NCBI GenBank assembly: GCA_040218735.1
Contig: JAVJQW010000017.1
Coordinates: forward strand, 288,001-352,000
Length of the DNA: 64,000 bases
Direction of reading: 5' to 3'
Source of the DNA: Deltaproteobacteria bacterium
Lineage (GTDB): Bacteria; Myxococcota; Kuafuiibacteriia; Kuafuiibacteriales; Kuafuiibacteriaceae
Shown here: positions 1 through 64,000 of the stretch, one piece after another
Layout of the letters: the number at the start of each line of letters is the position of its first letter
How positions within the stretch are numbered: position 1 is the first letter of the stretch
Notes under the pieces: generated by a model
The model's database searches: none
What the model was told of the DNA's origin: nothing
Seen by the model: only the letters and a program-made list of their open reading frames with translations
Position numbers and translations under genes: made by a program

Positions 1-126
1 GCGCAGCTCGAGCGGCAGCTCGAAGCGATGCAAGCCGCCTTGCAGGCCGAGCTCACGGAAGCGGAGCTGTCCGGCTACGACATGGGCGAGCTGGATCCCG
101 AGGACGACCCGGGGGCCGGTTACTAG
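1..126 (+). CDS. sctL: 3' end of T3SS stator protein SctL/FliH-like (partial)
   Basis: Frame 1 reads AQLERQLEAMQAALQAE...GY*. This resembles the FliH/SctL C-terminal motif, and its stop overlaps the GTG of sctN. Confidence 0.6.
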   Translation, partial: AQLERQLEAMQAALQAELTEAELSGYDMGELDPEDDPGAGY

Positions 127-1445
127 TGGTCGCCGCCCCGATCGACTTCTCTCGATACGCGCGCCGGGTGCGCAAGACGCGCTTCACGCGCGTGCGCGGT
201 CGCGTGACGGAGATGACCGGCCTGATCATCAAGGCCGCGGTCCCGGGCGTGCGCATCGGGGAGCTCGTGGAGATCGTCAACCCGACGCACAGCCTGCAAG
301 CCGAGGTCGTCGGCTTCCGCGACAAGGAAGTGATGTTGATGCCCTTCGGGTTCCCGGAGGGCGTCGGTCCGGACTCGGAGGTCGTGCCCTACGGGCGGCC
401 GTTCGAAGTGCGCTGCGGCGAGGGTCTGCTCGGTCACGTCGTCAACGGTCTGGGCCAGCCGATCGACGGCGCGAGCCTCAGCGAGATCCGCGGGCTCGAG
501 GACTGGGCCGTGGAACGCACGCCGCCCGATCCGCTGGATCGTGAGCGCGTGCTGGAACACATCGCGTTCGGCGTGCGCGCGATCGACGGGCTGCTGACGA
601 TCGGTAAAGGTCAGCGCGTCGGGCTGTTCGCGGGCTCCGGTGTCGGTAAGTCGACCTTGATGGGGCAGATCGCCCGAAACACCGAGGCCGAGATCGTCAT
701 CTGCTGTCTGATCGGCGAGCGTGGTCGTGAGGTGAAGGACTTCATCGAGGAGTCGCTCGGTGAGGAGGGGATGAAGAAGTCGGTGGTGGTCGTGGCGACC
801 TCCGACGAGTCCTCGCTCGTTCGTCAGAAGTCGGCGTTCGTCTCCACCGCGATCGCGGAGTGGTTCCGCGACCAGGGCGCGCGGGTGTTGTTGATGATGG
901 ACTCGACGACGCGCTTCGCGCGTGCGCAGCGCGAGATCGGCTTGGCGGTCGGTGAGCCGCCGGCGCGCCAAGGTTATCCGCCGTCGGTGTTCTCGCAGCT
1001 GCCTCGGTTGTTGGAGCGCACGGGCAACTCGTCGAAGGGATCGATCACGGCGCTGTACACCGTCCTCGTCGCGGGCGGTGACATGGAAGAGCCGATCTCC
1101 GACGAGGTCCGCGGTATCCTCGACGGCCACATCATCCTCAACCGTGCGCTCGGCGCGCGGAACCACTGGCCGGCGATCGACATCCTGCCGTCCCTGTCGC
1201 GTGTCGCGACGGGCATCATCGCCCCCGAGCACCGCGAAGCGGCGGCGAAGCTCCGCGAGGTGCTCGCGACGTACGAGAAGCAGCGCGACCTCATCCTCCT
1301 CGGCGCGTACCAGTACGGCACGGACCCGGCGACCGACTACGCGATCGACAAGATCGACATGGTCGAGGCGTTCCTCCGGCAGCGCACCGAGGAGAACTCG
1401 CCGTTCGAAGAGTCGATCCAGATGCTGGTCGGCTTGTTCAACTGA
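126..1445 (+). CDS. sctN: T3SS ATPase SctN (FliI/YscN family)
   Basis: Walker A GSGVGKST, LIGERGREV, MDSTTRFARAQREIGL, GSITALYTVL and ILDGHIIL motifs. Confidence 0.96.
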   Translation: MVAAPIDFSRYARRVRKTRFTRVRGRVTEMTGLIIKAAVPGVRIGELVEIVNPTHSLQAEVVGFRDKEVMLMPFGFPEGVGPDSEVVPYGRPFEVRCGEGLLGHVVNGLGQPIDGASLSEIRGLEDWAVERTPPDPLDRERVLEHIAFGVRAIDGLLTIGKGQRVGLFAGSGVGKSTLMGQIARNTEAEIVICCLIGERGREVKDFIEESLGEEGMKKSVVVVATSDESSLVRQKSAFVSTAIAEWFRDQGARVLLMMDSTTRFARAQREIGLAVGEPPARQGYPPSVFSQLPRLLERTGNSSKGSITALYTVLVAGGDMEEPISDEVRGILDGHIILNRALGARNHWPAIDILPSLSRVATGIIAPEHREAAAKLREVLATYEKQRDLILLGAYQYGTDPATDYAIDKIDMVEAFLRQRTEENSPFEESIQMLVGLFN

Positions 1446-1456
1446 GGATTTCGACT

Positions 1457-1942
1457 TTGGCGAAGTACCGACTCCAGACCCTCCTCGAGATCCGCGAGCG
1501 CGCGGAGGAAGACGCCAAGCAGGCGTTCGCCGCCGCGATGGCGCAGCTCAAGCAGGAGCAAGATCTCTTGCAAGAGCTGAAGGACGAGCTCGAACGCATG
1601 ATCGAGGACCGTCACCGCCGCCGCGAGGAGTACGCGAACAAACTCGCGTCGGGGGAGATGAAGGTGACGGACCAGGCCGCCGCCTACCGCTTCATCGACC
1701 GCCTCAAGGAGAAGGAAGTCGAGCAGAAGGGGCGCATCGACGCGCAACGCGAGAACGTGCGCGAAGCCGAAAAGCACATGAAGCGCGCACAGGACGCGCT
1801 CATCCAGGCGACCCAGGACCTCAAGGCGCTGCAGAAGCACAAGGAGAACTGGGAGGCGCAGGTGAAAAAGGAACGCGCCATGCGCGAGGCCGAGCAGCTC
1901 GACGAGATCGCGCAGACGATCTACCAGCAGCGGAACAAGTAG
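1457..1942 (+). CDS. sctO: T3SS stalk protein SctO/FliJ-like
   Basis: 161-aa coiled coil directly after the ATPase, with YRLQTLL at the N-terminus and EQLDEIA near the C-terminus. Confidence 0.8.
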   Translation: MAKYRLQTLLEIRERAEEDAKQAFAAAMAQLKQEQDLLQELKDELERMIEDRHRRREEYANKLASGEMKVTDQAAAYRFIDRLKEKEVEQKGRIDAQRENVREAEKHMKRAQDALIQATQDLKALQKHKENWEAQVKKERAMREAEQLDEIAQTIYQQRNK

Positions 1943-2003
1943 CGTTCGCGCGGTTCAGCGGCTCGAGATGCCCCGCGAGCGCGTCGAGTTTCGATGGTCG
2001 TGG

Positions 2004-2927
2004 TCAAGGGAGCTCGGAGACCACCACGCGGTAGTCCTGGCCGGCCGTCACGAGGTGGCCGCGGTGGAATGCGGCCGCCGTGACGTCGCGTCCACCGTGC
2101 ACCACGAAGGACGCGACGCGCTGACGCGCCTTCACGTCGATCACCGCGACCTCGCCGCCCGGCACGCCCACGGCGACACGCTGCGCATCGATGAACACCG
2201 GAGCGCTCCACGGGCGCTCGACCGTCCCCCGCGTCGCGTCGCGAACCACGACGTTGCCCTCCGGGGAGAGGTTCGTCTCGAAGGCGCCGTCGAAGCCGAA
2301 CACCGTGAGGTCGCGCGCGGTGAACGCCATGAGGTCACCGGTGGGCGAGGTGGCGATCGCGCTCATGCCGTCGGTGGGTTCCGCGATCTTCGGGCCTTCG
2401 ACACGGACGAGGTGATCACCTTCCAGCGCCGCGTACGCCACGTGGGAGCCGCCCTGGCGGACCGCCGCGCAGACCAGGCGGGTGCCGTCGAAGGCGAGCG
2501 AGACGTTGCGCTCGCCGCCGAAGCTCTCGAGCGCGACGGTCTCGTCGCCGAAGAGCCAGAGGATCTCTGCGTCCCCGACCGCCGCGACGCGGTCGCCGAC
2601 GAAAGTCACCGCCTGCACCTCGTGGCCGGCGGGTTTGGCGATGATCCGGACGCGCTCGCCGGCTTCGACATCCCACACCTCGATGTCCCCCGCGCCCACG
2701 ACGACCGCGCGGCGACCGTCGAACGCGCAGTCGTGCACGATGTCGAGATCACACTCGAGGCGGTGACGAAGCGTGAAGTCGTCGCCCCACACGAAGAGCG
2801 TCCCGTTGGAGTCGGCGCCGACGAGCGTCGTGCCGTCCTCGGAGAAACGGAGCGCGACGATGTGCTCGACGTCGTCTTCGATGACCCGACCCACGTTGGA
2901 CGTGACCTTAGCAGCTACGAAATTCAT
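2004..2927 (-). CDS. WD40-like beta-propeller protein, putative immunity protein
   Basis: Repeated blade motifs (LFVWG, IEVWDVEAG, AVTFVG, LVTAGQDYRVVV). Starts 10 bp after the toxin stop, with a GAGGG ribosome-binding site. Confidence 0.6.
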   Translation of the reverse strand: MNFVAAKVTSNVGRVIEDDVEHIVALRFSEDGTTLVGADSNGTLFVWGDDFTLRHRLECDLDIVHDCAFDGRRAVVVGAGDIEVWDVEAGERVRIIAKPAGHEVQAVTFVGDRVAAVGDAEILWLFGDETVALESFGGERNVSLAFDGTRLVCAAVRQGGSHVAYAALEGDHLVRVEGPKIAEPTDGMSAIATSPTGDLMAFTARDLTVFGFDGAFETNLSPEGNVVVRDATRGTVERPWSAPVFIDAQRVAVGVPGGEVAVIDVKARQRVASFVVHGGRDVTAAAFHRGHLVTAGQDYRVVVSELP

Positions 2928-2937
2928 TGCGGATCCC

Positions 2938-5900
2938 TCACTGGTGGAAGACTTCGATCTGGACGTTCGGATAGTCCGTCCGGAACTTCGACATCACGCG
3001 CTGACACGACGGGCACGGCGGCAGCTCCGTGAAGATCCGCAGCCGCGCGTCGGCGCCCTTCGGCAGCTTCGACAGCGCATCGTTCACCAACCCCATCAAC
3101 CGCACCTCGGAGTCGTTCATGCGCGACATCTTGTGCTGCCCGGGCACGTCCTCCAGCACCCGCGCCTCCGCCTCGTACGGGTTCCCGGGCACCCCTTCAT
3201 CGGGACCGCCACCGCTCCGACGCGGACCGATCGGCTGCCGCACACCGTCGACCTCCAGCTCCGCGTACGCCCGGTTCGGCTTCTCACCGTCCGGGAGCTT
3301 CAGCTTCTTCACCTCCTCGACGGGGTTGCGGTCGAAGGCGCCAGGACGTGCGTCCGAGATCGGCGATACCTCGATGCCGGCGGTCTTGCGGATCGACTCG
3401 TACATCGCCTGCTGCGACGCCTTGTACTCGTCCATGAACGCCTGACGCGTCGCCTTCTCGTTGGCCTCCCACGTCTCCTTCGCGCGCTGCGCCTGCGCGA
3501 GCTCCTCGTCGGAGAGCCGGCCCGGCGGGCGCTTGGGTTTGTCACCCATCGTCCCGTACTCGGTCGCGAGGCGGCGGCTCTTCTCACTCGCGCTGAGGAA
3601 CTCACGCGCGGCGGATGCGTTGGCGTCCGTCGGGTTCTGCTCGACGAGTTTCTTTGCGAGGCGGACGTCCTCCGCCATGCCCTCGACGCGCTTGCGCTGA
3701 CTGGCCGCCTGTTTGCCGGTGTGTGGCCACTGATCGAGCGCCCGGTCGAGATCCTTCCCGGCGACGTCGAGCTGTTTCAGGATGTCGTCGGCGAAGGTCG
3801 ACGGCTTGAGCTTCGCGCGCTCCGGAGCGTCGAGCTTCTTGGGCGCCGGTCCGTCGACGTCCGCCTTCGCCTTACCGCGCCACAGGCGCCCCAGCCCGTT
3901 CGTCGCGCCCTGCGACAGCGGGTTGAGGATCGCGCCGAACGCAGCGCCGCGGAGCCCGTTCATGTTCGCTTCGCTGAGACTCTTGCCGTCGAGCAGCGAG
4001 TTGGAGGTCCCGACGATGTAACCATCGACAGCGCCCTCGCCGATCGTCGTGCCGCCCCAGATGCCGGCGCGTGTGAGCATCGAGACGCTCTGCCCGGTTG
4101 CCAGCTTCGTCGCCTGGTTCGCGAGCATCCGCTGCGCGGCCTGACGCGCGAGCATGTTCGTGCCGGTCGCCGACAGCCCGTTGATCCCACCCTTGAGCAG
4201 ATCGAGGGCGACGTTCCCATCGTACTCGCCGCTCCCGGTCCATGCGTCGAGGCCCTTCGTCCCGACCTTCGTGATCGCACCCGCCGCCGCGCCGACGAGC
4301 AGCGACGCACCACCGGTGAACGGCGCCGCCGCGGCCGCGGTGAGCGCGACGCCCACGGATGCGAAGTCCGAGATTCCTTCCACCCAGTTGCTCTGCGACT
4401 TCTGGAAGCGCTGGATGTGATCCGGGACCGCCTGAATCTTGTCGTTCAGGTTCGTGACGCGGTCGCGGTACGCCTTCACGAAGTCTTCGTGCGAGCCCTT
4501 GAAGTTCGCGAGGTTCTCGACGTCGCGACGCGCGCGGTACGCGTCGTGAATCGTTCGCACGACCGCGTTGCTCCCGAGCTCGGAGTCGATCAGCCACCCA
4601 TCCTTGCTGCCGAGGTTGTTCTTGATCGCATCGGCGAGGTCACCGACGACCCCCTGCTCGCGCAGGATGCGGTCGAACGTACGGTCGAGCCGGTCGACCT
4701 CCTTGCCCACGTTCTCGACGAGGCTCTTCCGCAGCTTCCCCTCGAGCTGCTCCACGGAGAACCGCGTGTAGTCCTCGCTGACCTGCGCGTGCTGTGCGTC
4801 GGACAGGTCGTCCATCGACTTCTTGAGGTAGGGGATCGGGTTGTTCGGCTCGGCGCGCGCGGCCTTCATCCGCTCCGCGATGTCCGAGTCCTCGAGCCCC
4901 GCGGCGCGCATCTCACGCTCGTCGCGGTAGTACAGCTCGGAGGTCGGCGCGGGAGACTTCACCTCTGGCGCCGTCCAGGTCGGCGCCGCCTTCCGCTCGC
5001 CGAACAGCCCGGAGTCGAGTGAGAAGTCGTGTTTCTTGCTCGGGTGGCAGTCGTAGCACTTCTCGCCGGTCATGAGGCGCGACAGCTGCGCCGGGTCGAG
5101 CTGCGGACGCTGAGCTGCTTCGTGCTGCTGTACCCGCTCGCGGAATCCTTCGAACGAGTTGGGATCGCGATCGAACAGCTCTCCGTTGTCGCGTTTGTAG
5201 CCGTCGATCTCCGACAGCGCGCGGAAGCGGTCGTAGCTACTGACCTTGGAGATGTCCTTGCCGGCGACGTCGGCGAGGAACGCTTCGCGGTCGACGCCGT
5301 AGAACGGGCTGTCGTCGCCCCAACCGTTCTTCGTGTACTCACTGTCGAGGCGCGCGTGGTGCGGACGAATCTTCTTGTCGAGCTCCTTCAGGCGGAAGTT
5401 CGCGACGTGATCGTCGTAGACCTGCCGTTGCTCGGCGGTCATCTGCTCCGGCTGGATCTTCAGGCGCTGCCGCGGGTCGCCGTTCGACAGCTCGAGCCGG
5501 AAGCGCAGCGCGCTCTCGTCCTGGTAGCGCTTCGCGAGCTGGTCATACTGCTCGGTGCCCTTCCGCACGCTGGGGTGATCGGTGCGGATCTTGTTGTCGA
5601 TCGCGGTGTCGAGGCGTTCGCGAGCGCCGGCGTGGATGTCGCGGAGGGTGTTGGCCTGCGTGAAAGGCGACGACAGCGAGAACGGCTCGGTCTTCTTGTC
5701 GGGGTGGCAGTCGTAGCACTTCTCGGTGTTGGCGAAGATGTTCCGGCGATCGATCCGGTCGAGCCGGTCGTCCGGCTCGACCGCGGTGTCCTTCGACGCC
5801 CACTTCGCCGGGTCGAAGAGCCGCGCCTGCTCTTCGCGTGAGTAGAACAGGTCGTCGTGCCCGGGCTGCACGCCGGTGACCGGGTCGTAGGTGTTCGCGT

Positions 5901-6981
5901 CCGCCGGGCGATGCGCACGGATCGTCGACAGCGCCGCCTTCGAGTCGCGGTGGGAGAGGTCGGAGACCGGCGTCTGCTCGAGCTGCGAGATGAACTGCTG
6001 CGTCCCCTCGGACATCGGGCGCCGCACGAGGTCGTGGGCGAGCTGCTGCATGCGCTCGCGCGACTCGGGCGCGAGCTCCTTCGCGCGCGAGGCCTCCTGC
6101 AGGCGGTTCGACTCGCGCAGCCGGAAGTCACGCTCGTACTTACGCGCCTGCGGCATCTCGTCGGCGGCGAGGCGATCGGAGTAGCGCTGCGCCTCTTCGG
6201 CGCGCTCCACGGGGCTCATGCCCTGGACGGTCGATTCGAAGCCACGGTCGAGCTCGGCCCGGACCGCGTCGTGGTTCACCGGCTTCGGGCCGACGCGTTC
6301 CGTAGGCCGGAACTTCGCGAGCGCCGAGAAGTCGAGCGGGGTGAAGTCCTCCTTCTTGTCCGGGTGGCAGTCGCGGCAGTCGACGCTGTTCCGCAGCGGA
6401 TCCCGGAACGGGTTCTTGGTGAGGGACTGAAGGGCGTCGGTCGGCTGCGGCTTCTCCTTCGTCTTCGCGAGGTAGTCCTCGAGGCTGCGGATCTGTCGAT
6501 CCATCGTGTCCTTGAACTCGGCGTCGTTGTTGCGGCGGTGGCGGTCGTGGAGCTGTTGGTAGGTCGGGAGTGCATCACTCGGCGTGGTGTCGCTCCGCGT
6601 CTTCTCCTCCTCGGCCGGCGCCCGGGTTTGGACGGGCCGCCCCTCGGCGAGGTGTGTCTCGGTTCGGCGGAGCTCCGTCGCTTCGTCCGTGACCTGACGT
6701 TCCGGTTGCTCGCGAACCTTCGGCCGCTCTGCGCCGGTGGTGTGATCCTGTTTCGCGACGCGTTGGTCCGCATCGTTGGCGGGCGGCTGGTAGTCGTCGC
6801 CCTTCGCCTCCGGCGTGCCCTTCGCGCCTCCCGCGCCGCCCTGCCCCGCTTTGTCGCCCGACTGCGGCGGTGGCGGTGGTTTGGTCTGCTCCTCTTGTTT
6901 CTTCTTCTCGATGCGCTGGAGCGCGAGCGCGATCCGGTCTTCTGCGGTCCCACCGAGGGGAAGTGCATTCACGGGCGGCAT
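2938..6981 (-). CDS. Large polymorphic-toxin-like protein: three CxxCH repeats, a hydrophobic segment and a C-terminal nucleic-acid deaminase (BURPS668_1122/Toxin-deaminase-like)
   Basis: C-terminus RMNDSEVRL...IFTELPPCPSCQRVMSKFRTDYPNVQIEV; hydrophobic segment AAAAAPFTGGASLLVGAAAGA. The start was moved to ATG 6981 because the longer ORF overlaps sctP antisense. Confidence 0.8.
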   Translation of the reverse strand: MPPVNALPLGGTAEDRIALALQRIEKKKQEEQTKPPPPPQSGDKAGQGGAGGAKGTPEAKGDDYQPPANDADQRVAKQDHTTGAERPKVREQPERQVTDEATELRRTETHLAEGRPVQTRAPAEEEKTRSDTTPSDALPTYQQLHDRHRRNNDAEFKDTMDRQIRSLEDYLAKTKEKPQPTDALQSLTKNPFRDPLRNSVDCRDCHPDKKEDFTPLDFSALAKFRPTERVGPKPVNHDAVRAELDRGFESTVQGMSPVERAEEAQRYSDRLAADEMPQARKYERDFRLRESNRLQEASRAKELAPESRERMQQLAHDLVRRPMSEGTQQFISQLEQTPVSDLSHRDSKAALSTIRAHRPADANTYDPVTGVQPGHDDLFYSREEQARLFDPAKWASKDTAVEPDDRLDRIDRRNIFANTEKCYDCHPDKKTEPFSLSSPFTQANTLRDIHAGARERLDTAIDNKIRTDHPSVRKGTEQYDQLAKRYQDESALRFRLELSNGDPRQRLKIQPEQMTAEQRQVYDDHVANFRLKELDKKIRPHHARLDSEYTKNGWGDDSPFYGVDREAFLADVAGKDISKVSSYDRFRALSEIDGYKRDNGELFDRDPNSFEGFRERVQQHEAAQRPQLDPAQLSRLMTGEKCYDCHPSKKHDFSLDSGLFGERKAAPTWTAPEVKSPAPTSELYYRDEREMRAAGLEDSDIAERMKAARAEPNNPIPYLKKSMDDLSDAQHAQVSEDYTRFSVEQLEGKLRKSLVENVGKEVDRLDRTFDRILREQGVVGDLADAIKNNLGSKDGWLIDSELGSNAVVRTIHDAYRARRDVENLANFKGSHEDFVKAYRDRVTNLNDKIQAVPDHIQRFQKSQSNWVEGISDFASVGVALTAAAAAPFTGGASLLVGAAAGAITKVGTKGLDAWTGSGEYDGNVALDLLKGGINGLSATGTNMLARQAAQRMLANQATKLATGQSVSMLTRAGIWGGTTIGEGAVDGYIVGTSNSLLDGKSLSEANMNGLRGAAFGAILNPLSQGATNGLGRLWRGKAKADVDGPAPKKLDAPERAKLKPSTFADDILKQLDVAGKDLDRALDQWPHTGKQAASQRKRVEGMAEDVRLAKKLVEQNPTDANASAAREFLSASEKSRRLATEYGTMGDKPKRPPGRLSDEELAQAQRAKETWEANEKATRQAFMDEYKASQQAMYESIRKTAGIEVSPISDARPGAFDRNPVEEVKKLKLPDGEKPNRAYAELEVDGVRQPIGPRRSGGGPDEGVPGNPYEAEARVLEDVPGQHKMSRMNDSEVRLMGLVNDALSKLPKGADARLRIFTELPPCPSCQRVMSKFRTDYPNVQIEVFHQ

Positions 6982-7206
6982 GTCGCGCAAGATGAGTTGC
7001 AATGCCCGGCCCGCCGCCCAAGCTCGCGAACTTCGGTGTGTCGGCGGCGGACCTGTAGCGCGCGCCCCTCGGACCTGCGGCGTCGGCGCCCGTGGGGCGA
7101 CGTGGGCAGATGAAGGCCTTGGTTGGACCCGCACCGACGTCCCCAACGGAAAATGCTCGTGAAACCGGGGTCTTGGACCGTTCGTCCAGCGCGCCGAGAT
7201 TCGGAA

Positions 7207-7234
7207 GCAACGAAGCACAACGAACGATCGATAA
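7207..7234 (+). promoter_or_regulatory. Putative sigma28-like promoter of sctP
   Basis: GCAA-N16-ATCGATAA, compared with the FliA consensus TAAA-N15-GCCGATAA. A GGGAG RBS and ATG 7258 follow. Confidence 0.45.
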
Positions 7235-7257
7235 TCCCCATCAAAGGGAGCCGTTGC

Positions 7258-8139
7258 ATGAGCCGCGTCGACGACAACAGCGACAACCGCCGCATCCGCG
7301 AGATGAACGAGGCGGCGCACAACAAGAAGATCCGCAACGAGAAGAAGAGCGCCGAGGCCCGGGGCGAGCAGACGTTCCGCGAGGTCATGCAGAAGAAGGC
7401 GCGCACCGAGACCGCGCAGCGGAACCAGGCCAAGGAGACGGAGAAGGAGAAGGGGGCCGAGGGTGAGTCGGTGCTCGACCGCATCCGCAAGCGCGCTCCG
7501 AAGAAGAGCGTCGAGCGCGACCGCCGGCAGGCGCTGCAGCGCTCGATGCAAGGTGGCTTGCTCAAGAAGAAGGCGCTCAAGGCCGGCGAGGACGCCCGCG
7601 CCGAAGCCGCCCGCGGCGAGGAGCTGAAGACCGGCGCAGACAACGAGCTCGAGCGCGTCGAAAAGGAAGTGCGCAAGGAAGACGAGCACGAGACGGTGCG
7701 CAGCGACGAGAAGCAGGCCGAGGTCATGCAGGAGGCCCGCGCCGACGTCCCGACCGAACGCGCCGACCCCGACGGTCGCCGCCAGCAGCGCCAGAGCCAA
7801 GGCAAGTCAGGCGACGGGAGGGACAACAACGCGCAGGCCATCCAGAACGCGCGCCGCGCGGGCCGCCCGGCGATCCCGCAAGAGGTCCTGCAGCGTCTGG
7901 TCTCCGCGATCTACAAGGCGGTCAACGCCGACGGGCGCACCAGCATGCGCATCACCCTCAAGGGCGGAAAGCTCGAGGGCGTCACGGTCGACATCAAGTC
8001 CGAGGGCGGCAAGGTGAGTTGTGAGTTCGGCAACTGCCCGAAGGAGCTGAAGTCGATGCTGAAGAAGGGCACCTCGCAGCTGGCGAAGGGCCTGTCGCGG
8101 CGAGGGTTGAAGCTCGAGCGACTCAGCGTCCGCGACTAA
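7258..8139 (+). CDS. sctP: Needle/hook-length control protein SctP/FliK-like
   Basis: Charged, disordered N-terminus plus a C-terminal FliK/T3S4-like domain (SMRITLKGGKLEGVTVDIKSEGGKVSCEF...LSRRGLKLERLSV). Lies between sctO and sctQ in gene order. Confidence 0.7.
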   Translation: MSRVDDNSDNRRIREMNEAAHNKKIRNEKKSAEARGEQTFREVMQKKARTETAQRNQAKETEKEKGAEGESVLDRIRKRAPKKSVERDRRQALQRSMQGGLLKKKALKAGEDARAEAARGEELKTGADNELERVEKEVRKEDEHETVRSDEKQAEVMQEARADVPTERADPDGRRQQRQSQGKSGDGRDNNAQAIQNARRAGRPAIPQEVLQRLVSAIYKAVNADGRTSMRITLKGGKLEGVTVDIKSEGGKVSCEFGNCPKELKSMLKKGTSQLAKGLSRRGLKLERLSVRD

Positions 8140-8424
8140 GACCCACCACCCGCGCCCCCCCAAAAGCCGAAAACACGCGCTCCGTCACATCGCCCGGCTG
8201 CGAATTCGCGCAGCGACGTGACGTGCGCAACACCGCGCGATTTCTCGCCGTTTCGGCGCAACCTCCGCAGCCCTCGAACCGATACACACCAACGATACGA
8301 TCAAGGTGACGGGTGAGTTCTTCGAGCTCACACGTCGCAACGGATCGGTTCCACCAAAACGTAACGAGCTTTGCCGGGAGAGGTGCGTCCGCACCGATCC
8401 GGCGATGGGATGGAGGGGTGCGCC

Positions 8425-9120
8425 ATGCGCATTCGATGGACACTTGTACTCACCACGATCGTGCTCCCTGCGATCGGACTCACCGCGTGCGGGGGTGAGG
8501 TCGACATGACTTTGCACGAGCCGCTCGCGGTCGCGCCGCTCAGTATCAAGCCGGGTTGTTTCAGCCCGATCGTCACGCTCGCGCCGTGTGACGACGAGTC
8601 GCCCGACGAATGCGAACAGTCACGCGAGGCGAACGCGACGATGCAGGCGAACATCTCCGAGATCACCACGCAGCTCCGATCCGTCGTCGAAGTCATCCGC
8701 GCCGCGCCGAACGACGCGCTGTGGTCCGCGACCTATACCTGGCCGCAGCCGCACGAGCTGACTTCGACCTTCACGATCACCGCCGAGAAGCGCGGCACGC
8801 CGAGCGGCGCGTTTACGATCTCGGCGCACGACGTCGGTACTTATGCACCCGGGCTCGACCTCCCGACCGAGATCGACGGCTTCCGCGAGATGTACGGCTT
8901 CTACACGCCCAACTTCACGATGGTCGACGTCGGCGACGGCGTCCTCCGCTGGACGGAGCACGCCCTCACCGCCGGCTCGTTCTACCGGGGCTGCGACCCC
9001 GAGAGGAACGTGAGCTTCGACCAACGCTTCCTGGACGACGGCACGTTCGATCTCTTCTGCTGGGAAAACGACGGCGGCAACGCCGTCGACTGCACCACGA
9101 TCGACCTGTGGCCGAAATGA
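8425..9120 (+). CDS. Hypothetical lipoprotein
   Basis: MRIRWTLVLTTIVLPAIGLTAC lipobox; GGAGG RBS. Confidence 0.65.
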   Translation: MRIRWTLVLTTIVLPAIGLTACGGEVDMTLHEPLAVAPLSIKPGCFSPIVTLAPCDDESPDECEQSREANATMQANISEITTQLRSVVEVIRAAPNDALWSATYTWPQPHELTSTFTITAEKRGTPSGAFTISAHDVGTYAPGLDLPTEIDGFREMYGFYTPNFTMVDVGDGVLRWTEHALTAGSFYRGCDPERNVSFDQRFLDDGTFDLFCWENDGGNAVDCTTIDLWPK

Positions 9121-9121
9121 C

Positions 9122-9206
9122 TCGGCAAGGGCGCGCAGCGACCGCGCAGCGTGGCGTACCCGCGCGAAGGGCCGCAGGCCAGCTTGCCTGGCCGATAACG
9201 GCCAAG
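9122..9206. repeat. Palindromic intergenic element or bidirectional terminator between convergent genes
   Basis: Inverted repeats GGCAAG...CTTGCC, GGCC-GCA-GGCC and TGGCCG-ATAA-CGGCCA. Confidence 0.35.
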
Positions 9207-9212
9207 ATCGAA

Positions 9213-10499
9213 CTAACGCGCCGTCACGAGCATGTTCGCGACGCACATCTCGTCGCCGGTGCCTTCACCCCAATTCACGTCGACCGGCTCCTGTCCGCGG
9301 TCCTGGTTCGCCGCCGAGTTGTCGAAGGTGCAGTTCAACATCAGCGCGTCGCCGTCCAGGACTTCGAGCGGCTCCGACAACACGTACTGGCGCTGCCAGT
9401 TGAAGTCCCAGTTCTGAATGTTGAGGAAGTTCGTCTCGAACCCGCGCCGCACGCGCGACACACGTCCGACCTCGCCGAGCTGGTGCATGTGGAACATCAC
9501 CGCGTGCACCTCGAACCCATCGTCGAACGGGAGCGTCTCGCCCGCGACGAGATCGAAGAAGCCCCGCGGGTCCTCCTCGATCTCGTGCTCGACCGCAGAC
9601 TCACCCGCGGGGATCTGCATGAAACCGAGCGGCCACGACACGTCGAGGAACGGCGCGTACCAACCTTCGCGCTCCACCGAGTCCTCGAGCGAGAAGACCA
9701 ACCGACTCTGGTCCGGCGCCGGGTCGTCGCCGACCACGTTGTAGTGCATCTGGATCACCACGGTGGACCCCGGCTTCACGCGGATGCCGATGCCGTTCGG
9801 GTACACGTTGCCGCTCTGCCCCGGCAGCCACGCGCCCAGCTGCACGATCGGGATCGCTTCGCGCCCGCCCGACGGTCCGCCGAAGCACTCGTAACCCGGG
9901 CGCTCGTCTTCCTCGTTCCAGACGAACGGCTTCTCCGCATTCTCCGGCGGCAGGATGAACACGCCGACGTGGTGCACGATCTCCAAGTTCCCCGGCATCA
10001 CCGACAGCGCCGTCACGAACTTGTCCGCGGTCTCCGTCCACCGCACCGGGAAACAACGGTAGTCGTCGGGCCGCCCCGTCGGGACGTACGGTTCGGGGAG
10101 CTGCAGCTCCAGGTCGACGCCCGGGAACGCGGGCTCGGTCGGCGGGAGCGCGTCTCCCGGCGACGACGCGTCACCCATCTCCATCCCTTGATCGACCCAG
10201 TCGACGATCGTCTGGATCTGCGCGTCGGTGAGCGAGACGTCTCCGTCGTAGGTCACGTCGGACGGACCGGCCGACCACGGCGGCATCTGACGCGACGTCA
10301 CCGCCATCGCCACCGCGGGACCGAACGCCTTCACCTTCTCGAAGTCGTCGAGCCCGAACGGCGCGATCGCCCCCTCGGCGTGGCAGCTCGTGCAACGCCC
10401 CTCGACGATCGGGCGGACATCCCGGTAGTACGTCGGTGCCCCCTCGGAGCACGCGACGAGCGCGAGGGCGGCCACCGGGACCAACGATGAACGGGACAC
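9213..10499 (-). CDS. Copper type II ascorbate-dependent monooxygenase-like lipoprotein with an N-terminal cytochrome c motif
   Basis: LVAC lipobox, CTSCH heme motif and copper-ligand motifs HH, QMHYN, HMH and DEMC. Confidence 0.8.
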   Translation of the reverse strand: MSRSSLVPVAALALVACSEGAPTYYRDVRPIVEGRCTSCHAEGAIAPFGLDDFEKVKAFGPAVAMAVTSRQMPPWSAGPSDVTYDGDVSLTDAQIQTIVDWVDQGMEMGDASSPGDALPPTEPAFPGVDLELQLPEPYVPTGRPDDYRCFPVRWTETADKFVTALSVMPGNLEIVHHVGVFILPPENAEKPFVWNEEDERPGYECFGGPSGGREAIPIVQLGAWLPGQSGNVYPNGIGIRVKPGSTVVIQMHYNVVGDDPAPDQSRLVFSLEDSVEREGWYAPFLDVSWPLGFMQIPAGESAVEHEIEEDPRGFFDLVAGETLPFDDGFEVHAVMFHMHQLGEVGRVSRVRRGFETNFLNIQNWDFNWQRQYVLSEPLEVLDGDALMLNCTFDNSAANQDRGQEPVDVNWGEGTGDEMCVANMLVTAR

Positions 10500-10549
10500 G
10501 GGCGGGAGCTTGCCGGGGCTGGCAAGACCTGAACACCGGTCGACGATCG

Positions 10550-11059
10550 GTGCTCCCGATCCTGCTGACCCTCGCCGCGTGCTCCGGAAACTCCGCGCCC
10601 CCCGAGCCCGTCGCGCTGATCGATCACGCCGCCTGGGTGACGGGGCGCGTCGAGGTCGATCCACAAGGCCTGCACGCGCCGGATCCGATCACCTGCGCGG
10701 CCGGCACCTACCACGTGGACGGGCTCCCGCCGTTCGAGACCTTCGAGGTCACTACGGGCGACTGCAACTTCCTCACGGCCTCCCAACGGACGCTCGCCCC
10801 CGTCGAAGCCGGCGACGCGCTCCGCCTGATCGTCTGGCACCTCGACCTCGACGCGACGCTCCCCGGCCCCGCGCACGCCGCAATCTCGATCGACGGCGAC
10901 ATCCTCTGGGAGCTGAACGTCGACGTCCCGTCGGACGCGGCGCTCTACGATGTCCGAATCGACGCTCCACGTGCGTTCACCCGGGACGCCGACATCGTCT
11001 TCCACGTGCACAACCACGGCACGAACGAGTGGAACATCCAGACCGTCGAGCGGCGCTGA
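10550..11059 (+). CDS. Hypothetical lipoprotein (HVHNHG motif)
   Basis: LAAC lipobox; His-rich C-terminal motif; divergent from the monooxygenase. Confidence 0.6.
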   Translation: MLPILLTLAACSGNSAPPEPVALIDHAAWVTGRVEVDPQGLHAPDPITCAAGTYHVDGLPPFETFEVTTGDCNFLTASQRTLAPVEAGDALRLIVWHLDLDATLPGPAHAAISIDGDILWELNVDVPSDAALYDVRIDAPRAFTRDADIVFHVHNHGTNEWNIQTVERR

Positions 11060-11109
11060 TTTTCGCGCGGACCTTGAATCTTGGCGCCGTAGTCCGGCAC
11101 AACTCGAAT

Positions 11110-14004
11110 GTGCTCCGCCGGCTCGCTCCCCTGCTCGTCCTCGTCACCGGGTGTGACTGCGGCGCGGGGACCTTCGCGAACGTCTACCCCGACATTCGTG
11201 TCCACCCCGAGATGATCGACTTCGGTGAGGTTCGGATCGGTGAGGACGCCCGAATCGTCACCGTCGGCGTCGCAAACGCCGGCACCGCTACGCTCCACGT
11301 GGCCGCGGTGCAACGCGCGGAGGGCACCAGCGATGTGCTGACGTTCGACACCGCGGGCTTCGACGTCGCGATCGACGCGCAGCACGACCGCGAGGTGACG
11401 CTGACGCCGCTCGAAGTCGGCGTCGTCACCGGCGCGCTGATCATCGTGTCCGACGATGCCGACCAACCCGAAGTCACCGTCCCGATCCAAGGCACGATCC
11501 TCCCCGCCGCGGGGCCGCGGCTGTCGATGTGCGTCGAAGCGGAAGGCCTCGACCGCACCTGCGGCGCGGACCTGATCGCGGAGCTTGGCGAGGTCCTCTT
11601 GGGCACCTCGCGGGAGGCGAAGGTCACCTTCGTCAGCGAGGGGACGGAGCCCCTCACGGTCGCCGCCGCGCTCGCGGGATCCAGCCACGCGAGCTACTCG
11701 GCGTCGGAGCTCGTCACGACCCTCGCCCCCTCCGAGACCGCGACGCTCGCGGTGACGTTCGCACCGGTCGACACCGGACTGGAGCGCGCTCAGCTCGTCG
11801 TCGAGACCAACGATCCCAACGCCGTCTTCACACAGATCCGGTTCCGCGGGACCGGGGTCGAGACGGGGCTCTGCGCCAACGCCGAGTCGCTCGACTTCGG
11901 GTCCGTCGAGATCGGTGACTACGCGGAGCGGCAACTCACGATCGAAAACTGCGGTGCCGCCCCCATCACGCTCGCGGCGCTCGACGTGCTCGACGCCGAC
12001 GTGTTCACGATCGAGCGGAGCGACGCGCTCCCACTTCGGCTCGAGGTCGGCGCGACCACCGAGGTCACGGTGCGCTACGCGCCCACCGACGGCCAACCCG
12101 ACAGCGGACGGCTCCGGATCACCTCGGAGGGCCCTAGCGTCTTCGTCACGCTGGAAGGCCGGCCGGATGCGTGCACCCTCGTCGCGCTCCCCTCGCAGAT
12201 CGACTTCGGCACGACCAACGTCGCGACCGCTGAGGGGCGCACGCTGGTCCTCGCCAACACGGGGACGCGCGTGTGTGAGATCCTCGCCTTCACCTTCAGC
12301 TCGACGACGAGCACGGAGTTCTCCGCGTCGTTCCTCCCGGAGGTGCCGCGCGCGGTTGATCCAGGCGGCACCGAGACCGTCGAGCTTCGCTACGCACCGG
12401 TCGACCTCGGCGTCGACAACGGCGCGTTGATCGTCACGACCAACGCCGGAGACGTCGTGGTCGACATCCTGGGTGACAGCCGCAACGCGAGTGGCTGCAC
12501 ACTCCTCGCGACGCCGAACACACTCAACTTCGGTGCGGTGGCCCACGGGTCCTCGTCGCTCATGGGCTTTTCGGTGCTGAACGTCGGCGTCGACTTCTGC
12601 CGAATCGTCACCGTGACGATGGACGCCGGTTCGTCGCCGGACTTCGCCCTCGAGGGTCTCATGATCCCGCGTGGGCTCAATCCTCAGGAGCAGACGTCCG
12701 TGATGGTGCGGTACACGCCCACCGTGTCGTCGGCGACCGGGACGGTGCTCATCGCCGGGCCAGCGGGGACGCAGCGGGTCCAAGTCACGGGGACCGGCAC
12801 CGGCGCGCGGCTGTGTGTTCAACCCAACCCGATCGTGTTCGGCACACGACCATCGAGTTCGGTGACTTCGCGCGCCGTCGATCTCACGGCGTGCGGTTCA
12901 CAGGACGTCGTGGTCTCGGCGTTGTCGCTTCCCGCGCCGACGACCCCCGAGCTATCCATCTACATGCCGCCGACGATGCCGTTCACGATCACGGCAGGAC
13001 AGTCACGCCCGATCGAGCTCCGCTACGCCGGGACGAACGAGGGCCGCGACGACGGGCTGCTCCAGGTCGACAGCAACGACGCCATCGCGCCTTCGCAGCA
13101 GCTCGACATCATCGCCCACACTTCGGCGGCGCCGTGCGGCGACATCCAGGGGCGCATCTGCGATCTCTCGCAGTCCGGGCCGGTCGTCGGCGCGCTCGTC
13201 TACGTCGACACGCCGGGCGGCCGGATCCAGACGACCACGAACGCCAACGGCGACTACGTCCTGACGTGTGTCCCCGTCGGTGGGCACACCGTGCACGCCG
13301 AGAAGGGGCAGTGGAGCGTGTCGTCCTCAGCGGTGGTCGACGCCTACGTCACCACGGTGCTCCCGGGGCAACAGTGTCTCGAGCCGACGAGCGCAAACGT
13401 CGCGGTCATTCACGGCGCGTACGACAACATCGAGAACATCCTGGCGACGAACGGCGTGCCCTACGACTTCTACATGGACGCGGCCACGCTGGTCGGGAAC
13501 CCGACGCTCCTCGGTACCTACGACATCCTCTTCATCAACTGCGGCTGGGACGAGACCATCGGGCTGACCCCACCCCACCGCGCGAACATCGAGGCGTTCG
13601 TCGACGGCGGCGGCTCGCTGTACACGTCCGACTACGCGTACGACGTCATCGAGATGATCTGGCCCGACGCGATCGACTTCTACGGAGACGACACCGTACA
13701 GAACGCCGCGCAGGCCGCGACGTTCTTCCGAGGCTACGTCGGTATCGTTCACCCCGGGCTGTCGATAGCGCTCAACCACCCCTCCCAGATCTACATCGAC
13801 GCGAGCTACGTCGGGACCGTCTCGGCCGGTCCGGGCACGACCGTGTACCTCGAAGGACCACGCCCCGGCGTGGGCCCCGCGAGCCCGTTCATGGTGAGCT
13901 TCACGCCGAGCCCGACGTCGGGGCGTGTCTTCAGCACCGACTTCCACAACAACGGCGTCGGCGCGATCGCAGCCGTGTTCGACTGGCTGCTGTTGAACCT
14001 CTGA
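11110..14004 (+). CDS. Surface lipoprotein with tandem ASH/choice-of-anchor D Ig-like domains, a carboxypeptidase-regulatory-like domain and a C-terminal alpha/beta domain
   Basis: VTGCDC lipobox; about six repeats of 'IDFG..V....N.G...L.....P...G.L.V.SND'. Confidence 0.75.
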   Translation: MLRRLAPLLVLVTGCDCGAGTFANVYPDIRVHPEMIDFGEVRIGEDARIVTVGVANAGTATLHVAAVQRAEGTSDVLTFDTAGFDVAIDAQHDREVTLTPLEVGVVTGALIIVSDDADQPEVTVPIQGTILPAAGPRLSMCVEAEGLDRTCGADLIAELGEVLLGTSREAKVTFVSEGTEPLTVAAALAGSSHASYSASELVTTLAPSETATLAVTFAPVDTGLERAQLVVETNDPNAVFTQIRFRGTGVETGLCANAESLDFGSVEIGDYAERQLTIENCGAAPITLAALDVLDADVFTIERSDALPLRLEVGATTEVTVRYAPTDGQPDSGRLRITSEGPSVFVTLEGRPDACTLVALPSQIDFGTTNVATAEGRTLVLANTGTRVCEILAFTFSSTTSTEFSASFLPEVPRAVDPGGTETVELRYAPVDLGVDNGALIVTTNAGDVVVDILGDSRNASGCTLLATPNTLNFGAVAHGSSSLMGFSVLNVGVDFCRIVTVTMDAGSSPDFALEGLMIPRGLNPQEQTSVMVRYTPTVSSATGTVLIAGPAGTQRVQVTGTGTGARLCVQPNPIVFGTRPSSSVTSRAVDLTACGSQDVVVSALSLPAPTTPELSIYMPPTMPFTITAGQSRPIELRYAGTNEGRDDGLLQVDSNDAIAPSQQLDIIAHTSAAPCGDIQGRICDLSQSGPVVGALVYVDTPGGRIQTTTNANGDYVLTCVPVGGHTVHAEKGQWSVSSSAVVDAYVTTVLPGQQCLEPTSANVAVIHGAYDNIENILATNGVPYDFYMDAATLVGNPTLLGTYDILFINCGWDETIGLTPPHRANIEAFVDGGGSLYTSDYAYDVIEMIWPDAIDFYGDDTVQNAAQAATFFRGYVGIVHPGLSIALNHPSQIYIDASYVGTVSAGPGTTVYLEGPRPGVGPASPFMVSFTPSPTSGRVFSTDFHNNGVGAIAAVFDWLLLNL

Positions 14005-14412
14005 TCAGTGCGTGATCGTCGGCTCGGTGTTCTTCGCCTCGTCGATCCAACCCTGAACGACCGACGCCGCCGGCGTCGCGTTCGCGAGGTTCTTCTCGGC
14101 GTTCACTTCCTTCATCTTCGCGGCGAGGTTCTCGGCGTTGCGGTGGCGCAGCTCCTTCACGGTGTCGACGCCGGAGGCCTCGAGCAGCTCGGAGTACTGC
14201 GGGCCGATGCCGTCGATGCGCATGAGGTCGGCGAGGTTCGCCCACGTGAGGATGCGCTTCTCGGAGATGTCGGTCTTCTCCGCGATCGCCTTGCGGCCCT
14301 TCGCGTCCGCGCAGTGCGCGAGGAAGTCGTCCGTGGTCTTGATGCCCGCGGCCGCGAGCTTCTCGCCGTACGCGGGTCCGATGCCTTCGATTTCTTCGAT
14401 CTTGTACGTCAT
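14005..14412 (-). CDS. DUF4332 helix-hairpin-helix protein
   Basis: IEEIEGIGPAYGEKL and ADLMRIDGIGPQYSELLEASGVDTVKEL; GGAGG RBS. Confidence 0.85.
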   Translation of the reverse strand: MTYKIEEIEGIGPAYGEKLAAAGIKTTDDFLAHCADAKGRKAIAEKTDISEKRILTWANLADLMRIDGIGPQYSELLEASGVDTVKELRHRNAENLAAKMKEVNAEKNLANATPAASVVQGWIDEAKNTEPTITH

Positions 14413-14457
14413 TCGATAGTCCTCCAGGGCGGGTTGGATAGCGGTATGCTGCGCGCC

Positions 14458-15261
14458 ATGCAACCACCCCTCGACGGCACCGTCGTCATCACCGGCGCCT
14501 CGTCGGGCATCGGGCGCGAGATGGCGCGACAGCTCGCGTCGACGGCGAAGCGCCTCGTGCTGGTCGCGCGACGCGCGGACCGATTGGAGGCGCTCGCTGA
14601 CGAGCTGCGTCGTGACGACCTCGTCGTCGATGTCGAAGCGGTCGATCTCGCCGATCTCGAAGCGACCGAAGCGCTCGCGGTGCGCCTCCTCGAGCGCGGC
14701 GTCGACGTCCTGATCAACAACGCGGGCCTCGGCGACATGGCGCTGTACGACCAGTGCGAGTGGGAGCGCATCACCCGCATGAACCGCGTGAACGTCGACG
14801 CGCTGATGCTCCTGACCCACCGCCTCCTCCCGCCGATGGTCGCGAAGGGCAGCGGCGGCATCCTGAACGTCAGCTCGGGGTTCGGGATGACGCCGATGCC
14901 GGTGATGTCCACCTACGTCGCGACGAAGCACTACGTCACCGCATTCACCGAGTCGCTCCGCATGGAGATGGCCGGGACGGGCGTCATCGTGTCGCAGGTC
15001 TGTCCGGGGCCGGTCGCGACGGAGTTCGAGCAGGTGGCCGGCAACCCGTTCGACATGTCGACCCCCAAGGCCATCACCCTGACCCCCGAGGCGTGCGCCC
15101 GCGCCGCGCTGGCGGGGTTTCGACGCCGAAAGGCGCTGATCGTGCCCGGCTTCGTCATGGGCGTGGTGATGGCGATGGGCCGCATGACCCCCCGCTGGGT
15201 GTTCCGCGCCATGTACGGCCCGTTGGGCCGAGCGGCCCGTAAACGCTTGGCCTCCGGCTGA
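14458..15261 (+). CDS. Short-chain dehydrogenase/reductase
   Basis: TGASSGIG, NNAG and YVATK motifs. Confidence 0.92.
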   Translation: MQPPLDGTVVITGASSGIGREMARQLASTAKRLVLVARRADRLEALADELRRDDLVVDVEAVDLADLEATEALAVRLLERGVDVLINNAGLGDMALYDQCEWERITRMNRVNVDALMLLTHRLLPPMVAKGSGGILNVSSGFGMTPMPVMSTYVATKHYVTAFTESLRMEMAGTGVIVSQVCPGPVATEFEQVAGNPFDMSTPKAITLTPEACARAALAGFRRRKALIVPGFVMGVVMAMGRMTPRWVFRAMYGPLGRAARKRLASG

Positions 15262-15299
15262 CTTGCGCCAGATCGGCCCCAGGGGTACCAACAAGGCTC

Positions 15300-16940
15300 T
15301 TGAACGCACGTCCACCACCTCCGCCGCCGGCGTCGATGGTCGATGTGTCGGCCTACACCCGGCAGTCGCGCACCTACGAGCCCAACGACCCGGAGATCCG
15401 CGGCAAGAAGGTCCGGCGGTTTCGGCTCGACGAGCTCGAGCGGTTCCCGCGCGAGGTGCGCGACATCCACCGCGCGCTGTTTCGGATCATGCCGGAGCTG
15501 GTCTTTGCGGACGACTTCGTCCCGAAGGTCCGCAAGGTGCTCCAGCAGTACACCGAGATGGACATCGACCTGTGGATGCACTCGATGCGGGTCGTCGGGC
15601 GCACCAAGCTCCGGTCCCTGATACCGGGCGCCTCGTTCATCGCGATCGTCGGGCTGCCGCCGCTGCACGAGAAGGTGCTCGTCGAGATCGATCTGAGGTT
15701 CTGCTACCGCGTCGTCGACGCCCTCCTCGGCGGGCGGGGCGTCACGGTCGACATCCACCGGCCGCTGACGGAGATCGAGCACGGCGTCTTCTCCTACCTC
15801 CTCCTCAAGGTGCTCCAGCTCTTCTACGGCGACCTCGCCAACCCCGAGCAGATGGGGGTGCGGCTCGAGGACATGCGCAACGACCTCAAGAGCTGCGCCG
15901 ACATCGTCCGGCACGACGACTTCTGGCTCGTCGCGTCGTGGAAGATGAACTTCGACCTCGACGTCGGCTACGTCCGCGCGCTGATGCCCACTTCGCTCGC
16001 GCGTAAGATCGTCGACGAGCACCCGCCGCCCGGCTCGGCGCTGCAACAGCGCATGCACGACCGCATCCGGCAGCGCATGTACCGCCTCGCCGGCGTGACG
16101 GTGGAGGCGCCGGTGGAGATCGGGCGCATCGAGCTGTCACCCGACGACGTCGAGCAGCTCGATCCGGGCGACATCATCCTCCTCGAGAACTGCAGCGTGC
16201 AGCTGTCCGAGGAGGGGGTGTACGGGACGGCGGTGATGACCGTCGGGCTCGGTGACAACGGCGTCATCCACGGCAACGTCGGAGCGGGCGGGCACTACGG
16301 CAACCTCGTCTTCGAGGTGACGCAGCTCGAGATGCGTCCGCAACCCAAAGAGCACGACCCCCAAATCATTCACGGAGAGCACGGGAACCCAGAAGAGGTC
16401 ATGGCCGAATACGAAGCACCGCCCCCCGGTGAAGAGGGGTACGAAGAGGACTACTACGACGAAGCCGACGACGGCTCGACGACGCCGGACGACGTGCTCG
16501 ACGAGGACTGGGGCATCGACGACGAGGACCACGGCGAGGACGAAGAGTACGGCGACTACGAAGAGGGCTACGAGGAAGGGTACGAAGAGGGCTACGCCGA
16601 AGAGGGGTACGAAGAAGGCTACGCCGAAGACGGCCAGCAGCAGGAGTACTACGACGAGGCGAACGCCGAGGACGTGCCGATCGACGACTCCGACAACCTC
16701 ATGGAGGCGGAGCCGCTCCTCGGGGACATGCCGATTCACGTCGTCGTGGAGCTCGGACGCGTTCAGCTGACGGCAGACGAGGTCATTCGCCTCCGCGCCG
16801 GTCAGCTGATGGAGCTCGGACGCTCGCCCGCGGATCCCGTAGACTTGGTCGTGAACGGCAAGCTCCTCGCGAAGGGTGAGCTCGTCGAGATCGAGGGCGC
16901 GCTGGGCGTGAAGATCCTCAACCTCGTGAAGGAGACGTGA
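15300..16940 (+). CDS. sctQ: T3SS cytoplasmic ring protein SctQ (FliM/FliN-like) with an acidic insertion
   Basis: FliM-like RPLTEIE; two SpoA domains (LDPGDIILL; VDLVVNGKLLAKGELVEIEGALGVKI). Confidence 0.88.
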   Translation: MNARPPPPPPASMVDVSAYTRQSRTYEPNDPEIRGKKVRRFRLDELERFPREVRDIHRALFRIMPELVFADDFVPKVRKVLQQYTEMDIDLWMHSMRVVGRTKLRSLIPGASFIAIVGLPPLHEKVLVEIDLRFCYRVVDALLGGRGVTVDIHRPLTEIEHGVFSYLLLKVLQLFYGDLANPEQMGVRLEDMRNDLKSCADIVRHDDFWLVASWKMNFDLDVGYVRALMPTSLARKIVDEHPPPGSALQQRMHDRIRQRMYRLAGVTVEAPVEIGRIELSPDDVEQLDPGDIILLENCSVQLSEEGVYGTAVMTVGLGDNGVIHGNVGAGGHYGNLVFEVTQLEMRPQPKEHDPQIIHGEHGNPEEVMAEYEAPPPGEEGYEEDYYDEADDGSTTPDDVLDEDWGIDDEDHGEDEEYGDYEEGYEEGYEEGYAEEGYEEGYAEDGQQQEYYDEANAEDVPIDDSDNLMEAEPLLGDMPIHVVVELGRVQLTADEVIRLRAGQLMELGRSPADPVDLVVNGKLLAKGELVEIEGALGVKILNLVKET

Positions 16941-17521
16941 TGAAGACGCGCGCTGCTCTGCTCTGCCTGTCGCTGTCGCTGGTGTGGACCGCACCGGTGT
17001 TCGCTCAGGCCGACGGAACAGCGAACGGGACGGCGCCGTCCACCGTCGCGGCCGAGGTGCCCGACGCGGCCGGGGACCCGTCGATGGATCCGGAGTTCGC
17101 CGCCGCGCTCGCGGAGGCGGAGAGCGCCGACGTCGAGAAGACCAGCACCGCGGACGCGACCGAAATGTTCGGCGCATTGGTCCAGATGGTGTTGGTCCTG
17201 GCGGTGGTGTGCGCCCTCGCCTATCTGTTGCTCGGCAAGGTGTTGCCGAAGCTCATGCGCGTGCAGACGCCGACGGCGCCGCACCGCATGTTGGAGGTCG
17301 TGGATCGGCTGCCGCTCGATCCGCGCCGTTCGATCATGGTCATCAAGCTCGGCGAGCGCTTCTTCCTGGTAGGCGCGACCGAGCAAGGCATCAATCTCCT
17401 CTCACGCCTGGAGACGGAAGAGGTGGAGGACGCGCTGGCCTCGGCGGCCGCCCGGCGCGACTCGACATCCCTCTCCCGCTTCGCGGGCAACCTTCTTTCA
17501 CGTACGAGGAAGGAGTCCTGA
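16937..17521 (+). CDS. fliO: FliO-like protein
   Basis: Signal peptide, a TM helix, then LEVVDRLPLDPRRSIMVIKLGERFFLVGATEQGINLL; lies between sctQ and sctR. Confidence 0.8.
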   Translation: MMKTRAALLCLSLSLVWTAPVFAQADGTANGTAPSTVAAEVPDAAGDPSMDPEFAAALAEAESADVEKTSTADATEMFGALVQMVLVLAVVCALAYLLLGKVLPKLMRVQTPTAPHRMLEVVDRLPLDPRRSIMVIKLGERFFLVGATEQGINLLSRLETEEVEDALASAAARRDSTSLSRFAGNLLSRTRKES

Positions 17522-17522
17522 C

Positions 17523-18491
17523 GTGTTCATGAAAGCTGTGACCTCGGTGTTCGGGGAGCGGAAGAAGTCGCGCCGCGAACGCCGGCTCGCGCTGCGGAAC
17601 GAGACCCCGCGGCGGCGTTGGCGTCGACCTCGCGTCGAACCGCCGCGACCGCGACGGGGGATGCGCAACCCGCAACGCTCCGCGGCGAAGACCGCGCTGT
17701 TGTTGACCGCGGCGATCTCCGCTGGGGCGATCACCGCGACGGCGTTCTCTTCGGACGCCGAAGCTCAGCAGCGTCGGCGCCGCCGGGTGAAGACCTCGGA
17801 CCTGACGCTGAAGGGTTCGGTGATCGCGCGTCCGCTGGTGCTCATCGGAGCGCTCGCGGTCCTCACGCTGCTGCCGTTCGTGATCATCATGATCACGAGC
17901 TTCGTGAAGATCTCGGTGGTGCTGTCGATCGTACGCTCGGCGATCGGTACGCAGCAGATCCCTCCGACTCAAGTCATCACGGGCCTGGCGATCATCCTGA
18001 CGGTGTACATCATGGCGCCGGTCGGCCTGGAGATTTATCGAGAATCGGAGAACCTCATCAACGAACGAAGACCGGGTTCATCGCTGGCATCTGCCGAGAC
18101 GGTCGACCTGGTGTTCGAGGCGATGCTCCAGGCGAAGGAGCCGGTGAAGGCGTTCCTGATGAAGAACAGCCACGTGAAGGATCGCGTGATGTTCTACCGG
18201 ATGGCGGTGCGGCTCCGTAAGCCGGAGGACCAGAAGGGCGTGGGGCCGGAGGACTTCATGGTCATCGTCCCCTCCTTCGTCATCTCGGAATTGAAAGAAG
18301 CCTTCCAGATCGGCTTCATCATATTCGTGCCGTTCTTGGTGATCGACATGATCGTCGCCAACATCCTCATGGCGCTCGGCATGCAGATGTTGTCACCGAC
18401 GACGATCTCACTGCCATTCAAGTTACTCCTCTTCGTGATGATCGACGGTTGGTACCTCATCACGAAGGGGCTCATCACGGGGTACATCTGA
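17523..18491 (+). CDS. sctR: T3SS export gate SctR/FliP
   Basis: TSFVKISVVLSIVRSAIGTQQIPP, SELKEAFQIGF and SLPFKLLLFVMIDGW motifs. Confidence 0.95.
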   Translation: MFMKAVTSVFGERKKSRRERRLALRNETPRRRWRRPRVEPPRPRRGMRNPQRSAAKTALLLTAAISAGAITATAFSSDAEAQQRRRRRVKTSDLTLKGSVIARPLVLIGALAVLTLLPFVIIMITSFVKISVVLSIVRSAIGTQQIPPTQVITGLAIILTVYIMAPVGLEIYRESENLINERRPGSSLASAETVDLVFEAMLQAKEPVKAFLMKNSHVKDRVMFYRMAVRLRKPEDQKGVGPEDFMVIVPSFVISELKEAFQIGFIIFVPFLVIDMIVANILMALGMQMLSPTTISLPFKLLLFVMIDGWYLITKGLITGYI

Positions 18492-18763
18492 TGGTCGAAG
18501 ACTTCATCATCCAGATCGCCAACGCCGGGATCTTGTTGACCCTGGTGATCTCCGGGCCGCCGGTGCTGTTCTCGCTGCTCGTCGGTCTGATCATCGCGCT
18601 GTTCCAGGCGGTGACGCAGGTGCAGGAGCAGTCGCTGACGTTCGTGCCGAAGGTCATCGTGGTGTTCGGGACGCTCGCGGTGATGGGCCAGACCCTCGGG
18701 AGCTCGATGGCGCAGTTCGGGCGCATGTGCTTCGAGGGGTTCGCCACCGTCATCGGCAACTGA
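18491..18763 (+). CDS. sctS: T3SS export gate SctS/FliQ
   Basis: GLIIALFQAVTQVQEQSLTFVPK; TGATG coupling with sctR. Confidence 0.95.
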   Translation: MVEDFIIQIANAGILLTLVISGPPVLFSLLVGLIIALFQAVTQVQEQSLTFVPKVIVVFGTLAVMGQTLGSSMAQFGRMCFEGFATVIGN

Positions 18764-18765
18764 CC

Positions 18766-19251
18766 GTGCCCGTCGCTCGTCCTCTGATGGCCGCCGTGGT
18801 GAGCGCGACGATCGCGCTCGCGGCGCCGTCGTCCGCCTCGGCGCAGGTGGAGGGGGACGGGGTGATCGTGACGACGGCGGTGCTCGGGACCATCGCCGGG
18901 ATCACCAACGCCATCGCGGTCACGGTGTACGCGGTCGAGGGCCGTGCGCTCGGGAGCGGGTGGGTGGTGAGCACGCTGTTCTCCACGGCGATCTGCGGAG
19001 CGCTCACAACTTCGTTCATCGTCGCCGCGGCGCAGAACGACGGCGTGGGTTACTCGATCGGGACGCTGTTCTACGCCCTACTCACCGTGTGGCCCGGGTA
19101 CTACGTCATCCGCTCGTCCTTGAGCGAAGCCGAGCCGGGTGAGTACTTCGACGCGGAGGTCGCGCCCGACGACACCGAGGACCCGATCTCCTCGCTCACC
19201 CCCGCGCCGCGACGCTTGCCGACGGCGTTGGCTTGGGGCTTCGAGTTCTGA
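18766..19251 (+). CDS. Hypothetical membrane protein inside the sctS-sctT junction
   Basis: Signal-like N-terminus and about three hydrophobic helices; its stop overlaps the sctT ATG. The start could be 18787. Confidence 0.6.
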   Translation: MPVARPLMAAVVSATIALAAPSSASAQVEGDGVIVTTAVLGTIAGITNAIAVTVYAVEGRALGSGWVVSTLFSTAICGALTTSFIVAAAQNDGVGYSIGTLFYALLTVWPGYYVIRSSLSEAEPGEYFDAEVAPDDTEDPISSLTPAPRRLPTALAWGFEF

Positions 19252-20075
19252 TGGGTGCGTTCGGCCAGCTCTCCGACCTGATCGGTCTGCGCGGTCCGCT
19301 CTCCGACACGCTGTTGATGGGCGTGCTGGTGTTGATGCGCATCGTCCCCATCATCTTCCAGACGCCGTTCCTCGGCGGAAAGCTCGTCCCGCCCGAGACC
19401 CGCATCGGTCTGTCGGTCGGGCTCGCGGTCCTCGTCTTCCCGTTCGCCAAGTCCGGGATGGACGGACCGCTCGACGTCAACTGGCTCGCGTTCCTGATCC
19501 TGCTGTTGAAGGAGCTCTTCTTGGGCTTCGTGATCGGCTTCGTCGCGACGGAGCTCTTCCTCGCGATGGAGATCGCAGGCCGCGGCCTCGACGTTTTGCG
19601 TGGCTCGAACATGGCCGAGGTGCAGGTCCCCGAGCTGCAGCTTCGTGTGTCCCCGATCGGTCAGTTCAACTTCCAGCTCCTGCTCGTGGTGTTCTGCGGG
19701 CTCAACGGGCACGGCCACTTCATCGAGAGCGTGATCAAGAGCTACGAGATGGTGTCGATCGACAAGTGGCCGGGCTTTTCGGCGGCCGGCTTCCAGACCT
19801 TCGTCGACGGCATCCTCATGTACACGGGCGACCTGTTCGCGGTCGCCTTCGGGCTGGTGTTCCCGGGCATGTTCGCCGCGTTCCTCGTCGACGTCGTGTT
19901 CGGCATGTTCAACCGCATCGCGCCGCAGCTGAACGCCTACTTCATGGCGATGGGTGTGAAGGCGCTCTCCGGCCTCATCATGTTCATGTTCGCGATGTCG
20001 CTGATGGTCGCGCAGATGGGACACCGCCTCGAGGAGTCGCTGCTGTTCATCCGCCGCATCGTGGCGTTCTTCTGA
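19251..20075 (+). CDS. sctT: T3SS export gate SctT/FliR
   Basis: TPFLGGKLVPPETRIG, EIAGRGLDVLRG and NRIAPQLNAYF motifs. Confidence 0.93.
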   Translation: MGAFGQLSDLIGLRGPLSDTLLMGVLVLMRIVPIIFQTPFLGGKLVPPETRIGLSVGLAVLVFPFAKSGMDGPLDVNWLAFLILLLKELFLGFVIGFVATELFLAMEIAGRGLDVLRGSNMAEVQVPELQLRVSPIGQFNFQLLLVVFCGLNGHGHFIESVIKSYEMVSIDKWPGFSAAGFQTFVDGILMYTGDLFAVAFGLVFPGMFAAFLVDVVFGMFNRIAPQLNAYFMAMGVKALSGLIMFMFAMSLMVAQMGHRLEESLLFIRRIVAFF

Positions 20076-20085
20076 GATCGAGAAC

Positions 20086-20655
20086 TCACGGCACCAGCTC
20101 GGACAGCAGCTCCGCGACACCACGCTTCACCCACGCGGTCAGCGAACCACGCCCTCCCAGGCCCCACTGGATGACAAGCCCGTGCCAGTGCGCCTCGACG
20201 AGCGGAGCGAGCGCGCTCGCACGCGCCCTCGACGCACCACATCGCTCGAGCGCACTCGTGATCTCGGTCCGCACCGCCTTCAGGTACCGTCGCGCCTTCC
20301 GATTTCGCGCAGGCACCGTCATGTCCCGCGCCAGGATCTGAAACGACCCGACGAGCACACGACGATCCCCCGTCCCTGCGGTGAGCGTCGCGAGCCACCG
20401 CGCCAGCTCGAGGCGGGGGTCTTCGGTCGGGGAACGCGGCCGGTCGAGCTGCGCCACGATCGACGCGGTGTGCCGGTCGATCACCGCTTCGATCAGCTCC
20501 ACCTTCGACCCGAACCGCTGCAGCAGCGTGGCGGGCGACAGACCCGCGATCTCCGCGAGCTGCGGGAGCGTCACACCGTCCGGGCCCTCCGCGAGGACCG
20601 TGGGACGGAGCGCGTCCAAGAGGTCGGCGTCCGAGACTCGTTTGCGCCGGGGCAT
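20086..20655 (-). CDS. TetR-family transcriptional regulator
   Basis: HTH VTLPQLAEIAGLSPATLLQRFGSKVEL. Confidence 0.9.
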   Translation of the reverse strand: MPRRKRVSDADLLDALRPTVLAEGPDGVTLPQLAEIAGLSPATLLQRFGSKVELIEAVIDRHTASIVAQLDRPRSPTEDPRLELARWLATLTAGTGDRRVLVGSFQILARDMTVPARNRKARRYLKAVRTEITSALERCGASRARASALAPLVEAHWHGLVIQWGLGGRGSLTAWVKRGVAELLSELVP

Positions 20656-20668
20656 TCCTCGCTTGTTT

Positions 20669-20688
20669 ATAAATGAGCATTCATTTAT
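20669..20688. promoter_or_regulatory. TetR operator (inverted repeat)
   Basis: Perfect palindrome ATAAATGA-GCAT-TCATTTAT between the divergent TetR and reductase genes. Confidence 0.75.
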
Positions 20689-20698
20689 CTACAACCTC

Positions 20699-21238
20699 AT
20701 GGCACGAATTCGGGTGTACATCGCCACCTCGATGGACGGCTTCATCGCCGGTCCGGAAGACGACCTCTCCTGGCTGCCGACCGCTCACATCGAGGAGACC
20801 GACGCGGTGACCTTCGAGGGATTTCTCGCCGACGTCGGCGTGCTCCTGATGGGGCGCCGGACCTACGACGTCGTCCGCGGGTTCGAAGGCGACTGGCCGT
20901 ACGGGGAGCTCCCGGTGCTCGTAGCGACGAGCCGCCCGCTCGACGACGCCCCCGCCACCGTCACCCCGGTCGGTGGGACGATCACGTCGATCCTCGCGGA
21001 GGCGAAGCAAGTCGCCGGCGAGCGGGACGTCTACCTCGACGGCGGCAACCTCGTTCAACAGGCGCTCGAAGCCGACGCGGTCGACGAGCTGATCGTCACC
21101 GTCGTCCCGATCCTCCTCGGCGCGGGCGTGCGGCTCTTCGGCGAGACGTCGAAGCGGATCCCGCTCCAGTTCGAGGCGCCCCAGCGCTACGGCAGCATGG
21201 TGCAGCTCCGCGCCCGACGCGCCGAGAGCCCGACGTGA
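20699..21238 (+). CDS. Dihydrofolate reductase/RibD C-terminal family protein
   Basis: YIATSMDGFIAG, LMGRRTY, YLDGG and VPILLGAGVRLF motifs. Confidence 0.9.
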   Translation: MARIRVYIATSMDGFIAGPEDDLSWLPTAHIEETDAVTFEGFLADVGVLLMGRRTYDVVRGFEGDWPYGELPVLVATSRPLDDAPATVTPVGGTITSILAEAKQVAGERDVYLDGGNLVQQALEADAVDELIVTVVPILLGAGVRLFGETSKRIPLQFEAPQRYGSMVQLRARRAESPT

Positions 21239-21314
21239 TCGCCGACCGCGACGCCGTCGAGCTCGTGCACCGCGTCCTTGCCGGCGGCGGACGCTTCCGA
21301 TCTCGACGAGCTGC

Positions 21315-21443
21315 TCAGTTGATCGCGAAGCAATAGATCCGGCCGATCGCCGATCGAGACGCCGTCGTAGTCGAACCGCGGCCCCGCGCCGATGCGATCG
21401 ACGCGCGTCGGTCGACCGTAGGTCGCGTCCGCCATCGCCGAGA
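21315..21443 (-). pseudogene. Internally deleted duplicate of the 3' part of the 22745..23806 gene
   Basis: 21315-21349 nearly matches 22745-22779 and 21349-21443 nearly matches 23108-23202. It retains the GRIYCFAIN* ending. Confidence 0.8.
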
Positions 21444-21542
21444 TCGTGGCGTTCTGCTGACGGACGCGAAGCCCACGCCGAATCGGCGTGCCGAATCAGC
21501 GTGGTCGTGGTCGACAGGGCCGTCTGGCGGAACAACACGGCC

Positions 21543-21558
21543 TGGCATGGCCCCTGCT
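21543..21558 (+). promoter_or_regulatory. Putative sigma54 promoter
   Basis: TGGCATG-GCCC-CTGCT, giving GG-N10-GC just upstream of ATG 21571. Confidence 0.45.
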
Positions 21559-21570
21559 TCGGGGCACGGC

Positions 21571-22734
21571 ATGTCGTACCGAATCGCCATCTGTACCCTC
21601 ACGGTCGGAATCGTTGCGTGTGGGGCTCCTACGGACACACCTCCCGCGGCCCCGGAAGCGACCGTGTCCGAGGGCCACGCGCTGTCGCTGTCCTCGAGCA
21701 ACCTCCTCGGATCGAGCTTCCGCCTTTCGTCCGTCAGCGCCTTCGGGGTGCTGCGAGGCTCCTCGCTCGACGCTGTCTCGCCGTACGCAGGAACCAACGC
21801 CCTGAGCGGCATCGGCCCGAACGGCATCAGCACGGACGGACTCAAAGGCGACCTCACCGGTCTGCTGGCGAACAGCTCCTCGGTCGCCGGCGACGAGCTG
21901 ATCGGCGCAGAGTTCCCGGCGCTCGGGACGAGCGGGAACATGACACTTCGCATCGCGAACGTGCGGCGCGGCGCGGGCGACAACCGGGACATCAACTACT
22001 ACGACGTCCGAGTTCTGGAGAACGACGGCACCGTCGTTCCGTTGTGCGGCCTCGACAGCTCGGGAAAACCGGTTCTGGCGATCGCCCTCCCGGGCGTCTG
22101 GGACGACGGAGGTTTCGACATCAACCCGGGTGGCTGGCTCGAGGCCGTCGACGAGTTCAGCTTCGCCTGCCACGGGAGCAGCGTCGCGAAGTGCTTCGAG
22201 ATGGGCTACAAGCCGTGGCGCCTCGAGGAGCAGAGCCTCATGCCCGCCGCGCACCAGGCGTGCGTCCGAATGCTTCGCGCCGACTACTGCGGGGATGGGG
22301 AGGCCCACACGACGGAAGGAACCCTGATCGGGTACTACGACGACCTCGGCGTGCAGCACAACGTCGACCAGCGCCGCCTGCTCGAAGCGACGTGGACCCC
22401 GTGGGGCGCCGCGTGCATCGAACGAACCCGAATCGCAAAGGCCTCGAAATCGCCCTGCGTGCGACGTCGAATGGCGACGAAGTGCGACCTCGAATCGTCC
22501 ACGACGCGAGGCCTCGTGCGGAGCACGCTGCCGAGCGCCAAGACCAGCGGCGATGACGATGACGATGACGGTGACGACGACAGCGACGACGACGATGACG
22601 GCGATGATGACGATGACGATGACGATGACGGTGACGACGACGACGAGGACGACGACGACGAGGACGACGACGACGACGAGGACGACGACGACGACGAGGA
22701 CGACGAGGACGACGACGATGATGACGACGACTGA
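21571..22734 (+). CDS. ADYC-domain lipoprotein with a poly-Asp tail
   Basis: IVAC lipobox; AKCFEMGYKPW and HQACVRMLRADYCGDG motifs; 60-residue acidic tail. Confidence 0.8.
   Translation: MSYRIAICTLTVGIVACGAPTDTPPAAPEATVSEGHALSLSSSNLLGSSFRLSSVSAFGVLRGSSLDAVSPYAGTNALSGIGPNGISTDGLKGDLTGLLANSSSVAGDELIGAEFPALGTSGNMTLRIANVRRGAGDNRDINYYDVRVLENDGTVVPLCGLDSSGKPVLAIALPGVWDDGGFDINPGGWLEAVDEFSFACHGSSVAKCFEMGYKPWRLEEQSLMPAAHQACVRMLRADYCGDGEAHTTEGTLIGYYDDLGVQHNVDQRRLLEATWTPWGAACIERTRIAKASKSPCVRRRMATKCDLESSTTRGLVRSTLPSAKTSGDDDDDDGDDDSDDDDDGDDDDDDDDDGDDDDEDDDDEDDDDDEDDDDDEDDEDDDDDDDD
22552..22731 (+). repeat. GAY/GAG trinucleotide repeat encoding poly-Asp/Glu
   Basis: 180 bp made almost entirely of GAC, GAT and GAG codons. 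Confidence 0.95.
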
Positions 22735-22744
22735 GGTCGTCTCG

Positions 22745-23806
22745 TCAGTTGATCGCGAAGCAGTAGATCCGGCCGATCGAGAGCGTCGACTCGAAGCTCG
22801 CCTGGTCGCAGCCCACGGTGTCGTGCGCGTCGTTCCACGTGCCCGACGAGAAGTCGGTGTCCTCGTGGCCCACGCGACAGATGCGGAAGGTGGCGTTCGA
22901 CGTCCAGTCTTCGCAGGTGAGCGGCGGGTCGTTGACCGGATCGCTGCCGCCGACGAGGCGGCCCTGCGAATCGGAGCCGGTGAGGATGTCGTGCGCGATG
23001 TCGAAGAGCGGGAACGGACCCTGCACGATCTCGAAGCCGCACTCCGACTTCTGCAGGTTCGCCGGGATGCCGGTGCCGCCGTTTTCGTGGTGAATCGCGG
23101 CGTGACTGCCGATCGAGACGCCGTCGTAGTTGAACCACGGCCCCGCGCCGATGCGATCGCGCGCGTCGATTCGACCGTAGGTCGCGTCCGCCATCGCCGA
23201 GAGGTACGCGCGCCAGGTGCGGCCGCCCGCGCCGGCCGCGGTCGCGGCCGCCTGGCAGATCGCGTCGGCGCCGGCGAGCCCGCCGAGGTTGCCGCCGGCC
23301 GCGCCCGAGCCCTGCTCGGTGAAGAAGAACGTCATCGTTGGCGCCGGGTTGCAGCCGGGGCCGCCGTCGCGCACGAAGCCACCGTCGCGCCCAGGCCCGC
23401 CGTCGCGCGGGGGGCCACCGTCGCGCGGCGCGGGTCCACCGTCGCGCGGCGCGGGACCTGCGTCGCGCACGCCCGCGTCCCGTGGCGGACCTGCGTCGAC
23501 GCCTTCACCGGCGTCGCGCACCCCGGCGTCCCGATCGCCGGCGTCGCGGTCACCGCCGTCGCGGTCTCCGCCGTCGACGACGCCGCCGTCCCGATCACCT
23601 CCGGCGCCGCCGTCTCGCTCACCCGCGTCGCGCTCTGTCGCGCCCGCGTCCACGCCGCCATCACGCGCGACCGCGTCGCCGCCGTCGCGCTGCCCTTGGG
23701 GCGGCGGCATGTTCGTCGAGATCTCGTCGTCGCCCGTTCCGCAGGCGACGGTGAGCGTCAGGGAAGCGAGCGCCACGAGGGCGCCCGACGGGATCCGCCG
23801 CGGCAT
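22745..23806 (-). CDS. Lipoprotein with RDGG/RDAG repeats and a lectin/endostatin-like C-terminal domain
   Basis: TVAC lipobox; GGLAGADAICQ, TWRAYLS, DARDRIGAGPW and IYCFA motifs. Confidence 0.75.
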   Translation of the reverse strand: MPRRIPSGALVALASLTLTVACGTGDDEISTNMPPPQGQRDGGDAVARDGGVDAGATERDAGERDGGAGGDRDGGVVDGGDRDGGDRDAGDRDAGVRDAGEGVDAGPPRDAGVRDAGPAPRDGGPAPRDGGPPRDGGPGRDGGFVRDGGPGCNPAPTMTFFFTEQGSGAAGGNLGGLAGADAICQAAATAAGAGGRTWRAYLSAMADATYGRIDARDRIGAGPWFNYDGVSIGSHAAIHHENGGTGIPANLQKSECGFEIVQGPFPLFDIAHDILTGSDSQGRLVGGSDPVNDPPLTCEDWTSNATFRICRVGHEDTDFSSGTWNDAHDTVGCDQASFESTLSIGRIYCFAIN

Positions 23807-23841
23807 GGTCCGACCAAGCTACCGCGGATCCGCCGCCGACT

Positions 23842-24495
23842 TCACGCCCCCTTCTTCAGCACCTCGGGGTACGCCTTCTCCAGCTTCTCCAACTTCGCGG
23901 GCACCCACATCCGCACGTAACCGTGGTCCGGGTGCAGCCGGACGAAGTCTTGGTGATAGGCCTCGGCGGGGAAGAACTTCGCCAGGCGCTCGAGCTTCGT
24001 GACGATCCCACCGCCGAAGTACTTGTCGTTGATCTGCTCGATGTACGCGGCCGCGACCTTCTTCTGCTCCTCGTCCGCGTAGAAGACCGCGCTGCGGTAC
24101 TGCGTTCCGCGGTCCGGCCCCTGGCGGTTGAGCGTCGTCGGGTCGTGCGTGGTGAACAGCACCTGGAGCAGCTGCCCGAAAGTCACCTTCTGGGGGTCGT
24201 ACGTGATCTCCACCACCTCCGCGTGCTGCGTGATCCCCGACGACACCTTCTTGTAGTCGGCGTTCTCCTTCGAGTCCCCGGCGTAGCCCGACACCACGGA
24301 CTTCACCCCCTCGACCCGCTCGAACACCGCCTCGACACACCAAAAACACCCCGCCGCGAACACGGCCTTGGCCGTCTCGCCCTTCGCCGCGACGTCCTGC
24401 TTCGGCTTCGGCAGCGTCTTCGCGGCGGCCTGCTGCACGCAGGCGCTCGCGGTGAACAGGGCAGCGGTGAACGTCAGGAGCGCTAGCGATCGCAT
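23842..24495 (-). CDS. msrA: Peptide methionine sulfoxide reductase A (exported)
   Basis: GCFWCVE, HDPTTLNRQGPDRGTQYRS and AEAYHQDF motifs; signal peptide. Confidence 0.95.
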   Translation of the reverse strand: MRSLALLTFTAALFTASACVQQAAAKTLPKPKQDVAAKGETAKAVFAAGCFWCVEAVFERVEGVKSVVSGYAGDSKENADYKKVSSGITQHAEVVEITYDPQKVTFGQLLQVLFTTHDPTTLNRQGPDRGTQYRSAVFYADEEQKKVAAAYIEQINDKYFGGGIVTKLERLAKFFPAEAYHQDFVRLHPDHGYVRMWVPAKLEKLEKAYPEVLKKGA

Positions 24496-24589
24496 CTGCC
24501 CAAGAGTATGCGCGAAGCGACAAAAGGTTTCGTCCGAATCGAGATCAGTTGCCGGATCGCGTCATCTGCGCCCACGATCCACGACGAAC

Positions 24590-25921
24590 GTGCCTCGGAT
24601 CGGGAACATCCAGGCGGCGAGCTGGCGCACCACGAACGCGCCGCTGCCCTCGGCGGTCCGGCTGCTGACGCCCGACGTCCCCCGCGTCCCCGGCTCGAGC
24701 GCCCCCGCCCGCACCGGACGTGTCTGGGGCCCCGGCCTCCTCGGCGTCTCGTTCACGACGCTCGCGGACCGCGCGCAGCGCATCTACAACGACGACAACA
24801 CGAAGCTCGACGCCGTCTCGATGGAGCTGATCCTCGGCGCCGAGAAGCTCCTCGACGCCCACGGGGTTCAGTACAGCCACACCAAGACGACCGACGGCTT
24901 CTTCGCGCTGCAGATCGAGCCGAACGACGGCGGCAACCTGCTCAGCGACCCGGCGCACGATCTGTCGACCCACCTCGGCGGCTTCCGATTCCTCTACAGC
25001 CCCGGGAAGCTGATCGCGCGCGGCAGCAACGGCGACCACTGGCGCTTCACCCGCGAGCTCTGCCTCGCGCACCAGTCGATTCAGGACATGCGCCTCGACC
25101 CCGTGACCGTGCACGAGATGGAACACACCGTCCTCTCGCGCGCGGAGGAGAAAGGCATCCCGCAGCTCCTCACCGGGTGCTTCCAGTCGAACCCCGGCGG
25201 CGCGATCCCGACCGACACCCACGGCATCGGCGGCTACGTCGGCTACCTCTCGATCCAGGAGGTCTCCGCGTACTCGGAGCAGTGCTTCGTCCACGCGAAC
25301 CGCATCCGAGCCGTGGACTTCGACGCCGACCACGCGGACGAGGTCGAGCAGCTCCGCGAGGCCTCGTCGTGGGGCACCGCGCTCGCGCAGCGGATCGGGA
25401 ACATCGCCGAGGAGCTGGAGGGGGTGCTCGCCCGCCGTCCGCCGGTGCACGCCAAGCTCGACGACGCCGACGTGATCGTCAGCGCCGACGGCGAGATCCT
25501 CGACACGACGGACGCCCAGCTCGGCGAGCACGTTCGCATCGAGCGCTTCCCGCTGACGATCCAGCCCTTCGGCAAGGACGAGCCGTTCCCCGTCAGCCAG
25601 CCGCGTGTCTTCCTCCAGATCCGCGGCATGCCGTACTCGACCTCCGTCCCGCTCCCCCAGGCCGAAGCCGCCGTGCACGCGGGGGACTACACCGGCGTGC
25701 GCGATCAGCTCGGCGATCACTTCACGCGCCTGAAGGACGCATGCCGCGAGCTGGAGGGCGCCTTCAAGAAGGTGTGGGACGAGACGGAGCGCCTCCAGAG
25801 CACCCGCCCGCTCGAACGCCAGCACCTCGACACGCTGGTGAACGACATCCTCGCGCTGCGCGACCTCACGAAGTCGCTGACGTGGAGCTACCGCAACACG
25901 TTCGACCCGCCGCCGGGTTAG
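24590..25921 (+). CDS. Putative zincin metallopeptidase, candidate effector
   Basis: VHEMEH (HExxH) plus downstream QEVSAY; Pro/Ser/Thr-rich N-terminus with no signal peptide. Start uncertain. Confidence 0.55.
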   Translation: MPRIGNIQAASWRTTNAPLPSAVRLLTPDVPRVPGSSAPARTGRVWGPGLLGVSFTTLADRAQRIYNDDNTKLDAVSMELILGAEKLLDAHGVQYSHTKTTDGFFALQIEPNDGGNLLSDPAHDLSTHLGGFRFLYSPGKLIARGSNGDHWRFTRELCLAHQSIQDMRLDPVTVHEMEHTVLSRAEEKGIPQLLTGCFQSNPGGAIPTDTHGIGGYVGYLSIQEVSAYSEQCFVHANRIRAVDFDADHADEVEQLREASSWGTALAQRIGNIAEELEGVLARRPPVHAKLDDADVIVSADGEILDTTDAQLGEHVRIERFPLTIQPFGKDEPFPVSQPRVFLQIRGMPYSTSVPLPQAEAAVHAGDYTGVRDQLGDHFTRLKDACRELEGAFKKVWDETERLQSTRPLERQHLDTLVNDILALRDLTKSLTWSYRNTFDPPPG

Positions 25922-27018
25922 AGCCGTGCGCCGGGCACGCCGATGTCCGACCACATGCGGTGGATCGCGGTGAACGCGCCGCGCCGACCGAGGTGCACGA
26001 GGTGGCTCCCCGGGAACGTCTCGAGGGGCGCGTCGAAGTGCGCTGCGAGGCGCTCGGCCTCGGAGACCGGCGTGATGCGATCCGCCGCGCCGGCGATTAC
26101 GAGGCGCCCCGCACGATCCACGACGGAGGGGCGCGCGACGGGCGACACCGGGCGGTACATCCGCTCGAGCAGCTCGTACTGACGCTGCTGCTGCGAGGGC
26201 GTTCCATTCAAACGACCGCGCTCCCGCGCGAACGCCGGCACCGACACGAGCGGTATCACCGGGACCACGAAGCCGAGGCGAGGCTCCACCGTGGACAGCA
26301 ACGCGCTCGTGTAGCCGCCGAGCGACATGCCCATCACGCCGACGGTCGTCGCGCCGCGCTGGTCGAGCCAGCGAACGAACGTACGGAGGTCGTGGATCGC
26401 CTGGCGGAAGCCTTCGATGTTGAAGCGCGGGTCGCTGCTCGGGAAGGCCGGCATCCCGCCGCGGCGAATCGCGCCGCGCACGCCGTGGAAGGGGAGCACG
26501 AACAGCGCGACGTCGAACCCACGACGCAGGAACGATCGCACCGGCCAGATGTAGCGCTCGAACATGTGCACGCCGCCGAGGTAGCCGTGCAGGAGGACGA
26601 CCGCGGGCCGGTTGCCGCCGCGCTTGCGCCAGACCCGCGCGTGGGCGCGTTCGTTGAGGCCGTGGCGTTCGTAGCGTTCGCGGATCTCGGGCGCACGGAC
26701 GTAGGGGTCGTAGTCGCTCGCCCAGGTGACGTCGACGACGAGGTTGTCGCCGCGTTTGGACCGCACGCGCTCGCGGACGTCGCGCGGTGCGACGGAGGGC
26801 ATGAAGAAGGCGCTCGGGTCTTCGACCAATCGCGGGTCGTCGAAGAGGTGGACGTTGGCTTCGAGCTGCGCGATGCGCTCGTCGGCCGCGTAGCGCTCCG
26901 CGGCGTCGCGACCGCCGTACTTGAGGATGGCGCGGGCGAACGTGCGGTCGACCGTCGATGCGACGTGTCTCCTCACCCCGGCCCTCTGCGGACGAACGAG
27001 TGTTCCGACCGACACCAT
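25918..27018 (-). CDS. Alpha/beta hydrolase
   Basis: LLHG, GMSLGG nucleophile elbow, ADRIT and GSH. Confidence 0.88.
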   Translation of the reverse strand: MVSVGTLVRPQRAGVRRHVASTVDRTFARAILKYGGRDAAERYAADERIAQLEANVHLFDDPRLVEDPSAFFMPSVAPRDVRERVRSKRGDNLVVDVTWASDYDPYVRAPEIRERYERHGLNERAHARVWRKRGGNRPAVVLLHGYLGGVHMFERYIWPVRSFLRRGFDVALFVLPFHGVRGAIRRGGMPAFPSSDPRFNIEGFRQAIHDLRTFVRWLDQRGATTVGVMGMSLGGYTSALLSTVEPRLGFVVPVIPLVSVPAFARERGRLNGTPSQQQRQYELLERMYRPVSPVARPSVVDRAGRLVIAGAADRITPVSEAERLAAHFDAPLETFPGSHLVHLGRRGAFTAIHRMWSDIGVPGARL

Positions 27019-27078
27019 TCGTTGGATTCTACTGAACCGAAGCGTGACCGGTCGATAGAGGCCATCCCCGGGTCACTT

Positions 27079-29202
27079 TCAGAAGCGCGCAGTCGCGCTC
27101 AGCTGCCACCAGCGACCGGGTTGTGGATAGGGGTGCTGCACGCTCCCGCCTTGGAAGTACTTCGCGTCGAGCGCGTTGAAGACACGTGCGTCGAGCTTCA
27201 TCTGCTCGAGCCCCGGGAGCGTCCACCGGATCCCCGCGTTGACGACGAAGGCGGCGTCGACCTCGAAGTCCGGGTCCGAGTAATCCGGTCCGCCGGCGTA
27301 CGCCACGCTGATCGGAGAGAACTGCGAACCGACGTAGCGCAACGTGAGGTTCAGCCAGAGCTCCTGCCCGATCGTCCACAGCGGGTTGAAGTCGAGCACC
27401 GCATTTGCCGTAAGCGACGGCACGGCGTGGATGGCGGCCCCCGTCGTCCCGTAGTTCTCCGCGTCGACCGCGCGCTGGTACGTCGCGTTGACGAGCGCCT
27501 TGAACATGCTCGCCGAGTACGACACCTCGTTCTCGACGCCGGCCGCGGCCAGGTGCCCCGCGTTCTGGTAGATCGGCTCGTCCGCCGCCGCCGCGTTGTT
27601 CCGGAAGATGAAGTCCGCGAAGTAGCTGTAGAACAGGTTGGCGGTCGCCTTCAGGCGACCGTCGAGGAACGTCAGCGTCGGCGTGAGCTGCGCGGCCGAG
27701 AGCCGCTCCGGGCGGAGGAACTCACCGCCGCGATAACTCGCGAGTGAGTTGTAGCGGTACCAGTACGGCGCATCCACGAACGACTGCGCGAAGGACGCCT
27801 TGAGGCTGAACACGTCCGCCGGGAGCCACACCACGGCGATGCGCGGGCTGAGGTTGTGGATGTCGTCGCCGCGCAGGCGTTGTTTGATGTCGTAGCGCGC
27901 GCCGGCGTTGAAGAGGAGCTGCGGCGTGAGCTCGTGACGGATCTGCGCGAAGGCGGAGAGCGACTGCTCCGAGCCGACCTCGAGGAGCTGGTCCTCGCTC
28001 GAGTCTCCGAAGCGCGTCCACTCACCGCCGGTCTGAATCGGGAACGCGCTGTCGTACAGCGTCGTGCCGTCGACCTGTCCACCGATGAGGATCGAGCCCT
28101 GCCCCAGCAGCGTGTACGCCTTGCGGAGCTGGACGATCGCGCCCAGATCGTACTCGTCCCAGGTGAGGAAGCCCGCGGTCGCCGTGGTCGGATCGATGAC
28201 GAGGGTCCCGCGCAGCTCACTCGCGTCGAAGTAGCCATACACGTCGAGCTCGACGCCGCCGAGCGACTCGAAGACGTGGTCGAGGCCGAGCCCGAGGTGC
28301 GTGGACGTCTGGCGGACGCCGGTGCCGATCCCGAACATCGTTCGGATCGCCTCGCGATCGTAGAGGCGGCCCGTCGGCGAGCCGGCGTCCGTGAACGGCG
28401 AGGCGTACGAACCGGCGCGACGGCTCGCCAGCAGACGCAGCTCGCCGAACCGATACGTCGCGCCGACGTCGTAGGAGAGCGGGTCCGCGAAGCGCCCGAG
28501 CCACGCTTCGCCCGCGCGCGGCACGGGTTCGTAGGAACGGTCGGCGGGGACGTCGACGCGCTCGCCGGCGGCGGCGTACGCGGTGCCCCACAACGTGAGC
28601 GCGTGGTCCTCGTCGAACTGCTGCCCGATGACGACGCTCCCGCGGTACGCGTCGAAGGCGCCGAACCCGAGCGTGACCTCGGTGCCGCCGAGCTTCTTTG
28701 CGTCACGCGTGATGAGGTTGACGACACCGCCCAGCGCGACGTTGCCGTACAGCGAAGATCCCGGGCCGCGGAGGATCTCGATGCGCTCGATGCTGTCGAG
28801 GCCGATGCTGTAGTCCGGCGGCGCGGAGGAGTACGCGCGCGAGTTGAGGCGATGCCCGTCGCGAAGGATGAGGATCTTCTGCTGCGAGCTCCCGTACACG
28901 CCGCGCACGGCGACGTTGAGCTCGTTGTGATCCTGCGCGTTCGTATAACCGGGGACGAACGTGACGAGGGCGTCGCGGAGGTTCCGCACGCCGCTGCGCT
29001 CGATCATCTCGCGCGTGATCACCGTGACGGGGACCGGCGTCTCCGCGAGGGACTCCACCTCGCGCGACGCGGAGACGACCTTCACGTCCATCAGCTGGTC
29101 GAGCGAGAGGTCCAACAGCTCGTCCGCCGGAGCGGCGAGCGCGGAGGAGGGCCCGCCCAAAGCGAGCAACGCGACCGTCGAATTCAACCTCCCCCGGTTC
29201 AT
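27079..29202 (-). CDS. TonB-dependent receptor
   Basis: LSLDQLMDVKVVSASR, IERIEILRGPGSSLYG plug motif and a terminal Phe. Confidence 0.93.
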   Translation of the reverse strand: MNRGRLNSTVALLALGGPSSALAAPADELLDLSLDQLMDVKVVSASREVESLAETPVPVTVITREMIERSGVRNLRDALVTFVPGYTNAQDHNELNVAVRGVYGSSQQKILILRDGHRLNSRAYSSAPPDYSIGLDSIERIEILRGPGSSLYGNVALGGVVNLITRDAKKLGGTEVTLGFGAFDAYRGSVVIGQQFDEDHALTLWGTAYAAAGERVDVPADRSYEPVPRAGEAWLGRFADPLSYDVGATYRFGELRLLASRRAGSYASPFTDAGSPTGRLYDREAIRTMFGIGTGVRQTSTHLGLGLDHVFESLGGVELDVYGYFDASELRGTLVIDPTTATAGFLTWDEYDLGAIVQLRKAYTLLGQGSILIGGQVDGTTLYDSAFPIQTGGEWTRFGDSSEDQLLEVGSEQSLSAFAQIRHELTPQLLFNAGARYDIKQRLRGDDIHNLSPRIAVVWLPADVFSLKASFAQSFVDAPYWYRYNSLASYRGGEFLRPERLSAAQLTPTLTFLDGRLKATANLFYSYFADFIFRNNAAAADEPIYQNAGHLAAAGVENEVSYSASMFKALVNATYQRAVDAENYGTTGAAIHAVPSLTANAVLDFNPLWTIGQELWLNLTLRYVGSQFSPISVAYAGGPDYSDPDFEVDAAFVVNAGIRWTLPGLEQMKLDARVFNALDAKYFQGGSVQHPYPQPGRWWQLSATARF

Positions 29203-29279
29203 CGGCGTGGCGATCCTGAATCGCCCTAGGGGGATTCATCGGTCGGCCGGTGCCGGACTGGAGCCGGATACGTGGTGGA

Positions 29280-30278
29280 TCAGACGTCCACGGTGTCGCG
29301 GCCCTGCAGCTCGTCGATCGCCGAGGTCATCGCGCGCTCCAAACCGGCGGCATCGACCTCCGTGATCGCGAGGCCCTTGTTGGCCGTAGTCCGCAACCAG
29401 AACACACTCCCCGGGACGGGGATGAGCGTCGCGTCCCGCACGAACCAGTCGCCGGGCCCGAAGTCGAACCGTGTCAAAACGAAACGTGTCTTGGTCGCGA
29501 TGCCCCGCGCGAGATCGGCGAGGTAGCTCCGGAGGATCCAGTTGCCGCGGTCCTTGGACAGCACGTCCTTGGCGACGAGCGCGTCGAGGGCCTTCTGCCA
29601 CGCCGCTTCGTCCGGGACGGCGAGGCTGCCGGACGTCTCGGCCGCTTCCCCCGGTGTAAAGCGCGCGCGGCGCCCGGGCATGAGGACGGCGCCGTCCATC
29701 GTGGGGTCGAAGACACTGCGGGCGGGGCGCTTGGGGCCGAGCGAAGCTTCGCCGTGCAGGACGAGCTCCTTCGCGAAGCACACGAGCGCGTAGTACTCGG
29801 CCGACGTGAGCTGAAGCTCGATGAAGTCGCCGGTCGATCGCCGCGGCGAGAACTTGGTCCGAACCTCGTCGAGGATGTCGACCTCCTCGAGCGGCGGACC
29901 GATGTGGTGTTTGCTGCCCGAGCGCCGGTAGGCGACGTACGCGCCGGCCCGCAGGTACACGTCGAGGACGCGCTCCGCGCTGGCCGGGGAGGCGTGCAGG
30001 AGCACGACCCGGGCGTCGGGCTCGGAGACCACGAGCAGCCGGCGGACGATCTCGCGGTGCGGGCGGTACGTCCGTCGGTCCGCGAGCCCGCGGCGAACGA
30101 GGGTCCGTGCGCCGTTCTCCAGACGCTCCGGATCCACTTCGATCTGTAAGGGACCGAGGGGCGACTCGTCGTCGGTCGACAGCTCGCAGGTGAGCCGCAA
30201 CAACAGCAGCTCGTCGTCGGACAGCTCGACCTCCGAAGCAGGGTCGATCGCTTCCGAGCTCGACGCGGACGCGGACAC
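29280..30278 (-). CDS. Hypothetical protein with EspG-like pattern
   Basis: The C-terminal part of the 846-aa ORF that does not overlap sctU. It has two pseudo-repeats: 'ELSDDELLLL...RTLVRRGL' and 'QLTSAEYYAL...DALVAKDVL'. Confidence 0.55.
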   Translation of the reverse strand: MSASASSSEAIDPASEVELSDDELLLLRLTCELSTDDESPLGPLQIEVDPERLENGARTLVRRGLADRRTYRPHREIVRRLLVVSEPDARVVLLHASPASAERVLDVYLRAGAYVAYRRSGSKHHIGPPLEEVDILDEVRTKFSPRRSTGDFIELQLTSAEYYALVCFAKELVLHGEASLGPKRPARSVFDPTMDGAVLMPGRRARFTPGEAAETSGSLAVPDEAAWQKALDALVAKDVLSKDRGNWILRSYLADLARGIATKTRFVLTRFDFGPGDWFVRDATLIPVPGSVFWLRTTANKGLAITEVDAAGLERAMTSAIDELQGRDTVDV

Positions 30279-30338
30279 GTAACGACGAGGTTTAACACGC
30301 TTTGTGTAGCGCGTCGCGCATGGGGTAGCTTCGACTTC

Positions 30339-31547
30339 GTGTCGGGGGATACCGGCGAAAAAACCGAGGAGGCCACTCCAGAAAAACTTCGTAAGGCGAA
30401 GGAGGAGGGGCAGGTTCCGAAGAGTCAGGACCTCGTCGGCGCGCTCGGGTTCGCGACCGGGTTCTTCACGCTCGTCGGGCTGATCGGTTTTGTCTTCGGG
30501 GAGATCGAAGACTTCGCGCGGGCGTGCCTCGACGCCGCGGTCAACAACCCGTCCGAGGCGACGATCACCAAGCTCCTCGAGGACGCCATCCCGATGTTCC
30601 TCAAGGTCACGCTGCCCATCGGGGCGGCGGTGTTCGTGATGGGGGTGTTCTCGAACGTCGTTCAGACCGGGTTCTTCATGGCCTTCAAGGTCCTGATCCC
30701 GAAGATCGACAAGATCAACCCGATCAACGGGTTGAAGGGCCTGTTCAAGGTCAAGAAGTTCGTCGAGCTCATCAAGAACATGGTGAAGATGGGCGCCGCG
30801 GCCTGGATCGCCTGGAGCGTGATGGAGGACGCGCTCTACGACATGACGCTGGTCGTCACGATGCGATTCGAGCAGGCGGTGGACTATGGAAGTGGCCTGC
30901 TCTGGGAGTATCTTGTGAAGACGACTGCGCTGTTCGTGGCGATCGGCGTGGTGGACCTCATTTGGTCCCGGCGTGTCTTCAACAAAGAGCAGATGATGTC
31001 CAAGTACGACGTGAAGCAGGAGTACAAACAGAGCGAAGGCGATCCCCAGATGAAGGGGCAGCGCCGGCAGCTCGCGCACGAGCTGTTGTTCTCCGGCGGC
31101 GCGCAGAACGTGAAGAACGCGGACGCGGTCGTCGTGAACCCGGTGCACATCGCGGTCGCGATCAAGTACGACACGGACAACGACAAGGCGCCGAAGGTCG
31201 TGGCGAAGGGGATGCGCGTCCACGCCGAGAAGATCAAAGAGCTCGCGAAGCACTACGGCGTGCCGATCCTCAGGAACGTCCCGCTCGCGCAGGCGCTCAA
31301 CAAACTCGACATCGACGAGGAGGTCCCGGAGGAGCTGTACGAAGCGGTCGCCGAGGTCCTCGCGTTCGTCTACAAGATCAAGGAAGAGCAGGAGAACCGG
31401 CAGGCCGGCCAGGCGGACGATCGCGCCGCCGAGCAGAAGGCCCGCATGGCGCAGATGGGCGCGCACGCTTCGGCGCCCTCGACAGATCCGCCTCCCCGCG
31501 GGCAAGGTGGTGGCGGTAAAGGAAACCTGCTGAAGCGCAGAGGCTGA
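30339..31547 (+). CDS. sctU: T3SS switch protein SctU/FlhB
   Basis: EKTEEATPEKLRKAKEEGQV, EYKQSEGDP and NPVH autocleavage motifs. Confidence 0.95.
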   Translation: MSGDTGEKTEEATPEKLRKAKEEGQVPKSQDLVGALGFATGFFTLVGLIGFVFGEIEDFARACLDAAVNNPSEATITKLLEDAIPMFLKVTLPIGAAVFVMGVFSNVVQTGFFMAFKVLIPKIDKINPINGLKGLFKVKKFVELIKNMVKMGAAAWIAWSVMEDALYDMTLVVTMRFEQAVDYGSGLLWEYLVKTTALFVAIGVVDLIWSRRVFNKEQMMSKYDVKQEYKQSEGDPQMKGQRRQLAHELLFSGGAQNVKNADAVVVNPVHIAVAIKYDTDNDKAPKVVAKGMRVHAEKIKELAKHYGVPILRNVPLAQALNKLDIDEEVPEELYEAVAEVLAFVYKIKEEQENRQAGQADDRAAEQKARMAQMGAHASAPSTDPPPRGQGGGGKGNLLKRRG

Positions 31548-31548
31548 C

Positions 31549-32004
31549 ATGGCGGACATCAAGCAGAAGTGGCCGTGGCCGGCGAACGTCGGCACGCTCG
31601 GGACCTTCCCCGAAGAGGTCCACTCCCAGAAGAAACTCGAGAAGGACCTCGCGGCGTCGCCGATGCCCGAGCTGGCCCCGGAGCGGCTGCTCACGCCGAA
31701 GCGGTCGAGCGACAACCTACGGATGGGCGAGCCGGCGCCGGTGTACCCGGAGGGCCAGGAGCCAGTGCAGCTGGCGTTGACGCACGTGGTACTGCGGCGC
31801 CTGCTGATGAAGCGACGCAAGCGGGGTTGGAACCTGTTCGAGTCGTCGGTCGAGGACGAGGTGCTCGACGATCTGCCCGGCTCGCGACGCGACCAGATGC
31901 GCGCGATGCTGAAGCGTGAGAACGCGATGCTGCAGCTGTTGGAGCGCTACAACTCACTCGCGGAGATGGTCTACAGCCGGCTGATCGGCGAGGCGAAGGG
32001 CTGA
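31549..32004 (+). CDS. Hypothetical T3SS protein, possibly SctX/YscX-like
   Basis: Coupled between sctU and a TPR gene; Pro-rich N-terminus and a helical C-terminus ending in KG. Confidence 0.45.
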   Translation: MADIKQKWPWPANVGTLGTFPEEVHSQKKLEKDLAASPMPELAPERLLTPKRSSDNLRMGEPAPVYPEGQEPVQLALTHVVLRRLLMKRRKRGWNLFESSVEDEVLDDLPGSRRDQMRAMLKRENAMLQLLERYNSLAEMVYSRLIGEAKG

Positions 32005-32525
32005 TGGCCAACGGACCGCTCGTCAAAGCCGACGAGGCCGCGATCGCCCGCAAGATGGATCCTGACCGGGAGCTCGAGGTGGCTCCGGGGCGCGCGGTGA
32101 AGAAGTGGGCGCGGGGCGAGGCGACACTCCAGGAGCTGAAGGGATACTCGGCGGAGGAGCTGTTCGCGATCTCGTCGCAGGGCTACACGCTGTTCCTGAA
32201 CGGCAAGGTGCGGGACGCGCAGATCATCTTCGAGGGTCTGGTCGCGATCGACCCGCGCAACGACTACTACTACCGCGCGCTCGGGGTCGTGTATCACCGG
32301 CAGGGGGACGCGGAGCGCGCGCTTCGGCAGTTCACGCACGCGATCACCGTCGCGCCGAAGTCGGCGGCGGCCTACGTGAACCGTGCGGAGGTCCACATCA
32401 GCCGGCGCGATACGAACGCGGCGCTGCAGGATCTCGAGATGGCGATTCAGGTGTCGCGCGACCTCGCGCATCCCATCGCCCGCAAGGCGCTCGCGCTGCG
32501 GTCGCTCCTACGGCGCCGACGCTGA
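32004..32525 (+). CDS. TPR chaperone (SycD/LcrH or SctY-like)
   Basis: GYTLFLNGKVRDAQIIFEGLVAIDP; three TPRs. Confidence 0.8.
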   Translation: MANGPLVKADEAAIARKMDPDRELEVAPGRAVKKWARGEATLQELKGYSAEELFAISSQGYTLFLNGKVRDAQIIFEGLVAIDPRNDYYYRALGVVYHRQGDAERALRQFTHAITVAPKSAAAYVNRAEVHISRRDTNAALQDLEMAIQVSRDLAHPIARKALALRSLLRRRR

Positions 32526-32693
32526 AAAGGCGTGGATCGATCGGGACTTTCGACCAAATCCTACATGTAGTTCCATGTCGGCCCGAAACACCCATAAGCC
32601 CACGATTTCACACGAGATTCGCGTCGGACGATCGTCGGATCCTCGAACGATTACAGGATCTTGCAAGATCTCGTCTGTTTTTCGAAATCCCAA

Positions 32694-32720
32694 GCAACTT
32701 CGGCGACTTGGCACCGATAA
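32694..32720 (+). promoter_or_regulatory. Putative sigma28-like promoter
   Basis: GCAA-N15-ACCGATAA in an AT-richer 340-bp intergenic region. Confidence 0.55.
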
Positions 32721-32865
32721 ACTCCACGCCGATGACCGGAAGCGATGAAGCAACGTTCACGGTACGGTTGTGGTGATAGCACCGTGAAATGTTCGGACTC
32801 AGGAAGGTCCGGTAGATTGGCAACACGCGACGCTTCGAAAGCGACGCACTGAAAGGAAGACAAAA

Positions 32866-34089
32866 ATGGTTGGTTTCAACACGGCTGGCACGATCGCGAA
32901 CGACGTCCTCGGATTCTTCGGCGTCCGCGGCGCGGGCATCGGCGTGGCGATCGACTCGCTGCTCGGCAACCCGCAGGGCGTGCTCCTCAACATGCAGGAC
33001 GCCTACCTCGAGATGGCGCTCGGCCACGGCACGGGTCCGATTCAGCGCATGATGGGCAACGCGCAGATGTCGATGATGCCCTGGATGATGCCTTTTGGAA
33101 TGCCGTCGCCCATGGCGATGATGCCCGGCATGATGCCTTTCGCGGGCGCTGGGTATGCGGGCGCGCAGGAGATCGACCTGGCGCCGGGCTCCTGGAACAT
33201 CCCGATCCTGAGCAAGCTCTTCTCGGGTCGCCGTCGTGCGGCGGGCCGCTTCGAGCGGATGCTCCGCACGAACCCGCACGCGCGTGCGGCGTTCGAGGCG
33301 CAGATCGGTGGCCGCATCACGAACTTCGGCGTCCGTAACGACGGCAAGTTCACGGTGGCGCGCTTCGGCGCGGGCTACCACCCCGGCATGGCCGCGGCGA
33401 TCAACCCGATGGCGGCTTCGGCGCTCGGGTACTCGACGATGATGGGCAGCGCCATGATGGGCACCTACGGCAACATGGCGATGGGCGGCTACCCGATGTT
33501 CGGCAACATGTCGATGCTCGGCAACCCGTTCATGGCGATGACCATGGGCGGCATGGCGAACATCATGGGCATGGGCCCGTCGGGCCCCGGCGGCGCCGGC
33601 GCGGGCATGTTCGACAACACCGGTTGGCGCGGCGGCCAGGGCTACGGCTCCTGGAACCCGCTGACGATGCCGGGTCGCATCAACAACACGAACCCGGGCT
33701 CCGAGTACGCGCACCAGGCGCAGGTCGCGGGCGTGCTCGCCGACCCGTCGCTGACGGTCGAAGACAAAGTCACCCTCTTGATCATGCTCATCATGAACAA
33801 GATGGACGACGACATCGAGCGTCAGGCGCAGTACATCAACTCGCTGCAGCAGCAGCAGTCGAGCCGGACGCCGGGCGGCGACCAGGGTGCCGGCGGCGGC
33901 GCCTTCGGCCTGAGCGGTGGACCGTTCAACCCGCAGGGTGGTGGTGAGAACTCGCCTTCGATCGACGTCGAGACGATGAAGCTGAAGCGCATGATCGACA
34001 AGCGCTCGCAGATGTTCGACATGCTGCGTCAGATCATCGACAAGTACAACGAGACGGCGAAGAACATCATCCAGTCGATCGGCCGGTAA
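32866..34089 (+). CDS. Met/Gly-rich putative T3SS secreted structural protein (filament/translocator-like)
   Basis: AAGGA RBS; C-terminal helix KRSQMFDMLRQIIDKYNETAKNIIQSIGR; flanked by TPR chaperone genes. Confidence 0.6.
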   Translation: MVGFNTAGTIANDVLGFFGVRGAGIGVAIDSLLGNPQGVLLNMQDAYLEMALGHGTGPIQRMMGNAQMSMMPWMMPFGMPSPMAMMPGMMPFAGAGYAGAQEIDLAPGSWNIPILSKLFSGRRRAAGRFERMLRTNPHARAAFEAQIGGRITNFGVRNDGKFTVARFGAGYHPGMAAAINPMAASALGYSTMMGSAMMGTYGNMAMGGYPMFGNMSMLGNPFMAMTMGGMANIMGMGPSGPGGAGAGMFDNTGWRGGQGYGSWNPLTMPGRINNTNPGSEYAHQAQVAGVLADPSLTVEDKVTLLIMLIMNKMDDDIERQAQYINSLQQQQSSRTPGGDQGAGGGAFGLSGGPFNPQGGGENSPSIDVETMKLKRMIDKRSQMFDMLRQIIDKYNETAKNIIQSIGR

Positions 34090-34100
34090 TGATGAGCCCT

Positions 34101-34140
34101 GGATGAGCCGGGTTCGCCCCTTCGGGTGCCCGGCTCGTCC
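34101..34140 (+). terminator. Strong hairpin (terminator or mRNA stabiliser)
   Basis: GGATGAGCCGGG pairs with CCCGGCTCGTCC; there is no U-tract. Confidence 0.55.
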
Positions 34141-34238
34141 CTGCCCCTCCCCTCTCCCCTTCACCTCCAACCAGGACTCCCCGGACCGCGGTGGCCCCGC
34201 GGCACGCGCAGGTTTTTGCGATTTCCTGGGGGGATGCT

Positions 34239-35015
34239 ATGAACCGGATGAGCCGAAAAGCGATGGCGACCAAGGACAACAAGCCGAAGCCAGACAGCCT
34301 CCTCGACAAGCTGATCGCTCAGGGCAAGAAGCCCGAGGATCTGTCCGAGGAGGAGAAGGAAAAGATCCTCGCGGAGGTCGACAAAGAAGTCGAGAACATG
34401 ACCGCCGAGGACGTGATCAAGGCGGTCGAGAAGGGCGAGATCGAGATCGAGTACGTCGATCCGCCGAACCCGATCGACAACTTCACCGAGGAGAACTTCA
34501 AGAAGTTCCTGTTCGGCAAGATCACGTGGGCCCAGCTCGAAGGCATGACGATGGAGCAGGCCTACGCGATCGCGGAGTTCGGCTACACGATGTACCAGCA
34601 GGGCCGCTACAAGGACGCGCGGACGCTGTTCGAAGGCCTGGTCATCGGCAACCCGTACGACCCGTACTTCCACGCGATGCTGGGCGCGATCTTCACGAAG
34701 CTCGACATGCACGAGGAGGCCGCGCAGGAGTTCTCGATCGCGATCGAGCTCGACCCCGAGGACATCAACTCCTACGTGAACCGCGGCGAGCTGCTGCTGC
34801 AACACGGCGAGTTCGAGTACGCGATGGAAGACCTCAAGGCCGCCATCGACCTCGACCCCGAGGGCAAGAACCCCGCTTCGCTGCGCGCTCGGGCCCTCGC
34901 GGCCGCGACGGCCGCGGCGATCAAGGAGCTGATCGAGCGGCGTGAGGCGGAGGGTGACGACGCGCCCAAGAAGCCCGCCGGGAAGAAGCCGTCGGCTTCT
35001 CCGCCCAAGAAGTAG
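34239..35015 (+). CDS. TPR chaperone (SycD/LcrH-like)
   Basis: GYTMYQQGRYKDARTLFEGLVIGNPYD; paralogous to 32004..32525. The start could be 34263. Confidence 0.8.
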   Translation: MNRMSRKAMATKDNKPKPDSLLDKLIAQGKKPEDLSEEEKEKILAEVDKEVENMTAEDVIKAVEKGEIEIEYVDPPNPIDNFTEENFKKFLFGKITWAQLEGMTMEQAYAIAEFGYTMYQQGRYKDARTLFEGLVIGNPYDPYFHAMLGAIFTKLDMHEEAAQEFSIAIELDPEDINSYVNRGELLLQHGEFEYAMEDLKAAIDLDPEGKNPASLRARALAAATAAAIKELIERREAEGDDAPKKPAGKKPSASPPKK

Positions 35016-35147
35016 GCGCTCGGCTGCTTCGCGCGCGCCCTGGGACCGGGAACCCGAAAGATCGAAACTGGGGCCGGGGGATGGGAACTTGAATTGGGCG
35101 TGTAGTTGAGCAATCGCCTGTAGATCGGCCATCCTACCCCCCACCCG

Positions 35148-37307
35148 ATGAAGAACTTCATCGCAGTCCTCACGACCGGCGACCTCCGCCAGACGATCGG
35201 TCGGTTCTCCGACCTGATGCTCGCCGGCCTGGTGATGCTCATCGTTTCGATGCTCATCATCCCGCTGCCGCCGTTCCTCCTCGACATCTTCATCGTCATC
35301 AACATCTCGATCTCGGTGCTGCTGCTCCTGCTCGCGATGTACATCCCGAACGCGCTGCACCTCGCGTCGTTCCCGTCCCTGCTGCTCGTGACGACGCTGT
35401 TCCGCCTCGCGCTGAACGTGTCGTCGACGCGGCTGATCCTCCTGACCGCGAAGGCCGGTGAGGTCATCAAGGCGTTCGGCAACTTCGTCGTCCAGGGCAA
35501 CCTGGTCGTCGGTATCGTCATCTTCCTCATCCTCACGATCATCCAGTTCCTGGTGATCACGAAGGGCGCGGAGCGTGTCGCCGAGGTCGCGGCGCGCTTC
35601 ACCCTCGACGCCATGCCCGGCACGCAGATGTCGATCGACGCGGACCTCCGCGCCGGTGCGTTCGACATGGACGAGGCGCGGCGGAAGCGAAACGACCTCA
35701 ACCGCGAGTCGCAGCTGTTCGGTTCCATGGACGGCGCGATGAAGTTCGTGAAGGGCGACTCGATCGCCGGTTTGATCATCACCGCGATCAACATTGTCGC
35801 GGGCATCATCATCGGAACGACGATGCTCGACATGCAGGCCGCCGAAGCCCTTCAGGTCTTCGCGATCCTGACGGTCGGCGACGGCCTCGTCTCCCAGATC
35901 CCGGCGCTCCTCATCTCGATCACCTCCGGCCTCATCGTGACGCGCGTCGCCTCCGAGGACGCGGACAACCACCTCGGTAAGGACATCTCGCTGCAGCTCC
36001 TCGCACAGCCCCGCGCGTTCATGATCGCGACGGCGATGCTCACGATCTTCGGGCTCGTCCCCGGTCTCCCGATGGTGCCGTTCCTCTTCTGCGCGGCGCT
36101 CGTCGGCGCGGTCGGCTACGGCCTCAACCGCACCAAGCGCCTCAAGGCGGAGGGGCGCCTGCAGCAGATCGACGACGGCTCGCCGCCGTCAGAGGAGGAG
36201 GTCCAGGAGCAGCGGCAGAAGCGCATCCAAGCGCAGCGCATGCAGGAGGGCCAGTCGCAGCAGATGCTGCCGGTGGTCACGCCGATCGCGCTCGAGGTCG
36301 CCGCCGACCTCATCCCGCTCGTCGAGGACTCCGGCGAGGGCAGCAAGTTCCTCGGCGAGATGATCCCGATGATGCGCGACGGCCTCTTCTACGAGCTCGG
36401 CGTGCGCTTCCCCGGCATCCGCGTCCGCGGCAACGAGAGCGACATGCCGCCGGGCTCGTACCTGATCATGATCAACGAGATCCCGTTGGTCATGGGCACC
36501 GTGTCCCAGGACAAGGTGCTGGTGAACGACACCGTCGAGCGACTACGCCTCCTCAACATCGAAGGCGAGCCCGCGACGAACCCCGCGAACGGCAACGAGT
36601 GCGCGTGGATCGACGCGCAGTTCCAGGACGTCGCGGAGCAGGCCGGCCTCACGACCTGGGACGCGGCCGGCTACATCGTCCTGCACCTGTCGAGCGTGCT
36701 GCGTAAGAATGGCGCGGAGTTCGTCGGGATCCAGGAGACGATGAACATGCTCGAGCAGCTCGAGCAGGCGTTCCCGGCGCTCGTGAAAGAGACGGTGCCG
36801 AAGGTCGTCTCCCCGTTCCAGCTGACGGACATCCTGCGGCGCCTGATCGAAGAGGAGATCTCGATCCGCGACCTCCGCTCGATCCTCCAGGCGCTCGCCG
36901 AGTGGGGGCAGGTCGAGCACGACACGGTCATGCTGACCGAGTACGTGCGCGCCGCGCTCAAGCGCTACATCAGCCACAAGTACACGCGCGGTCAGAACAC
37001 CCTGATCGTGTACCTGCTCGATCCACAGATCGAAGAGACGGTGCGCAGCTCGATTCAGCACACGTCGTCCGGCTCGTACCTCGCGCTCGAACCAGAGATC
37101 ACGCAGGAGATCCTGTCGGCGGTGCGTACGGAGGTCGGCTCGCTGCCGCCCACCGCGCAGAACCCAGTCATCCTCACCACGATGGAGATCCGGCGTTACT
37201 TCCGAAAGCTCGTGGAGCTCGAGTTCCCGCACCTCGCGGTGCTCTCGTACCAAGAGCTGTCGCCGGACATGAACATCCAGCCGATCGCGCGCATCTCGTT
37301 GGAGTAA
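35148..37307 (+). CDS. sctV: T3SS major export apparatus SctV/FlhA
   Basis: ERVAEVAARFTLDAMPG, GSMDGAMKFVKGD, GDGLVSQIPALL and VLSYQEL motifs. Confidence 0.96.
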   Translation: MKNFIAVLTTGDLRQTIGRFSDLMLAGLVMLIVSMLIIPLPPFLLDIFIVINISISVLLLLLAMYIPNALHLASFPSLLLVTTLFRLALNVSSTRLILLTAKAGEVIKAFGNFVVQGNLVVGIVIFLILTIIQFLVITKGAERVAEVAARFTLDAMPGTQMSIDADLRAGAFDMDEARRKRNDLNRESQLFGSMDGAMKFVKGDSIAGLIITAINIVAGIIIGTTMLDMQAAEALQVFAILTVGDGLVSQIPALLISITSGLIVTRVASEDADNHLGKDISLQLLAQPRAFMIATAMLTIFGLVPGLPMVPFLFCAALVGAVGYGLNRTKRLKAEGRLQQIDDGSPPSEEEVQEQRQKRIQAQRMQEGQSQQMLPVVTPIALEVAADLIPLVEDSGEGSKFLGEMIPMMRDGLFYELGVRFPGIRVRGNESDMPPGSYLIMINEIPLVMGTVSQDKVLVNDTVERLRLLNIEGEPATNPANGNECAWIDAQFQDVAEQAGLTTWDAAGYIVLHLSSVLRKNGAEFVGIQETMNMLEQLEQAFPALVKETVPKVVSPFQLTDILRRLIEEEISIRDLRSILQALAEWGQVEHDTVMLTEYVRAALKRYISHKYTRGQNTLIVYLLDPQIEETVRSSIQHTSSGSYLALEPEITQEILSAVRTEVGSLPPTAQNPVILTTMEIRRYFRKLVELEFPHLAVLSYQELSPDMNIQPIARISLE

Positions 37308-37352
37308 GCCGGCGAGCGTCAGATCGGCGCCCGACCGGACGTATGGGAGCAC

Positions 37353-38771
37353 GTGCCGTTCCCCCGCCTCCCGCTCCTCTTCATCATCGCCGCGCTGGCT
37401 ACGGCGTGCGGCTCCGAGCCCCCCCAAAGCTCGCCCTCGACGCAGCGCGACGCCGGAGCGGCGCCCCCCACGGCCTGCGCACCGAACACCCTCGACGCGC
37501 CAGCGGCCGAGCTCGACGCCACCATCCGCGCGCAATGCACCCGGCAGATTTCGTGCGGTATCCCGTTCCTCAACACGGCGGCGACGGTCGAGGCCTGCGT
37601 CGCCGAGCGCACCCTCGCCCTCGACGACTACGCGCGTTCGCTCGCGACGCGCGGCTCGCGGGTCAGCGCCGAGAACGCTTGCCTGTGTCGCGTGGGATAC
37701 GAGGAGGAGGCGTGCGGCGCGTTGAGGCGCACCCCGCCGACGGCGTGCGGTCAGCTCGTGGTCGGCCCGGGCGCGCAGGGTGACGACTGCGCCTTCGACT
37801 TCGACTGCAGCGAGGGGCTCGTCTGCCTAGCGACGACGCAGTGCCCGGGGACCTGCGTCGAGATTCCGCCGCGGTGCACCGTCGACAGCTGCGGCGCAGA
37901 AGCGAAGTGTGACTTCGGGACCGGGCGATGTGATCCGCTCAGTCGCGCCGGGCAGGAGTGTACGGTCGGATGCGTCGAGGGGCTGTTCTGCGGGTACGCG
38001 CCGGGCGAGACACCGATGGGTCCTCCGACCTGCCTCCCCGCCGCGGAACCCGGCGCACGTTGTATCGGCGCAGAGGGCTCGTGTGTGTCGGGCTACACGT
38101 GCCAAGGGAGCTCGGGGGTGCCGCAGAGGTGTGCGCCGGCGCTCGGCCTCGACGACATGTGCTCGAGCTACACCGACTGTGCGGACGATCTGTTCTGCGA
38201 CTTCGACGTGTCGCGCTGCCGACCGCGTTCGGCGATCGGTGAGGCGTGTAAGAACTTCGGGCGACACTGCGTCGAGGGGCTGTACTGCGCGTCCCCGGCC
38301 GAAGCCGAGTGTGGACCGGATCGCCCGTGCGGAACCAGCCGCGAGTGCTGCCAAGTCGACGGCCGCGCCCAGTGCGTCCCCCTCGGCGGCACGTGCGCGC
38401 CACTCGACGGGACCTGCGCTCCGCTCGCGGACTACGCGGGGCCCGATCTCGTGAAACTCGCCGCTGGCGACGACTGTAGAGGCGGCCGGTGTCCGCTCGG
38501 CACCACGTGTCGCCTCGCCACCGAGACCGCGACGGTCCCGACGTGTGCCGACCTCTTCGAGCTCGGCGAGGCGTGCAACGCGTACGGCACCATCGACCCC
38601 TACGTCTGCCGGACGGGGATCTGCGACGTGTTTGCGTCGATGCGCTGTGTCGAGCTCAAGCTGCCGGGTGAGGCCTGCACGACCGACGCGGCGTTCACGC
38701 TCGAGTGTGGCTCGCTGATGTGCGACGGTGGCGTTTGCGCCCCCTGGGATTCGTTGTGCCGCGCGCCGTGA
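37353..38771 (+). CDS. Cys-rich repeat lipoprotein (Dickkopf/EB-like repeats)
   Basis: ATAC lipobox; repeated 'G..C....C..GL.C' units. Confidence 0.75.
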   Translation: MPFPRLPLLFIIAALATACGSEPPQSSPSTQRDAGAAPPTACAPNTLDAPAAELDATIRAQCTRQISCGIPFLNTAATVEACVAERTLALDDYARSLATRGSRVSAENACLCRVGYEEEACGALRRTPPTACGQLVVGPGAQGDDCAFDFDCSEGLVCLATTQCPGTCVEIPPRCTVDSCGAEAKCDFGTGRCDPLSRAGQECTVGCVEGLFCGYAPGETPMGPPTCLPAAEPGARCIGAEGSCVSGYTCQGSSGVPQRCAPALGLDDMCSSYTDCADDLFCDFDVSRCRPRSAIGEACKNFGRHCVEGLYCASPAEAECGPDRPCGTSRECCQVDGRAQCVPLGGTCAPLDGTCAPLADYAGPDLVKLAAGDDCRGGRCPLGTTCRLATETATVPTCADLFELGEACNAYGTIDPYVCRTGICDVFASMRCVELKLPGEACTTDAAFTLECGSLMCDGGVCAPWDSLCRAP

Positions 38772-38834
38772 ACGTGCGCGGTCGGCGCCGGACACATGAA
38801 CATCGAGGCCATCGCGCGTATGTTGCAAGCCTAG

Positions 38835-39393
38835 GTGAAGGCGCTGACCAAGGGCCGGAAGGCCATCCCGAGCTGGTTCTTTTCGGTCGTCGTCGTGCGC
38901 CTCGGGCACCGCTTCCTGTTGGTGCACGAGAAGAAACACGGCCAGCAGTGGTACCCCATCTCCGGACCTCGCTTCGCGAGGGCCGGGGGCACGTTCCATC
39001 GGACGACCGACGGCTGACGCCGTCGACCGCCTCGGAGGGTACCTCCCCGCGGGGCGCGTCGAGCCCGGTGAGTCGTTCGCCGACGCCGCGATCCGCGAGA
39101 CGCTCGAAGAAGCCGGCGTGCCGGTCGTGCTCGACGGTGTGTTGCGCGTCGAGCACCGACCCTCCCCCGACGGCACGCGGATGCGCGTCGTGTTCGTCGC
39201 GCACCCCGCCGACGACACCCCGCCGAAGTCCGTGCCCGACGACGAGACGCTCGGTGCGCGGTGGCTGACGATCGACGAGATGCGATCGCTCCCCCTCCGC
39301 GGCGACGACGTCATCGCGCTGTTTGCGATGGTCGAACGCGGCGCCCCCGTCTACCCGATGTCGCTGTTCGGCCCCGAAGGCCTCTACGCCTGA
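38835..39393 (+). pseudogene. NUDIX hydrolase interrupted by an 88-bp insertion
   Basis: Removing 88 bp joins HGQQWY to LPAGRVEPGESFADAAIRETLEEAGV, a complete Nudix box. Confidence 0.85.
38950..39043. mobile_element. Small palindromic MITE/REP-like insertion with a GGTACC duplication
   Basis: GGTACC at 38950-38955 and 39038-39043; internal hairpins CCTCGC-TTC-GCGAGG and CGACGGC-TGAC-GCCGTCG; imperfect terminal CTCCG/CGGAG. Confidence 0.7.
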
Positions 39394-39438
39394 CGTCGGA
39401 TACCGTCAGCGGCGCACAGGAACGTTCGCGGGGCTTCG

Positions 39439-39466
39439 GCAACCGTCGCGGAGCGCAGACCGAAGA
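39439..39466 (+). promoter_or_regulatory. Putative sigma28-like promoter
   Basis: GCAA-N16-ACCGAAGA followed by an AAGGA RBS and ATG 39479. Confidence 0.4.
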
Positions 39467-39478
39467 TGAAGGATAGCC

Positions 39479-40993
39479 ATGCGTCTTCACGGTCCCCGCC
39501 CCACGACGACCCCCACGACGAGCGCCGCTCCGCAGGCTCCGACCGAGGAGAGGAAACGTCGCGCGGTCTTCGGATTCGGGCGTCTCTTCGCGCGTGAACG
39601 CTTCGCGCGTCGTCGGTCGGAAACCTCCCGCGCGCCGCAGACGCAGGGCGCTGCGTTCGGGAGTCGCCGGGGCCGCGGGTTGGCGGCGTTCGGTGCGGTG
39701 CTCGGCGCGATGTTCGCCGCGACGGCGACCGGATGCGCGCCCTCCTCCGAACCTGCACCCGCGCCGCCGCCCGCGGTGGTCATCGAGCAGGAGGCCCCCG
39801 AGAGCTTCCACGATCTTTCGCCGACGACGCCCGTGTTCGAGGTCCCCGCGGAGCCGACGCCCGAGCGCGTGGACGAGGTCGGCACCGGATCGATCCAGCT
39901 GTTCTACGATCCGCAGGGCCTCGGAGAGCTCTCGGCCGCGGAGCAGAACGCACAGTCGGTGATCGATCACCTCGTGCAGGCCGACGACTTCGACGCGACC
40001 CTCACGTTCTTGGAGGACGCCACGGTCATCTCGCGGCCGCTCGAACCCGAGGCGCGTCGACTCGCGGAGCGGATGGGGGAGTCGATCCCGCTCGCGCCGC
40101 GCGAGACGGGGGTGATCACGCTCGACGCCGACGCGCTCACGACCATCGCGGATCACTTCGCGGCGAACCACATCGCGCTCGACGATCTGGCGGGCTTCGC
40201 GGCGCCGCGCGGGATCGAGGCCCCGGCGGAGGGCATGACGCCCGCGTTCGCGGGGCGCTACCTCGACGCGCTGTCGACGCGCGAAGTGCTCACCGACGTT
40301 CGAGGGGAGCTCGGCGTGGAGCAGTCCCGCGCGCTGGAGGTCGTCCATCACCTGAACGCCGACGAGGTCGCGGCGCTCTCGGAGCGGCTCGGCGTCGAGG
40401 CGCGCCCCGGTAACGACGCCTGGATCACGAACGGGTTGGTGGACCGCTTCGTCGGCGCGCTCCACGACCGCATCATCTACCTCGACGACATGGGCATCGA
40501 GACGACCCGCGCGGTGATGGGGATGGGCGGCGGAGGCATCGACGCCGACTTGTCGCGCGCGCTCGCATCGCTGCCTGACCTGTCGAGGAACGTCACGAAC
40601 TGCGCGCTGGGCCAGACGGAGTCGTTCGCGGTCTACCCGATCGGCATCGACCGCAAGAACGGGAACGTGGAGTGGCTCCGTCACGAAGCGGCGGTGCCGT
40701 TCCGCCAGATGTTCCACGAGGCGCCCGCGGACCTCGGGCTCTTCCCGCGCAGCGGCTTCCGCTCGAACGCGGAGCAGCAGTCCCTCCAGTCGACGGGGCT
40801 CGCGGCGCCGGTCTGTACGTCGAACCACGAGGACGGCATGTCCGTCGACATCGGGTTCGTGCAGGGCGGCGTCGCGTACGGGCTCGATTCGCAGAGCTCG
40901 GCGCAGTACCAGTGGCTCGCGGCGAACGCGCCGGCGCGCGGGATCGTGAACGACGTCGCGCACGAGCCCTGGCACCACACGTTCGTGGGGTGA
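39479..40993 (+). CDS. Protein with a C-terminal M15 (VanY-like) D-Ala-D-Ala peptidase domain
   Basis: SGFRS, SNHEDGMSVD and EPWH motifs; internal lipobox ATGC at about residue 86. Confidence 0.75.
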   Translation: MRLHGPRPTTTPTTSAAPQAPTEERKRRAVFGFGRLFARERFARRRSETSRAPQTQGAAFGSRRGRGLAAFGAVLGAMFAATATGCAPSSEPAPAPPPAVVIEQEAPESFHDLSPTTPVFEVPAEPTPERVDEVGTGSIQLFYDPQGLGELSAAEQNAQSVIDHLVQADDFDATLTFLEDATVISRPLEPEARRLAERMGESIPLAPRETGVITLDADALTTIADHFAANHIALDDLAGFAAPRGIEAPAEGMTPAFAGRYLDALSTREVLTDVRGELGVEQSRALEVVHHLNADEVAALSERLGVEARPGNDAWITNGLVDRFVGALHDRIIYLDDMGIETTRAVMGMGGGGIDADLSRALASLPDLSRNVTNCALGQTESFAVYPIGIDRKNGNVEWLRHEAAVPFRQMFHEAPADLGLFPRSGFRSNAEQQSLQSTGLAAPVCTSNHEDGMSVDIGFVQGGVAYGLDSQSSAQYQWLAANAPARGIVNDVAHEPWHHTFVG

Positions 40994-41057
40994 TCCGCGG
41001 CCAGCGGGGCGTTCTCCCCTTGCCGCCGGCGGGCCTCGCGATTACATCAGCGCGACC

Positions 41058-43679
<2,622 letters not shown>

Positions 43680-43709
<30 letters not shown>

Positions 43710-43856
43710 TCGCGATCGGCCGCGGAGCCGGGCACGCCGGTACGGTCGCGGATGCCGCGACGCTCGCGGGCGGTGGATCGCAGTTGGCTGCGCGACGGGC
43801 ACACCGAGGCGGCCGCGGACGCCGCGACGCTCGCGGGCGGTGGATCGCGATCGGCA
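43680..43856 (+). repeat. Degenerate tandem repeat of about 67 bp (about 2.6 copies) overlapping the alaS stop
   Basis: The core GACGCTCGC...GATCGC recurs at 43691, 43759 and 43826. Confidence 0.7.
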
Positions 43857-44045
43857 CCGCGTGTGATCTCGCGAACGTTCGAATCGACGGCGACGCCGCG
43901 GCGTCTCACCGATCGCTGTGGTGCTTTTGCATCACCTCTGACAGCCCGACGGCCGGACGTATCACGCGCGCCACGCGTCGCCGCGTTCCGCGAGTGATCT
44001 TGGAGCGTTGAGCAGTTGGTACGGTCGCTGCTTTTGTCTGGCGGC

Positions 44046-44585
44046 ATGTCCCGACGCCTCGCCTCCGCCGCCACCCTCCTCGCCGCCGCCGCGCTCTACG
44101 GCTGCCCCGCCACCGTCGAGATCCTCGAGTCCGACGCCGAGCCCCGCCCGATCGAGCTCGCCGAAGGTTACGACGTGCGTCGCTTCACCCTCGACATCGA
44201 CACCCCCGAGGACGCCTTCCCGGGCGAAGACGGCTTCGCCGAGACCGTGAAGATCGTCGCCGTGCTGAAGACCGACCTGCGTACGTCCGGCGAAGCCGAA
44301 GTCGAGCTCCTCGTCGCCGACGACTCCGACCGCGACGGCGACGTCCGCAACGGCCAGTCGCGCCGCGTGACGGTGTTCGGCTCCGAGACCGAGCTCGTCA
44401 TCGAGCGCTTCCTCTCCAAGTGTGACGAGCGGCCGTGCCCCCGCCGCATCGACATCGACTTCCTCAAGAGCGGCGACGCCGCGGTCACCGGGACCTGGCG
44501 CATCGAACACGAGATCGACTGGTACGGCGAAGGCAAGGAGCCGCCCGCCCACGCCGTCTCCACGCTCCAGCTGACCGAATACTAG
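44046..44585 (+). CDS. Hypothetical lipoprotein
   Basis: LYGC lipobox. Confidence 0.65.
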   Translation: MSRRLASAATLLAAAALYGCPATVEILESDAEPRPIELAEGYDVRRFTLDIDTPEDAFPGEDGFAETVKIVAVLKTDLRTSGEAEVELLVADDSDRDGDVRNGQSRRVTVFGSETELVIERFLSKCDERPCPRRIDIDFLKSGDAAVTGTWRIEHEIDWYGEGKEPPAHAVSTLQLTEY

Positions 44586-44622
44586 CCCCCTACGCACCCC
44601 AGACCCGAGAAGGAATCTCACC

Positions 44623-45126
44623 GTGACTACGCCCAAGAACGACCTCGCCCGCCGCGCCGCCATCCTCACCACGCTGACCCTCGCCGGCATCGCATCCATG
44701 GCGACCTCGCCGCCGGACAACTCCCTCCCCACGGTCTCCGTGACGCTCGAGTCCCCGATCCCGAGCTTCGAGCTGAGCGAAGCAAAGCCGGAAGCCATCA
44801 TCGACATCCAGGTCGCGGACTCCTCGACCACCGCGATCGGCGGGCGCTTCACGGCCGACCTGTCGCTCGAGAGCGACGGCCCCGTCGAGGTCATCGCGAC
44901 CTTCGATCCGGGCGGTCAGCGATCGGGTGACTTCTCGTCCCGCGCGGTCGACGGAGCCGGCGAGCTCCAGGTCAACGGCATCGTCAACAGCCGCGGGACG
45001 ATTCGCGTCCGGATGATCGGCGCGGGCCGGGTCCAGGGCGGCGGCCGGGCCGAGCTACGGACCGAGGTGCCCGAGACGGCCGACACCTCCCCCTCGGCCT
45101 TCCGGTTCGACCTCGTGCTGCAGTAA
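44623..45126 (+). CDS. Hypothetical secreted protein
   Basis: AAGGA RBS; signal peptide ending near ASMATS. Confidence 0.6.
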   Translation: MTTPKNDLARRAAILTTLTLAGIASMATSPPDNSLPTVSVTLESPIPSFELSEAKPEAIIDIQVADSSTTAIGGRFTADLSLESDGPVEVIATFDPGGQRSGDFSSRAVDGAGELQVNGIVNSRGTIRVRMIGAGRVQGGGRAELRTEVPETADTSPSAFRFDLVLQ

Positions 45127-45213
45127 CCCCCCGAGATCCCCTAGTCCTCGGGCGGTCGCCTCCACCGGGTCGTAAAGTTACCTCAAACCCGGAGGCGCGC
45201 TATGGTTGAGCCG

Positions 45214-48200
45214 GTGGCCCAGCCTTCCGACACCGTCTCGCTGAGGATCACGCTCCGGTACAAGGATCTCGACGAGTTCGTGAACCGGTACGCCGAGAAC
45301 ATCTCGTCGGCCGGCCTCTTCCTCCGCACGAAGTCGCCGAAGGCCACCGGCACGAAGATCCGCTTCGAGCTCCTGCTCGCGAACGGCAGCCGCGCGCTGC
45401 GCGGCGAAGGCGTCGTCGTCACCGTGCGCGAAGACGACAAGCCCGGCATGGCGCTGCGCTTCAAGATGCTCGACGCCGACTCGCAGGCCGTCATCGATCG
45501 CATCGTCGCCAAACACGGCCAGGGCACCCTCGCTCCGACGCCGCTGTCGACGAACCTCGGTCGCCCGAGCTACGGCGGCGCCGCCGCGCGCCCCACCTCG
45601 ACGCCGAACTGGCGAGCGAGCTCCGGCTGGGTGTCGATGAGCGGAGGAGCGCGCGTGCCGGGCCAGAGCGACCGCACGCAGAGCGGCTCCGGCGTCTTGC
45701 CGCGCCGCCCCGCGCGCACGTTCGAGGGGCAACCGACGAAACCCGTCCCACGCGAGCCCAGCGGCTCGAAGGCCATCCCGCGCGCGCCGCTCCCGCGGAG
45801 TCGCTCGTCGGTGACGCGCCCGTGGGGGAGCGGCGATCGCCGTGAGACGACCGGCCGCATCCGCGTGAGTGACTTCGCATCGGCGCGCGAGGACACGGGT
45901 TCGCTGTCGAAGCCGAAGCTGCCGCCGATCGGCGATCCGGGCGCGGCGACGCCCGAGGACGACCGGACGCTCCGCATGGACGTCGACCGGCTGCGCGCGC
46001 CGTCGACGCGCGGCGACACCACGCTCGATCCGCCGCGCGGCGTCGGCGAAGCGCAGGTCGCGACGGACGAGTTCCTCTCCGACACCGACTCCGGCGCACC
46101 GTTCGGCGAGGCGCTGCGTGCGCCTTCGGACGTCGACACCGAGATCCCGCGCCCGATCGACGACACGCCGACGGCGGAGGACGACGCCACGCGCGGCGAC
46201 GCCGACACGAGCGTCGCAGAAGACGACGCGAACACCGCGGCCGCGCGTGATGCAGATGCGATCGCGGCGGCGGCGGCCGCCGAAGCGGTGAGCGTGGACG
46301 TCGACGCGATCGCGGCGGCGGCAGCGGCCGACGCGGCGGCCAACGCCGAGGCGGACGCACCGAACACGGACGATCTCTCGGCGCCCGTCGACGCGGAGAC
46401 GTCGCCGGACGACGCCGCGGAAGAGTCGCCCCAGGTCGAGGTCGACCCCTGGGCCGATGCGCTGGGCATCCCGCCGACGCAGCCGCCGGCCGCGGCCGAC
46501 ACGTACGAAGATGGCGCGGCGCCCGCGGAGGCGCGTAGCGGCCTCGTGAGCGAGACCGAGGACGCCGCGGGCTTCACGAACGACGAAGCGACGCACCTCG
46601 AAGCGCCCGCGTTCGACGGCGACGGTCGCGCGACCGACGGCGCCGCGAACGACGAGGCGATCGACGGCGCAGCGCCAGCGACGGACAACACCTCGGACGA
46701 AGCGACGGCGATCAGCGCGGCGCACGAAACGAGCACACAGGACGACGCGACGAGCGCTCCGGCCGAAGCCACTGCGGTCAGCGCCCCGACCCACGAGGCG
46801 CAGGAAGCGGACACCCGGGCGGAGGCGACCGCGGTCAGCGCAATGAACGACGACGCGGGGCGCGCGGACCACCAGGTCGATGACGAGGCGCGCGAAGCGC
46901 AACATCGCTCGGACCGAACGCTCGGCGACGACGCCCACCGCGAAACCAGCGCCGAGGCAGCGCACGACGTCAGCGCCGATGCGGAGCACGGCGCTCACGA
47001 GACCACCGGCCACGCGGCCTCCGCAGAGCACGACGCCGACGCCTACGCCCGTGATGACGGCGCCGACGCGGAACGCGACGTTCGCGAGGCCAGCGCGGAC
47101 GCGGAGCACGACGGACGCGAGCCGAGCGCCCGCGCAGAGCACGACGATGCCGAAGCCGGCGCCTACACGGAGAACGACGGACGCGATGCGAGCGCCCGCG
47201 CGGAGGACGCCGGACGCGATGCGAGCGCCGGCGCGGAGCAGCACGCGGACGAGGCCGGCGGCTACGCGGAGCACGACGGACGCGATGCGAGCGCCCGCGT
47301 AGAGCACGGCGACGACGTAGCCGGCGCCTACGCGGAGCACGACGGACGCGCCCACGCGGAGCACGAACGACGCGACGCGAGCGGCCACGCGGAGCACGAC
47401 GGACGCGATGCGAGCGGCCACGCGGAGCACGACGGACGCGATGCGAGCGGCCACGCGGAGCACGACGACGAGGTTGCCGGCGCCCACGCCCATGTAAGCG
47501 TCCGCGCAGAGCCGCCCGCCGACGAAGCCGGCGCCTACGCGGAGCACGAAGGAGGCGATGTGAGCGCCCGCGCAGTGGAGCGCGCCGACGAAGCCGACGC
47601 CGATGCAGAGCACGAAGGAGGCGATGCGAGCGCCGACGCGGCGCAGCGCGCCGACGAAGCCGGCGCCTACACGGAGCACGACGGACGCGATGCGAGCGGC
47701 TACGCAGAGCACGACGACCGCGACGCGGAGTACGACGGACGCGATGCGAGCGGCTACGCGGAGCACGCCGACCGCGACGCGGAGTACGACGGAGGCGATG
47801 CGAGCGCCCGCGCCGAGCAGCACGCCGACGAGGCGGGCGGCCACGCGGAGCACGACGGTCGCGACGCGAGCGCCCGCGCGGAGCAGCACGCCGACGAGGC
47901 GGGCGCCCACGCGGAGCACGACGGTCGCGACGCGAGCGCCCAAGCGCAGCACGGCGACGAGGCGGGCGCCCACGCGGAGCACGACGGTCGCGACGCGAGC
48001 GCCCAAGCTGAGCACGCCGACGAGGCCGGCGCCTACGCGGAGCACGACGGTCGCGACGCGAGCGCCCGCGCCGAGCAGCACGGCGACGAGGCTGGCGCCT
48101 ACGCGGAGCACGACGGCCGCGACGCGAGCGCCTACGCGGAGCACGCCGACGGCGACGCGAGCGCCCACGACGACGCGGCGCACGATCCCAGCGCACACGC

Positions 48201-51200
48201 GGAGCCCGACGATCGCGAGCTCAGCGCCTACGCGGAGCACGGCGACGGCGACGCGAGCGGCCACGACGACGCGGCGCACGATCCCAGCGCACACGCGGCG
48301 CCCGACGATCGCGAGCTCAGCGCCGACGATCGCGAAGCCAGCACCCACGCGGAGCACGAGCACGGCCCCGGCGAGGCCGGCGCCCACGCGACGGACGACG
48401 CGGGGCGAGATCCGCGGGAGGCCGGCGTCTACGCGGGGTATGACGACAACGAAGCGCGCGCCGTCGCGGGGCGGGACGCCGGCGAGGCCGGCGTCTACGC
48501 GGAGTACGACGACCGCGAACCTGGCGCAGGCGCCGACGCGGAGGATCAAGACGTAGACGAGGCTCGCGCCGCCGACGCGGAGCATGTCGACGGCGCAGCG
48601 GGACATCCGCGCGGAGCCTCCGCCGACGCGCCCGGCGCCAGCGCCGAGCAAGACACGGGCGACGACCACGCCGAAGCGGCCGGCGAAGACTTCGTCGCAG
48701 GCGACTCGACGGCGCGCGACGCCTCCGAGGCCGCGCACGACGCGACCGTCGCCGAAGCGCGTGCCTACAGCAGCGAGACCGACGGGCCAGATACGACCGA
48801 GCACGACGCCAGCGACGACGTCGTTCGAGCGTACGCCGACTCGGACACACAAGCGTCCATCCAGGCGCCGCTCGACGACGAAGCCACCGTCGCCGCGCAG
48901 CCGGAGCCCGAGGTCGACGAGCTCGAGTCCAGCTTCGCGGAGATCGGCGACGAGCTCCGCCGCCAGGTCGAAGAGGAAGACCGCCTCTTCGACGAGGGCG
49001 GTGAGATCGACGACGAACCCACCGCGCACATCCCCGTCTCTGCCGGTCCGACCGAAGACCCGAGCACCGACGAGATGCCCTCGCCGCTGCAGGGCGCCGC
49101 CGCGTTCGAAGACGAACCGACCGCGCACATCCTCGCGACCGACGCCTCGCCGGCCGACCCCGCCGAGCCCAAACCCGACGCGGCGATGGACGAAGGCCCC
49201 ACCGTCCACGCCGAGATGGACGACGCGCCGACCGCGTTCGACGACAGCGCTTCGGACCGCACCGCCGAGGAGGCGCCGTCACAAGACTTCGCCGACGGGG
49301 GCGAGACGGCCGCGCTCGCGCCGAGTCCGATCCCCGGCGGCGAGCAGGAGGACGCGGAGACGAAGGTCCTCGTCAGCAACGTCGACGAGTCGGACGCGGT
49401 GGTGCCAATCCCCGAGCAGCCGCTCGACGAAGACGCCACGCGCCTCGAACGTCCGGAAGATCCGGCGGTGCGTGCCTACTCGGAGGCACCGACCCACGCC
49501 GAGATCCAGCGCGAGGCGCCCGCGGCCACGCCGGCCGAGCCCTACGCGGAAGCCGCGACCGTCGCCGCGCCCGAGACCCAGGTCATTCGCAACCGGAAGC
49601 GCCCCGTCGCCGACCCCGAGCGCGTGAGCCTCGACGCGTCGACGGAGATCGTGAAGGCGCACGACGCGATCGCGCCGCGCGACGGGACGCCGATGTACTC
49701 GACGGAGGTGCAGGTCACCGGCGTCGACGCCGACGCGAAGCCGCACGAAGAGGTCGCGCCGACGCGGCGTCGACCGAGCTATCGCCCGGTGATCGAGCGT
49801 GAGTCGAGCCGGCCGAAGAACCCCGAGGACATGCTGCGTCGTGCGCGCGAGGCGGCGTTCTCCGAAGAAGCCACCGAGGTCCCGCCCGAGCGCACCTCGG
49901 ACGAGCAGGTCGCGAAGCGCCCCGTCGACGAGACGCCGAAGCGCCCCGCTCCGCCGACGCAGGTGGTACGGGCGCGCGGTCCCCAAGCACCTTCGCGTGC
50001 GCAGCGGGTCGTGGGCATCGACTTCGGCGGGCAGTGGGTGCGCATGGGCGTGATCGAGAACGCCGAGCTCGAGCTGATCCCCGCCGCCGCGAGCGCCTAC
50101 ATCCCCGCGCTCGTCGCCACGCGCAAGGACGGCTCGCTCGTCACCGGCGTGAAGGCCCGCGCCTTGGTCCTCGACGACCCGCGGCGCGGCACGTCACCCC
50201 GCTCGGTGCTGCAGGCGATCGAGAAGGGCAAGATCCCGCCGGGTCGCGCGAGCGGGCTCAACGTGATCGGGTCCGAAGACGGCGAGGTGAAGCTGCGCCT
50301 CGGTGATCACGTCGTCGATCTCCAAGACGTCCTCGTCACGTACTTCACGTTCCTGCGGGACGCGATCAAACAGCACCTCGGCACGGACACGTTCTCCGTC
50401 GCGATGTTGGTGCCCGATCGCCTCGATCCTTCCGCGCGGAAGATGCTCGAGGCGGCGTGTAAGACGTCCCGCCTCGACGTCGCTCGGTTCGTCGAGGAGT
50501 CGCAGGCGATGCTCTCCGCGTACAACCTGCGGGAGCGGCCGATGAAGTCGGTGCTGCTGATCGACGTCGGGATGACGCACGTCGGGATTCAGGTCGCGAA
50601 GCGGAACGCGGAGAAGTTCGACATCGTCGCGTCGCGCTGGGACGACAAACTGTCGGCGGGTGCGTTCGACGACCGCGTCGTGCAACTCACGCTCGACGAG
50701 CTGGAAGCCCAGGCGGGCGAGGATCACCAGGCCGACCGCGCCGCGCGGCTGCGGCTCAAGGAAGCGGTCGAGCACGCACGCATGGACATCCGTCGCGCCG
50801 CGTCCGTCGAGCTGAAGGTCACGCTCCCCGCGCCCGGAGGGGCGTCCGGGGTCGTCGTCGAGCGGTCGATCAAACTCCCGCGGAGCCGGATCTACCAAGT
50901 CACGGAGGATGTCGTCCTGGAGATCTGCGTCGCCGTGCAAGAGGTCTTGCGCGACGCCGGGATCGATCCTCGGAACCTCGACGCCACCGTGCTCGCCGGG
51001 AGCGGCGGCACGTTCCCACCGCTGATCGAAGCGCTCACCAACCTCACGCAGCAGGAGCCGATGCACTCGATTCCGCCCGCGCACGTGTTTGCGATGGGCC
51101 TGGCGAAGAGCAGCGCGGCGATCGAACGCGCGGAGGTTGCGGCACAGCCGAACACCCTCAGCGCGTCGATCGGCTTCGGGCTCCCCGGCGGACGCTTCCG

Positions 51201-51597
51201 TCCGATCCTCCAGGCGGGCTCGAAGCTCCCGATCACGATCGCGAAGTCGTACCCGACGACGAAGGACGGTCAGACCGACGTCGAGCTCAAGTTCTACCAG
51301 GGCGACGCCGAGTTCGTGCGAACCTGCACGTACCTCGGAGAGCTCACACTCACCGGCCTTCCGCGCGCGATGCGCGGTGAGGTGCGCATCGACCTCGAGC
51401 TGAGCGTCGCCGCGGACGGCATCTTGAGCATCCGGCTCGGCGAGAAGACCAACGGCGTGCAGAACCGGTTGCAGGTCGCGACCGCGCAGACGCCGCAGGA
51501 ACGCCGCCGCGCGTTGGCCGCACGCAAGCCGGCCGTCGCGCAGGAGCCCCCGCAGAAGACCGGCGGGTTCTTCAAGCGCCTCTTCGGCCGCAAGTAG
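45214..51597 (+). CDS. TIGR02266(PilZ-like)-acidic repeat-Hsp70-like fusion protein
   Basis: N-terminal DEFVNRYAENISSAGLFLRT...GMALRF; C-terminal VVGIDFG, VLAGSGG and TTKDGQTDVELKFYQG. The start could be 45202. Confidence 0.85.
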   Translation: MAQPSDTVSLRITLRYKDLDEFVNRYAENISSAGLFLRTKSPKATGTKIRFELLLANGSRALRGEGVVVTVREDDKPGMALRFKMLDADSQAVIDRIVAKHGQGTLAPTPLSTNLGRPSYGGAAARPTSTPNWRASSGWVSMSGGARVPGQSDRTQSGSGVLPRRPARTFEGQPTKPVPREPSGSKAIPRAPLPRSRSSVTRPWGSGDRRETTGRIRVSDFASAREDTGSLSKPKLPPIGDPGAATPEDDRTLRMDVDRLRAPSTRGDTTLDPPRGVGEAQVATDEFLSDTDSGAPFGEALRAPSDVDTEIPRPIDDTPTAEDDATRGDADTSVAEDDANTAAARDADAIAAAAAAEAVSVDVDAIAAAAAADAAANAEADAPNTDDLSAPVDAETSPDDAAEESPQVEVDPWADALGIPPTQPPAAADTYEDGAAPAEARSGLVSETEDAAGFTNDEATHLEAPAFDGDGRATDGAANDEAIDGAAPATDNTSDEATAISAAHETSTQDDATSAPAEATAVSAPTHEAQEADTRAEATAVSAMNDDAGRADHQVDDEAREAQHRSDRTLGDDAHRETSAEAAHDVSADAEHGAHETTGHAASAEHDADAYARDDGADAERDVREASADAEHDGREPSARAEHDDAEAGAYTENDGRDASARAEDAGRDASAGAEQHADEAGGYAEHDGRDASARVEHGDDVAGAYAEHDGRAHAEHERRDASGHAEHDGRDASGHAEHDGRDASGHAEHDDEVAGAHAHVSVRAEPPADEAGAYAEHEGGDVSARAVERADEADADAEHEGGDASADAAQRADEAGAYTEHDGRDASGYAEHDDRDAEYDGRDASGYAEHADRDAEYDGGDASARAEQHADEAGGHAEHDGRDASARAEQHADEAGAHAEHDGRDASAQAQHGDEAGAHAEHDGRDASAQAEHADEAGAYAEHDGRDASARAEQHGDEAGAYAEHDGRDASAYAEHADGDASAHDDAAHDPSAHAEPDDRELSAYAEHGDGDASGHDDAAHDPSAHAAPDDRELSADDREASTHAEHEHGPGEAGAHATDDAGRDPREAGVYAGYDDNEARAVAGRDAGEAGVYAEYDDREPGAGADAEDQDVDEARAADAEHVDGAAGHPRGASADAPGASAEQDTGDDHAEAAGEDFVAGDSTARDASEAAHDATVAEARAYSSETDGPDTTEHDASDDVVRAYADSDTQASIQAPLDDEATVAAQPEPEVDELESSFAEIGDELRRQVEEEDRLFDEGGEIDDEPTAHIPVSAGPTEDPSTDEMPSPLQGAAAFEDEPTAHILATDASPADPAEPKPDAAMDEGPTVHAEMDDAPTAFDDSASDRTAEEAPSQDFADGGETAALAPSPIPGGEQEDAETKVLVSNVDESDAVVPIPEQPLDEDATRLERPEDPAVRAYSEAPTHAEIQREAPAATPAEPYAEAATVAAPETQVIRNRKRPVADPERVSLDASTEIVKAHDAIAPRDGTPMYSTEVQVTGVDADAKPHEEVAPTRRRPSYRPVIERESSRPKNPEDMLRRAREAAFSEEATEVPPERTSDEQVAKRPVDETPKRPAPPTQVVRARGPQAPSRAQRVVGIDFGGQWVRMGVIENAELELIPAAASAYIPALVATRKDGSLVTGVKARALVLDDPRRGTSPRSVLQAIEKGKIPPGRASGLNVIGSEDGEVKLRLGDHVVDLQDVLVTYFTFLRDAIKQHLGTDTFSVAMLVPDRLDPSARKMLEAACKTSRLDVARFVEESQAMLSAYNLRERPMKSVLLIDVGMTHVGIQVAKRNAEKFDIVASRWDDKLSAGAFDDRVVQLTLDELEAQAGEDHQADRAARLRLKEAVEHARMDIRRAASVELKVTLPAPGGASGVVVERSIKLPRSRIYQVTEDVVLEICVAVQEVLRDAGIDPRNLDATVLAGSGGTFPPLIEALTNLTQQEPMHSIPPAHVFAMGLAKSSAAIERAEVAAQPNTLSASIGFGLPGGRFRPILQAGSKLPITIAKSYPTTKDGQTDVELKFYQGDAEFVRTCTYLGELTLTGLPRAMRGEVRIDLELSVAADGILSIRLGEKTNGVQNRLQVATAQTPQERRRALAARKPAVAQEPPQKTGGFFKRLFGRK
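46960..48590 (+). repeat. Coding tandem repeats of about 33/66 bp (AEHDGRDASAR / AEQHADEAGAY)
   Basis: GCGGAGCACGACGG(A/T)CGCGA(T/C)GCGAGC recurs many times. Confidence 0.9.
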
Positions 51598-51600
51598 GGA

Positions 51601-52959
51601 TCAGATCTCGACGATCGTGAGGGCGTCGCGAACGCTCGTCGCGGCGGCGCGCTCCAACAGCTCGTCGGCCGGCGACCGCCCGCGCTCCGCGCGCTCCACC
51701 AACGGCATCACACACTCGGCGCAGTCGGGCGCGCTCTTGTCGAGGCGTTCGTGAGCGCGCTTCGTGAGCCACTTGATCACGTCGCGCACGGGTCCGGCGG
51801 GTGAGTCGGCGTCGAGGGCGAGCGTCGCGATCTTCGGCTGGAGCTCGCGCGCCGCCTCGTAGTCGATCGCGGCGAGGCGCTCGTCGACCTCACGACGTGT
51901 GTCCTCGTCGTCGAGGAGCCCGCGCCAGAAGCCACCGATCGCGACCGCCTCCTCGGGCAGCACGCAGTCCGCGCCGCGCATCTCGACGTAGCCCTTCGTA
52001 CGGATCTCCGGGAAGAAGGTCGTCAGGTGATCGAGGAGGTCCGAGACCGTCACCGTCGTGCCCTGGAACCCGTCCTGCGCGTACGCGGCGAACGGCTTGT
52101 CGTCCGCGGGGACGAACTTGCCCTCGCGCATGAAGAACATCGGCGCTGCCTTCATCGCGCGCTCCATGTAGCGCCGCGGGCGGAGACCTTCGTCGTCGAA
52201 CATCTCCGGCCACAGGCCGCAGCGCTCGTCGTCGGTCTCGAGCCAGATCTGGTAGCGCACCGTCTTGAAGCCGTTCGGCTTGCCCTCGGTGAACGGCGAC
52301 GCCGCGACCAGCGCGCTCAGGAACGGCGACACCCGCGCGGCGGTCCGCACCTTGTCGACGAGGTTCTGCTCCGACTGGAAGTCGACCGTGCACTGCACGC
52401 TCCCGGTCAGGTGCATCATGTCGAGCGCGCGCGCGCCGCGCGGTCCGAGGTAGCGGCGCATCATGTCGTAGCGCGGCTTCGGCATGCGCGGCGCGGTGTC
52501 GCGGTTGACGAACGGCTGCTGGCCCATCGCGAGGAACCGCACGCCGATCTCGTCGCCGGCGGTGTGCAGCGCGGTCGAGTACTCCAGCACCTCGGCCTTC
52601 ATCTTTTGAAGCGAACGGTGCGGGCGCGACGCGAACTCGAGCTGCCCGCCCGGCTCCAACGAGATGATCTGTCCGTCACCCTCCAAACCCACGAGCGCGC
52701 CGTCCGCCTCCTCGACGCGCTCCATCGAGCGACGCTCGCCGAGCTTCTCCAGGATCTGGGCGATCTGCGCGTGGGTCGCGGGCATCCCGTCCGACAGCTG
52801 CAGGGAGAGGAGCTCGAGCTCCATGCCCAGGTACCACTGGGTCTCGGGCTTGGCGGCCGAGAGGAACAGCTTCTCGAGCTCCGCCGGCGCGGCGTCACGC
52901 ACCGGGCGAGAGAGCAGCGCGCGCTCCTCCTCGTCCGACAGCACCATGGGCTTGGACAT
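51601..52959 (-). CDS. gshA: Glutamate--cysteine ligase (GCS2 family)
   Basis: LGMELE, ISLEPGGQLEF, MPKPRY, SPFTEGKPNG, HLTTFFPEIR and EMRGAD motifs. Confidence 0.88.
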   Translation of the reverse strand: MSKPMVLSDEEERALLSRPVRDAAPAELEKLFLSAAKPETQWYLGMELELLSLQLSDGMPATHAQIAQILEKLGERRSMERVEEADGALVGLEGDGQIISLEPGGQLEFASRPHRSLQKMKAEVLEYSTALHTAGDEIGVRFLAMGQQPFVNRDTAPRMPKPRYDMMRRYLGPRGARALDMMHLTGSVQCTVDFQSEQNLVDKVRTAARVSPFLSALVAASPFTEGKPNGFKTVRYQIWLETDDERCGLWPEMFDDEGLRPRRYMERAMKAAPMFFMREGKFVPADDKPFAAYAQDGFQGTTVTVSDLLDHLTTFFPEIRTKGYVEMRGADCVLPEEAVAIGGFWRGLLDDEDTRREVDERLAAIDYEAARELQPKIATLALDADSPAGPVRDVIKWLTKRAHERLDKSAPDCAECVMPLVERAERGRSPADELLERAAATSVRDALTIVEI

Positions 52960-52983
52960 GCCTTCGTTGGACCAACTTTTTTC

Positions 52984-53994
52984 CTACGGAGCAAGCGAGA
53001 CCGAACGGGTGAGGGCTTTTGCGCGACGGACCGAAAACGGCTGCCGACCGTAGTGCGTGTCGTCCATCCGCTGGATCGCGACCTCCGCCCACGCGGTGTG
53101 GATCATCCAGTCGTCCGCGTCGAAGACACCCTTCTCCCCGGCGTCCGCGTAGAACGCGCCGACGTGCCCGTCGAAGATGATCCAGTCCCCGGGACGGAGC
53201 CCGCCCTCCCCGACCGCGATCGGCTCGCCATCGGCGTCGACGTAGACCTTCCCGCGTCGGGCTTCGACCGGTCCGACCACCGCGCGACTGTGGGGTCCCA
53301 TCGTGCGACTCGATACGTACGGCACGTCGTGCCCCATTCGACGCAGGCCGTAGACCATGAGGTCCGCGCAATCGACGCCGACCCCGCGCTCGGCCTGGTG
53401 CAGCTCGCGCCCGATGTTCGCGCTGCCGAACACGTACGGGACGTTGCCGAGCTCGGTGAGGTAGCCGAGGTAGTCGTTCGAGCGGCGCAACGTCACCCGG
53501 CGCGCGTCCTTCGCCGCCGGGACGCCGCCGTCGTACGCGCCATCGGGCGCGGCCGAGGTGTGCTCCGAACCGTCGGCGAGGGTCACGCGCACGGCGTAGC
53601 GCATCGTCCCGCCGACGCCGATCCCCGCGCGCTGCAGCGGCGCGTGGTCGGCGCGAATCGACGGCGCTCGGTCCGCGATGGTGCGTGACGCGTACGCGAT
53701 CGGCGCGACCTTGAATCCACCCGACGGCACGTTGTTGTACCAGGGCTTCGTCGGCTCGATCTTCGACCACCGCGTCCGCACGTCATCGGGGATCGGCGCC
53801 ACGCGGCAACGTGTCTTCGGCTTCGGTGCGTTTGTGTAGAGTGTGCACCGGCGACCGCGGCGCGCGACGATCGCGGCGTGCAGCATGACTTCGTCCGACG
53901 CCTTCGCGAAGACGTCCTTCGCCTCCGCCGGGCCACCGTTGACGGCGGCGAGCACGAGGATCTCGGCGACGTGTTTCGCGAGCAGCGCGGTCAT
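52984..53994 (-). CDS. NlpC/P60-like papain-fold protein
   Basis: VPYVFG, GVDCADL, LRPGDWIIF, GHVG and MIHT motifs. Confidence 0.65.
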   Translation of the reverse strand: MTALLAKHVAEILVLAAVNGGPAEAKDVFAKASDEVMLHAAIVARRGRRCTLYTNAPKPKTRCRVAPIPDDVRTRWSKIEPTKPWYNNVPSGGFKVAPIAYASRTIADRAPSIRADHAPLQRAGIGVGGTMRYAVRVTLADGSEHTSAAPDGAYDGGVPAAKDARRVTLRRSNDYLGYLTELGNVPYVFGSANIGRELHQAERGVGVDCADLMVYGLRRMGHDVPYVSSRTMGPHSRAVVGPVEARRGKVYVDADGEPIAVGEGGLRPGDWIIFDGHVGAFYADAGEKGVFDADDWMIHTAWAEVAIQRMDDTHYGRQPFSVRRAKALTRSVSLAP

Positions 53995-54515
53995 GGCAGC
54001 ACCACGATCTCGTCACCCACGCGGACCTGCGCGTAGAGCCATTCGATCTCCTCGTCCGAGATCGCGATGCAGCCGAGCGTCCAGTCGCTCCCACCACCGC
54101 CACCGTGTACGCCGACGAGGCCGCCGAGCCCGGTGTACTGGGGGGGCTTCTTCTTGTTGGCGGCGGCGCGTTCGATCTGACGGAGCACCTTCTTGCTGAT
54201 GCGCCCGTCGGCGTGGGCCTTTCGCGCGTGGCGCGGCATCGGATAGGACAGGCCGAAGAACCGGTGGAACTGCGAGCCCGGGTTCTTCCACGCGACGTAG
54301 TAGCGGCCCTCGGGGGTGCGGCCGTCGCCCTCGATCGTCTTGTCCTTTTCGGGCGCGAAGCCGAGGCCGACGCGGAAGGTGCGCACGACGCGACCGTCGA
54401 CCTCCAGGGTGAGCTTGCGTTTTGCCTTCTCGATCTTCACCACGTGGCGCGGGCGGGCCTCGGCGGTGGAGGCGATGGCCAACGAGGCGAACAACAGCAA
54501 CAGCGTTCTCGACAT
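53991..54515 (-). CDS. L,D-transpeptidase (YkuD family)
   Basis: GDGRTPEGRY, LSYP and GVHGG...WTLGCIA motifs; signal peptide. Confidence 0.9.
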   Translation of the reverse strand: MSRTLLLLFASLAIASTAEARPRHVVKIEKAKRKLTLEVDGRVVRTFRVGLGFAPEKDKTIEGDGRTPEGRYYVAWKNPGSQFHRFFGLSYPMPRHARKAHADGRISKKVLRQIERAAANKKKPPQYTGLGGLVGVHGGGGGSDWTLGCIAISDEEIEWLYAQVRVGDEIVVLP

Positions 54516-54634
54516 GCCCTTGGAACAACGCAACGTACGTGCCACGGACATCCTATCGGTTCCGCGAGGACGGCGCCGTGGCGCACGTCGCACGCGCGCG
54601 AACGACGATCACTTTCTGTACAGGGGGAGCGCGA

Positions 54635-55381
54635 TCACACGGGCGTGCGGTCTTCGGTCTTGGCGTACAGGCGCGAGGCGCCGACGACCGCGCTGGGGAT
54701 CGCGATGAGGCCGAGGAACGGCACGAACATCGACAGCGAGATCACCGCGCCGGTACCGAGTGTGATCCACAGGTACCTGAGGAACCACTTCACCCGCTGC
54801 CCGCCGGAGTGCCCGGTCATGAGGAGCGCCGAGTTGAGCGCGCTCGAGCCGAGGCCGAACCACGCGATGAGGAGGCCGACGATCCAGAACGCGATGCCGA
54901 CGACCGGGATGAGGCTGAGCCCCCAGCACACGACCGCGGGGACGGCGAGGACCAAGCCGCGCACGAGGTCCGGCACAGCGCCCTTCACGAAGCCGGGGTC
55001 CTTCCACGCGATGTGCTCTTCGTCGAGCATGTAGGCGGCCATCTTGTCGTAGAACGGGCCCCCCACCAGCTCGACGATCGCGGTGAACAGGACGGCGGCG
55101 AGCGCGAGGAGCCCCAGCACGAGGATCACGACCGACAGCCACCACAGGTAGACCATCCAGTCGTCGGGTTTGAAGCGTTCCAGGAGGCGCGGCGTGAAGT
55201 AGATGATGCCGCCGGTGAGGACCGTGTAGACCAGCGTAGTCAGGCCCAGCGGGATGACGGCGAGCCCGCGGAGCTTGCTGTCGCCGAGGATCCGCTTGAG
55301 CCCCCAGAAGACGGCGCCGCCGCCGACGAAGAATCCGGAGATGCCGCGGCGGAAGCCGCGATCGACTAGGGGGCTCGCCAT
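54635..55381 (-). CDS. EI24/CysZ-like membrane protein
   Basis: Multi-TM protein with VGGPFYDKMA, SLIPVVG and VPFLGL motifs. Confidence 0.75.
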   Translation of the reverse strand: MASPLVDRGFRRGISGFFVGGGAVFWGLKRILGDSKLRGLAVIPLGLTTLVYTVLTGGIIYFTPRLLERFKPDDWMVYLWWLSVVILVLGLLALAAVLFTAIVELVGGPFYDKMAAYMLDEEHIAWKDPGFVKGAVPDLVRGLVLAVPAVVCWGLSLIPVVGIAFWIVGLLIAWFGLGSSALNSALLMTGHSGGQRVKWFLRYLWITLGTGAVISLSMFVPFLGLIAIPSAVVGASRLYAKTEDRTPV

Positions 55382-55497
55382 CGCTTCGAACAGCCTCGGC
55401 ACGTCACCGAGGACGTCCAGCGGGTAGCACGTCCGCGTGCGCCAACGCACGCCCGAATCCTTGCCTTGGCCCCCAAAAGGCGGTTTGAGTCGGCGAT

Positions 55498-58400
55498 ATG
55501 CGTATCTTGGCGCCGTTCCTGGCGCTCACGCTGTCGGCGGGTGCGGCCTCCGACGCCGCGAAGACCGCCGCGCTCCCCGGGCCGAAGCCCGCGCCCGACG
55601 CGCGACGTTGGGTCGGCGCCGACGGCGTCATGAAGCGCCTCGCGGAGCAGGCCGAAGCGGCGGCGAAGCGGGCCGACGACACGGCGCTCGCGCGGCTCTA
55701 CCGGCTGACGAACATCGAACGCCTGGTGCACCGCCCCGAGATCGTGCGGCCTGCGCTCGACGTCATCGCGAAGACCCGCGACCCGCTCGTCCGAGACCAC
55801 GCGCAATACCTCATCGCGCGCGATGATCGTCGCCGCGGCGAGCTCGAAGTTTCGCGCAAGACGATCGCCGAGCTCGGCTTCCTCACCGGAGGGCTGCTCA
55901 TCGGCCCGTTCGACAACGCCACCGGCCGCGGACACGACGAGATCTACGCGCCGGAGATCTCGTTCGACACGCCCGTCCGCGGGAAGTCACACGCCGTCGC
56001 CTGGAACGCGCTCGAAGGTCTCGTGCCCGACGGTCACGTCGAGCTCGCCCGCCTCGTGAGCCCGAGCAACGAAGCCACCGCGTACGTAGCCGCCGTCCTC
56101 GAGTCGAAGCGACGGACGAAGATCGCGCTGCGCACGGGTTCGATCGATCAACTGCGCGTCTTCGTGAACGGGCTGGAGGTCTACGCGATCGACACCCGCC
56201 GCGACGCCCACCCGGACCAGGACGCCATCCCCGTCGAGCTCGTCGCGGGCGACAACCTCGTGCTGTTCAAGTCGTCGTGGGTCGCGGAGTCAGGGCGCCT
56301 GTTCGCGCGCGCGACCGCGCCGCGGGGTGGCGCCGCCGCGGGGGTGAGCTGGGTCTACGATCGCGAGCGCATCGCCGCCGCGTACCAGCGCGCGAAGGAC
56401 GCACCGGCGACGAAGAAGGCGACCCACGCCGTCGTCGGTGTCACCGACGGCATCCAGCGCGCGGTCGAGCGAGCGCGGCGCGGCCAGGAGGGTGACACCC
56501 TCGCGCTGCGCGCCGACCTCTACGCGATCACTTCGTCGTTCGATCGCCGCAAGCTCCCGACGCCGCCCGAATCCGACCTCGAGTCGGCACTCCGGTTGCT
56601 GCCCGAGGACCCGATGGTTCGCTTCTTCTACGCACACCGCGTGCGCGCGCGGGATCCCAACCTCGCGCTTCACCAGTGGGAGGCGACGCTCGAATCGGAT
56701 CCGAAGTTCGTCCCCGCGCTGCTCGAGCTCGCGGACGCCGCGCGACGCTCGGGTCGGGTCCTCGAAGCCCACGCGCGCATCGAGGCGGCGATCGCGGCGG
56801 ACCCGACGTTGACGGCGTCGCACGTCGCCCGCGCCCAGCTCGGCAACGACGCGCTCGACGAGGGGCCCGCCGCGCTGCTCCGGTTGCGAGAGGCGCCGGG
56901 GTTCGATCGCACGCCGGGTGCGCTCGTCGACGCCGCACGGATGGCGCGCGCGCAGGGGGATCGGAACGCCGCGCGGCGAGACGTGCGTCGCGCCCTCGCG
57001 TTGGATCGCGACCGCCCGACGGCGCGCCTAATGGCGGTGAACCTCGCGCTCGACACGGCGGAGGTGGACGACGCGCTCGAACACCTCGGCCAAGCGATTC
57101 AGCTGAGGCCGTTCTCGGTGCACCTCGTCCTCCAGCGCGCGCGGATCCTCGCGGGTCGTAACGCGCTCGACGAGGCGCTCGCGCAGATCGCGGCCGCGAA
57201 GCGCATCGCGCCCGACGACCCGACCTCGTTCTCGCTCGAAGCCGAGCTGCTGCTCCTCTCGGGCAAGAAGGAGGCGGCGATCGCCGCGTACGACGAGGCG
57301 CTCGCCCGCGACCCGCAGCAACCGGACGTCCGTCGCCACCGGCGCGCGCTCTCCGGACAACGCGACGAGCTCGAGGACGAGTTCACGGCCGACGCGAAGA
57401 AGCTCCTCACCGCGCCGGTCTCGGAGGAGGAGAAGCAGTGGGGCGCGGCCTACCTGTTGGACCGCAAAGCGGTGCGGCTGTTCGAGAACGGCAAGAGCAC
57501 CAAGTTCGCGCAGTACGTCATCCGCCTCACGAACCCGCGCCTCGAAGACGCGCTCCGCGCGCAGCAGATCCCGTACTCACCGAGCCGCGAGGTGGTGGAG
57601 GTGTTGTCGGCGGAGCGGCTGCGTCCGTCCGGGGAGATCGAGAAGGCGGCGACGATTCGCGACACGGGTCCGAGCGGGAAGGTGTCCGGGATGTACATCG
57701 ACCAGCGGAGCAAGACGATCGTCTTCAACGATCTCGCCGCCGGTGACCTCGTGCACGTGCGCTATCGGATCGACTCGATCGGCGAGAACATCTTCGGCGG
57801 GTTCTTCGGCGACGTGGAGGCGGTGCAGGCCGGCGTTCCGAAGCGCGACGTCGAGTACACGGTCATCACGCCGAAGTCGCGACCGCTGTACGCGGCGTCG
57901 ATCCGAACGAAGGACCCCATCGTCGAGGAGCGCGGAGATCGGACGTACATGACGTGGAAGTACGCGACCGTCGACGCGCTCGACATCGAGCCGTACGCAC
58001 CGCCCTACCCGCAGCTCGGCTCGATGGTCAGCGTGAGCACCTACGAGAACTGGGCGGCGCTCGGGAAGTGGTACGCGCGGCTGTTCTCGGATCAGCTCGA
58101 GCTCGACAAGGCGGCGCGCGACGCGGGCAAGCGCGCGGTGAAGGGCGCCAAGACCGACGAAGAGAAGATTCGGCGGCTCTACGACTACGTCGTGAAGAAC
58201 ACCCGCTACGTCGGCATCGAGCTCGGCATCCACGGGTGGAAGCCGTACAAGGCGTCGGAGGTGCACCGGCGCCGCTACGGCGACTGCAAGGACAAGGCGA
58301 CCCTGCTGTCCGCGCTCCTGCGCGACAACGGCGTGGACGCGACGATCACGCTGGTGCGCACTTCGGACCGCGGCGTGCTCCCGGAAGACCACGCGACGAT

Positions 58401-59205
58401 GTGGGCGTTCAACCACGCCATCACGTACATCCCTTCGCAGAAGCTGTTCCTCGATCCCACCGCCGAGTTCTCGGGCTCGACGGAGCTGCCGTACCAGGAC
58501 CAGGACGCGATGGCGCTCATCGTCCACCCGAACGGCGACACGAAGCTCGTCCGCATCCCGAAGAGCGGCCCGAAGGACAACCGCAACGAGTCGCAGTACG
58601 TCGCGAAGATCGGGCGCGACACGAGCCTGACGATGACCGGTGAGGAGCGCTTCTTCGGCGCGCGCGCTTCGCAGCTTCGGCAGGAGCTCGAGGAGCAGAA
58701 GACCCGCAAGACGATCCTCGAACGTCAGCTCGGTCAGATCCTCGCGGGCGCGAAGATCACCTCGCTCGACTTCTCGGACCTGTCGGACATCGAGGCCCCC
58801 GTGAAGTACGACTACAGCTTCACGGTGCCGAACTACGGGCGCGTCGACCAGGGGCGCCTGCTGCTGCCGGTCGCGCTGTACCAACACCAGGTCGCGACCG
58901 CGTACGCGCAGCTCGCGGAGCGGAAGACGGCGCTGCACATCAACCACCCGTGGACGACGACGAACGAGATTCGCTACGTGCTGCCCGAGGGGTCCACGGT
59001 GGAACAGCTGCCGGAGGGGGTCACGATCGAGTCGAAGCACGTGTCGCTCGTGCAGGTCGTGGAGAAGACGCCGGACGGGTTCCTCACGCGTGACACCGTG
59101 TCGCTGAAGACGAAGACGATCCCGCCCGAAGACTACGGCGAGTTCCGCAACACCTGCCTGGCGATCGACCGGGCGCTCGAGCGAGGGGTGGTGATCAAGC
59201 TATGA
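55498..59205 (+). CDS. TPR + DUF3857 + transglutaminase-like protein
   Basis: RYVGIELG, YGDCKDKA, FNHAI and FLDPT (catalytic triad); signal peptide and TPRs. Confidence 0.88.
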   Translation: MRILAPFLALTLSAGAASDAAKTAALPGPKPAPDARRWVGADGVMKRLAEQAEAAAKRADDTALARLYRLTNIERLVHRPEIVRPALDVIAKTRDPLVRDHAQYLIARDDRRRGELEVSRKTIAELGFLTGGLLIGPFDNATGRGHDEIYAPEISFDTPVRGKSHAVAWNALEGLVPDGHVELARLVSPSNEATAYVAAVLESKRRTKIALRTGSIDQLRVFVNGLEVYAIDTRRDAHPDQDAIPVELVAGDNLVLFKSSWVAESGRLFARATAPRGGAAAGVSWVYDRERIAAAYQRAKDAPATKKATHAVVGVTDGIQRAVERARRGQEGDTLALRADLYAITSSFDRRKLPTPPESDLESALRLLPEDPMVRFFYAHRVRARDPNLALHQWEATLESDPKFVPALLELADAARRSGRVLEAHARIEAAIAADPTLTASHVARAQLGNDALDEGPAALLRLREAPGFDRTPGALVDAARMARAQGDRNAARRDVRRALALDRDRPTARLMAVNLALDTAEVDDALEHLGQAIQLRPFSVHLVLQRARILAGRNALDEALAQIAAAKRIAPDDPTSFSLEAELLLLSGKKEAAIAAYDEALARDPQQPDVRRHRRALSGQRDELEDEFTADAKKLLTAPVSEEEKQWGAAYLLDRKAVRLFENGKSTKFAQYVIRLTNPRLEDALRAQQIPYSPSREVVEVLSAERLRPSGEIEKAATIRDTGPSGKVSGMYIDQRSKTIVFNDLAAGDLVHVRYRIDSIGENIFGGFFGDVEAVQAGVPKRDVEYTVITPKSRPLYAASIRTKDPIVEERGDRTYMTWKYATVDALDIEPYAPPYPQLGSMVSVSTYENWAALGKWYARLFSDQLELDKAARDAGKRAVKGAKTDEEKIRRLYDYVVKNTRYVGIELGIHGWKPYKASEVHRRRYGDCKDKATLLSALLRDNGVDATITLVRTSDRGVLPEDHATMWAFNHAITYIPSQKLFLDPTAEFSGSTELPYQDQDAMALIVHPNGDTKLVRIPKSGPKDNRNESQYVAKIGRDTSLTMTGEERFFGARASQLRQELEEQKTRKTILERQLGQILAGAKITSLDFSDLSDIEAPVKYDYSFTVPNYGRVDQGRLLLPVALYQHQVATAYAQLAERKTALHINHPWTTTNEIRYVLPEGSTVEQLPEGVTIESKHVSLVQVVEKTPDGFLTRDTVSLKTKTIPPEDYGEFRNTCLAIDRALERGVVIKL

Positions 59206-62200
59206 AACGCGCAGCGTGGCTCCTCCTGCTGTTCGCCGTCGCGTGTAAGACCACGTCGACCGCGAAGCGCTTCGAACCGCTCCCCACCGCGACGCCCGCC
59301 GAGGACGCACGGCAACGCGCGCGGGGCCTCAAGGACGACGGCGTCGCCGCGGTCGTGGCGTGGATCGAGGGCAACGACCGCAAGTACGCGCGCGAGCGCC
59401 TCGACGCCGGGATCGAGAAAGCCCCCAACAAGGCGCACCTGAGGATCGCGCGGGCGGTGTTGTCCCTCTCGGAGCTCGACGAGGTCGCCGCGTGGCGCGA
59501 TCTCGCACACGTGATCGAGGCCGCCCCCGACTCCGCGGAGGCAGAGCTCGCGATGGTGTTGATCGCCGACCGCGTGCGCGCGACGCGCGACGCCGAGGTC
59601 CTGAGCGCCGCGCTCGCGAAGACCATGGAGGCGGGCCGCGCCGAGCGCGTCGTCATCGCCTCGGCGATCTCGGCGCGCATCGCGTCGGGGCTGAACAAGG
59701 ACGACGACGCGAAGAAGGCGATGGCCCGCGCCGGCAAACTCGTCGACTGGCGAGGCATCGGCCCGATCGCACCGTTGGATCATCGCGAGATGGCGGAGCG
59801 CCCGCGGTACGTGGACTCGAGCGACTGGTCGAACCCAGAGCCCTTCCGCGGCGCCATCCCGTCGATCGACAGCTACGGACACACCCGCCGCGGCCACCTC
59901 CGCCCGAAGGGGTCGCCGGGGCTCTACGTCTTCGAGACGTTCGTCGAGCTCGATGAAGCCGGCGCGCTGTTGCTCGACGCGCGCCTCCCCACGACCTCAC
60001 GCATCGAGATCGATGGGCAGCTCGTCGTCGATCACGACCTCGGCGATCGGCAACGGCCGCACCGCGTCCGTGTCCCGCTGCGCGCGGGTGCCGGCTGGCA
60101 CCGCGTCACCCTGACCATGCTCGGCAGCCCTTCGCACCGCGTGTCGATCGGGCTCCTCGCGGCGGACGGCGCGCCGGTGGTCAAGCAGCAGGCCGAAGCG
60201 CTCCCGAAGGGTGCTGCGCTGGTGTCCGTCGCGCCGGCCGTGGGGCAGCGCGCGGTCGACGCCGACATGCCGATCGATGCGCCAGACCTCGTCGCGAAGT
60301 GGATTCGCTCCGACGACTGGTCGTGGTTCGGGCGCACCATGGCGGCGTTCGTTCACCTCTCCGGTTGGTACCGCGACCTGGAGTCGGCGCGCGCCGTGCT
60401 GTTCGGGGTCGACGTCGCGGCCCCCGAGTCCGCGGCGCTGCACCTCGCGCACGGGCGCCTGCTCCGATGGACGAACCGCCCCTCCGGGATGGTCCAGGCG
60501 TCGGTGGCGGAGGCCTTGGAGCTCGACCCGACGCACCCCGCCGCGCTCGTCGCGCTCGCGGCGGCGATTCAGTCCGACGACGCCGACCGCGCGTTGGCGT
60601 TGGTGGAGCGCGCGGAGAAGGCCGCGCCGCATTCGCTGCGACCGGACGTGCTGCGGCTCCGCATCTACCGCGAGCGCGGGTGGCGCGCCGAGGCCGTGGA
60701 GCTGCTCCGCGCGATCGTGAAGCGCGACCCACCGCAGAGCGTGCTGCGCGACGGAGCGCAGTTCCTCCGCAGCCTCGACTACGTCGAGGAGGCCAACACT
60801 CTCCTCGCGCGCGCGGACGCGATGACGAAGGACGAGGTCTCGATCGACGCGAAGCTGATGCGCGGACAGATCGACGAAGCGATCGCCCAGCTGATCGAGG
60901 ACGGCGGTCCGAACAACTTCGCGCGCGCAGCGCGGCTGCTCCTGACGCGCGGCGAACGCGACGAAGCGAAGAAACGCGCCGACGCGGCGATCGAACGCGA
61001 CCCGGGGCACGTCGGCGCGCTGGAGGTTCGCCTCCGGATCGCGGTCCTGGAGGAGGACGCCGAGGCGGCGAAGCGGATCGTCGCTGCGCTGCGCACGCAG
61101 GGGTCGGCTTCGATCTCCCACGAGGTCCTCCGCTCGCTCGTCAGCGGCGAAACGCTGGCCCGTCCGGAGGCGGGCTCCTGGCTCGCGAAGGAGCTGAAGC
61201 ACGACGTCTGGCCGCAGATCCGCTACCTCCCCGGCACCGACGTCCCGCGCGGGCTCGACCCCGCCGACCCGAACAGCCGCTACGCGAGCGTGCGTCTGCT
61301 CGACCGCGTCGTCGACCACGTGCGCCCGAACGGACAGGCGCTGTCGTGGCGACACGAAGTCACGCGGCTGCAGACGAAGGAAGCGACCGACAAGGCCGGT
61401 GAGTTCCGCATCCCCGGCGACGCCCTCCCCGTCACGCTCCGCACGCTCAAGCCGGACGGGCGCATGCTCGACGTCGATCAACACAGCGGCAAGAACGACC
61501 TGTCGTTCTCCGCGCTCGCGCCCGGCGACGCCGTCGAACGTGAGTGGGTCGACGTGACGAGCCCAGCCACCGCGTGGGGCGGTTACATGCGGCGCTTCTA
61601 CTTCTCCGGGACGACGCCCACGGAGCGCTCCGACTACGTCGTCGTGGTGCCGAAGGGCCTGAAGGTCTGGACGCACAGCTACCACGGGGCGCCGGAGCCG
61701 ATCGTCCAGGACGAAGGCGACCACACGATCTACCTGTTCACCGCGCGCGACATCGAGGCGTTCCAGCCCGAGCCGGCGTCGGCTCCGTGGGAGGAGTTCG
61801 TGCCGTTCGTCGCGGTGGCGGTGGAGGCGGATCACGACCGCGCGCTCGCGGCGAACACCCTCGGCCTCGACGCCCTCACGCGCACGGCCTACGACGTGGA
61901 GGCGACGGCGCATCGGATCATCAAGGGGGTCCCGGAGGCGGAGCACGTGCGCGCGATCTTCCAGTGGGTGACGCGAGAGATCGGCGACGGACGTGCGCGC
62001 GAGCCGTCGGTCGTCCTCGCGACGAAGCGCGGTGACCGCGCCGGGATCTTCGCGGCGATGTTGCGAGCGATCGGCGTCCCCGCGGAGGTCGTGCTCGCGG
62101 AGTCCGGGGGGAACCTCCGCATCTCGCCGCGGTTCCCGATGACCTCGCGCTTCGAGATGGGTCTCGTGCGCATCACCCCGAAGGACCAGCCCACGGAGTG

Positions 62201-63014
62201 GGCGTTCCTCGAAGGCAAACAGCCGTGGCTCGGCCGACTCCCGCCGTTCATGCGCGACGGTGCGTACGTGTCCTGGTCGGACGCGAGTGTGCACCCGATC
62301 CGCGCGCGGGAGGTCGACACGTGGAAGCTCGTCTCGCACGTCGAGCTCGAGGTCGACGCGGCGGGCAACGCCGCCGGCAAGGTCCAGCTCACGCTCCCCG
62401 GCACCTACGGCGCGCAGCTGCGGGAGTTCCTGTTGGGCGCGCGCGAGGAGCAAGCGCAACGTCAGTTGCAAGGCTGGTTGTCGTCGCTGATCCCCGGCGC
62501 GCGTCTGGTCGACTTCGAGACCGTCAACGCCGACACCCCTTCGCTCCCCTACGGGCTCGAAGCTCGCGTGGCGATCGACGCGTTCATGGTGCGCGAGGGG
62601 AACATGCTCGTGAACGAGCAGTTCTTCTGGAGCCTGCTCGCGTCGCGTTCGATCGGGATGCCGTCGCTCGGCACCTACCTACGGACGCCGGCGCGCAAGT
62701 CACCGATGTTCATCCGCGAGAACGCCGAGCAGATGACCGTCGTGGTGCGCTTCCCGTCGAACACTTCACAGCCGTTGGAGGCCCCCCAGAGCTTCACGCG
62801 CGGGATGGACTTCGGACAGTTCAGCCAGGCGTTCGAGTGGGACGCCGAGAAACACGAGGCGCGGCTCGTGCGCATCGAGGCGATGCCGCAGATGCGCCTG
62901 CCGGCGGAGGCGTTCGGGCCGTTCCGGGTGTCGGCGCAAGAGATCTTGCAGGCCCTCCGCAACCGGCTGGTGGTCCCGGTCGACGTGATGGCTCAGCTCA
63001 GCGCCAAACGCTGA
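59202..63014 (+). CDS. TPR + DUF3857-like lipoprotein with a degenerate transglutaminase domain
   Basis: AVAC lipobox; LAPGDAVE; KRGDRAG lacks the catalytic Cys; ATGA overlap with the upstream paralog. Confidence 0.75.
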   Translation: MKRAAWLLLLFAVACKTTSTAKRFEPLPTATPAEDARQRARGLKDDGVAAVVAWIEGNDRKYARERLDAGIEKAPNKAHLRIARAVLSLSELDEVAAWRDLAHVIEAAPDSAEAELAMVLIADRVRATRDAEVLSAALAKTMEAGRAERVVIASAISARIASGLNKDDDAKKAMARAGKLVDWRGIGPIAPLDHREMAERPRYVDSSDWSNPEPFRGAIPSIDSYGHTRRGHLRPKGSPGLYVFETFVELDEAGALLLDARLPTTSRIEIDGQLVVDHDLGDRQRPHRVRVPLRAGAGWHRVTLTMLGSPSHRVSIGLLAADGAPVVKQQAEALPKGAALVSVAPAVGQRAVDADMPIDAPDLVAKWIRSDDWSWFGRTMAAFVHLSGWYRDLESARAVLFGVDVAAPESAALHLAHGRLLRWTNRPSGMVQASVAEALELDPTHPAALVALAAAIQSDDADRALALVERAEKAAPHSLRPDVLRLRIYRERGWRAEAVELLRAIVKRDPPQSVLRDGAQFLRSLDYVEEANTLLARADAMTKDEVSIDAKLMRGQIDEAIAQLIEDGGPNNFARAARLLLTRGERDEAKKRADAAIERDPGHVGALEVRLRIAVLEEDAEAAKRIVAALRTQGSASISHEVLRSLVSGETLARPEAGSWLAKELKHDVWPQIRYLPGTDVPRGLDPADPNSRYASVRLLDRVVDHVRPNGQALSWRHEVTRLQTKEATDKAGEFRIPGDALPVTLRTLKPDGRMLDVDQHSGKNDLSFSALAPGDAVEREWVDVTSPATAWGGYMRRFYFSGTTPTERSDYVVVVPKGLKVWTHSYHGAPEPIVQDEGDHTIYLFTARDIEAFQPEPASAPWEEFVPFVAVAVEADHDRALAANTLGLDALTRTAYDVEATAHRIIKGVPEAEHVRAIFQWVTREIGDGRAREPSVVLATKRGDRAGIFAAMLRAIGVPAEVVLAESGGNLRISPRFPMTSRFEMGLVRITPKDQPTEWAFLEGKQPWLGRLPPFMRDGAYVSWSDASVHPIRAREVDTWKLVSHVELEVDAAGNAAGKVQLTLPGTYGAQLREFLLGAREEQAQRQLQGWLSSLIPGARLVDFETVNADTPSLPYGLEARVAIDAFMVREGNMLVNEQFFWSLLASRSIGMPSLGTYLRTPARKSPMFIRENAEQMTVVVRFPSNTSQPLEAPQSFTRGMDFGQFSQAFEWDAEKHEARLVRIEAMPQMRLPAEAFGPFRVSAQEILQALRNRLVVPVDVMAQLSAKR

Positions 63015-63790
63015 CGCCACTCCTGGATCAACCGGTCCGGGTGACTGTGCTCGACGGGGTGGAACGACGGCGCGAAGTACGCCAGGTACGGCACGATCAG
63101 GACACGTAGGAGCCCCGGCTCGCCCCACAGCTTCCTCATCCCGCGGCGCCACACACCGAAGTCGAACAGCTTGCCGCGCTCGCGGAGCAGGCCGACGTGG
63201 TACCAGCTCATGATCACCACCAGGAAGAACGACGACAGCAGCATCGTCCCGACGCGGCGCCCGTAGGAGCCGTCGACCTGCGCGAGCAGATCGAATGCGA
63301 CGTGTTTGTGCTCCGTCTCCTCGAGCGCGTGCCACAGCCACAGTCGTTGCACGGCCCCGGTCGCGGCGTCGTTGTGCTCGGGCGTCACCAGCAGCTGCTC
63401 CGCGAGGAGCGCGGTGATGTGCTCGAGGGCCACGGTGATCCCGAGCTGCGAACGCGCGGAGAGGCGACGACGCCCGAAGTCGAGGAGCCTCCGAAGGCGT
63501 CGCTCGTACTTCGGGACCTGCGTGAAGCCTTGCTCGACGAGCATCGCGTTGAACGCCCGGTGCGCTCGGCCGTGCATCGCCTCCTGTCCGATGAACCCGG
63601 CGATGTCCGCTTCGACCTCGGGGTTCGAGCCGCGGAACCGCTTCACGGCGTCGACGAAGAAGCGCTCGCCCTCCGGCAAGAGGATCGAGAAGGCGTTGAA
63701 GAACGCGGTGACGAACGGGTCGTTGGCGTACCAGTCGCGGTCGACGTTGGAGAAGTCGAAGTCGAGCGCGCGGCGAGGAATGGCTCCCAT
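62993..63790 (-). CDS. Predicted metal-dependent hydrolase
   Basis: PEGERFF, FIGQEAMHGRAH, ALEHIT and WHALEETEHK motifs. Confidence 0.88.
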   Translation of the reverse strand: MGAIPRRALDFDFSNVDRDWYANDPFVTAFFNAFSILLPEGERFFVDAVKRFRGSNPEVEADIAGFIGQEAMHGRAHRAFNAMLVEQGFTQVPKYERRLRRLLDFGRRRLSARSQLGITVALEHITALLAEQLLVTPEHNDAATGAVQRLWLWHALEETEHKHVAFDLLAQVDGSYGRRVGTMLLSSFFLVVIMSWYHVGLLRERGKLFDFGVWRRGMRKLWGEPGLLRVLIVPYLAYFAPSFHPVEHSHPDRLIQEWRQRLALS

Positions 63791-63914
63791 GTCTCGATCT
63801 TGGTCATCGACGCCAGCGGGACAATGTCATGTCGTGCCAGTTGTTGGTCCGAACGGGCCAGGCGCGGGGGCCTCTTGCAAGCGCGCGGACGGTCGGGTGT
63901 GCTTCGAGACGAGG

Positions 63915-64000
63915 ATGCGCGCCGAGCACCCGACGTTTCACGGCTCCTACGCCCTGCAGCTCCTCCAGCTCGTGGAGCGCTGGGACGTGCGCCCCGAGGC
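63915..64000 (+). CDS. Probable AraC-family regulator (5' partial)
   Basis: MRAEHPTFHGSYALQLLQLVERWDV; divergent from the hydrolase, which is a common arrangement. Confidence 0.5.
   Translation, partial: MRAEHPTFHGSYALQLLQLVERWDVRPE

What the first reader, a model, noticed from the sequence alone, without database searches (positions are those of the whole stretch)
1..40993. Candidate antibacterial T3SS: a Myxococcota injectisome with an embedded toxin-immunity pair and bacteria-directed enzymes
Seen: a full export apparatus (sctLNOPQRSTUV) with, inside or beside it, a deaminase toxin plus downstream partner gene, an HExxH protein and a peptidoglycan M15 peptidase. All three enzymes have disordered Pro/Ser/Thr-rich N-termini without an N-terminal Sec signal. 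Established: characterised T3SSs mostly target eukaryotes and their effectors usually lack immunity genes, while an atypical T3SS contributes to prey killing in Myxococcus xanthus. Inference: this system delivers polymorphic toxins into bacteria, a largely undescribed T3SS role.
Basis: partly seen in the sequence, partly recalled or inferred. Interest (0 to 1): 0.88.

Follow-up and report, generated by a model that had tools for sequence, protein, structure and literature searches.

The report
Deaminase toxin cassette inside myxobacterial T3SS locus
The window holds this lineage's copy of the needle-less type III secretion system of myxobacteria, broken up by unrelated inserted genes; one insert is a new kind of antibacterial toxin with its immunity gene, and nothing yet shows that the secretion system exports it.

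Summary
The genes are real. sctL(3' end)-N-O, P, Q-fliO-R-S-T and U-LcrH-x-LcrH-V are present. A 1347-aa protein ends in a BURPS668_1122 deaminase and has a beta-propeller gene downstream.

The locus matches the Myxococcota needle-less T3SS* in gene order. The window holds no secretin, needle or SctJ.

The "embedded" argument is weak:
- In 6 of 10 relatives sctP directly follows sctO, and none of the 10 has the toxin.
- The same junctions elsewhere carry miscellaneous genes.
- Two distant toxin homologues with usable context lie away from T3SS genes.
- SctV occurs in 344 of 401 phylum genomes, so co-occurrence says little.
- The M15 peptidase has a Tat/lipoprotein-type signal. The HExxH protein is an orphan known only by its motif.

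Some points favour T3SS export. The toxin family lacks signal peptides. T6SS markers were not found in 4 of 5 carrier genomes. T3SS* effectors are still unknown in print.

The toxin is a new polymorphic-toxin family. Its conserved glycine-rich hydrophobic core has no Pfam match but 366 representative relatives with varied toxic C-termini.

My odds of T3SS-dependent export are about 0.3.

The parts
1..126 (+). sctL (FliH-like stator), 3' end; the gene starts upstream of the window
   Evidence: The ORF in L001 runs into the window. FliH PF02108 E=2.4e-16 and T3SS_SCTL. The stop was found by translation.
126..1445 (+). sctN, T3SS ATPase
   Evidence: ATP-synt_ab and T3SS_ATPase_C. NCBIfam SctN 603 bits against FliI 588.
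1457..1942 (+). sctO (YscO/FliJ-like stalk)
   Evidence: YscO-like PF16789 E=2.6e-25. An orthologue is present in 16 of 20 class genomes.
2004..2927 (-). Predicted immunity protein, 307 aa, WD40-like beta-propeller
   Evidence: Weak WD40/beta-propeller hits. It is conserved downstream of the deaminase domain in G011 (72% identity) and G007 (29%). It has no Imm2/Imm3 Pfam hit.
2938..6981 (-). Polymorphic toxin, 1347 aa. Order of parts: disordered N-terminus, three ~220-aa modules each with CxxCH, coiled coil plus glycine-rich hydrophobic core, linker, C-terminal deaminase.
   Evidence: Start codon and GC3 profile. Alignments A1 and A2. No match to solved structures.
2938..3138 (-). BURPS668_1122-family deaminase domain (aa ~1281-1346), with R-x-x-D-S-E and P-C-P-S-C motifs
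   Evidence: PF14424 E=3e-13, 50.6 bits against a cut-off of 29.6. The motifs are invariant in 3 homologues. DxE is the clade signature according to PMC3239186.
3862..4779 (-). Conserved core (aa 735-1040): helical region plus glycine-rich hydrophobic block with the invariant LDAxTGSGxY motif
   Evidence: Alignment A3. The only Kyte-Doolittle >1.2 segment is aa 867-906. The profile finds 366 representatives. No Pfam family matches it.
5044..6378 (-). Region with three CxxCH motifs at aa 202, 422 and 642, exactly 220 aa apart. These hold all six cysteines outside the deaminase.
   Evidence: C422, C425, H426 and P427 are invariant in 5 sequences.
7259..8139 (+). sctP-like ruler (FliK C-terminal domain), divergent from the toxin gene across 277 bp
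   Evidence: Flg_hook PF02120 E=7.4e-8. Likely ATG at 7259. The G011 orthologue is 293 aa.
8371..15261 (.). Insertion between sctP and sctQ: lipoprotein, Cu monooxygenase-like gene (-), 1164-aa ASH/HYDIN Ig-repeat protein, SDR
   Evidence: Pfam. Absent at this junction in the compact loci of G019, G012, G003, G013 and G002.
15300..20075 (+). sctQ, fliO, sctR, sctS, a conserved 174-aa membrane ORF, and sctT
   Evidence: Pfam and NCBIfam. The same order is found in relatives and in the f9 genome G145.
20086..30149 (.). Insertion between sctT and sctU: TetR, RibD_C, ADYC lipoprotein, DUF1554, MsrA, HExxH orphan, alpha/beta hydrolase, TonB-dependent receptor
   Evidence: Pfam. In the compact loci of G019 and G012 this gap is about 1.6-1.8 kb.
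24590..25921 (+). HExxH orphan protein, 443 aa (HEMEH), with a conserved Pro/Arg-rich N-terminus and no signal peptide
   Evidence: The start is supported by the 443-aa homologue P0156. Only 2 homologues exist. No Pfam, NCBIfam or PADLOC hit. The AF2 model is unusable, pLDDT 36.
30339..37307 (+). sctU, a conserved 151-aa ORF, LcrH-like chaperone 1 (32004-32525), a Met/Gly-rich 407-aa protein (32866-34089), LcrH-like chaperone 2 (34191-35015), and sctV
   Evidence: Pfam and NCBIfam: LcrH_SycD E=1e-24 and 3e-26; SctV hrcV 844 bits against FlhA 691. The block is conserved in the class.
37353..38771 (+). Cys-rich lipoprotein (signal ...LATAC); not part of the T3SS
   Evidence: Sequence. No tblastn match downstream of sctV in relatives.
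39479..40993 (+). VanY/M15 peptidase with a Tat/lipoprotein-type signal, directly upstream of alaS
   Evidence: PF02557 E=1.4e-7. RRGRG, hydrophobic stretch and ATATG-C. Not found downstream of sctV in 3 of 3 relatives with enough sequence.

Best explanation
The window carries this class's orthologue of the Myxococcota needle-less T3SS*. That means an export gate, ATPase complex, C-ring protein, ruler and two class-II-type chaperones. In this genus the locus has been split by three insertions of unrelated genes.

One insertion, between sctO and sctP, is a polymorphic toxin-immunity cassette. The 1347-aa toxin has no Sec/Tat signal. Its parts, in order:
- an N-terminal part restricted to the phylum, with three 220-aa CxxCH modules;
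- a widely conserved helical and glycine-rich hydrophobic core;
- an exchangeable C-terminal toxin, here a BURPS668_1122 (DxE-type) nucleic-acid deaminase.

Shown: the domain layout, the C-terminal polymorphism, conservation of the partner gene with the toxin domain, and the insertion history.

Inferred: the protein leaves the producer by a Sec-independent route. The hydrophobic core then helps the C-terminal domain cross the target's membrane. The deaminase damages or mutates target nucleic acid. The beta-propeller protein neutralises it in the producer and its kin.

Export route: the neighbouring T3SS* is the single most likely candidate, at about 0.3. No evidence beyond position and elimination supports it, and the position looks incidental. 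The M15 peptidase and most other flanking enzymes are ordinary Sec/Tat or housekeeping proteins.
For: T3SS identity and orthology.

Insertion history:
- sctP follows sctO directly in 6 of 10 relatives' loci.
- None of the 10 has a tblastn match to the toxin or the immunity protein.
- The same cassette sits at the same junction in the congener G011.
- A 98.8%-identical 25-kb contig from another study also has it there.

Polymorphic-toxin architecture:
- N-terminal and central parts are conserved to about aa 1035, and the C-termini then differ. Four have the deaminase, P0008 a PRTase-CE-like end, and P0007 and G268 unrelated ends.
- A profile of the core finds 366 representatives at E<=1e-3, 162 of them at E<=1e-10.
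- Of 49 representatives scanned, 9 carry toxin-type C-termini: ADP-ribosyltransferase 2, RelA/SpoT 2, Zeta 1, ABC1/APH kinase-like 4. The other 40 have no Pfam hit.

Deaminase: PF14424 scores above its cut-off, and R-x-x-D-x-E and CxxC are invariant. This matches the clade description in PMC3239186.

Immunity: the partner gene travels with the deaminase domain into G007, where the toxin's N-terminal part is different.

No signal peptide appears in the 19 family N-termini printed.
Against: - No experiment shows toxicity, export or immunity.
- The delivery role of the hydrophobic core rests on analogy alone. It has no Pfam match, and the AF2 model was too poor to use (pLDDT 48.6).
- The cassette's place between sctO and sctP is kept across 72% protein identity within the genus. 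It shares a 277-bp divergent region with sctP. Both would fit functional linkage rather than chance.
- T6SS markers TssC and Hcp were not found in the window's genome (96.5% complete) or in 3 other carriers.
- Contractile-sheath genes were not found in 3 of 5 carriers.
- That leaves the T3SS as the only tested Sec-independent machine common to all five. This argues against 'incidental'.
Confidence: 0.6

Rival explanations
1. The toxin is a substrate of the neighbouring T3SS*. It would be recognised through its disordered N-terminus, or through its hydrophobic segment by an LcrH-type chaperone. It would then be exported and delivered to other bacteria. This would be the first polymorphic toxin-immunity class using a T3SS, and the first named T3SS* effector type.
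For: - The toxin has no Sec/Tat signal, and neither do the 19 family N-termini printed.
- The gene lies between sctO and sctP in both genomes of the genus and in a near-identical strain.
- SctV is present in all 5 carrier genomes. TssC and Hcp were found only in G268, and a sheath only in G000 and G011.
- Two class-II chaperone genes lie in the locus, and the toxin has one TM-like hydrophobic segment, as translocators do.
- T3SS* is needed for prey lysis in M. xanthus and its effectors are unknown (PMC10433427 and PMC12075869, passages read).
Against: - The cassette is genus-specific. 0 of 10 loci of other genera have it.
- The O|P, P|Q and T|U junctions elsewhere hold a thermolysin-like protease with a propeptide, kinases, regulators and tryptophan-catabolism genes.
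- The G268 homologue lies on a different contig from both FHIPEP genes, among efflux and phosphatase genes.
- P0008/L017 has no T3SS gene within 10 kb on either side.
- SctV is in 344 of 401 phylum genomes, so co-occurrence carries little weight.
- The core domain also occurs in low-GC proteins with quite different N-termini.
- The locus has no secretin or needle, so delivery beyond the inner membrane is unexplained.
Confidence: 0.3
2. The toxin is exported by another Sec-independent route, and its place in the T3SS locus is chance. Candidates are a contractile injection system, a Tad/Kil-type pilus machine, a type I exporter, vesicles, or release by lysis.
For: - The T3SS junctions take unrelated cargo.
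- Distant homologues are unlinked to T3SS genes.
- G000 and G011 carry phage-sheath-type genes.
- The core resembles, weakly, Bacillota clusters annotated pre-toxin TG or LXG, which use T7SS. Atlas scores were 0.86-0.87, a lead only.
Against: - No such machine lies near any homologue examined.
- Sheath genes were not found in 3 of 5 carriers, and T6SS markers in 4 of 5.
- A C-terminal type I signal is unlikely, because the C-terminus is the exchangeable toxin.
- Tad/Kil, T1SS and T4SS were not tested here.
Confidence: 0.3
3. The pair is not an exported weapon. It acts inside the cell, as a toxin-antitoxin or anti-phage abortive-infection module with a deaminase effector.
For: There is no signal peptide. 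Toxin and neutraliser genes are adjacent. Deaminases occur in some defence systems (recalled, not from a call).
Against: - Neither protein has a PADLOC match.
- About 1100 aa of conserved non-catalytic sequence with a hydrophobic segment precedes the toxin.
- Exchangeable C-termini on a constant N-terminal body mark delivered polymorphic toxins (PMC3482391, passages).
Confidence: 0.07

Closest known systems
Needle-less T3SS* of Myxococcus xanthus (mxan_2434-2464) / the 'Myxo' NF-T3SS of Abby & Rocha 2012
   Same: - The order sctN-O-P-Q-fliO-R-S-T-U-LcrH-..-LcrH-V matches a family-f9 genome, with SctV 60% and SctN 65% identical.
- No secretin or needle gene lies in the locus.
- LcrH-type chaperones are present.
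- Scores fall between flagellar and injectisome models.
   Different: - Here the locus is split by three insertions.
- No SctJ lies in the locus. The f9 genome has one upstream of sctL. This class keeps a YscJ-like gene elsewhere, beside a FliG-like gene.
- No SctD or SctI was identified.
- Function in this organism is untested.
Classical polymorphic toxin systems (Zhang et al. 2012, PMC3482391), including BURPS668_1122-clade deaminase toxins (Iyer et al. 2011, PMC3239186)
   Same: - A constant N-terminal body with an exchangeable C-terminal toxin.
- An immunity-type gene directly downstream.
- DxE and CxxC deaminase signatures, with the protein ending soon after CxxC.
   Different: - No known trafficking domain was found by Pfam (no RHS, PAAR, LXG, haemagglutinin, or signal peptide).
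- The immunity protein is a beta-propeller, not Imm2 or Imm3.
- The N-terminal part carries three CxxCH modules.
- The 2012 survey states that classical polymorphic toxins do not appear to use T3SS (passage).
DddA/DddI of Burkholderia cenocepacia (T6SS-delivered interbacterial deaminase toxin; PMC7901873, search listing and abstract only)
   Same: An interbacterial deaminase toxin with a cognate immunity protein. It is the likely functional analogue.
   Different: - By my recollection DddA belongs to the related SCP1.201 clade.
- DddA is delivered by a T6SS, whose markers were not found in this genome.
- The substrate of the present enzyme is unknown.
T3SS translocators with class II chaperones (YopB/IpaB with LcrH/IpgC)
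   Same: A signal-less N-terminus, coiled-coil regions, a hydrophobic membrane-type segment, and LcrH-like chaperone genes in the same locus.
   Different: - No sequence match to translocator families.
- The toxin is two to three times longer and has a catalytic C-terminus.
- The conserved protein actually flanked by the two chaperone genes is the Met/Gly-rich 407-aa protein, not the toxin.

Membership tests
Non-flagellar T3SS (injectisome) | Export gate SctR, S, T, U and V | tested here: met
   All five found by Pfam and NCBIfam. SctV scores hrcV 844 bits against FlhA 691. SctS and SctT score slightly higher on the flagellar models.
Non-flagellar T3SS (injectisome) | Cytoplasmic ATPase and sorting parts SctN, L, O and Q | tested here: met
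   SctQ passes the SpaO_YscQ cut-off (112.7 bits against 100.8).
Non-flagellar T3SS (injectisome) | Inner-membrane rings SctJ and SctD | tested here: inconclusive
   None among the window ORFs. PF01514 finds only the flagellar FliF in the genome. tblastn with a relative's YscJ-like protein finds an orthologue at C9:183233-184075 (53% identity), beside a FliG-like gene. SctD was not specifically testable.
Non-flagellar T3SS (injectisome) | Outer-membrane secretin SctC and needle SctF | tested here: not met
   No secretin or needle Pfam hit among the 36 window ORFs. The genome's two secretin genes are on contigs C21 and C59, not C23.
Myxococcota needle-less T3SS* | Conserved gene order with Myxococcaceae-type loci, LcrH homologues, no secretin or needle | tested here: met
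   Synteny with G145 of family f9 and with 10 loci of the class. The published description was read in PMC10433427 and PMC3459982 (passages).
Myxococcota needle-less T3SS* | Role in contact-dependent prey lysis | not testable with these tools
   This needs mutants and predation assays.
Polymorphic toxin system | Constant N-terminal body with alternative C-terminal toxin domains | tested here: met
   Alignments A1 and A2. Varied C-termini among the core-domain relatives.
Polymorphic toxin system | Cognate immunity gene directly downstream that co-varies with the toxin domain | tested here: met
   A beta-propeller gene follows the deaminase domain in G000, G011 and G007. Binding itself is not shown.
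Polymorphic toxin system | A recognised trafficking module (signal peptide, RHS/PAAR, LXG, TPS and so on) | tested here: not met
   No such Pfam hit at E<=0.01. No N-terminal hydrophobic segment.
BURPS668_1122 deaminase clade | Family profile match above cut-off; DxE in helix 2 (RxxDxExK); CxxC; frequent truncation after helix 3 | tested here: met
   PF14424 scores 50.6 bits against 29.6, but only profile positions 80-144 of 146 align. R-M-N-D-S-E-V-R and C-P-S-C are invariant in 3 homologues, and the protein ends 21 aa after CxxC. Signatures as given in PMC3239186. The last position is R, not K.
BURPS668_1122 deaminase clade | Imm2 or Imm3 immunity proteins | tested here: not met
   The downstream protein gives only WD40/beta-propeller hits.
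Pre-toxin TG (PF14449) domain | Profile match to PF14449 | tested here: not met
   No PF14449 hit on the toxin or on 49 relatives. The only link is a weak Atlas lead: score 0.87, with PT-TG on 27% of that cluster's members.
Zincin metallopeptidase (for the HExxH protein) | HExxH plus a third ligand in a zincin fold | tested here: inconclusive
   HEMEH is kept as HE[MI]EH in 3 of 3 homologues. There is no family hit. The AF2 model has pLDDT 36. Atlas neighbours (NleC/M85, PipA/GtgA) score 0.75-0.79, below the level that shuffled sequences often reach.
M15 (VanY) peptidase | VanY profile match; periplasmic or cell-wall location | tested here: met
   PF02557 scores 31.8 bits against 25. A Tat/lipoprotein-like signal lies at aa 62-86.

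The most novel reading that the evidence does not exclude
This toxin family is the first polymorphic toxin-immunity class exported by the needle-less Myxococcota T3SS*, and so the first concrete T3SS* effector type.

On this reading the signal-less protein would be threaded unfolded through the export gate into the periplasm. There its three CxxCH sites could receive haem. It would then be passed on, for example by a Tad/Kil-type pilus, to a neighbouring bacterium. The glycine-rich core would carry the deaminase across the target's membrane.

The four extra SctV plus LcrH gene pairs in this genome could then be alternative substrate-docking modules for one export gate.
Probability: 0.2. Interest if true: 0.85.

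Novelty: new variant of a known kind. Interest (0 to 1): 0.5.

Why it matters
The needle-less T3SS* of myxobacteria is needed for prey lysis. The review and the 2025 paper I read (PMC10433427 and PMC12075869, passages) say its effectors are unknown. The 2012 survey of polymorphic toxins (PMC3482391, passage) says such toxins do not appear to use T3SS.

A signal-less polymorphic toxin sitting between sctO and sctP is therefore a concrete, testable candidate. This holds even though the genomic evidence for a link is weak.

The toxin also matters on its own. It defines an unannotated delivery-type domain: no Pfam match, but 366 representative relatives carrying ADP-ribosyltransferase, RelA/SpoT, Zeta, kinase-like and deaminase C-termini. 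It adds an unusual triple CxxCH module and a new beta-propeller immunity type for a DxE deaminase.

The negative results matter too. High-GC ORF over-extension and neighbourhood alone made ordinary lipoproteins look like effectors.

Tried and rejected
- **Core-domain structure.** AF2 on the toxin core (A3, 5 rows) gave pLDDT 48.6. AF2 on the HExxH protein (A6, 3 rows) gave pLDDT 36.3. Both were too poor, so I ran no fold search.
- **Deaminase with beta-propeller.** Complex prediction on A4 plus A5 returned no verdict (score 0.15, mark 0.32). It counts neither for nor against binding.
- **Solved structures.** phmmer of the whole toxin against PDB sequences found no match at E<=1.
- **Sigma-54 promoters.** A scan with TGGCAC-N5-TTGC and up to 1 mismatch gave 2 matches against 2.2 expected. 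Neither lies near T3SS or toxin genes.
- **Defence-system reading.** PADLOC gave 0 hits on 6 proteins.
- **Taxa and context of the low-GC relatives.**
  - tblastn of P0050 against plasmids gave one irrelevant weak hit.
  - The genome search could not reach the metagenome record of L017.
- **Expression.** No RNA holder was listed for window 1-8200. Laying contigs of 4 DNA runs showed the same arrangement in a 25-kb contig and no structural variant I could trust.
- **SctN/SctV trees.** I used NCBIfam score pairs and synteny instead.
- **Co-occurrence with SctV.** Rejected as evidence, because 344 of 401 phylum genomes have it. That tally includes the unpublished genome G195, and no other claim rests on it.
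- **u8371 as SctJ.** I considered this lipoprotein (8371-9120) as a hidden SctJ. I rejected it because it has no family hit and no counterpart in relatives' loci.

Full report
**What is in the window.**
The DNA is 63-75% G+C. I called genes by third-position GC and scanned 36 ORFs of positions 1-43.7 kb against Pfam and 22 against NCBIfam. The window is contig C23:288001-352000 of an 11.6-Mb, 70-contig genome.

The T3SS genes are all intact, but they lie in four blocks:
- sctL (3' end), sctN and sctO at 1-1942;
- sctP at 7259-8139;
- sctQ, fliO, sctR, sctS, a conserved 174-aa membrane ORF and sctT at 15300-20075;
- sctU, a 151-aa ORF, an LcrH/SycD-like chaperone, a Met/Gly-rich 407-aa protein, a second LcrH-like chaperone and sctV at 30339-37307.

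A sigma-54 activator gene diverges upstream of sctL. None of the scanned ORFs is a secretin, needle, SctJ or SctD.

NCBIfam scores sit between flagellar and injectisome models:
- SctV scores hrcV 844 bits against FlhA 691.
- SctN scores 603 against 588.
- SctS and SctT score slightly better on FliQ and FliR.
- FliO is present.

**Which T3SS this is.**
The genome has seven FHIPEP matches. The one on C59 belongs to a true flagellar cluster: FlgE, FlgD, FliF, FliG, FliM, FliN, FliO-Q, FlhB, FlhA, FlhF, FlhG, FliA and rod proteins. The window therefore holds the only non-flagellar gene set.

The organism's class holds only 20 genomes here, all in one family. sctO orthologues occur in 16 of the 20.

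I fetched ten relatives' loci and mapped them by tblastn with the window's proteins. G019, G012 and G003 have a compact locus of about 16 kb. Its order is sctN-O-P-Q-fliO-R-S-(x)-T-U-x-LcrH-x-LcrH-V.

A complete 9.8-Mb genome of the large family f9 has the same order, with SctV 60% and SctN 65% identical. It also has SctL and an SctJ upstream. This fits the published needle-less T3SS* / 'Myxo' system (PMC10433427 and PMC3459982, passages read). Source names on homologues of a locus protein read 'Myxococcota bacterium' or 'Deltaproteobacteria bacterium'.

**The toxin and its partner.**
The 1620-aa ORF is over-extended. GC3 and the start-codon context put the start at the ATG at 6981, giving 1347 aa.

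The sequence searches gave:
- Only six proteins in the 5.8-billion-sequence collection match.
- One locus in species genomes matches. It is the congener G011.
- One metagenome locus matches.
- Two further genomes of a 401-genome phylum sample match strongly: G268 and G132 (where only two candidates per genome were scored).

Alignments show a constant body up to about aa 1035, followed by unrelated C-termini. That is the layout of a polymorphic toxin.

The C-terminus here is a BURPS668_1122-clade deaminase, with PF14424 above its cut-off. R-x-x-D-S-E and C-P-S-C are invariant in three homologues, and the protein ends 21 aa after CxxC. The DxE motif and the truncation are the clade's published signatures (PMC3239186, passages).

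The downstream 307-aa protein gives only weak WD40/beta-propeller hits. It follows the deaminase domain in G011 (72% identity). It also follows it in G007 (29%), where the toxin's N-terminal part is different. That is what a cognate immunity gene should do.

**A new delivery-type core.**
Residues 735-1040 are the best-conserved part. They form a helical stretch followed by a glycine-rich hydrophobic block with the invariant LDAxTGSGxY motif. This block holds the protein's only membrane-like segment, aa 867-906. It has no Pfam match.

A profile of it against 1.84 billion representatives finds 366 proteins at E<=1e-3, 162 at E<=1e-10 and 25 at E<=1e-30.

I scanned 49 of these:
- 9 carry toxin-type C-termini: ADP-ribosyltransferase 2, RelA/SpoT 2 (one weak), Zeta toxin 1, ABC1/APH kinase-like 4.
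- 40 have no Pfam hit.

The more distant members come from low-GC organisms. In them the core lies at about aa 100-350, and the N-termini share an 'NPYLY'-like motif. I could not learn their taxa.

The Atlas gave only weak leads, to Bacillota clusters labelled pre-toxin TG or LXG.

In the window's protein, all six cysteines outside the deaminase lie in three CxxCH motifs exactly 220 aa apart. Relatives have two or three such modules at spacings of 199-225 aa.

**Does the T3SS export it? Evidence against reading position as function.**
- In 6 of 10 relatives' loci sctP follows sctO directly.
- In the other four (G004, G005, G007, G009) something else follows.
- None of the ten has a match to the toxin or the immunity protein.
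- The insertions I could read hold mixed cargo. They include a thermolysin-type protease with a propeptide, Ser/Thr kinases, a sigma-54 activator, an HDOD protein, tryptophan dioxygenase and kynureninase, cyclophilin, and an adenosine deaminase-NUDIX protein.
- The window's own P|Q and T|U gaps hold a Cu monooxygenase, an SDR, TetR, MsrA, a TonB receptor and the like.
- The G268 homologue lies among efflux, TonB, nucleotidase and phosphatase genes. It is on a different contig from that genome's two FHIPEP genes.
- The P0008/L017 homologue has no T3SS gene within 10 kb.
- SctV matches occur in 344 of 401 phylum genomes, so the fact that all carriers have it says little.

**Evidence for T3SS export.**
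- The cassette keeps its place in both genomes of the genus. It also does so in a 98.8%-identical 25-kb contig from another study.
- The toxin gene shares a 277-bp divergent region with sctP.
- The 19 family N-termini printed show no signal peptide.
- TssC and Hcp were found only in G268 among the five carriers. Contractile-sheath genes were found only in G000 and G011.
- Among the machines tested, only the T3SS is common to all five carriers.
- The literature I read says T3SS* effectors are unknown (PMC10433427, PMC12075869). It also says classical polymorphic toxins do not appear to use T3SS (PMC3482391).

I put T3SS-dependent export at about 0.3. It is the single most likely route, but less likely than not.

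**The other 'bacteria-directed enzymes'.**
The M15/VanY protein carries RRGRG, a hydrophobic stretch and the lipobox-like ATATG-C at aa 62-86. It is therefore a Tat/Sec lipoprotein. It sits next to alaS, and it is missing downstream of sctV in 3 of 3 relatives with enough sequence.

The neighbouring Cys-rich protein, the ADYC protein and the 8371-9120 protein also have lipoprotein signals.

For the HExxH protein (24590-25921, 443 aa):
- It has only two homologues.
- Its Pro/Arg-rich N-terminus is conserved and it has no signal peptide.
- It has no family hit.
- Its nearest Atlas clusters are T3SS effector zinc proteases (NleC, PipA/GtgA). The scores of 0.75-0.79 are at the level shuffled sequences often reach.
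- I treat it as unexplained, not as an effector.

**Verdict.**
The system is the known myxobacterial T3SS*, not a full injectisome, and the 'embedded effector' argument is much weaker than it looked.

What is new is the toxin family itself: its unannotated core domain, its CxxCH modules and its beta-propeller immunity partner. Whether it is a T3SS* substrate is open and worth a bench test.

Noticed in passing
own genome: C70:143544-145670, C38:16339-18441, C9:330779-332869, C41:146051-148126; also C16:73260-74189: Four extra full-length SctV paralogues are 45-47% identical to the window's SctV. Each lies next to an LcrH-like TPR gene, with no other T3SS gene nearby. There is also one stand-alone SctV cytoplasmic-domain ORF. 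G011 has a similar set. They might be alternative substrate-docking modules for a single export gate.
   Followed up: partly
own genome C59:~374000-404000 (loci L021, L022): A complete-looking flagellar gene cluster (FlgE, FlgD, FliF, FliG, FliM, FliN, FliO-Q, FlhB, FlhA, FlhF, FlhG, FliA, rod proteins) in a member of a phylum usually described as non-flagellated. PF01514 finds FliF-size ORFs in most of the class's 20 genomes.
   Followed up: partly
window 32866-34089 (+): A Met/Gly/Pro-rich 407-aa protein with a helical C-terminus lies between the two LcrH-like chaperone genes. It is conserved there in the class. It has 211 homologues at E<=0.001, and no listed source name is more specific than 'hypothetical protein'. 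The genome holds three unlinked paralogues sharing the C-terminal ~120 aa, on C18, C50 and C14. It is the most natural candidate for a conserved T3SS* substrate.
   Followed up: partly
window 5044-6378 (-), toxin aa 202, 422, 642: Three CxxCH (haem-c-type) motifs lie exactly 220 aa apart in a protein without a signal peptide. They account for every cysteine outside the deaminase. Relatives carry two or three such modules.
   Followed up: partly
own genome C9:182159-188909; G001 locus L053:8280-15118: A YscJ-like lipoprotein gene lies next to a FliG-like gene, MlaD, MlaE and an Hsp70-like gene. It is conserved in the class but unlinked to the T3SS locus. It may be the missing ring of the T3SS, or part of another machine.
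   Followed up: partly
L052 (G145, family f9): 1819-2918 and 19209-19772: In the Myxococcaceae-type T3SS* locus, three tandem 72-aa ORFs lie between the two LcrH genes. A 187-aa ORF upstream of SctJ gives a weak T3SS needle (PF09392) hit, E=0.0024 and below the cut-off. This is worth a look, given that the system is described as needle-less.
   Followed up: no
window 45202-51597 (+): A 2131-aa ORF has an N-terminal PilZ domain and a C-terminal Hsp70-like domain. The stretch 46-50 kb between them has 74-75% G+C and a strong AT skew of 0.43-0.57.
   Followed up: no
window 24590-25921 (+): The HExxH orphan's nearest language-model neighbours are T3SS effector zinc proteases (NleC/M85, PipA/GogA/GtgA) and HopF2. 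The scores of 0.75-0.79 are not reliable.
   Followed up: partly
proteins P0048, P0050, P0071, P0097, P0118, P0034: Low-GC relatives of the toxin core share an N-terminal 'N-P-[YF]-L-Y' motif. They carry ADP-ribosyltransferase, Zeta or RelA/SpoT C-termini. Their organisms and their export system are unknown to me.
   Followed up: no
window 55498-63014 (+): Two adjacent large paralogous proteins (1235 and 1270 aa) each have TPR, DUF3857 and transglutaminase-core domains.
   Followed up: no

What the first reader, a model, noticed from the sequence alone, without database searches (positions are those of the whole stretch)
2004..6981. Deaminase toxin and WD40-like immunity candidate inserted antisense between sctO and sctP
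Seen: C-terminal RMNDSE...PCPSC domain, a Gly/Ala-rich hydrophobic segment (about 3900-4380), and a tightly linked downstream gene. No Rhs, VgrG, PAAR, LXG or hemagglutinin region is recognisable. Established: RxxDSE in place of HxE is typical of BURPS668_1122-type toxin deaminases. Inference: this is a new carrier architecture, a beta-propeller is an unusual deaminase immunity protein, and the domain could be a base-editing enzyme candidate.
Basis: partly seen in the sequence, partly recalled or inferred. Interest (0 to 1): 0.82.

Follow-up and report, generated by a model that had tools for sequence, protein, structure and literature searches.

The report
Deaminase toxin with propeller immunity partner
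A large-genome, myxobacterium-like bacterium carries a 1347-residue toxin gene that ends in a nucleic-acid deaminase, is paired with a ring-shaped protector protein, and is built on an undescribed carrier module that many other predicted toxins share.

Summary
Window 2938-6981 (-) encodes a 1347-aa protein. Its last ~65 residues pass Pfam PF14424, the BURPS668_1122 toxin deaminase family (51 bits, cut-off 29.6). They carry R1287-x-x-D1290-x-E1292 and C1323-x-x-C1326.

A 307-aa beta-propeller-like gene (2004-2927, -) starts 10 nt after the toxin's stop. The pair sits antisense between sctO and sctP. In 5 of 10 other-genus loci, sctP follows sctO directly, so the pair is an insertion seen only in this genus.

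- **Toxin module:** residues 1060-1347 fold with confidence (pLDDT 90.3) into a helical bundle plus a deaminase fold.
- **Immunity:** the propeller follows the deaminase, not the carrier. A controlled co-fold places it on the active site (ipSAE 0.86, best control 0.00).
- **Carrier:** residues ~686-1040 have no Pfam, NCBIfam or PDB match. The module recurs in 234 representative proteins with at least 29 unrelated C-terminal tails.

Verdict: a polymorphic toxin-immunity pair with a known deaminase clade, a new carrier family and a new immunity fold. The secretion route is unknown and T3SS delivery is unproven. No toxicity or enzyme activity was tested.

The parts
2004..2927 (-). Candidate immunity protein P0002, 307 aa, beta-propeller-like (WD40-type), with no N-terminal hydrophobic signal.
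   Evidence: It hits 20 beta-propeller Pfam families at E <= 0.14, the best at 1.2e-8, all below their curated cut-offs. Homologues lie downstream of the same deaminase in G001 (71% identity) and G002 (31%, E 4e-10). The co-fold with the toxin module gives ipSAE 0.86 against a best control of 0.00.
2928..2940 (-). Toxin stop codon (2940-2938), GAGGGA ribosome-binding-like word overlapping it, and the 10-nt spacer before the propeller ATG (2927).
   Evidence: Read directly from the sequence. The tight spacing fits co-translation of toxin and partner.
2938..6981 (-). Toxin gene P0001, 1347 aa plus stop.
   Evidence: The start is supported by the shared N-terminus of four homologues.
6412..6981 (-). 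Residues 1-190: Pro/Ala/Thr/charged-rich N-terminal region with no hydrophobic signal peptide. It is conserved only among the four closest homologues.
   Evidence: Composition, hydropathy and alignment A1.
4927..6411 (-). Residues 191-685: long-form carrier region with three C-x-x-C-H-P motifs at residues 202, 422 and 642 (nt 6364-6378, 5704-5718, 5044-5058), spaced exactly 220 residues apart.
   Evidence: The second motif (C, C, H, P) is invariant in all 7 sequences of A1. Haem-related Pfam hits are below cut-off.
3862..4926 (-). Residues 686-1040: conserved carrier core. The first half forms long helices. The second half (866-1034, nt 3880-4386) is the Gly/Ala-rich hydrophobic segment.
   Evidence: This is the most conserved part of A1. 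It is the module shared by 234 representative proteins at E <= 1e-3. There is no Pfam or NCBIfam model. The AF2 model is all-alpha with pLDDT 65.5, and 40-50 over the hydrophobic half. Foldseek finds no PDB match, best E 0.25.
3382..3804 (-). Residues 1060-1200: helical-bundle pre-toxin region that travels with the deaminase.
   Evidence: It is shared with P0019 (501 aa, different N-terminus) and P0012. The model shows helices at positions 4-141, in a model with mean pLDDT 90.3.
2941..3381 (-). Residues 1201-1347: deaminase domain of the BURPS668_1122 clade. Active-site residues are R1287, D1290, E1292 (nt 3106-3123) and C1323, C1326 (nt 3004-3018).
   Evidence: Pfam PF14424 at 51 bits against 29.6. 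R, D, E, C and C are invariant in 9 aligned sequences. Foldseek top hits are APOBEC3G/AID (best E 4.9e-3). VIA-align gives Z 8.4, rmsd 2.7 over 90 residues to DddB 9k3e_B.
1457..1942 (+). Flanking sctO (YscO-like).
   Evidence: Pfam PF16789 at 89.7 bits. Orthologues were found in 16 of 20 family genomes, counting G000 itself.
7258..8139 (+). Flanking sctP-like gene (FliK/Flg_hook C-terminal domain), divergent from the toxin across a 276-nt spacer (6982-7257).
   Evidence: Pfam PF02120 at 32.6 bits against 29.8. The ATG and its AAAGGGAG word were read. The same start is used in G001.

Best explanation
This is a two-gene polymorphic toxin-immunity module.

The 1347-aa protein has four parts:
- a variable N-terminal region;
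- a conserved, previously undescribed carrier core (residues ~686-1040) whose Gly/Ala-rich hydrophobic helices most likely insert into a membrane and help the C-terminus cross it (inferred);
- a helical-bundle pre-toxin region;
- a C-terminal zinc-dependent deaminase of the BURPS668_1122 clade, which most likely deaminates cytosines in nucleic acid of the target cell (inferred from the family).

The downstream cytoplasmic beta-propeller binds the deaminase over its active site and keeps the producer safe. This is supported by covariation and a controlled co-fold, but is not demonstrated.

The pair was inserted between sctO and sctP. That arrangement was seen only in this genus. How the toxin leaves the cell is unknown.
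For: **Shown by tools**
- PF14424 scores over its cut-off.
- The clade signature R-x-x-D-x-E and C-x-x-C is invariant in 9 aligned sequences and matches the signature in Iyer 2011.
- The toxin-module model has pLDDT 90.3 and pTM 0.87. Its deaminase-fold matches are Foldseek APOBEC3G/AID (E 4.9e-3 and weaker) and VIA DddB at Z 8.4, with guanine deaminase, ADAT2, TadA and blasticidin-S deaminase at Z 7.0-7.8.

**Polymorphism of the family**
- P0008 and P0009 share the carrier (39-40% identity) but have unrelated C-termini.
- The profile search finds 234 representatives at E <= 1e-3, 62 at <= 1e-10 and 28 at <= 1e-30.
- 8 of 42 scanned members carry other enzyme tails: APH kinase, EEP, ADP-ribosyltransferase (2), ABC1 kinase (3) and PRTase-CE.
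- 69 members with a complete module and a tail of at least 150 aa fall into 29 tail clusters. The deaminase tail occurs in 4 of them.

**Immunity**
- The propeller lies downstream of the deaminase in the window, in G001 and, behind a different N-terminal architecture, in G002.
- The carrier homologue with a PRTase-like tail has a non-propeller downstream ORF.
- A distant PF14424 toxin in G080 has a SUKH-1 downstream ORF instead.
- Toxin and propeller identities fall in parallel: 70%/72%, 72%/71%, 34%/31%.
- Co-fold: ipSAE 0.86, 0.83 and 0.86 in three runs, best of 3 controls 0.00. Partner pLDDT is at least 87 and the runs share at least 79% of contacts. The mark was reached by 58 of 80 solved complexes and 2 of 110 mismatched pairs.
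- The toxin-side interface includes N1236, S1256, G1257, R1287, D1290 and C1323. That is 6 of the 16 invariant columns of A4 (my count).
Against: - No activity, toxicity or protection has been measured.
- Pfam matches only the second half of its profile (positions 80-144 of 146). The clade's K after the catalytic Glu is Arg here, and the 'CxxCxS' serine is Arg.
- The alignments behind the fold and the co-fold are shallow (9 and 6 rows). The tool warns that its calibration counts hold only roughly with my own alignments.
- Covariation rests on three loci seen directly and one inferred. The loci of P0007 and P0019 could not be fetched.
- The membrane-insertion role of the carrier core is inference only. 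Its model is poor over the hydrophobic half (pLDDT 40-50), and peak hydropathy of 1.61 is borderline for a transmembrane helix.
- No secretion signal or partner secretion gene was identified.
Confidence: 0.7

Rival explanations
1. The protein is a substrate of the type III secretion system in whose gene set it sits. It would be an effector exported by that machine against prey bacteria or eukaryotic grazers. The propeller would only hold it inactive before export.
For: - The pair lies between sctO and sctP, with sctL and sctN upstream and sctQ, sctR and sctV downstream.
- The same arrangement is kept in the second species of the genus.
- The toxin has no Sec-type hydrophobic N-terminus, and its N-terminal region has a Pro/Ala/Thr/charged-rich composition.
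- In Myxococcus, a needle-less T3SS works with the Kil pilus in prey lysis, and the authors speak only of 'potential T3SS effectors' (PMC12075869, passages read).
Against: - Carrier-family members at three other loci have no T3SS gene among the ORFs I scanned within about 8-10 kb: L015, L033 and the weak own-genome paralogue L034.
- One carrier-family member comes from an Armatimonadota MAG. Many come from low-GC metagenome organisms.
- The T3SS genes of this window are interspersed with many unrelated genes, such as a TonB receptor and a RibD_C-domain protein. Position alone is therefore weak evidence.
- All 5 carrier- or deaminase-bearing genomes tested have SctV homologues. I did not measure how common these are in the phylum, so this test does not discriminate.
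Confidence: 0.2
2. The propeller is not an immunity protein. It would be an accessory factor of the toxin: a chaperone or adaptor for export, or a target-recognition subunit.
For: Beta-propellers are listed in Zhang et al. 2012 as repeat or trafficking parts of toxins, not as immunity families (PMC3482391, passages read). Binding alone does not separate inhibitor from chaperone.
Against: - The propeller follows the deaminase module, not the carrier.
- The predicted interface covers the active-site residues R1287, D1290 and C1323. That is how immunity proteins of SsdA and DddB are described.
- It has no signal peptide and is translationally coupled downstream of the toxin.
Confidence: 0.1
3. 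The deaminase domain does not mutate nucleic acid. It would be inactive, or would act on free nucleotides or another amine. The protein's harm, if any, would come from the hydrophobic carrier, for example by forming pores.
For: - Iyer 2011 notes inactive members of this clade in Perkinsus, and truncation after helix 3.
- Only half of the Pfam profile is matched.
- The carrier core is the best conserved part of the protein.
Against: - The zinc ligands and the catalytic Glu are invariant across 9 sequences down to 20% identity.
- A dedicated binding partner predicted to cover the active site implies an activity dangerous to the producer.
- PF14424 members showed ssDNA cytidine deamination as base-editor fusions (preprint).
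Confidence: 0.08

Closest known systems
BURPS668_1122-clade toxin deaminases (Pfam PF14424) of polymorphic toxin systems (Iyer et al. 2011; Zhang et al. 2012)
   Same: The domain scores over the Pfam cut-off. It has R-x-x-D-x-E in helix 2, with Asp replacing the usual His/Cys zinc ligand, and C-x-x-C in helix 3. The protein ends soon after helix 3. The domain is C-terminal in a large protein and an immunity-type gene follows directly downstream.
   Different: The delivery routes and repeats listed for the clade are T2SS, T5SS, T6SS, T7SS, SpvB and terminase-based routes, and Rhs, PAAR and haemagglutinin repeats. The listed immunity families are Imm2, Imm3 and SUKH. None of these is present here. 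The carrier is an unmodelled helical and hydrophobic module, and the partner is a beta-propeller. A more distant PF14424 toxin of the same phylum (G080) does have a SUKH-1 neighbour.
Characterised interbacterial deaminase toxins: DddA/DddI (BaDTF1, SCP1.201-like), SsdA/SsdAI (BaDTF2, DYW-like) and DddB (BaDTF3, Pput_2613-like)
   Same: These are C-terminal deaminase toxin domains neutralised by a cognate protein that covers the active site or the DNA-binding surface (PMC7901873 passages; PMC13346905 abstract and section titles). DddB is the best deaminase structural match to the model (Z 8.4, rmsd 2.7, 90 residues, 19% identity).
   Different: The deaminase clade differs: BURPS668_1122 is none of BaDTF1-3. 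DddA is delivered by the T6SS. SsdAI is exclusively alpha-helical, not a propeller. Substrate (ssDNA, dsDNA or RNA) and sequence context are unknown here.
Classical polymorphic toxin architectures (CdiA, Rhs/PAAR, LXG, MafB and others)
   Same: A conserved N-terminal part carries interchangeable C-terminal toxin domains, each with its own downstream immunity gene.
   Different: No known trafficking domain or signal peptide was found. The shared module is internal and hydrophobic and has no family model.
Toxins with an internal hydrophobic helical translocation region (diphtheria toxin T domain, pore-forming colicins, CNF1, large clostridial toxins). This resemblance is recalled, not tested.
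   Same: A moderately hydrophobic helical region lies between a receptor or entry part and a C-terminal enzyme.
   Different: No sequence or fold similarity to any of them was found. The comparison is by analogy only.
Needle-less T3SS plus Kil pilus predation machinery of Myxococcus xanthus (Herrou et al. 2025)
   Same: A type III export gene set in what looks like a myxobacterium, with unknown substrates. A toxin gene sits inside it here.
   Different: No evidence links this toxin to that machine beyond position. I did not test whether this cluster lacks needle and secretin genes.

Membership tests
BURPS668_1122 toxin deaminase clade (Pfam PF14424) | Scores over the Pfam gathering cut-off | tested here: met
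   51 bits against 29.6, E 2.2e-13. Only profile positions 80-144 of 146 are matched.
BURPS668_1122 toxin deaminase clade (Pfam PF14424) | RxxDxExK in helix 2 (DxE in place of H/CxE) | tested here: met
   R1287-M-N-D1290-S-E1292-V-R1294. R, D and E are invariant in 9 sequences. The final K is Arg here.
BURPS668_1122 toxin deaminase clade (Pfam PF14424) | CxxCxS motif in helix 3 | tested here: inconclusive
   C1323-P-S-C1326 is present and invariant. The position of the clade's Ser is Arg (C-P-S-C-Q-R).
BURPS668_1122 toxin deaminase clade (Pfam PF14424) | Deaminase fold, often truncated after helix 3 | tested here: met
   The model has pLDDT 90.3 and the strand-helix order of the fold, ending with one strand after the CxxC helix. 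Foldseek top hits are all APOBEC/AID, at a weak E of 4.9e-3. VIA gives Z 8.4 to DddB and 7.0-7.8 to other deaminases.
BURPS668_1122 toxin deaminase clade (Pfam PF14424) | Deaminase activity and toxicity | not testable with these tools
   Needs expression and assay.
Polymorphic toxin system | Conserved N-terminal part with unrelated C-terminal toxin domains among relatives | tested here: met
   P0008 and P0009 share the carrier but have other tails. There are 29 tail clusters among 69 members. Varied enzyme tails appear in 8 of 42 scanned members.
Polymorphic toxin system | Cognate immunity gene directly downstream that changes with the toxin domain | tested here: met
   The propeller accompanies the deaminase in 3 loci seen directly. 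A different ORF accompanies the PRTase-like tail, and SUKH-1 accompanies a distant deaminase. The co-fold passed its controls. Protection itself is untested.
Polymorphic toxin system | A recognised trafficking domain or signal (signal peptide, TPS, PAAR/VgrG, Rhs, LXG/WXG and others) | tested here: not met
   None appears among the Pfam rows at E <= 1. There is no hydrophobic N-terminus.
Type III secretion effector | Encoded within a T3SS gene cluster | tested here: met
   It lies between sctO and sctP. It is an insertion seen only in this genus.
Type III secretion effector | Relatives also linked to T3SS genes | tested here: not met
   No T3SS gene was found among the ORFs I scanned around L015, L033 and L034.
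Type III secretion effector | T3SS-dependent export | not testable with these tools
   Needs secretion assays in sctN or sctV mutants.
WD40 / beta-propeller | Scores over a curated family cut-off | tested here: inconclusive
   20 propeller families hit at E <= 0.14, the best at 1.2e-8. PF00400 scores 24.8 bits against 27, and the whole-propeller models are far below their cut-offs. Precomputed Pfam labels of homologues P0016 and P0018 include PF00400. The fold itself was not inspected separately; partner pLDDT in the co-fold was 87-89.
Known immunity families of this deaminase clade (Imm2, Imm3, SUKH) | Sequence match of the downstream protein | tested here: not met
   Of P0002's 20 Pfam rows at E <= 1, 19 are propeller families and one is DUF6476.
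c-type cytochrome | CxxCH haem-attachment motifs in an exported protein, with a family match | tested here: not met
   Three CxxCH motifs are present. The haem-related Pfam hits are below cut-off (21.4 against 27; 20.7 against 24.8). There is no signal peptide for export to the periplasm, where haem is attached (the location of haem attachment is established knowledge).

The most novel reading that the evidence does not exclude
The toxin would be the first identifiable cargo of a type III export apparatus in what looks like a myxobacterium. It would be an antibacterial, immunity-paired polymorphic toxin handed out by the T3SS, which then uses its own hydrophobic carrier core to cross the target membrane. 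The wider carrier family, with ADP-ribosyltransferase, kinase, HD, EEP, PRTase and deaminase tails, would be a new, widespread class of self-translocating effectors.
Probability: 0.15. Interest if true: 0.85.

Novelty: new variant of a known kind. Interest (0 to 1): 0.62.

Why it matters
- **New carrier family.** The toxin exposes a carrier module with no family model or known fold. The module is shared by hundreds of predicted toxins with many different enzyme tails. Defining it would allow systematic discovery of new toxin and immunity domains, and possibly of a new delivery route.
- **New immunity fold.** A beta-propeller predicted to plug a deaminase active site is a new immunity solution for this enzyme superfamily. 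It is a ready structural target: the co-fold is confident and clean against its controls.
- **Possible T3SS link.** The T3SS substrates of myxobacteria are not yet identified. A toxin lodged in such a gene set gives a concrete candidate to test.
- **Limited enzyme novelty.** As an enzyme it adds a divergent member to a clade already sampled for base editing, so its value there is incremental.

Tried and rejected
1. **c-type cytochrome reading of the three CxxCH motifs.** Rejected. The haem-family hits are below cut-off and there is no export signal. The exact 220-residue spacing stays unexplained. Self-BLAST found no further repeat similarity.
2. **PT-TG pre-toxin domain.** This was a lead from the protein atlas (score 0.86, rank 19). 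No PT-TG row appeared among the families listed when 25 family members were scanned at E <= 1 (25 of 37 families shown).
3. **Known fold for the carrier core.** Foldseek against the PDB gave nothing (best E 0.25). The model is mediocre, so this does not show a new fold.
4. **Atlas on residues 191-685.** No usable hit.
5. **NCBIfam on 14 carrier-family members and the core.** No model covers the carrier module. There were only weak, sub-cut-off rows over the hydrophobic stretch (Ssp4, PID-CTERM) and HD-type tails.
6. **Plasmid collection with P0065.** No match.
7. **Recent horizontal transfer judged by composition.** GC and GC3 of toxin (0.675/0.896) and propeller (0.696/0.890) match neighbouring genes. 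The sctP row of that script used a start one base off and is void.
8. **SctV presence as a test of T3SS dependence.** 5 of 5 genomes had it, so the test is uninformative.
9. **A wrong recollection, corrected.** I first recalled that PF14424 equals BaDTF2/SsdA. The paper shows BaDTF2 is DYW-like and BaDTF3 is Pput_2613-like. The PDB sequence search gave only weak APOBEC3G rows (E 0.023).
10. **Earlier findings of this scan.** Nothing was returned.
11. **Close paralogues.** The own genome has no second PF14424 gene and no close propeller paralogue.
12. **First profile search.** It failed because the profile exceeded 1200 positions. It was repeated with three fragments.


Full report
**What is there.** The window lies in an 11.6-Mb, 68% GC genome. 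On the minus strand a long frame ends at 2938-2940. Its ATG at 6981 gives a 1347-aa protein, P0001. Four homologues begin with the same residues, which supports that start. Ten nucleotides after its stop, behind a GAGGGA word that overlaps the stop, a 307-aa gene begins: P0002, 2004-2927. The flanking plus-strand genes are sctN (126-1445), a YscO-like sctO (1457-1942) and a FliK/SctP-like gene with its likely start at 7258.

**The deaminase.** Pfam PF14424, the BURPS668_1122 family, scores 51 bits against a cut-off of 29.6, over profile positions 80-144 of 146. Iyer et al. 2011 (PMC3239186, passages read) give the clade signature as 'RxxDxExK in Hel-2' with DxE in place of H/CxE, a CxxC helix 3 and frequent truncation after helix 3.
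- P0001 has R-M-N-D-S-E-V-R and C-P-S-C, and ends one strand after that helix.
- R, D, E and both Cys are invariant in nine aligned sequences that go down to 20% identity.
- An AlphaFold2 model of residues 1060-1347 is confident (pLDDT 90.3, pTM 0.87). It shows a helical bundle (model residues 4-141) followed by an alpha/beta domain.
- Foldseek's top rows are all APOBEC3G, AID or APOBEC3H, but weak (best E 4.9e-3).
- VIA-align gives DddB (9k3e_B) at Z 8.4, rmsd 2.7 over 90 residues. Guanine deaminase, ADAT2, TadA and blasticidin-S deaminase follow at Z 7.0-7.8. The helical bundle matches only generic bundles.
- A sequence search of the PDB gives only APOBEC3G at E 0.023.

The clade is not one of the three characterised bacterial deaminase toxin families. 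BaDTF1 is SCP1.201-like, BaDTF2 is DYW-like and BaDTF3 is Pput_2613-like (PMC7901873, passages). A 2023 preprint reports ssDNA cytidine deamination by PF14424 members fused as base editors. Activity of this copy is inferred, not shown.

**The carrier.** No known trafficking domain is present and the N-terminus has no hydrophobic signal.
- A word-based search found six relatives. Three, and a fourth cut at a contig end, share the whole architecture (56-97% identity). Two (P0008, P0009) share residues ~100-1035 at 39-40% identity but then diverge completely. P0009 has a weak PRTase-CE match.
- An exhaustive profile search with residues 192-1040 (three sequences) found 234 representative proteins at E <= 1e-3, 62 at <= 1e-10 and 28 at <= 1e-30. 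The shared module is residues ~686-1040, with a core at ~856-966.
- Of 42 hits scanned with Pfam, 34 had no family at E <= 1e-4. The other 8 carried C-terminal APH kinase, endonuclease/exonuclease/phosphatase, ADP-ribosyltransferase (2), ABC1 kinase (3) or PRTase-CE domains. NCBIfam added weak, sub-cut-off HD-type rows for three more.
- Among the 155 stored proteins that matched the profile, 69 had a complete module end and a tail of at least 150 aa. Their tails fell into 29 BLAST clusters, 23 of them singletons. The deaminase tail occurred in 4.
- Many members come from low-GC metagenome organisms and carry the module near the N-terminus. One is from an Armatimonadota MAG.
- The module has no Pfam or NCBIfam model.
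- Its AlphaFold2 model is all-helical with pLDDT 65.5, dropping to 40-50 over the hydrophobic half. Foldseek finds no PDB match.

That the hydrophobic helices insert into a membrane and help translocation is my inference, from position and composition only.

**The propeller as immunity protein.** P0002 matches 20 beta-propeller families, the best at E 1.2e-8, none over its cut-off. Five lines of evidence bear on its role.
1. It follows the deaminase, not the carrier.
   - In the same-genus genome G001, the order sctO, propeller, toxin C-terminus is kept.
   - In G002, an 821-aa toxin with a different N-terminal region but the same linker and deaminase (29% identity over 407 columns, E 2e-26) is followed by a propeller 31% identical to P0002 (E 4e-10).
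   - The carrier homologue with the PRTase-like tail has a downstream ORF with no Pfam match at E <= 0.01, hence no propeller hit.
   - A distant PF14424 toxin in G080 has a SUKH-1 neighbour scoring exactly at its cut-off.
2. P0005 and propeller P0018 share a contig length of 20604. I take that to mean the same contig.
3. Toxin-module and propeller identities fall in parallel across loci.
4. The controlled co-fold supports binding.
   - ipSAE is 0.86, 0.83 and 0.86 in three runs, with the best of three controls at 0.00.
   - Partner pLDDT is at least 87 and the runs share at least 79% of contacts.
   - The mark was reached by 58 of 80 solved complexes and 2 of 110 mismatched pairs. The tool warns that these counts hold only roughly with my own alignments.
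   - I know of no solved deaminase-propeller complex that could be remembered by the model. That statement is recall, not a search.
5. The interface sits on the active site.
   - On the toxin it includes N1236, S1256, G1257, R1287, D1290 and C1323, which is 6 of the 16 invariant columns of the toxin alignment.
   - On the propeller, 13 of 39 interface residues are invariant, against 51 of 268 others (my count).
   - This is the mode described for SsdAI and for the DddB immunity protein.

The immunity families listed for this clade are Imm2, Imm3 and SUKH. The passages shown for 'propeller' in Zhang 2012 (6 occurrences) concern toxin repeats and trafficking, and 'WD40' occurs 0 times. A search for 'immunity protein', 'beta-propeller' and 'polymorphic toxin' listed 12 of 29 papers, of which I read titles and abstract starts only. 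The claim that this pairing is new is therefore limited to those look-ups.

**The T3SS setting.** sctL lies upstream. sctQ (15300-16940), sctR (17523-18491) and sctV (35148-37307) lie downstream. The genome has seven FHIPEP matches. sctO orthologues were found in 16 of 20 family genomes, counting G000. In 5 of the 10 other-genus loci examined, sctP follows sctO on the same strand after about 50-175 nt. In the other 5, no sctP match was found within the 1.5-kb flank. None of the 10 had toxin or propeller matches. The ~5-kb pair is thus an insertion seen only in this genus.

Its base composition matches the neighbours. The window's T3SS genes are interrupted by many unrelated genes. Carrier-family loci elsewhere show no T3SS genes among the ORFs I scanned. 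T3SS delivery is therefore possible but unsupported beyond position. It would be of interest because substrates of the needle-less Myxococcus T3SS are spoken of only as 'potential' (PMC12075869, passages).

**Verdict.** This is a real two-gene toxin-immunity module. It combines a deaminase of a known clade, a new and widespread carrier module, and an immunity fold not listed for deaminases. It is a new variant of a known kind. The open points are secretion route, target, substrate, and all activity.

Noticed in passing
window 5044-5058, 5704-5718, 6364-6378 (-): Three C-x-x-C-H-P-[DS]-K-K motifs lie at residues 202, 422 and 642 of the toxin, exactly 220 residues apart, with no other detectable repeat similarity. 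The second is invariant in all seven long-form relatives. They look like haem-attachment sites in a protein with no export signal, and their role is unexplained.
   Followed up: partly
G000, seven places (L007-L013); window 35148-37307: The genome holds seven matches to the SctV/FlhA export-gate family. Six are full length, which implies several type III-like gene sets in one 11.6-Mb genome.
   Followed up: no
window 8371-15318 and 18500-35100: The T3SS genes of this locus are split by long stretches of unrelated genes. These include a Cu-monooxygenase-like protein, a 1164-aa ASH/HYDIN-type Ig-repeat protein, a DUF4332 protein, a TonB-dependent receptor, a RibD_C-domain protein and an ADYC-domain protein.
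   Followed up: no
window 45202-51597 (+): A 2131-aa protein with an N-terminal PilZ domain and a C-terminal Hsp70 domain.
   Followed up: no
L034 8179-11211 (+) = G000:C8: A 1010-aa own-genome protein with a weak match to the carrier core (E 4.8e-8, profile positions 555-679) is followed by an overlapping 133-aa ORF. Neither has a Pfam family. It may be a second, diverged toxin-immunity pair.
   Followed up: partly
L024 5983-9108 (-) and 5558-6148 (-) = G080:C1: A 1042-aa PF14424 toxin of another family of the phylum has its own Ala/Gly-rich hydrophobic stretch before the deaminase, and a SUKH-1 (SMI1_KNR4) ORF downstream. The G039 toxin is 3001 aa, and PF14424 is its only Pfam hit.
   Followed up: partly
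proteins P0051-P0166: Dozens of Lys/Asn/Ile-rich metagenome proteins share a well conserved N-terminal version of the carrier module. It has a 'QG-x-IGK-x-WD-x-x-KN' word, a short helical stretch, then an 'AAAP-x-TGGASL' hydrophobic hairpin. The tails are ADP-ribosyltransferase, HD or kinase domains. Their organisms are unnamed.
   Followed up: partly
L015 5861-8857 (-) and 8757-9338 (-): The PRTase-tailed carrier homologue sits next to an ECF sigma factor and a Ser/Thr kinase fused to WD40 repeats.
   Followed up: no

Follow-up and report, generated by a model that had tools for sequence, protein, structure and literature searches.

Conserved CxxCH motifs in the linkers of a predicted polymorphic toxin encoded within a type III secretion gene cluster

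Introduction

Deaminases of the BURPS668_1122 clade of polymorphic toxins are recognized by a DxE and a CxxC motif (Iyer et al. 2011, PMC3239186), and the secretion routes listed for them in the sections of that paper drawn on here are T2SS, T5SS, T6SS, T7SS, terminase-based and SPVB, not T3SS. The protein studied here resembles the clade as it is described in excerpts of PMC3239186 and PMC3482391. It carries PF14424 with the motifs DSE and PCPSC and ends soon after the CxxC helix, its family joins a conserved trunk to interchangeable C-termini, and an ORF downstream occupies the usual immunity position. It differs in its trunk, in which Pfam revealed no known trafficking, repeat or pre-toxin domain.

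The T3SS* of M. xanthus, a predation apparatus, is without secretin, needle and translocon, and its effectors have been proposed to be handed on by the Tad pilus "like a T2SS", according to the parts of PMC12075869 and PMC10849154 used here; a hand-over of this kind implies a periplasmic stage. We analyzed a window of 64,000 nucleotides from a deltaproteobacterial contig (JAVJQW010000017.1) that shares with T3SS*, as far as those parts describe it, the SctN, O, P, Q, R, S, T, U and V core, a large interspersed cluster and a high-GC genome, and that adds a signal-less toxin within the cluster. The window starts inside sctN.

Hydrophobic T3SS translocators combine a long, helical N-terminus with a hydrophobic hairpin at the center, lack a Sec signal and have chaperones of the SycD/LcrH class. 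The toxin likewise has a helical N-terminal part, a hairpin and no Sec signal, and the cluster encodes two SycD-like TPR proteins, but we found no sequence or fold similarity to translocators, and the toxin has a C-terminal enzymatic domain instead. With the sites of c-type cytochromes the toxin shares an invariant Cys-x-x-Cys-His and weak matches in the flanks. It differs from these proteins in having no Sec signal and no conserved distal ligand, and in carrying the motif in linkers that join helical modules without a fold match in the PDB.

Results

The toxin CDS occupies 2938..6981 on the minus strand and encodes 1347 aa (GC3 0.86 in frame; relatives found). The enclosing minus-strand ORF spans 2938..7800, with the ATG at 6981 as its sole plausible start, and the resulting N-terminus, MPPVNALP, is common to relatives. 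The gene lies between sctO (YscO-like stalk protein; 1457..1942, plus strand; PF16789, E 2.6e-25) and a divergent sctP/FliK-like gene (7123..8139, plus strand; PF02120), on the opposite strand to both, and sctN (T3SS ATPase; 3..1445, plus strand) is cut by the start of the window. We also found sctQ, sctR, sctS, sctT, sctU and sctV. SctV, SctR and SctQ scored above their NCBIfam cutoffs and, together with the YscO-like match, rule out a flagellar cluster, and by these matches the genes are those of a predicted non-flagellar T3SS. A Met/Gly-rich 433-aa ORF, which may encode a filament or translocator, lies between the two chaperone genes of the SycD/LcrH-like TPR type; neither this ORF nor cluster ORFs of 249 and 156 aa showed similarity to the toxin family.

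The toxin consists of a disordered N-terminus, three helical modules, a hydrophobic hairpin domain and a C-terminal deaminase, in that order. The N-terminal region (aa 1-201; 6379..6981, minus strand) is rich in Pro, Gly, Lys and Glu, is modeled at pLDDT <50 over residues 10-54, and carries near aa 139 an LPTY motif conserved in the family. A preliminary description of this DNA had stated that the protein has no signal peptide, and a hydropathy scan agreed, finding no Sec-type hydrophobic stretch in the first 60 aa (highest 12-residue mean, 0.47); the N-termini of relatives are likewise without a signal. Module C and the central conserved domain (aa 690-1060; 3802..4914, minus strand) form the only part of the toxin in common with relatives from Melainabacteria. 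This part includes a Gly/Ala-rich hydrophobic segment (aa 870-903; 4273..4374, minus strand), by hydropathy a candidate membrane-inserting hairpin, whose motif AP.TGGAS..G..GA..KVG is near-invariant across the family. The deaminase domain (Pfam match aa 1281-1346; 2944..3141, minus strand) matches PF14424 at E 2.2e-13 with 51 bits (cutoff, 29.6), and its DSE is of the DxE type.

Among 1.84 billion clustered proteins, 34 family representatives were found at E <=0.001. A deaminase C-terminus is present in the window protein, P0002, P0004 and P0005, while that of P0009 is APH-like and those of P0006-P0008 and P0010 are unrelated, with no recognized family in P0006-P0008. By this comparison the protein is a predicted polymorphic toxin, whose conserved trunk and hydrophobic hairpin are followed by an exchangeable C-terminus, here a BURPS668_1122-type deaminase. 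The trunk matched no Pfam family, PDB sequence or PDB fold: a PDB sequence profile search gave nothing meaningful, Foldseek, run with the repeat and central-domain models against the PDB, returned no match at E <=0.001, and a feature search of the ESM Atlas gave no usable match.

The link to type III secretion is known from one lineage, comprising the window and a second locus (L001) in which the toxin homolog adjoins an sctP-like gene in the same arrangement. Six Pfam-annotated Melainabacteria loci showed mostly housekeeping contexts. A FliI/SctN-like ATPase gene lay near only 2 of 44 Melainabacteria loci, in one of them (L018) amid housekeeping genes, and a flagellar or T3SS linkage of these relatives was set aside on that count. 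The toxin gene could be an unrelated insertion in the cluster.

The preliminary description had reported three CxxCH motifs 660 bp apart in the toxin, and we recovered all of them on the minus strand: CRDCHP (motif 1, aa 202-207, 6361..6378), CYDCHP (motif 2, aa 422-427, 5701..5718) and CYDCHP (motif 3, aa 642-647, 5041..5058). The first codons of CxxCH lie at 6378, 5718 and 5058 (residues 202, 422 and 642; spacing 220/220 aa, or 660/660 bp), which puts the ends of the His codons at 6364, 5704 and 5044, the positions given earlier, and each of the peptides quoted there (CRDCHPDKK, CYDCHPDKK and CYDCHPSKK) is found in the toxin. A DNA repeat finder returned the same 660/660 register as a 49-nt family of 71-73% identity; with DNA copies just that similar over 49 nt, a recent duplication or gene conversion of the units was rejected. 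A protein of the toxin's composition is expected to contain 0.0009 CxxCH motifs, and of 20000 shuffled sequences 14 contained at least one and none contained two or more. Chance is excluded as the source of the three motifs.

A search of homologs bore out the conservation of the motif. Across nine relatives, 20 of 20 motif instances have both Cys, the His and the Pro, set in flanks that vary; in 15 of the 19 full-length instances the residue after HP is Asp. Around the motif, hydrophobic residues are semi-conserved at -6/-5 and at +12 to +18, giving a 35-residue element, [LFM][ALMF]..G.KC..CHPDKK..F.L. In P0030, a distant relative with 27-32% identity in the stretches that align, the equivalent of module A is headed by CTTCHS, with the Pro lost. 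In the window protein, all six cysteines outside the deaminase domain lie within the three motifs. The CxxCH motif is thus a selected, conserved feature and not a product of chance. It is nonetheless dispensable in some relatives: P0010 has CTDGHP in place of the motif (His-Pro kept, second Cys gone) and has lost the second site, the first motif site of P0008 is degenerate, and CxxCH occurs in none of 44 Melainabacteria relatives, among which L042 was read over 7 aa only.

Only two proteins show exact 220/220 spacing, the window protein and P0002, a twin of 96% identity; the period claimed as exact fails for other relatives, in which spacing ranges over 199-225 residues. In relatives of 56-69% identity it is 217-225 residues (P0003, 221/223; P0004, 219/225; P0005, 217/222). 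More distant relatives carry fewer motifs: P0006, P0007 and P0009 have two each, 217, 199 and 218 residues apart, P0008 has a single motif and P0010 none. A lineage-specific segment of about 70 residues that carries motif 3 is missing from P0006-P0010. With copy numbers of three, two, one and zero on otherwise conserved trunks, each motif probably acts alone and not within a paired clamp.

AlphaFold placed all three motifs in linkers of pLDDT <50 ahead of all-helical modules of pLDDT >=90; the AF2 input was 20 sequences, and the low confidence of the linkers may partly reflect alignment depth. The model did not bring the linkers together. The core of module A spans aa 234-399 (5785..6282, minus strand; AF2 block pLDDT 90-98) and that of module B aa 446-609 (5155..5646, minus strand; pLDDT about 85-97), with the family-wide signature Y..NGW..DS.[FW]YGVD within the latter. 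Alignment with hhalign related module A to module B (probability 96.6%, E 6.9e-10) and module B to module C (98.3%, E 2e-14). The faint similarity noted earlier between the units is real, as the 220-aa units share 21-24% identity pairwise by BLAST and hhalign pairs PVSDLSHRDSKAALSTI with DISKVSSYDRFRALSEI between them. By profile comparison the trunk comprises three helical modules in tandem, each about 220 aa long and diverged from the others. Measured from the motifs, the homologous cores of A and B are offset by about 19 residues, which implies that equal totals arose from different internal indels. By these comparisons the 220-aa period corresponds to module length, and its exactness in the window protein appears coincidental. 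The idea of a length-constrained ruler, put forward in the preliminary description, did not survive the spacing in relatives and the offset of the cores, and a FliK/SctP-like molecular ruler was rejected because the motif spacing of 199-225 aa gives no functionally fixed length. An exact 220-aa ruler thus appears not to be real biology.

The toxin contains the CxxCH of c-type cytochromes, lacks a Sec signal by hydropathy and has no domain-level family match to them. In relatives, Pfam gave sub-threshold matches of 15-40 residues to Cytochrome_C7, Haem_bd, PSCyt1, Paired_CXXCH_1 and Tll0287-like families. The best of the cytochrome type (21.4 bits to Haem_bd and 21.1 bits to Cytochrome_C7) lay below curated cutoffs and covered motif flanks only, and no cytochrome c family reached its curated cutoff in the toxin or relatives. 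In the family alignment, modules A and B contained no further invariant His, Met or Cys, a fourth conserved ligand was absent, and the trunk had no invariant Cys or His besides those of the motifs. A zinc finger or zinc ribbon, with four ligands per site, was rejected because each motif offers only Cys, Cys and His. We also rejected mimicry of the J-domain HPD: no DnaJ match appeared even at E up to 1, P0030 is without the Pro, and the Asp is present in 15 of 19 instances. A conserved haem-type motif in a protein without a Sec signal makes the compartment paradox a real one. The preliminary description had suggested processing in the target cell envelope; the T3SS surroundings of the gene suggest another solution.

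Discussion

We tentatively favor, with somewhat less than even confidence, a reading in which the motifs are autonomous sites for a cofactor or for redox chemistry, each borne on a linker at the head of a helical module and loaded only after export. Each Cys-x-x-Cys-His would act singly as a cofactor- or metal-ligating, redox-sensitive site. In the producer cytoplasm the motifs would be reduced, unloaded and unfolded, and in that state would keep the 1347-aa toxin fit for export by a narrow gate of the T3SS type. Once beyond the cytoplasm, the motif would gain haem or a thiophilic metal, or oxidize, and this loading or oxidation would stiffen the inter-module linkers before the hairpin domain delivers the C-terminal deaminase. 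What is observed is the motif with its conservation and linker position, the repeat of modules, the architecture of the toxin and the T3SS genes around it; that the neighboring T3SS exports the toxin, that a cofactor binds and when it is loaded are what we infer.

Several alternatives bear on the same observations. The motifs may be true haem c sites, the toxin leaving through a T3SS*-like needle-less gate and crossing the periplasm unfolded, where the cytochrome c maturation system would load CxxCH to give a tri-haem toxin. The passage via the Tad pilus proposed for M. xanthus T3SS* effectors (in the parts of PMC12075869 and PMC10849154 used here) would suit such a route, and the gene does lie inside a T3SS cluster. 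CxxCH is strictly kept even in the Pro-less P0030, the sites are autonomous and variable in number, the motifs lie in linkers that are unfolded, as apo sites should be, and their flanks weakly resemble several haem-c families. We nevertheless regard this as unlikely, given that we saw no ccm or ccs genes within the window, no cytochrome domain above cutoff and no conserved distal ligand, that the 433-aa ORF with its SycD-like chaperones may be a filament or translocator, and that we found no paper pairing CXXCH with polymorphic toxins and none meaningfully with type III secretion. The invariant Pro also counts against it, for to our knowledge no Pro is required after the His at haem c sites. 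A thiol-disulfide switch, reduced in the cytoplasm and closed by an intramotif disulfide in the periplasm or outside, would shift linker conformation, with His-Pro tuning the thiols. In its favor, redox-active pairs classically have CxxC spacing, the linker-borne sites are autonomous, and all non-catalytic cysteines are in the motifs. A simple disulfide, however, needs neither the His nor the Pro that are as invariant as Cys in the 20 instances, no thioredoxin-like fold surrounds the motif, and P0010 retains His-Pro without the second Cys; we hold this switch to be doubtful to the same degree.

Docking in place of chemistry is the basis of another reading, in which the 35-residue element is a short linear recognition motif bound at each of its copies along the trunk by a protein, which could be a chaperone for export, a target-envelope receptor or the sorting platform. 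Its disordered setting, semi-conserved hydrophobics and several copies are compatible with this, as are the two SycD/LcrH-like chaperones in the cluster and a beta-propeller encoded just downstream, but a strict Cys-x-x-Cys-His is typical of chemistry and not of peptide docking, and no partner was found, which leaves this rather improbable. Finally, CxxCH motifs of different linkers might share Zn and fix the 220-aa loop, as an inter-motif clamp or length ruler. Three evenly spaced Cys2His sets in the toxin, and a spacing of 217-225 residues in near relatives, speak for this, yet the wider range in other relatives and the register of the module cores appear largely to refute it, AF2 keeps the linkers apart, and copy numbers of three and one leave motifs unpaired. 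It is very improbable.

Should the neighboring T3SS export it, the toxin would offer a first handle on the cargo of myxobacterial T3SS* clusters, whose effectors are unnamed in the parts of PMC12075869 and PMC10849154 used here. It is a long shot that the toxin represents the first recognizable cargo family of a myxobacterial-type needle-less T3SS and that CxxCH is genuine haem c, matured periplasmically without Sec. True haem c would mean a Sec-independent cytochrome c maturation feeding a toxin, and exposed haems could bait the haem uptake receptors of prey or serve as peroxidase-like centers. Returning to the linker-borne sites that we favor, a haem-type motif in a signal-less protein poses a clean and cheap biochemical question, informative either way.

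The downstream ORF (2004..2927, minus strand; 307 aa) begins 10 nt past the toxin stop codon. It differs from the immunity proteins of polymorphic toxins described in the excerpts of the sources cited above in being WD40-like and not Imm2, Imm3 or SUKH, and it belongs to no known immunity family. In Zhang et al. 2012 (PMC3482391), "heme" and "WD40" are absent, and of three occurrences of "haem" the one displayed is "haemagglutinin". Sub-threshold Pfam matches to WD40 and beta-propeller families, together with its position, make this ORF a candidate for the immunity protein.

The toxin gene and its CxxCH motifs

The CxxCH region of the window (68% G+C) lies within a long minus-strand open reading frame (ORF; 2938..7800), the initial 273 codons of which run antisense to a gene on the plus strand and have the appearance of high-GC read-through. 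Because the sole Met among the first 420 codons, at position 6981, gives an N-terminus (MPPVNALP) that is common to relatives, we took the toxin to be 1347 aa long. Its CxxCH motifs have codon starts at 6378, 5718 and 5058 on the minus strand (residues 202, 422 and 642). The positions at which the His codons end, 6364, 5704 and 5044, are those given in the preliminary description, and the exact 660-bp period reported there was confirmed in the window protein (spacing 660/660 bp).

Given the toxin's 8 Cys and 26 His, 0.0009 CxxCH motifs are expected; out of 20,000 shuffles of its sequence, 14 contained one motif and none contained two or more. All 6 of the cysteines outside the deaminase domain fall within the motifs. 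A family of 49-nt DNA repeats with 71-73% identity is in the same register. A fourth copy (6517-6565, 61% identical, 174 nt upstream of motif 1) overlies the LPTYQQLHDRH segment conserved across the toxin family, and may be an additional site that has degenerated or a chance occurrence in GC-rich DNA.

The motif is conserved among relatives but its spacing is not

When aa 150-870 were used as the query, an exhaustive HMMER search returned 34 representatives at E ≤0.001 among 1.84 billion proteins, and a word-indexed search found 7 relatives. At least one CxxCH was present in 10 of the 37 retrieved proteins and none in the other 27. The motif search in homologs that had been proposed in the preliminary description found C-x-x-C-H-P to be invariant (20 of 20 instances) across nine relatives (P0002-P0009 and P0032), followed by Asp, Ser or Asn, then basic residues and then a loose D-F-x-L pattern. 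The distant relative P0030 retained CTTCHS, which heads its counterpart of module A. In P0010 site 1 was CTDGHP and site 2 was lost, and site 1 of P0008 was degenerate.

The spacing was 220/220 aa in the window protein and in P0002, its twin at 96% identity, but 221/223 aa in P0003, 219/225 aa in P0004, 217/222 aa in P0005, 217 aa in P0006, 199 aa in P0007 and 218 aa in P0009. The proposal of a length-constrained ruler did not survive this comparison, with spacing in relatives varying from 199 to 225 aa and the exact 220/220 confined to the window protein and P0002. Since the motif is kept but the spacing varies, we conclude from these alignments that the motif is under selection in the window protein's branch of the family and that the exact period is not.

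We also compared the diverged tandem helical modules of the trunk (A, B and C, ~220 aa each) by profile-profile comparison of alignment slices. Modules A and B were homologous (probability 96.6%, E 6.9e-10, 83 columns), as were B and C (98.3%, E 2e-14, 47 columns), while A and C had nothing in common but the CxxCH motif. The cores of A (aa 234-399) and B (aa 446-609) were ~19 residues out of step relative to their own motifs, so the equal 220-aa totals come from different indels. Motif 3 lies within a ~70-residue segment that is restricted to the window protein and P0003-P0005. An AlphaFold2 model of aa 165-700 (20-row alignment, mean pLDDT 77.6) contained two confident, all-helical modules, with all three motifs in stretches with pLDDT below 50, and Foldseek gave no match to it in the PDB at E ≤0.001. 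The central domain (aa 690-1060) was modelled as long helices, its hydrophobic part being of low confidence, and it likewise had no match in the PDB.

A polymorphic deaminase toxin with an undescribed trunk

The sole Pfam family found in the toxin was a deaminase of the BURPS668_1122 family at the C-terminus (PF14424, E 2.2e-13, aa 1281-1346), alongside short sub-threshold cytochrome-family matches centred on the CxxCH motifs; an NCBIfam search added nothing to the Pfam result. The deaminase contains DSE and PCPSC. In excerpts of PMC3239186 (Iyer et al. 2011), helix 2 of this clade is described as carrying DxE and helix 3 as carrying a CxxC motif, with members often truncated past the CxxC helix.

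The trunk was common to the relatives and the C-termini differed: a deaminase in P0002 (from precomputed Pfam annotation), P0004 and P0005, and an APH-like kinase fold in P0009; those of P0006-P0008 and P0010 fell in no recognised family. A conserved trunk with differing C-termini is the pattern of polymorphic toxins, and the system is of a known kind, a polymorphic deaminase toxin. Its trunk and its conserved CxxCHP linker element are undescribed; the literature searches gave nothing connecting CXXCH to polymorphic toxins or to cargo of a T3SS (type III secretion system). A hydrophobic Gly/Ala-rich stretch (aa 870-903) lies inside the best-conserved part of the family.

The other 44 loci of the genome scan (L002-L045), apart from that of a close relative (L001), were from Melainabacteria (Gastranaerophilales and Vampirovibrio). 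Their proteins, of ~700-2600 aa, have only the central Gly-zipper domain (aa ~760-1030) in common with the window protein. None of the 44 ORFs contained CxxCH (L042 being represented by 7 aa only), and they resemble a second branch of the same toxin family, one free of CxxCH. A recurrent N-terminus, roughly ..QQKIQQYRQ.NP.L..LSDEQILSI.., is found in many of them, and their C-termini vary in length. The six loci annotated by Pfam had mostly housekeeping contexts, and a FliI/SctN-like ATPase was nearby in 2 of the 44. At L012 (9416-17260), a family member of 1952 aa precedes a 92-aa ORF with masked bases, after which comes an apparently orphan FliI/SctN-like ATPase. In L002, L005, L015 and L018 an ORF of ~135 aa, of no recognised family, directly follows the family member.

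The toxin gene lies in a T3SS cluster

The toxin gene and a WD40-like ORF, which begins 10 nt past the toxin stop codon, are on the minus strand, flanked by sctN (3-1445) and a YscO-like sctO (1457-1942) on one side and a sctP/FliK-like gene (7123-8139) on the other. The cluster continues with sctQ (15300-16940), a FliO-like gene (16880-17521), sctR, sctS and sctT (17523-20075), sctU (30150-31547) and sctV (35124-37307), so that the core extends over ~37 kb (3-37307). Because SctV (844 bits versus a cutoff of 692), SctR and SctQ pass injectisome models, we assigned the cluster to a non-flagellar T3SS. Within the window, which begins inside sctN, neither a secretin nor a needle gene was recognised. 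Among close relatives, genomic context was available for one, L001 (a MAG locus corresponding to P0003, 68% identity), where a sctP-like gene is divergently upstream of the toxin homolog, as in the window.

Both the window (9213-10664, minus strand) and L001 (2-1183) have a conserved copper type II monooxygenase-like gene close to the toxin/sctP pair. Unrelated genes within the window's T3SS core include this one and others encoding an ASH/DUF1573 Ig-repeat protein, an SDR, a TetR regulator, an ADYC-domain protein, MsrA and a TonB-dependent receptor. Two SycD/LcrH-like TPR proteins (31920-32525 and 34107-35015, both below cutoff) are chaperone candidates. Between them is a 433-aa Met/Gly-rich ORF (32788-34089) of no recognised family, which has a single hydrophobic stretch and whose C-terminus is helical; it may encode a filament-like or translocator-like substrate of the T3SS.

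Possible roles of the CxxCH element

The invariant residues of the motif are exactly Cys, Cys and His, and no fourth ligand or distal His/Met is conserved in the relatives' alignment. Together with a copy number that varies freely among relatives and with flexible linkers, this points to an autonomous chemical site and not to an inter-motif clamp or ruler. Rival readings, each judged less likely, are a CxxC disulfide switch, a protein-docking motif and a Zn clamp formed between motifs. Our favoured, tentative reading is a cofactor, metal or redox site that would be empty in the cytoplasm and would acquire its state after export.

Among the candidate chemistries for such a site, the residue pattern is best matched by haem c. 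This chemistry had seemed excluded because it needs an extracytoplasmic stage and the toxin lacks a Sec signal. In the excerpts of PMC10849154 and PMC12075869, the T3SS* of Myxococcus xanthus is described as being without secretin, needle or translocon, and its unidentified effectors are suggested to be handed on by a Tad pilus 'like a T2SS', which would put T3SS* cargo in the periplasm. By this analogy the T3SS context weakens the objection to haem c. We infer that the window cluster may be of the T3SS* type, that the toxin may be cargo of the neighbouring T3SS and that haem could be attached at its CxxCH motifs. The T3SS is not among the routes given for the BURPS668_1122 clade in the excerpts of PMC3239186, whereas the window toxin is in a T3SS neighbourhood.

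Further along the plus strand are a giant 2150-aa ORF (45145-51597) with an N-terminal PilZ domain and a C-terminal Hsp70-like domain, and two adjacent ORFs of ~1240-1310 aa (55489-63014), both with DUF3857, the first also having TPR and transglutaminase-core domains.
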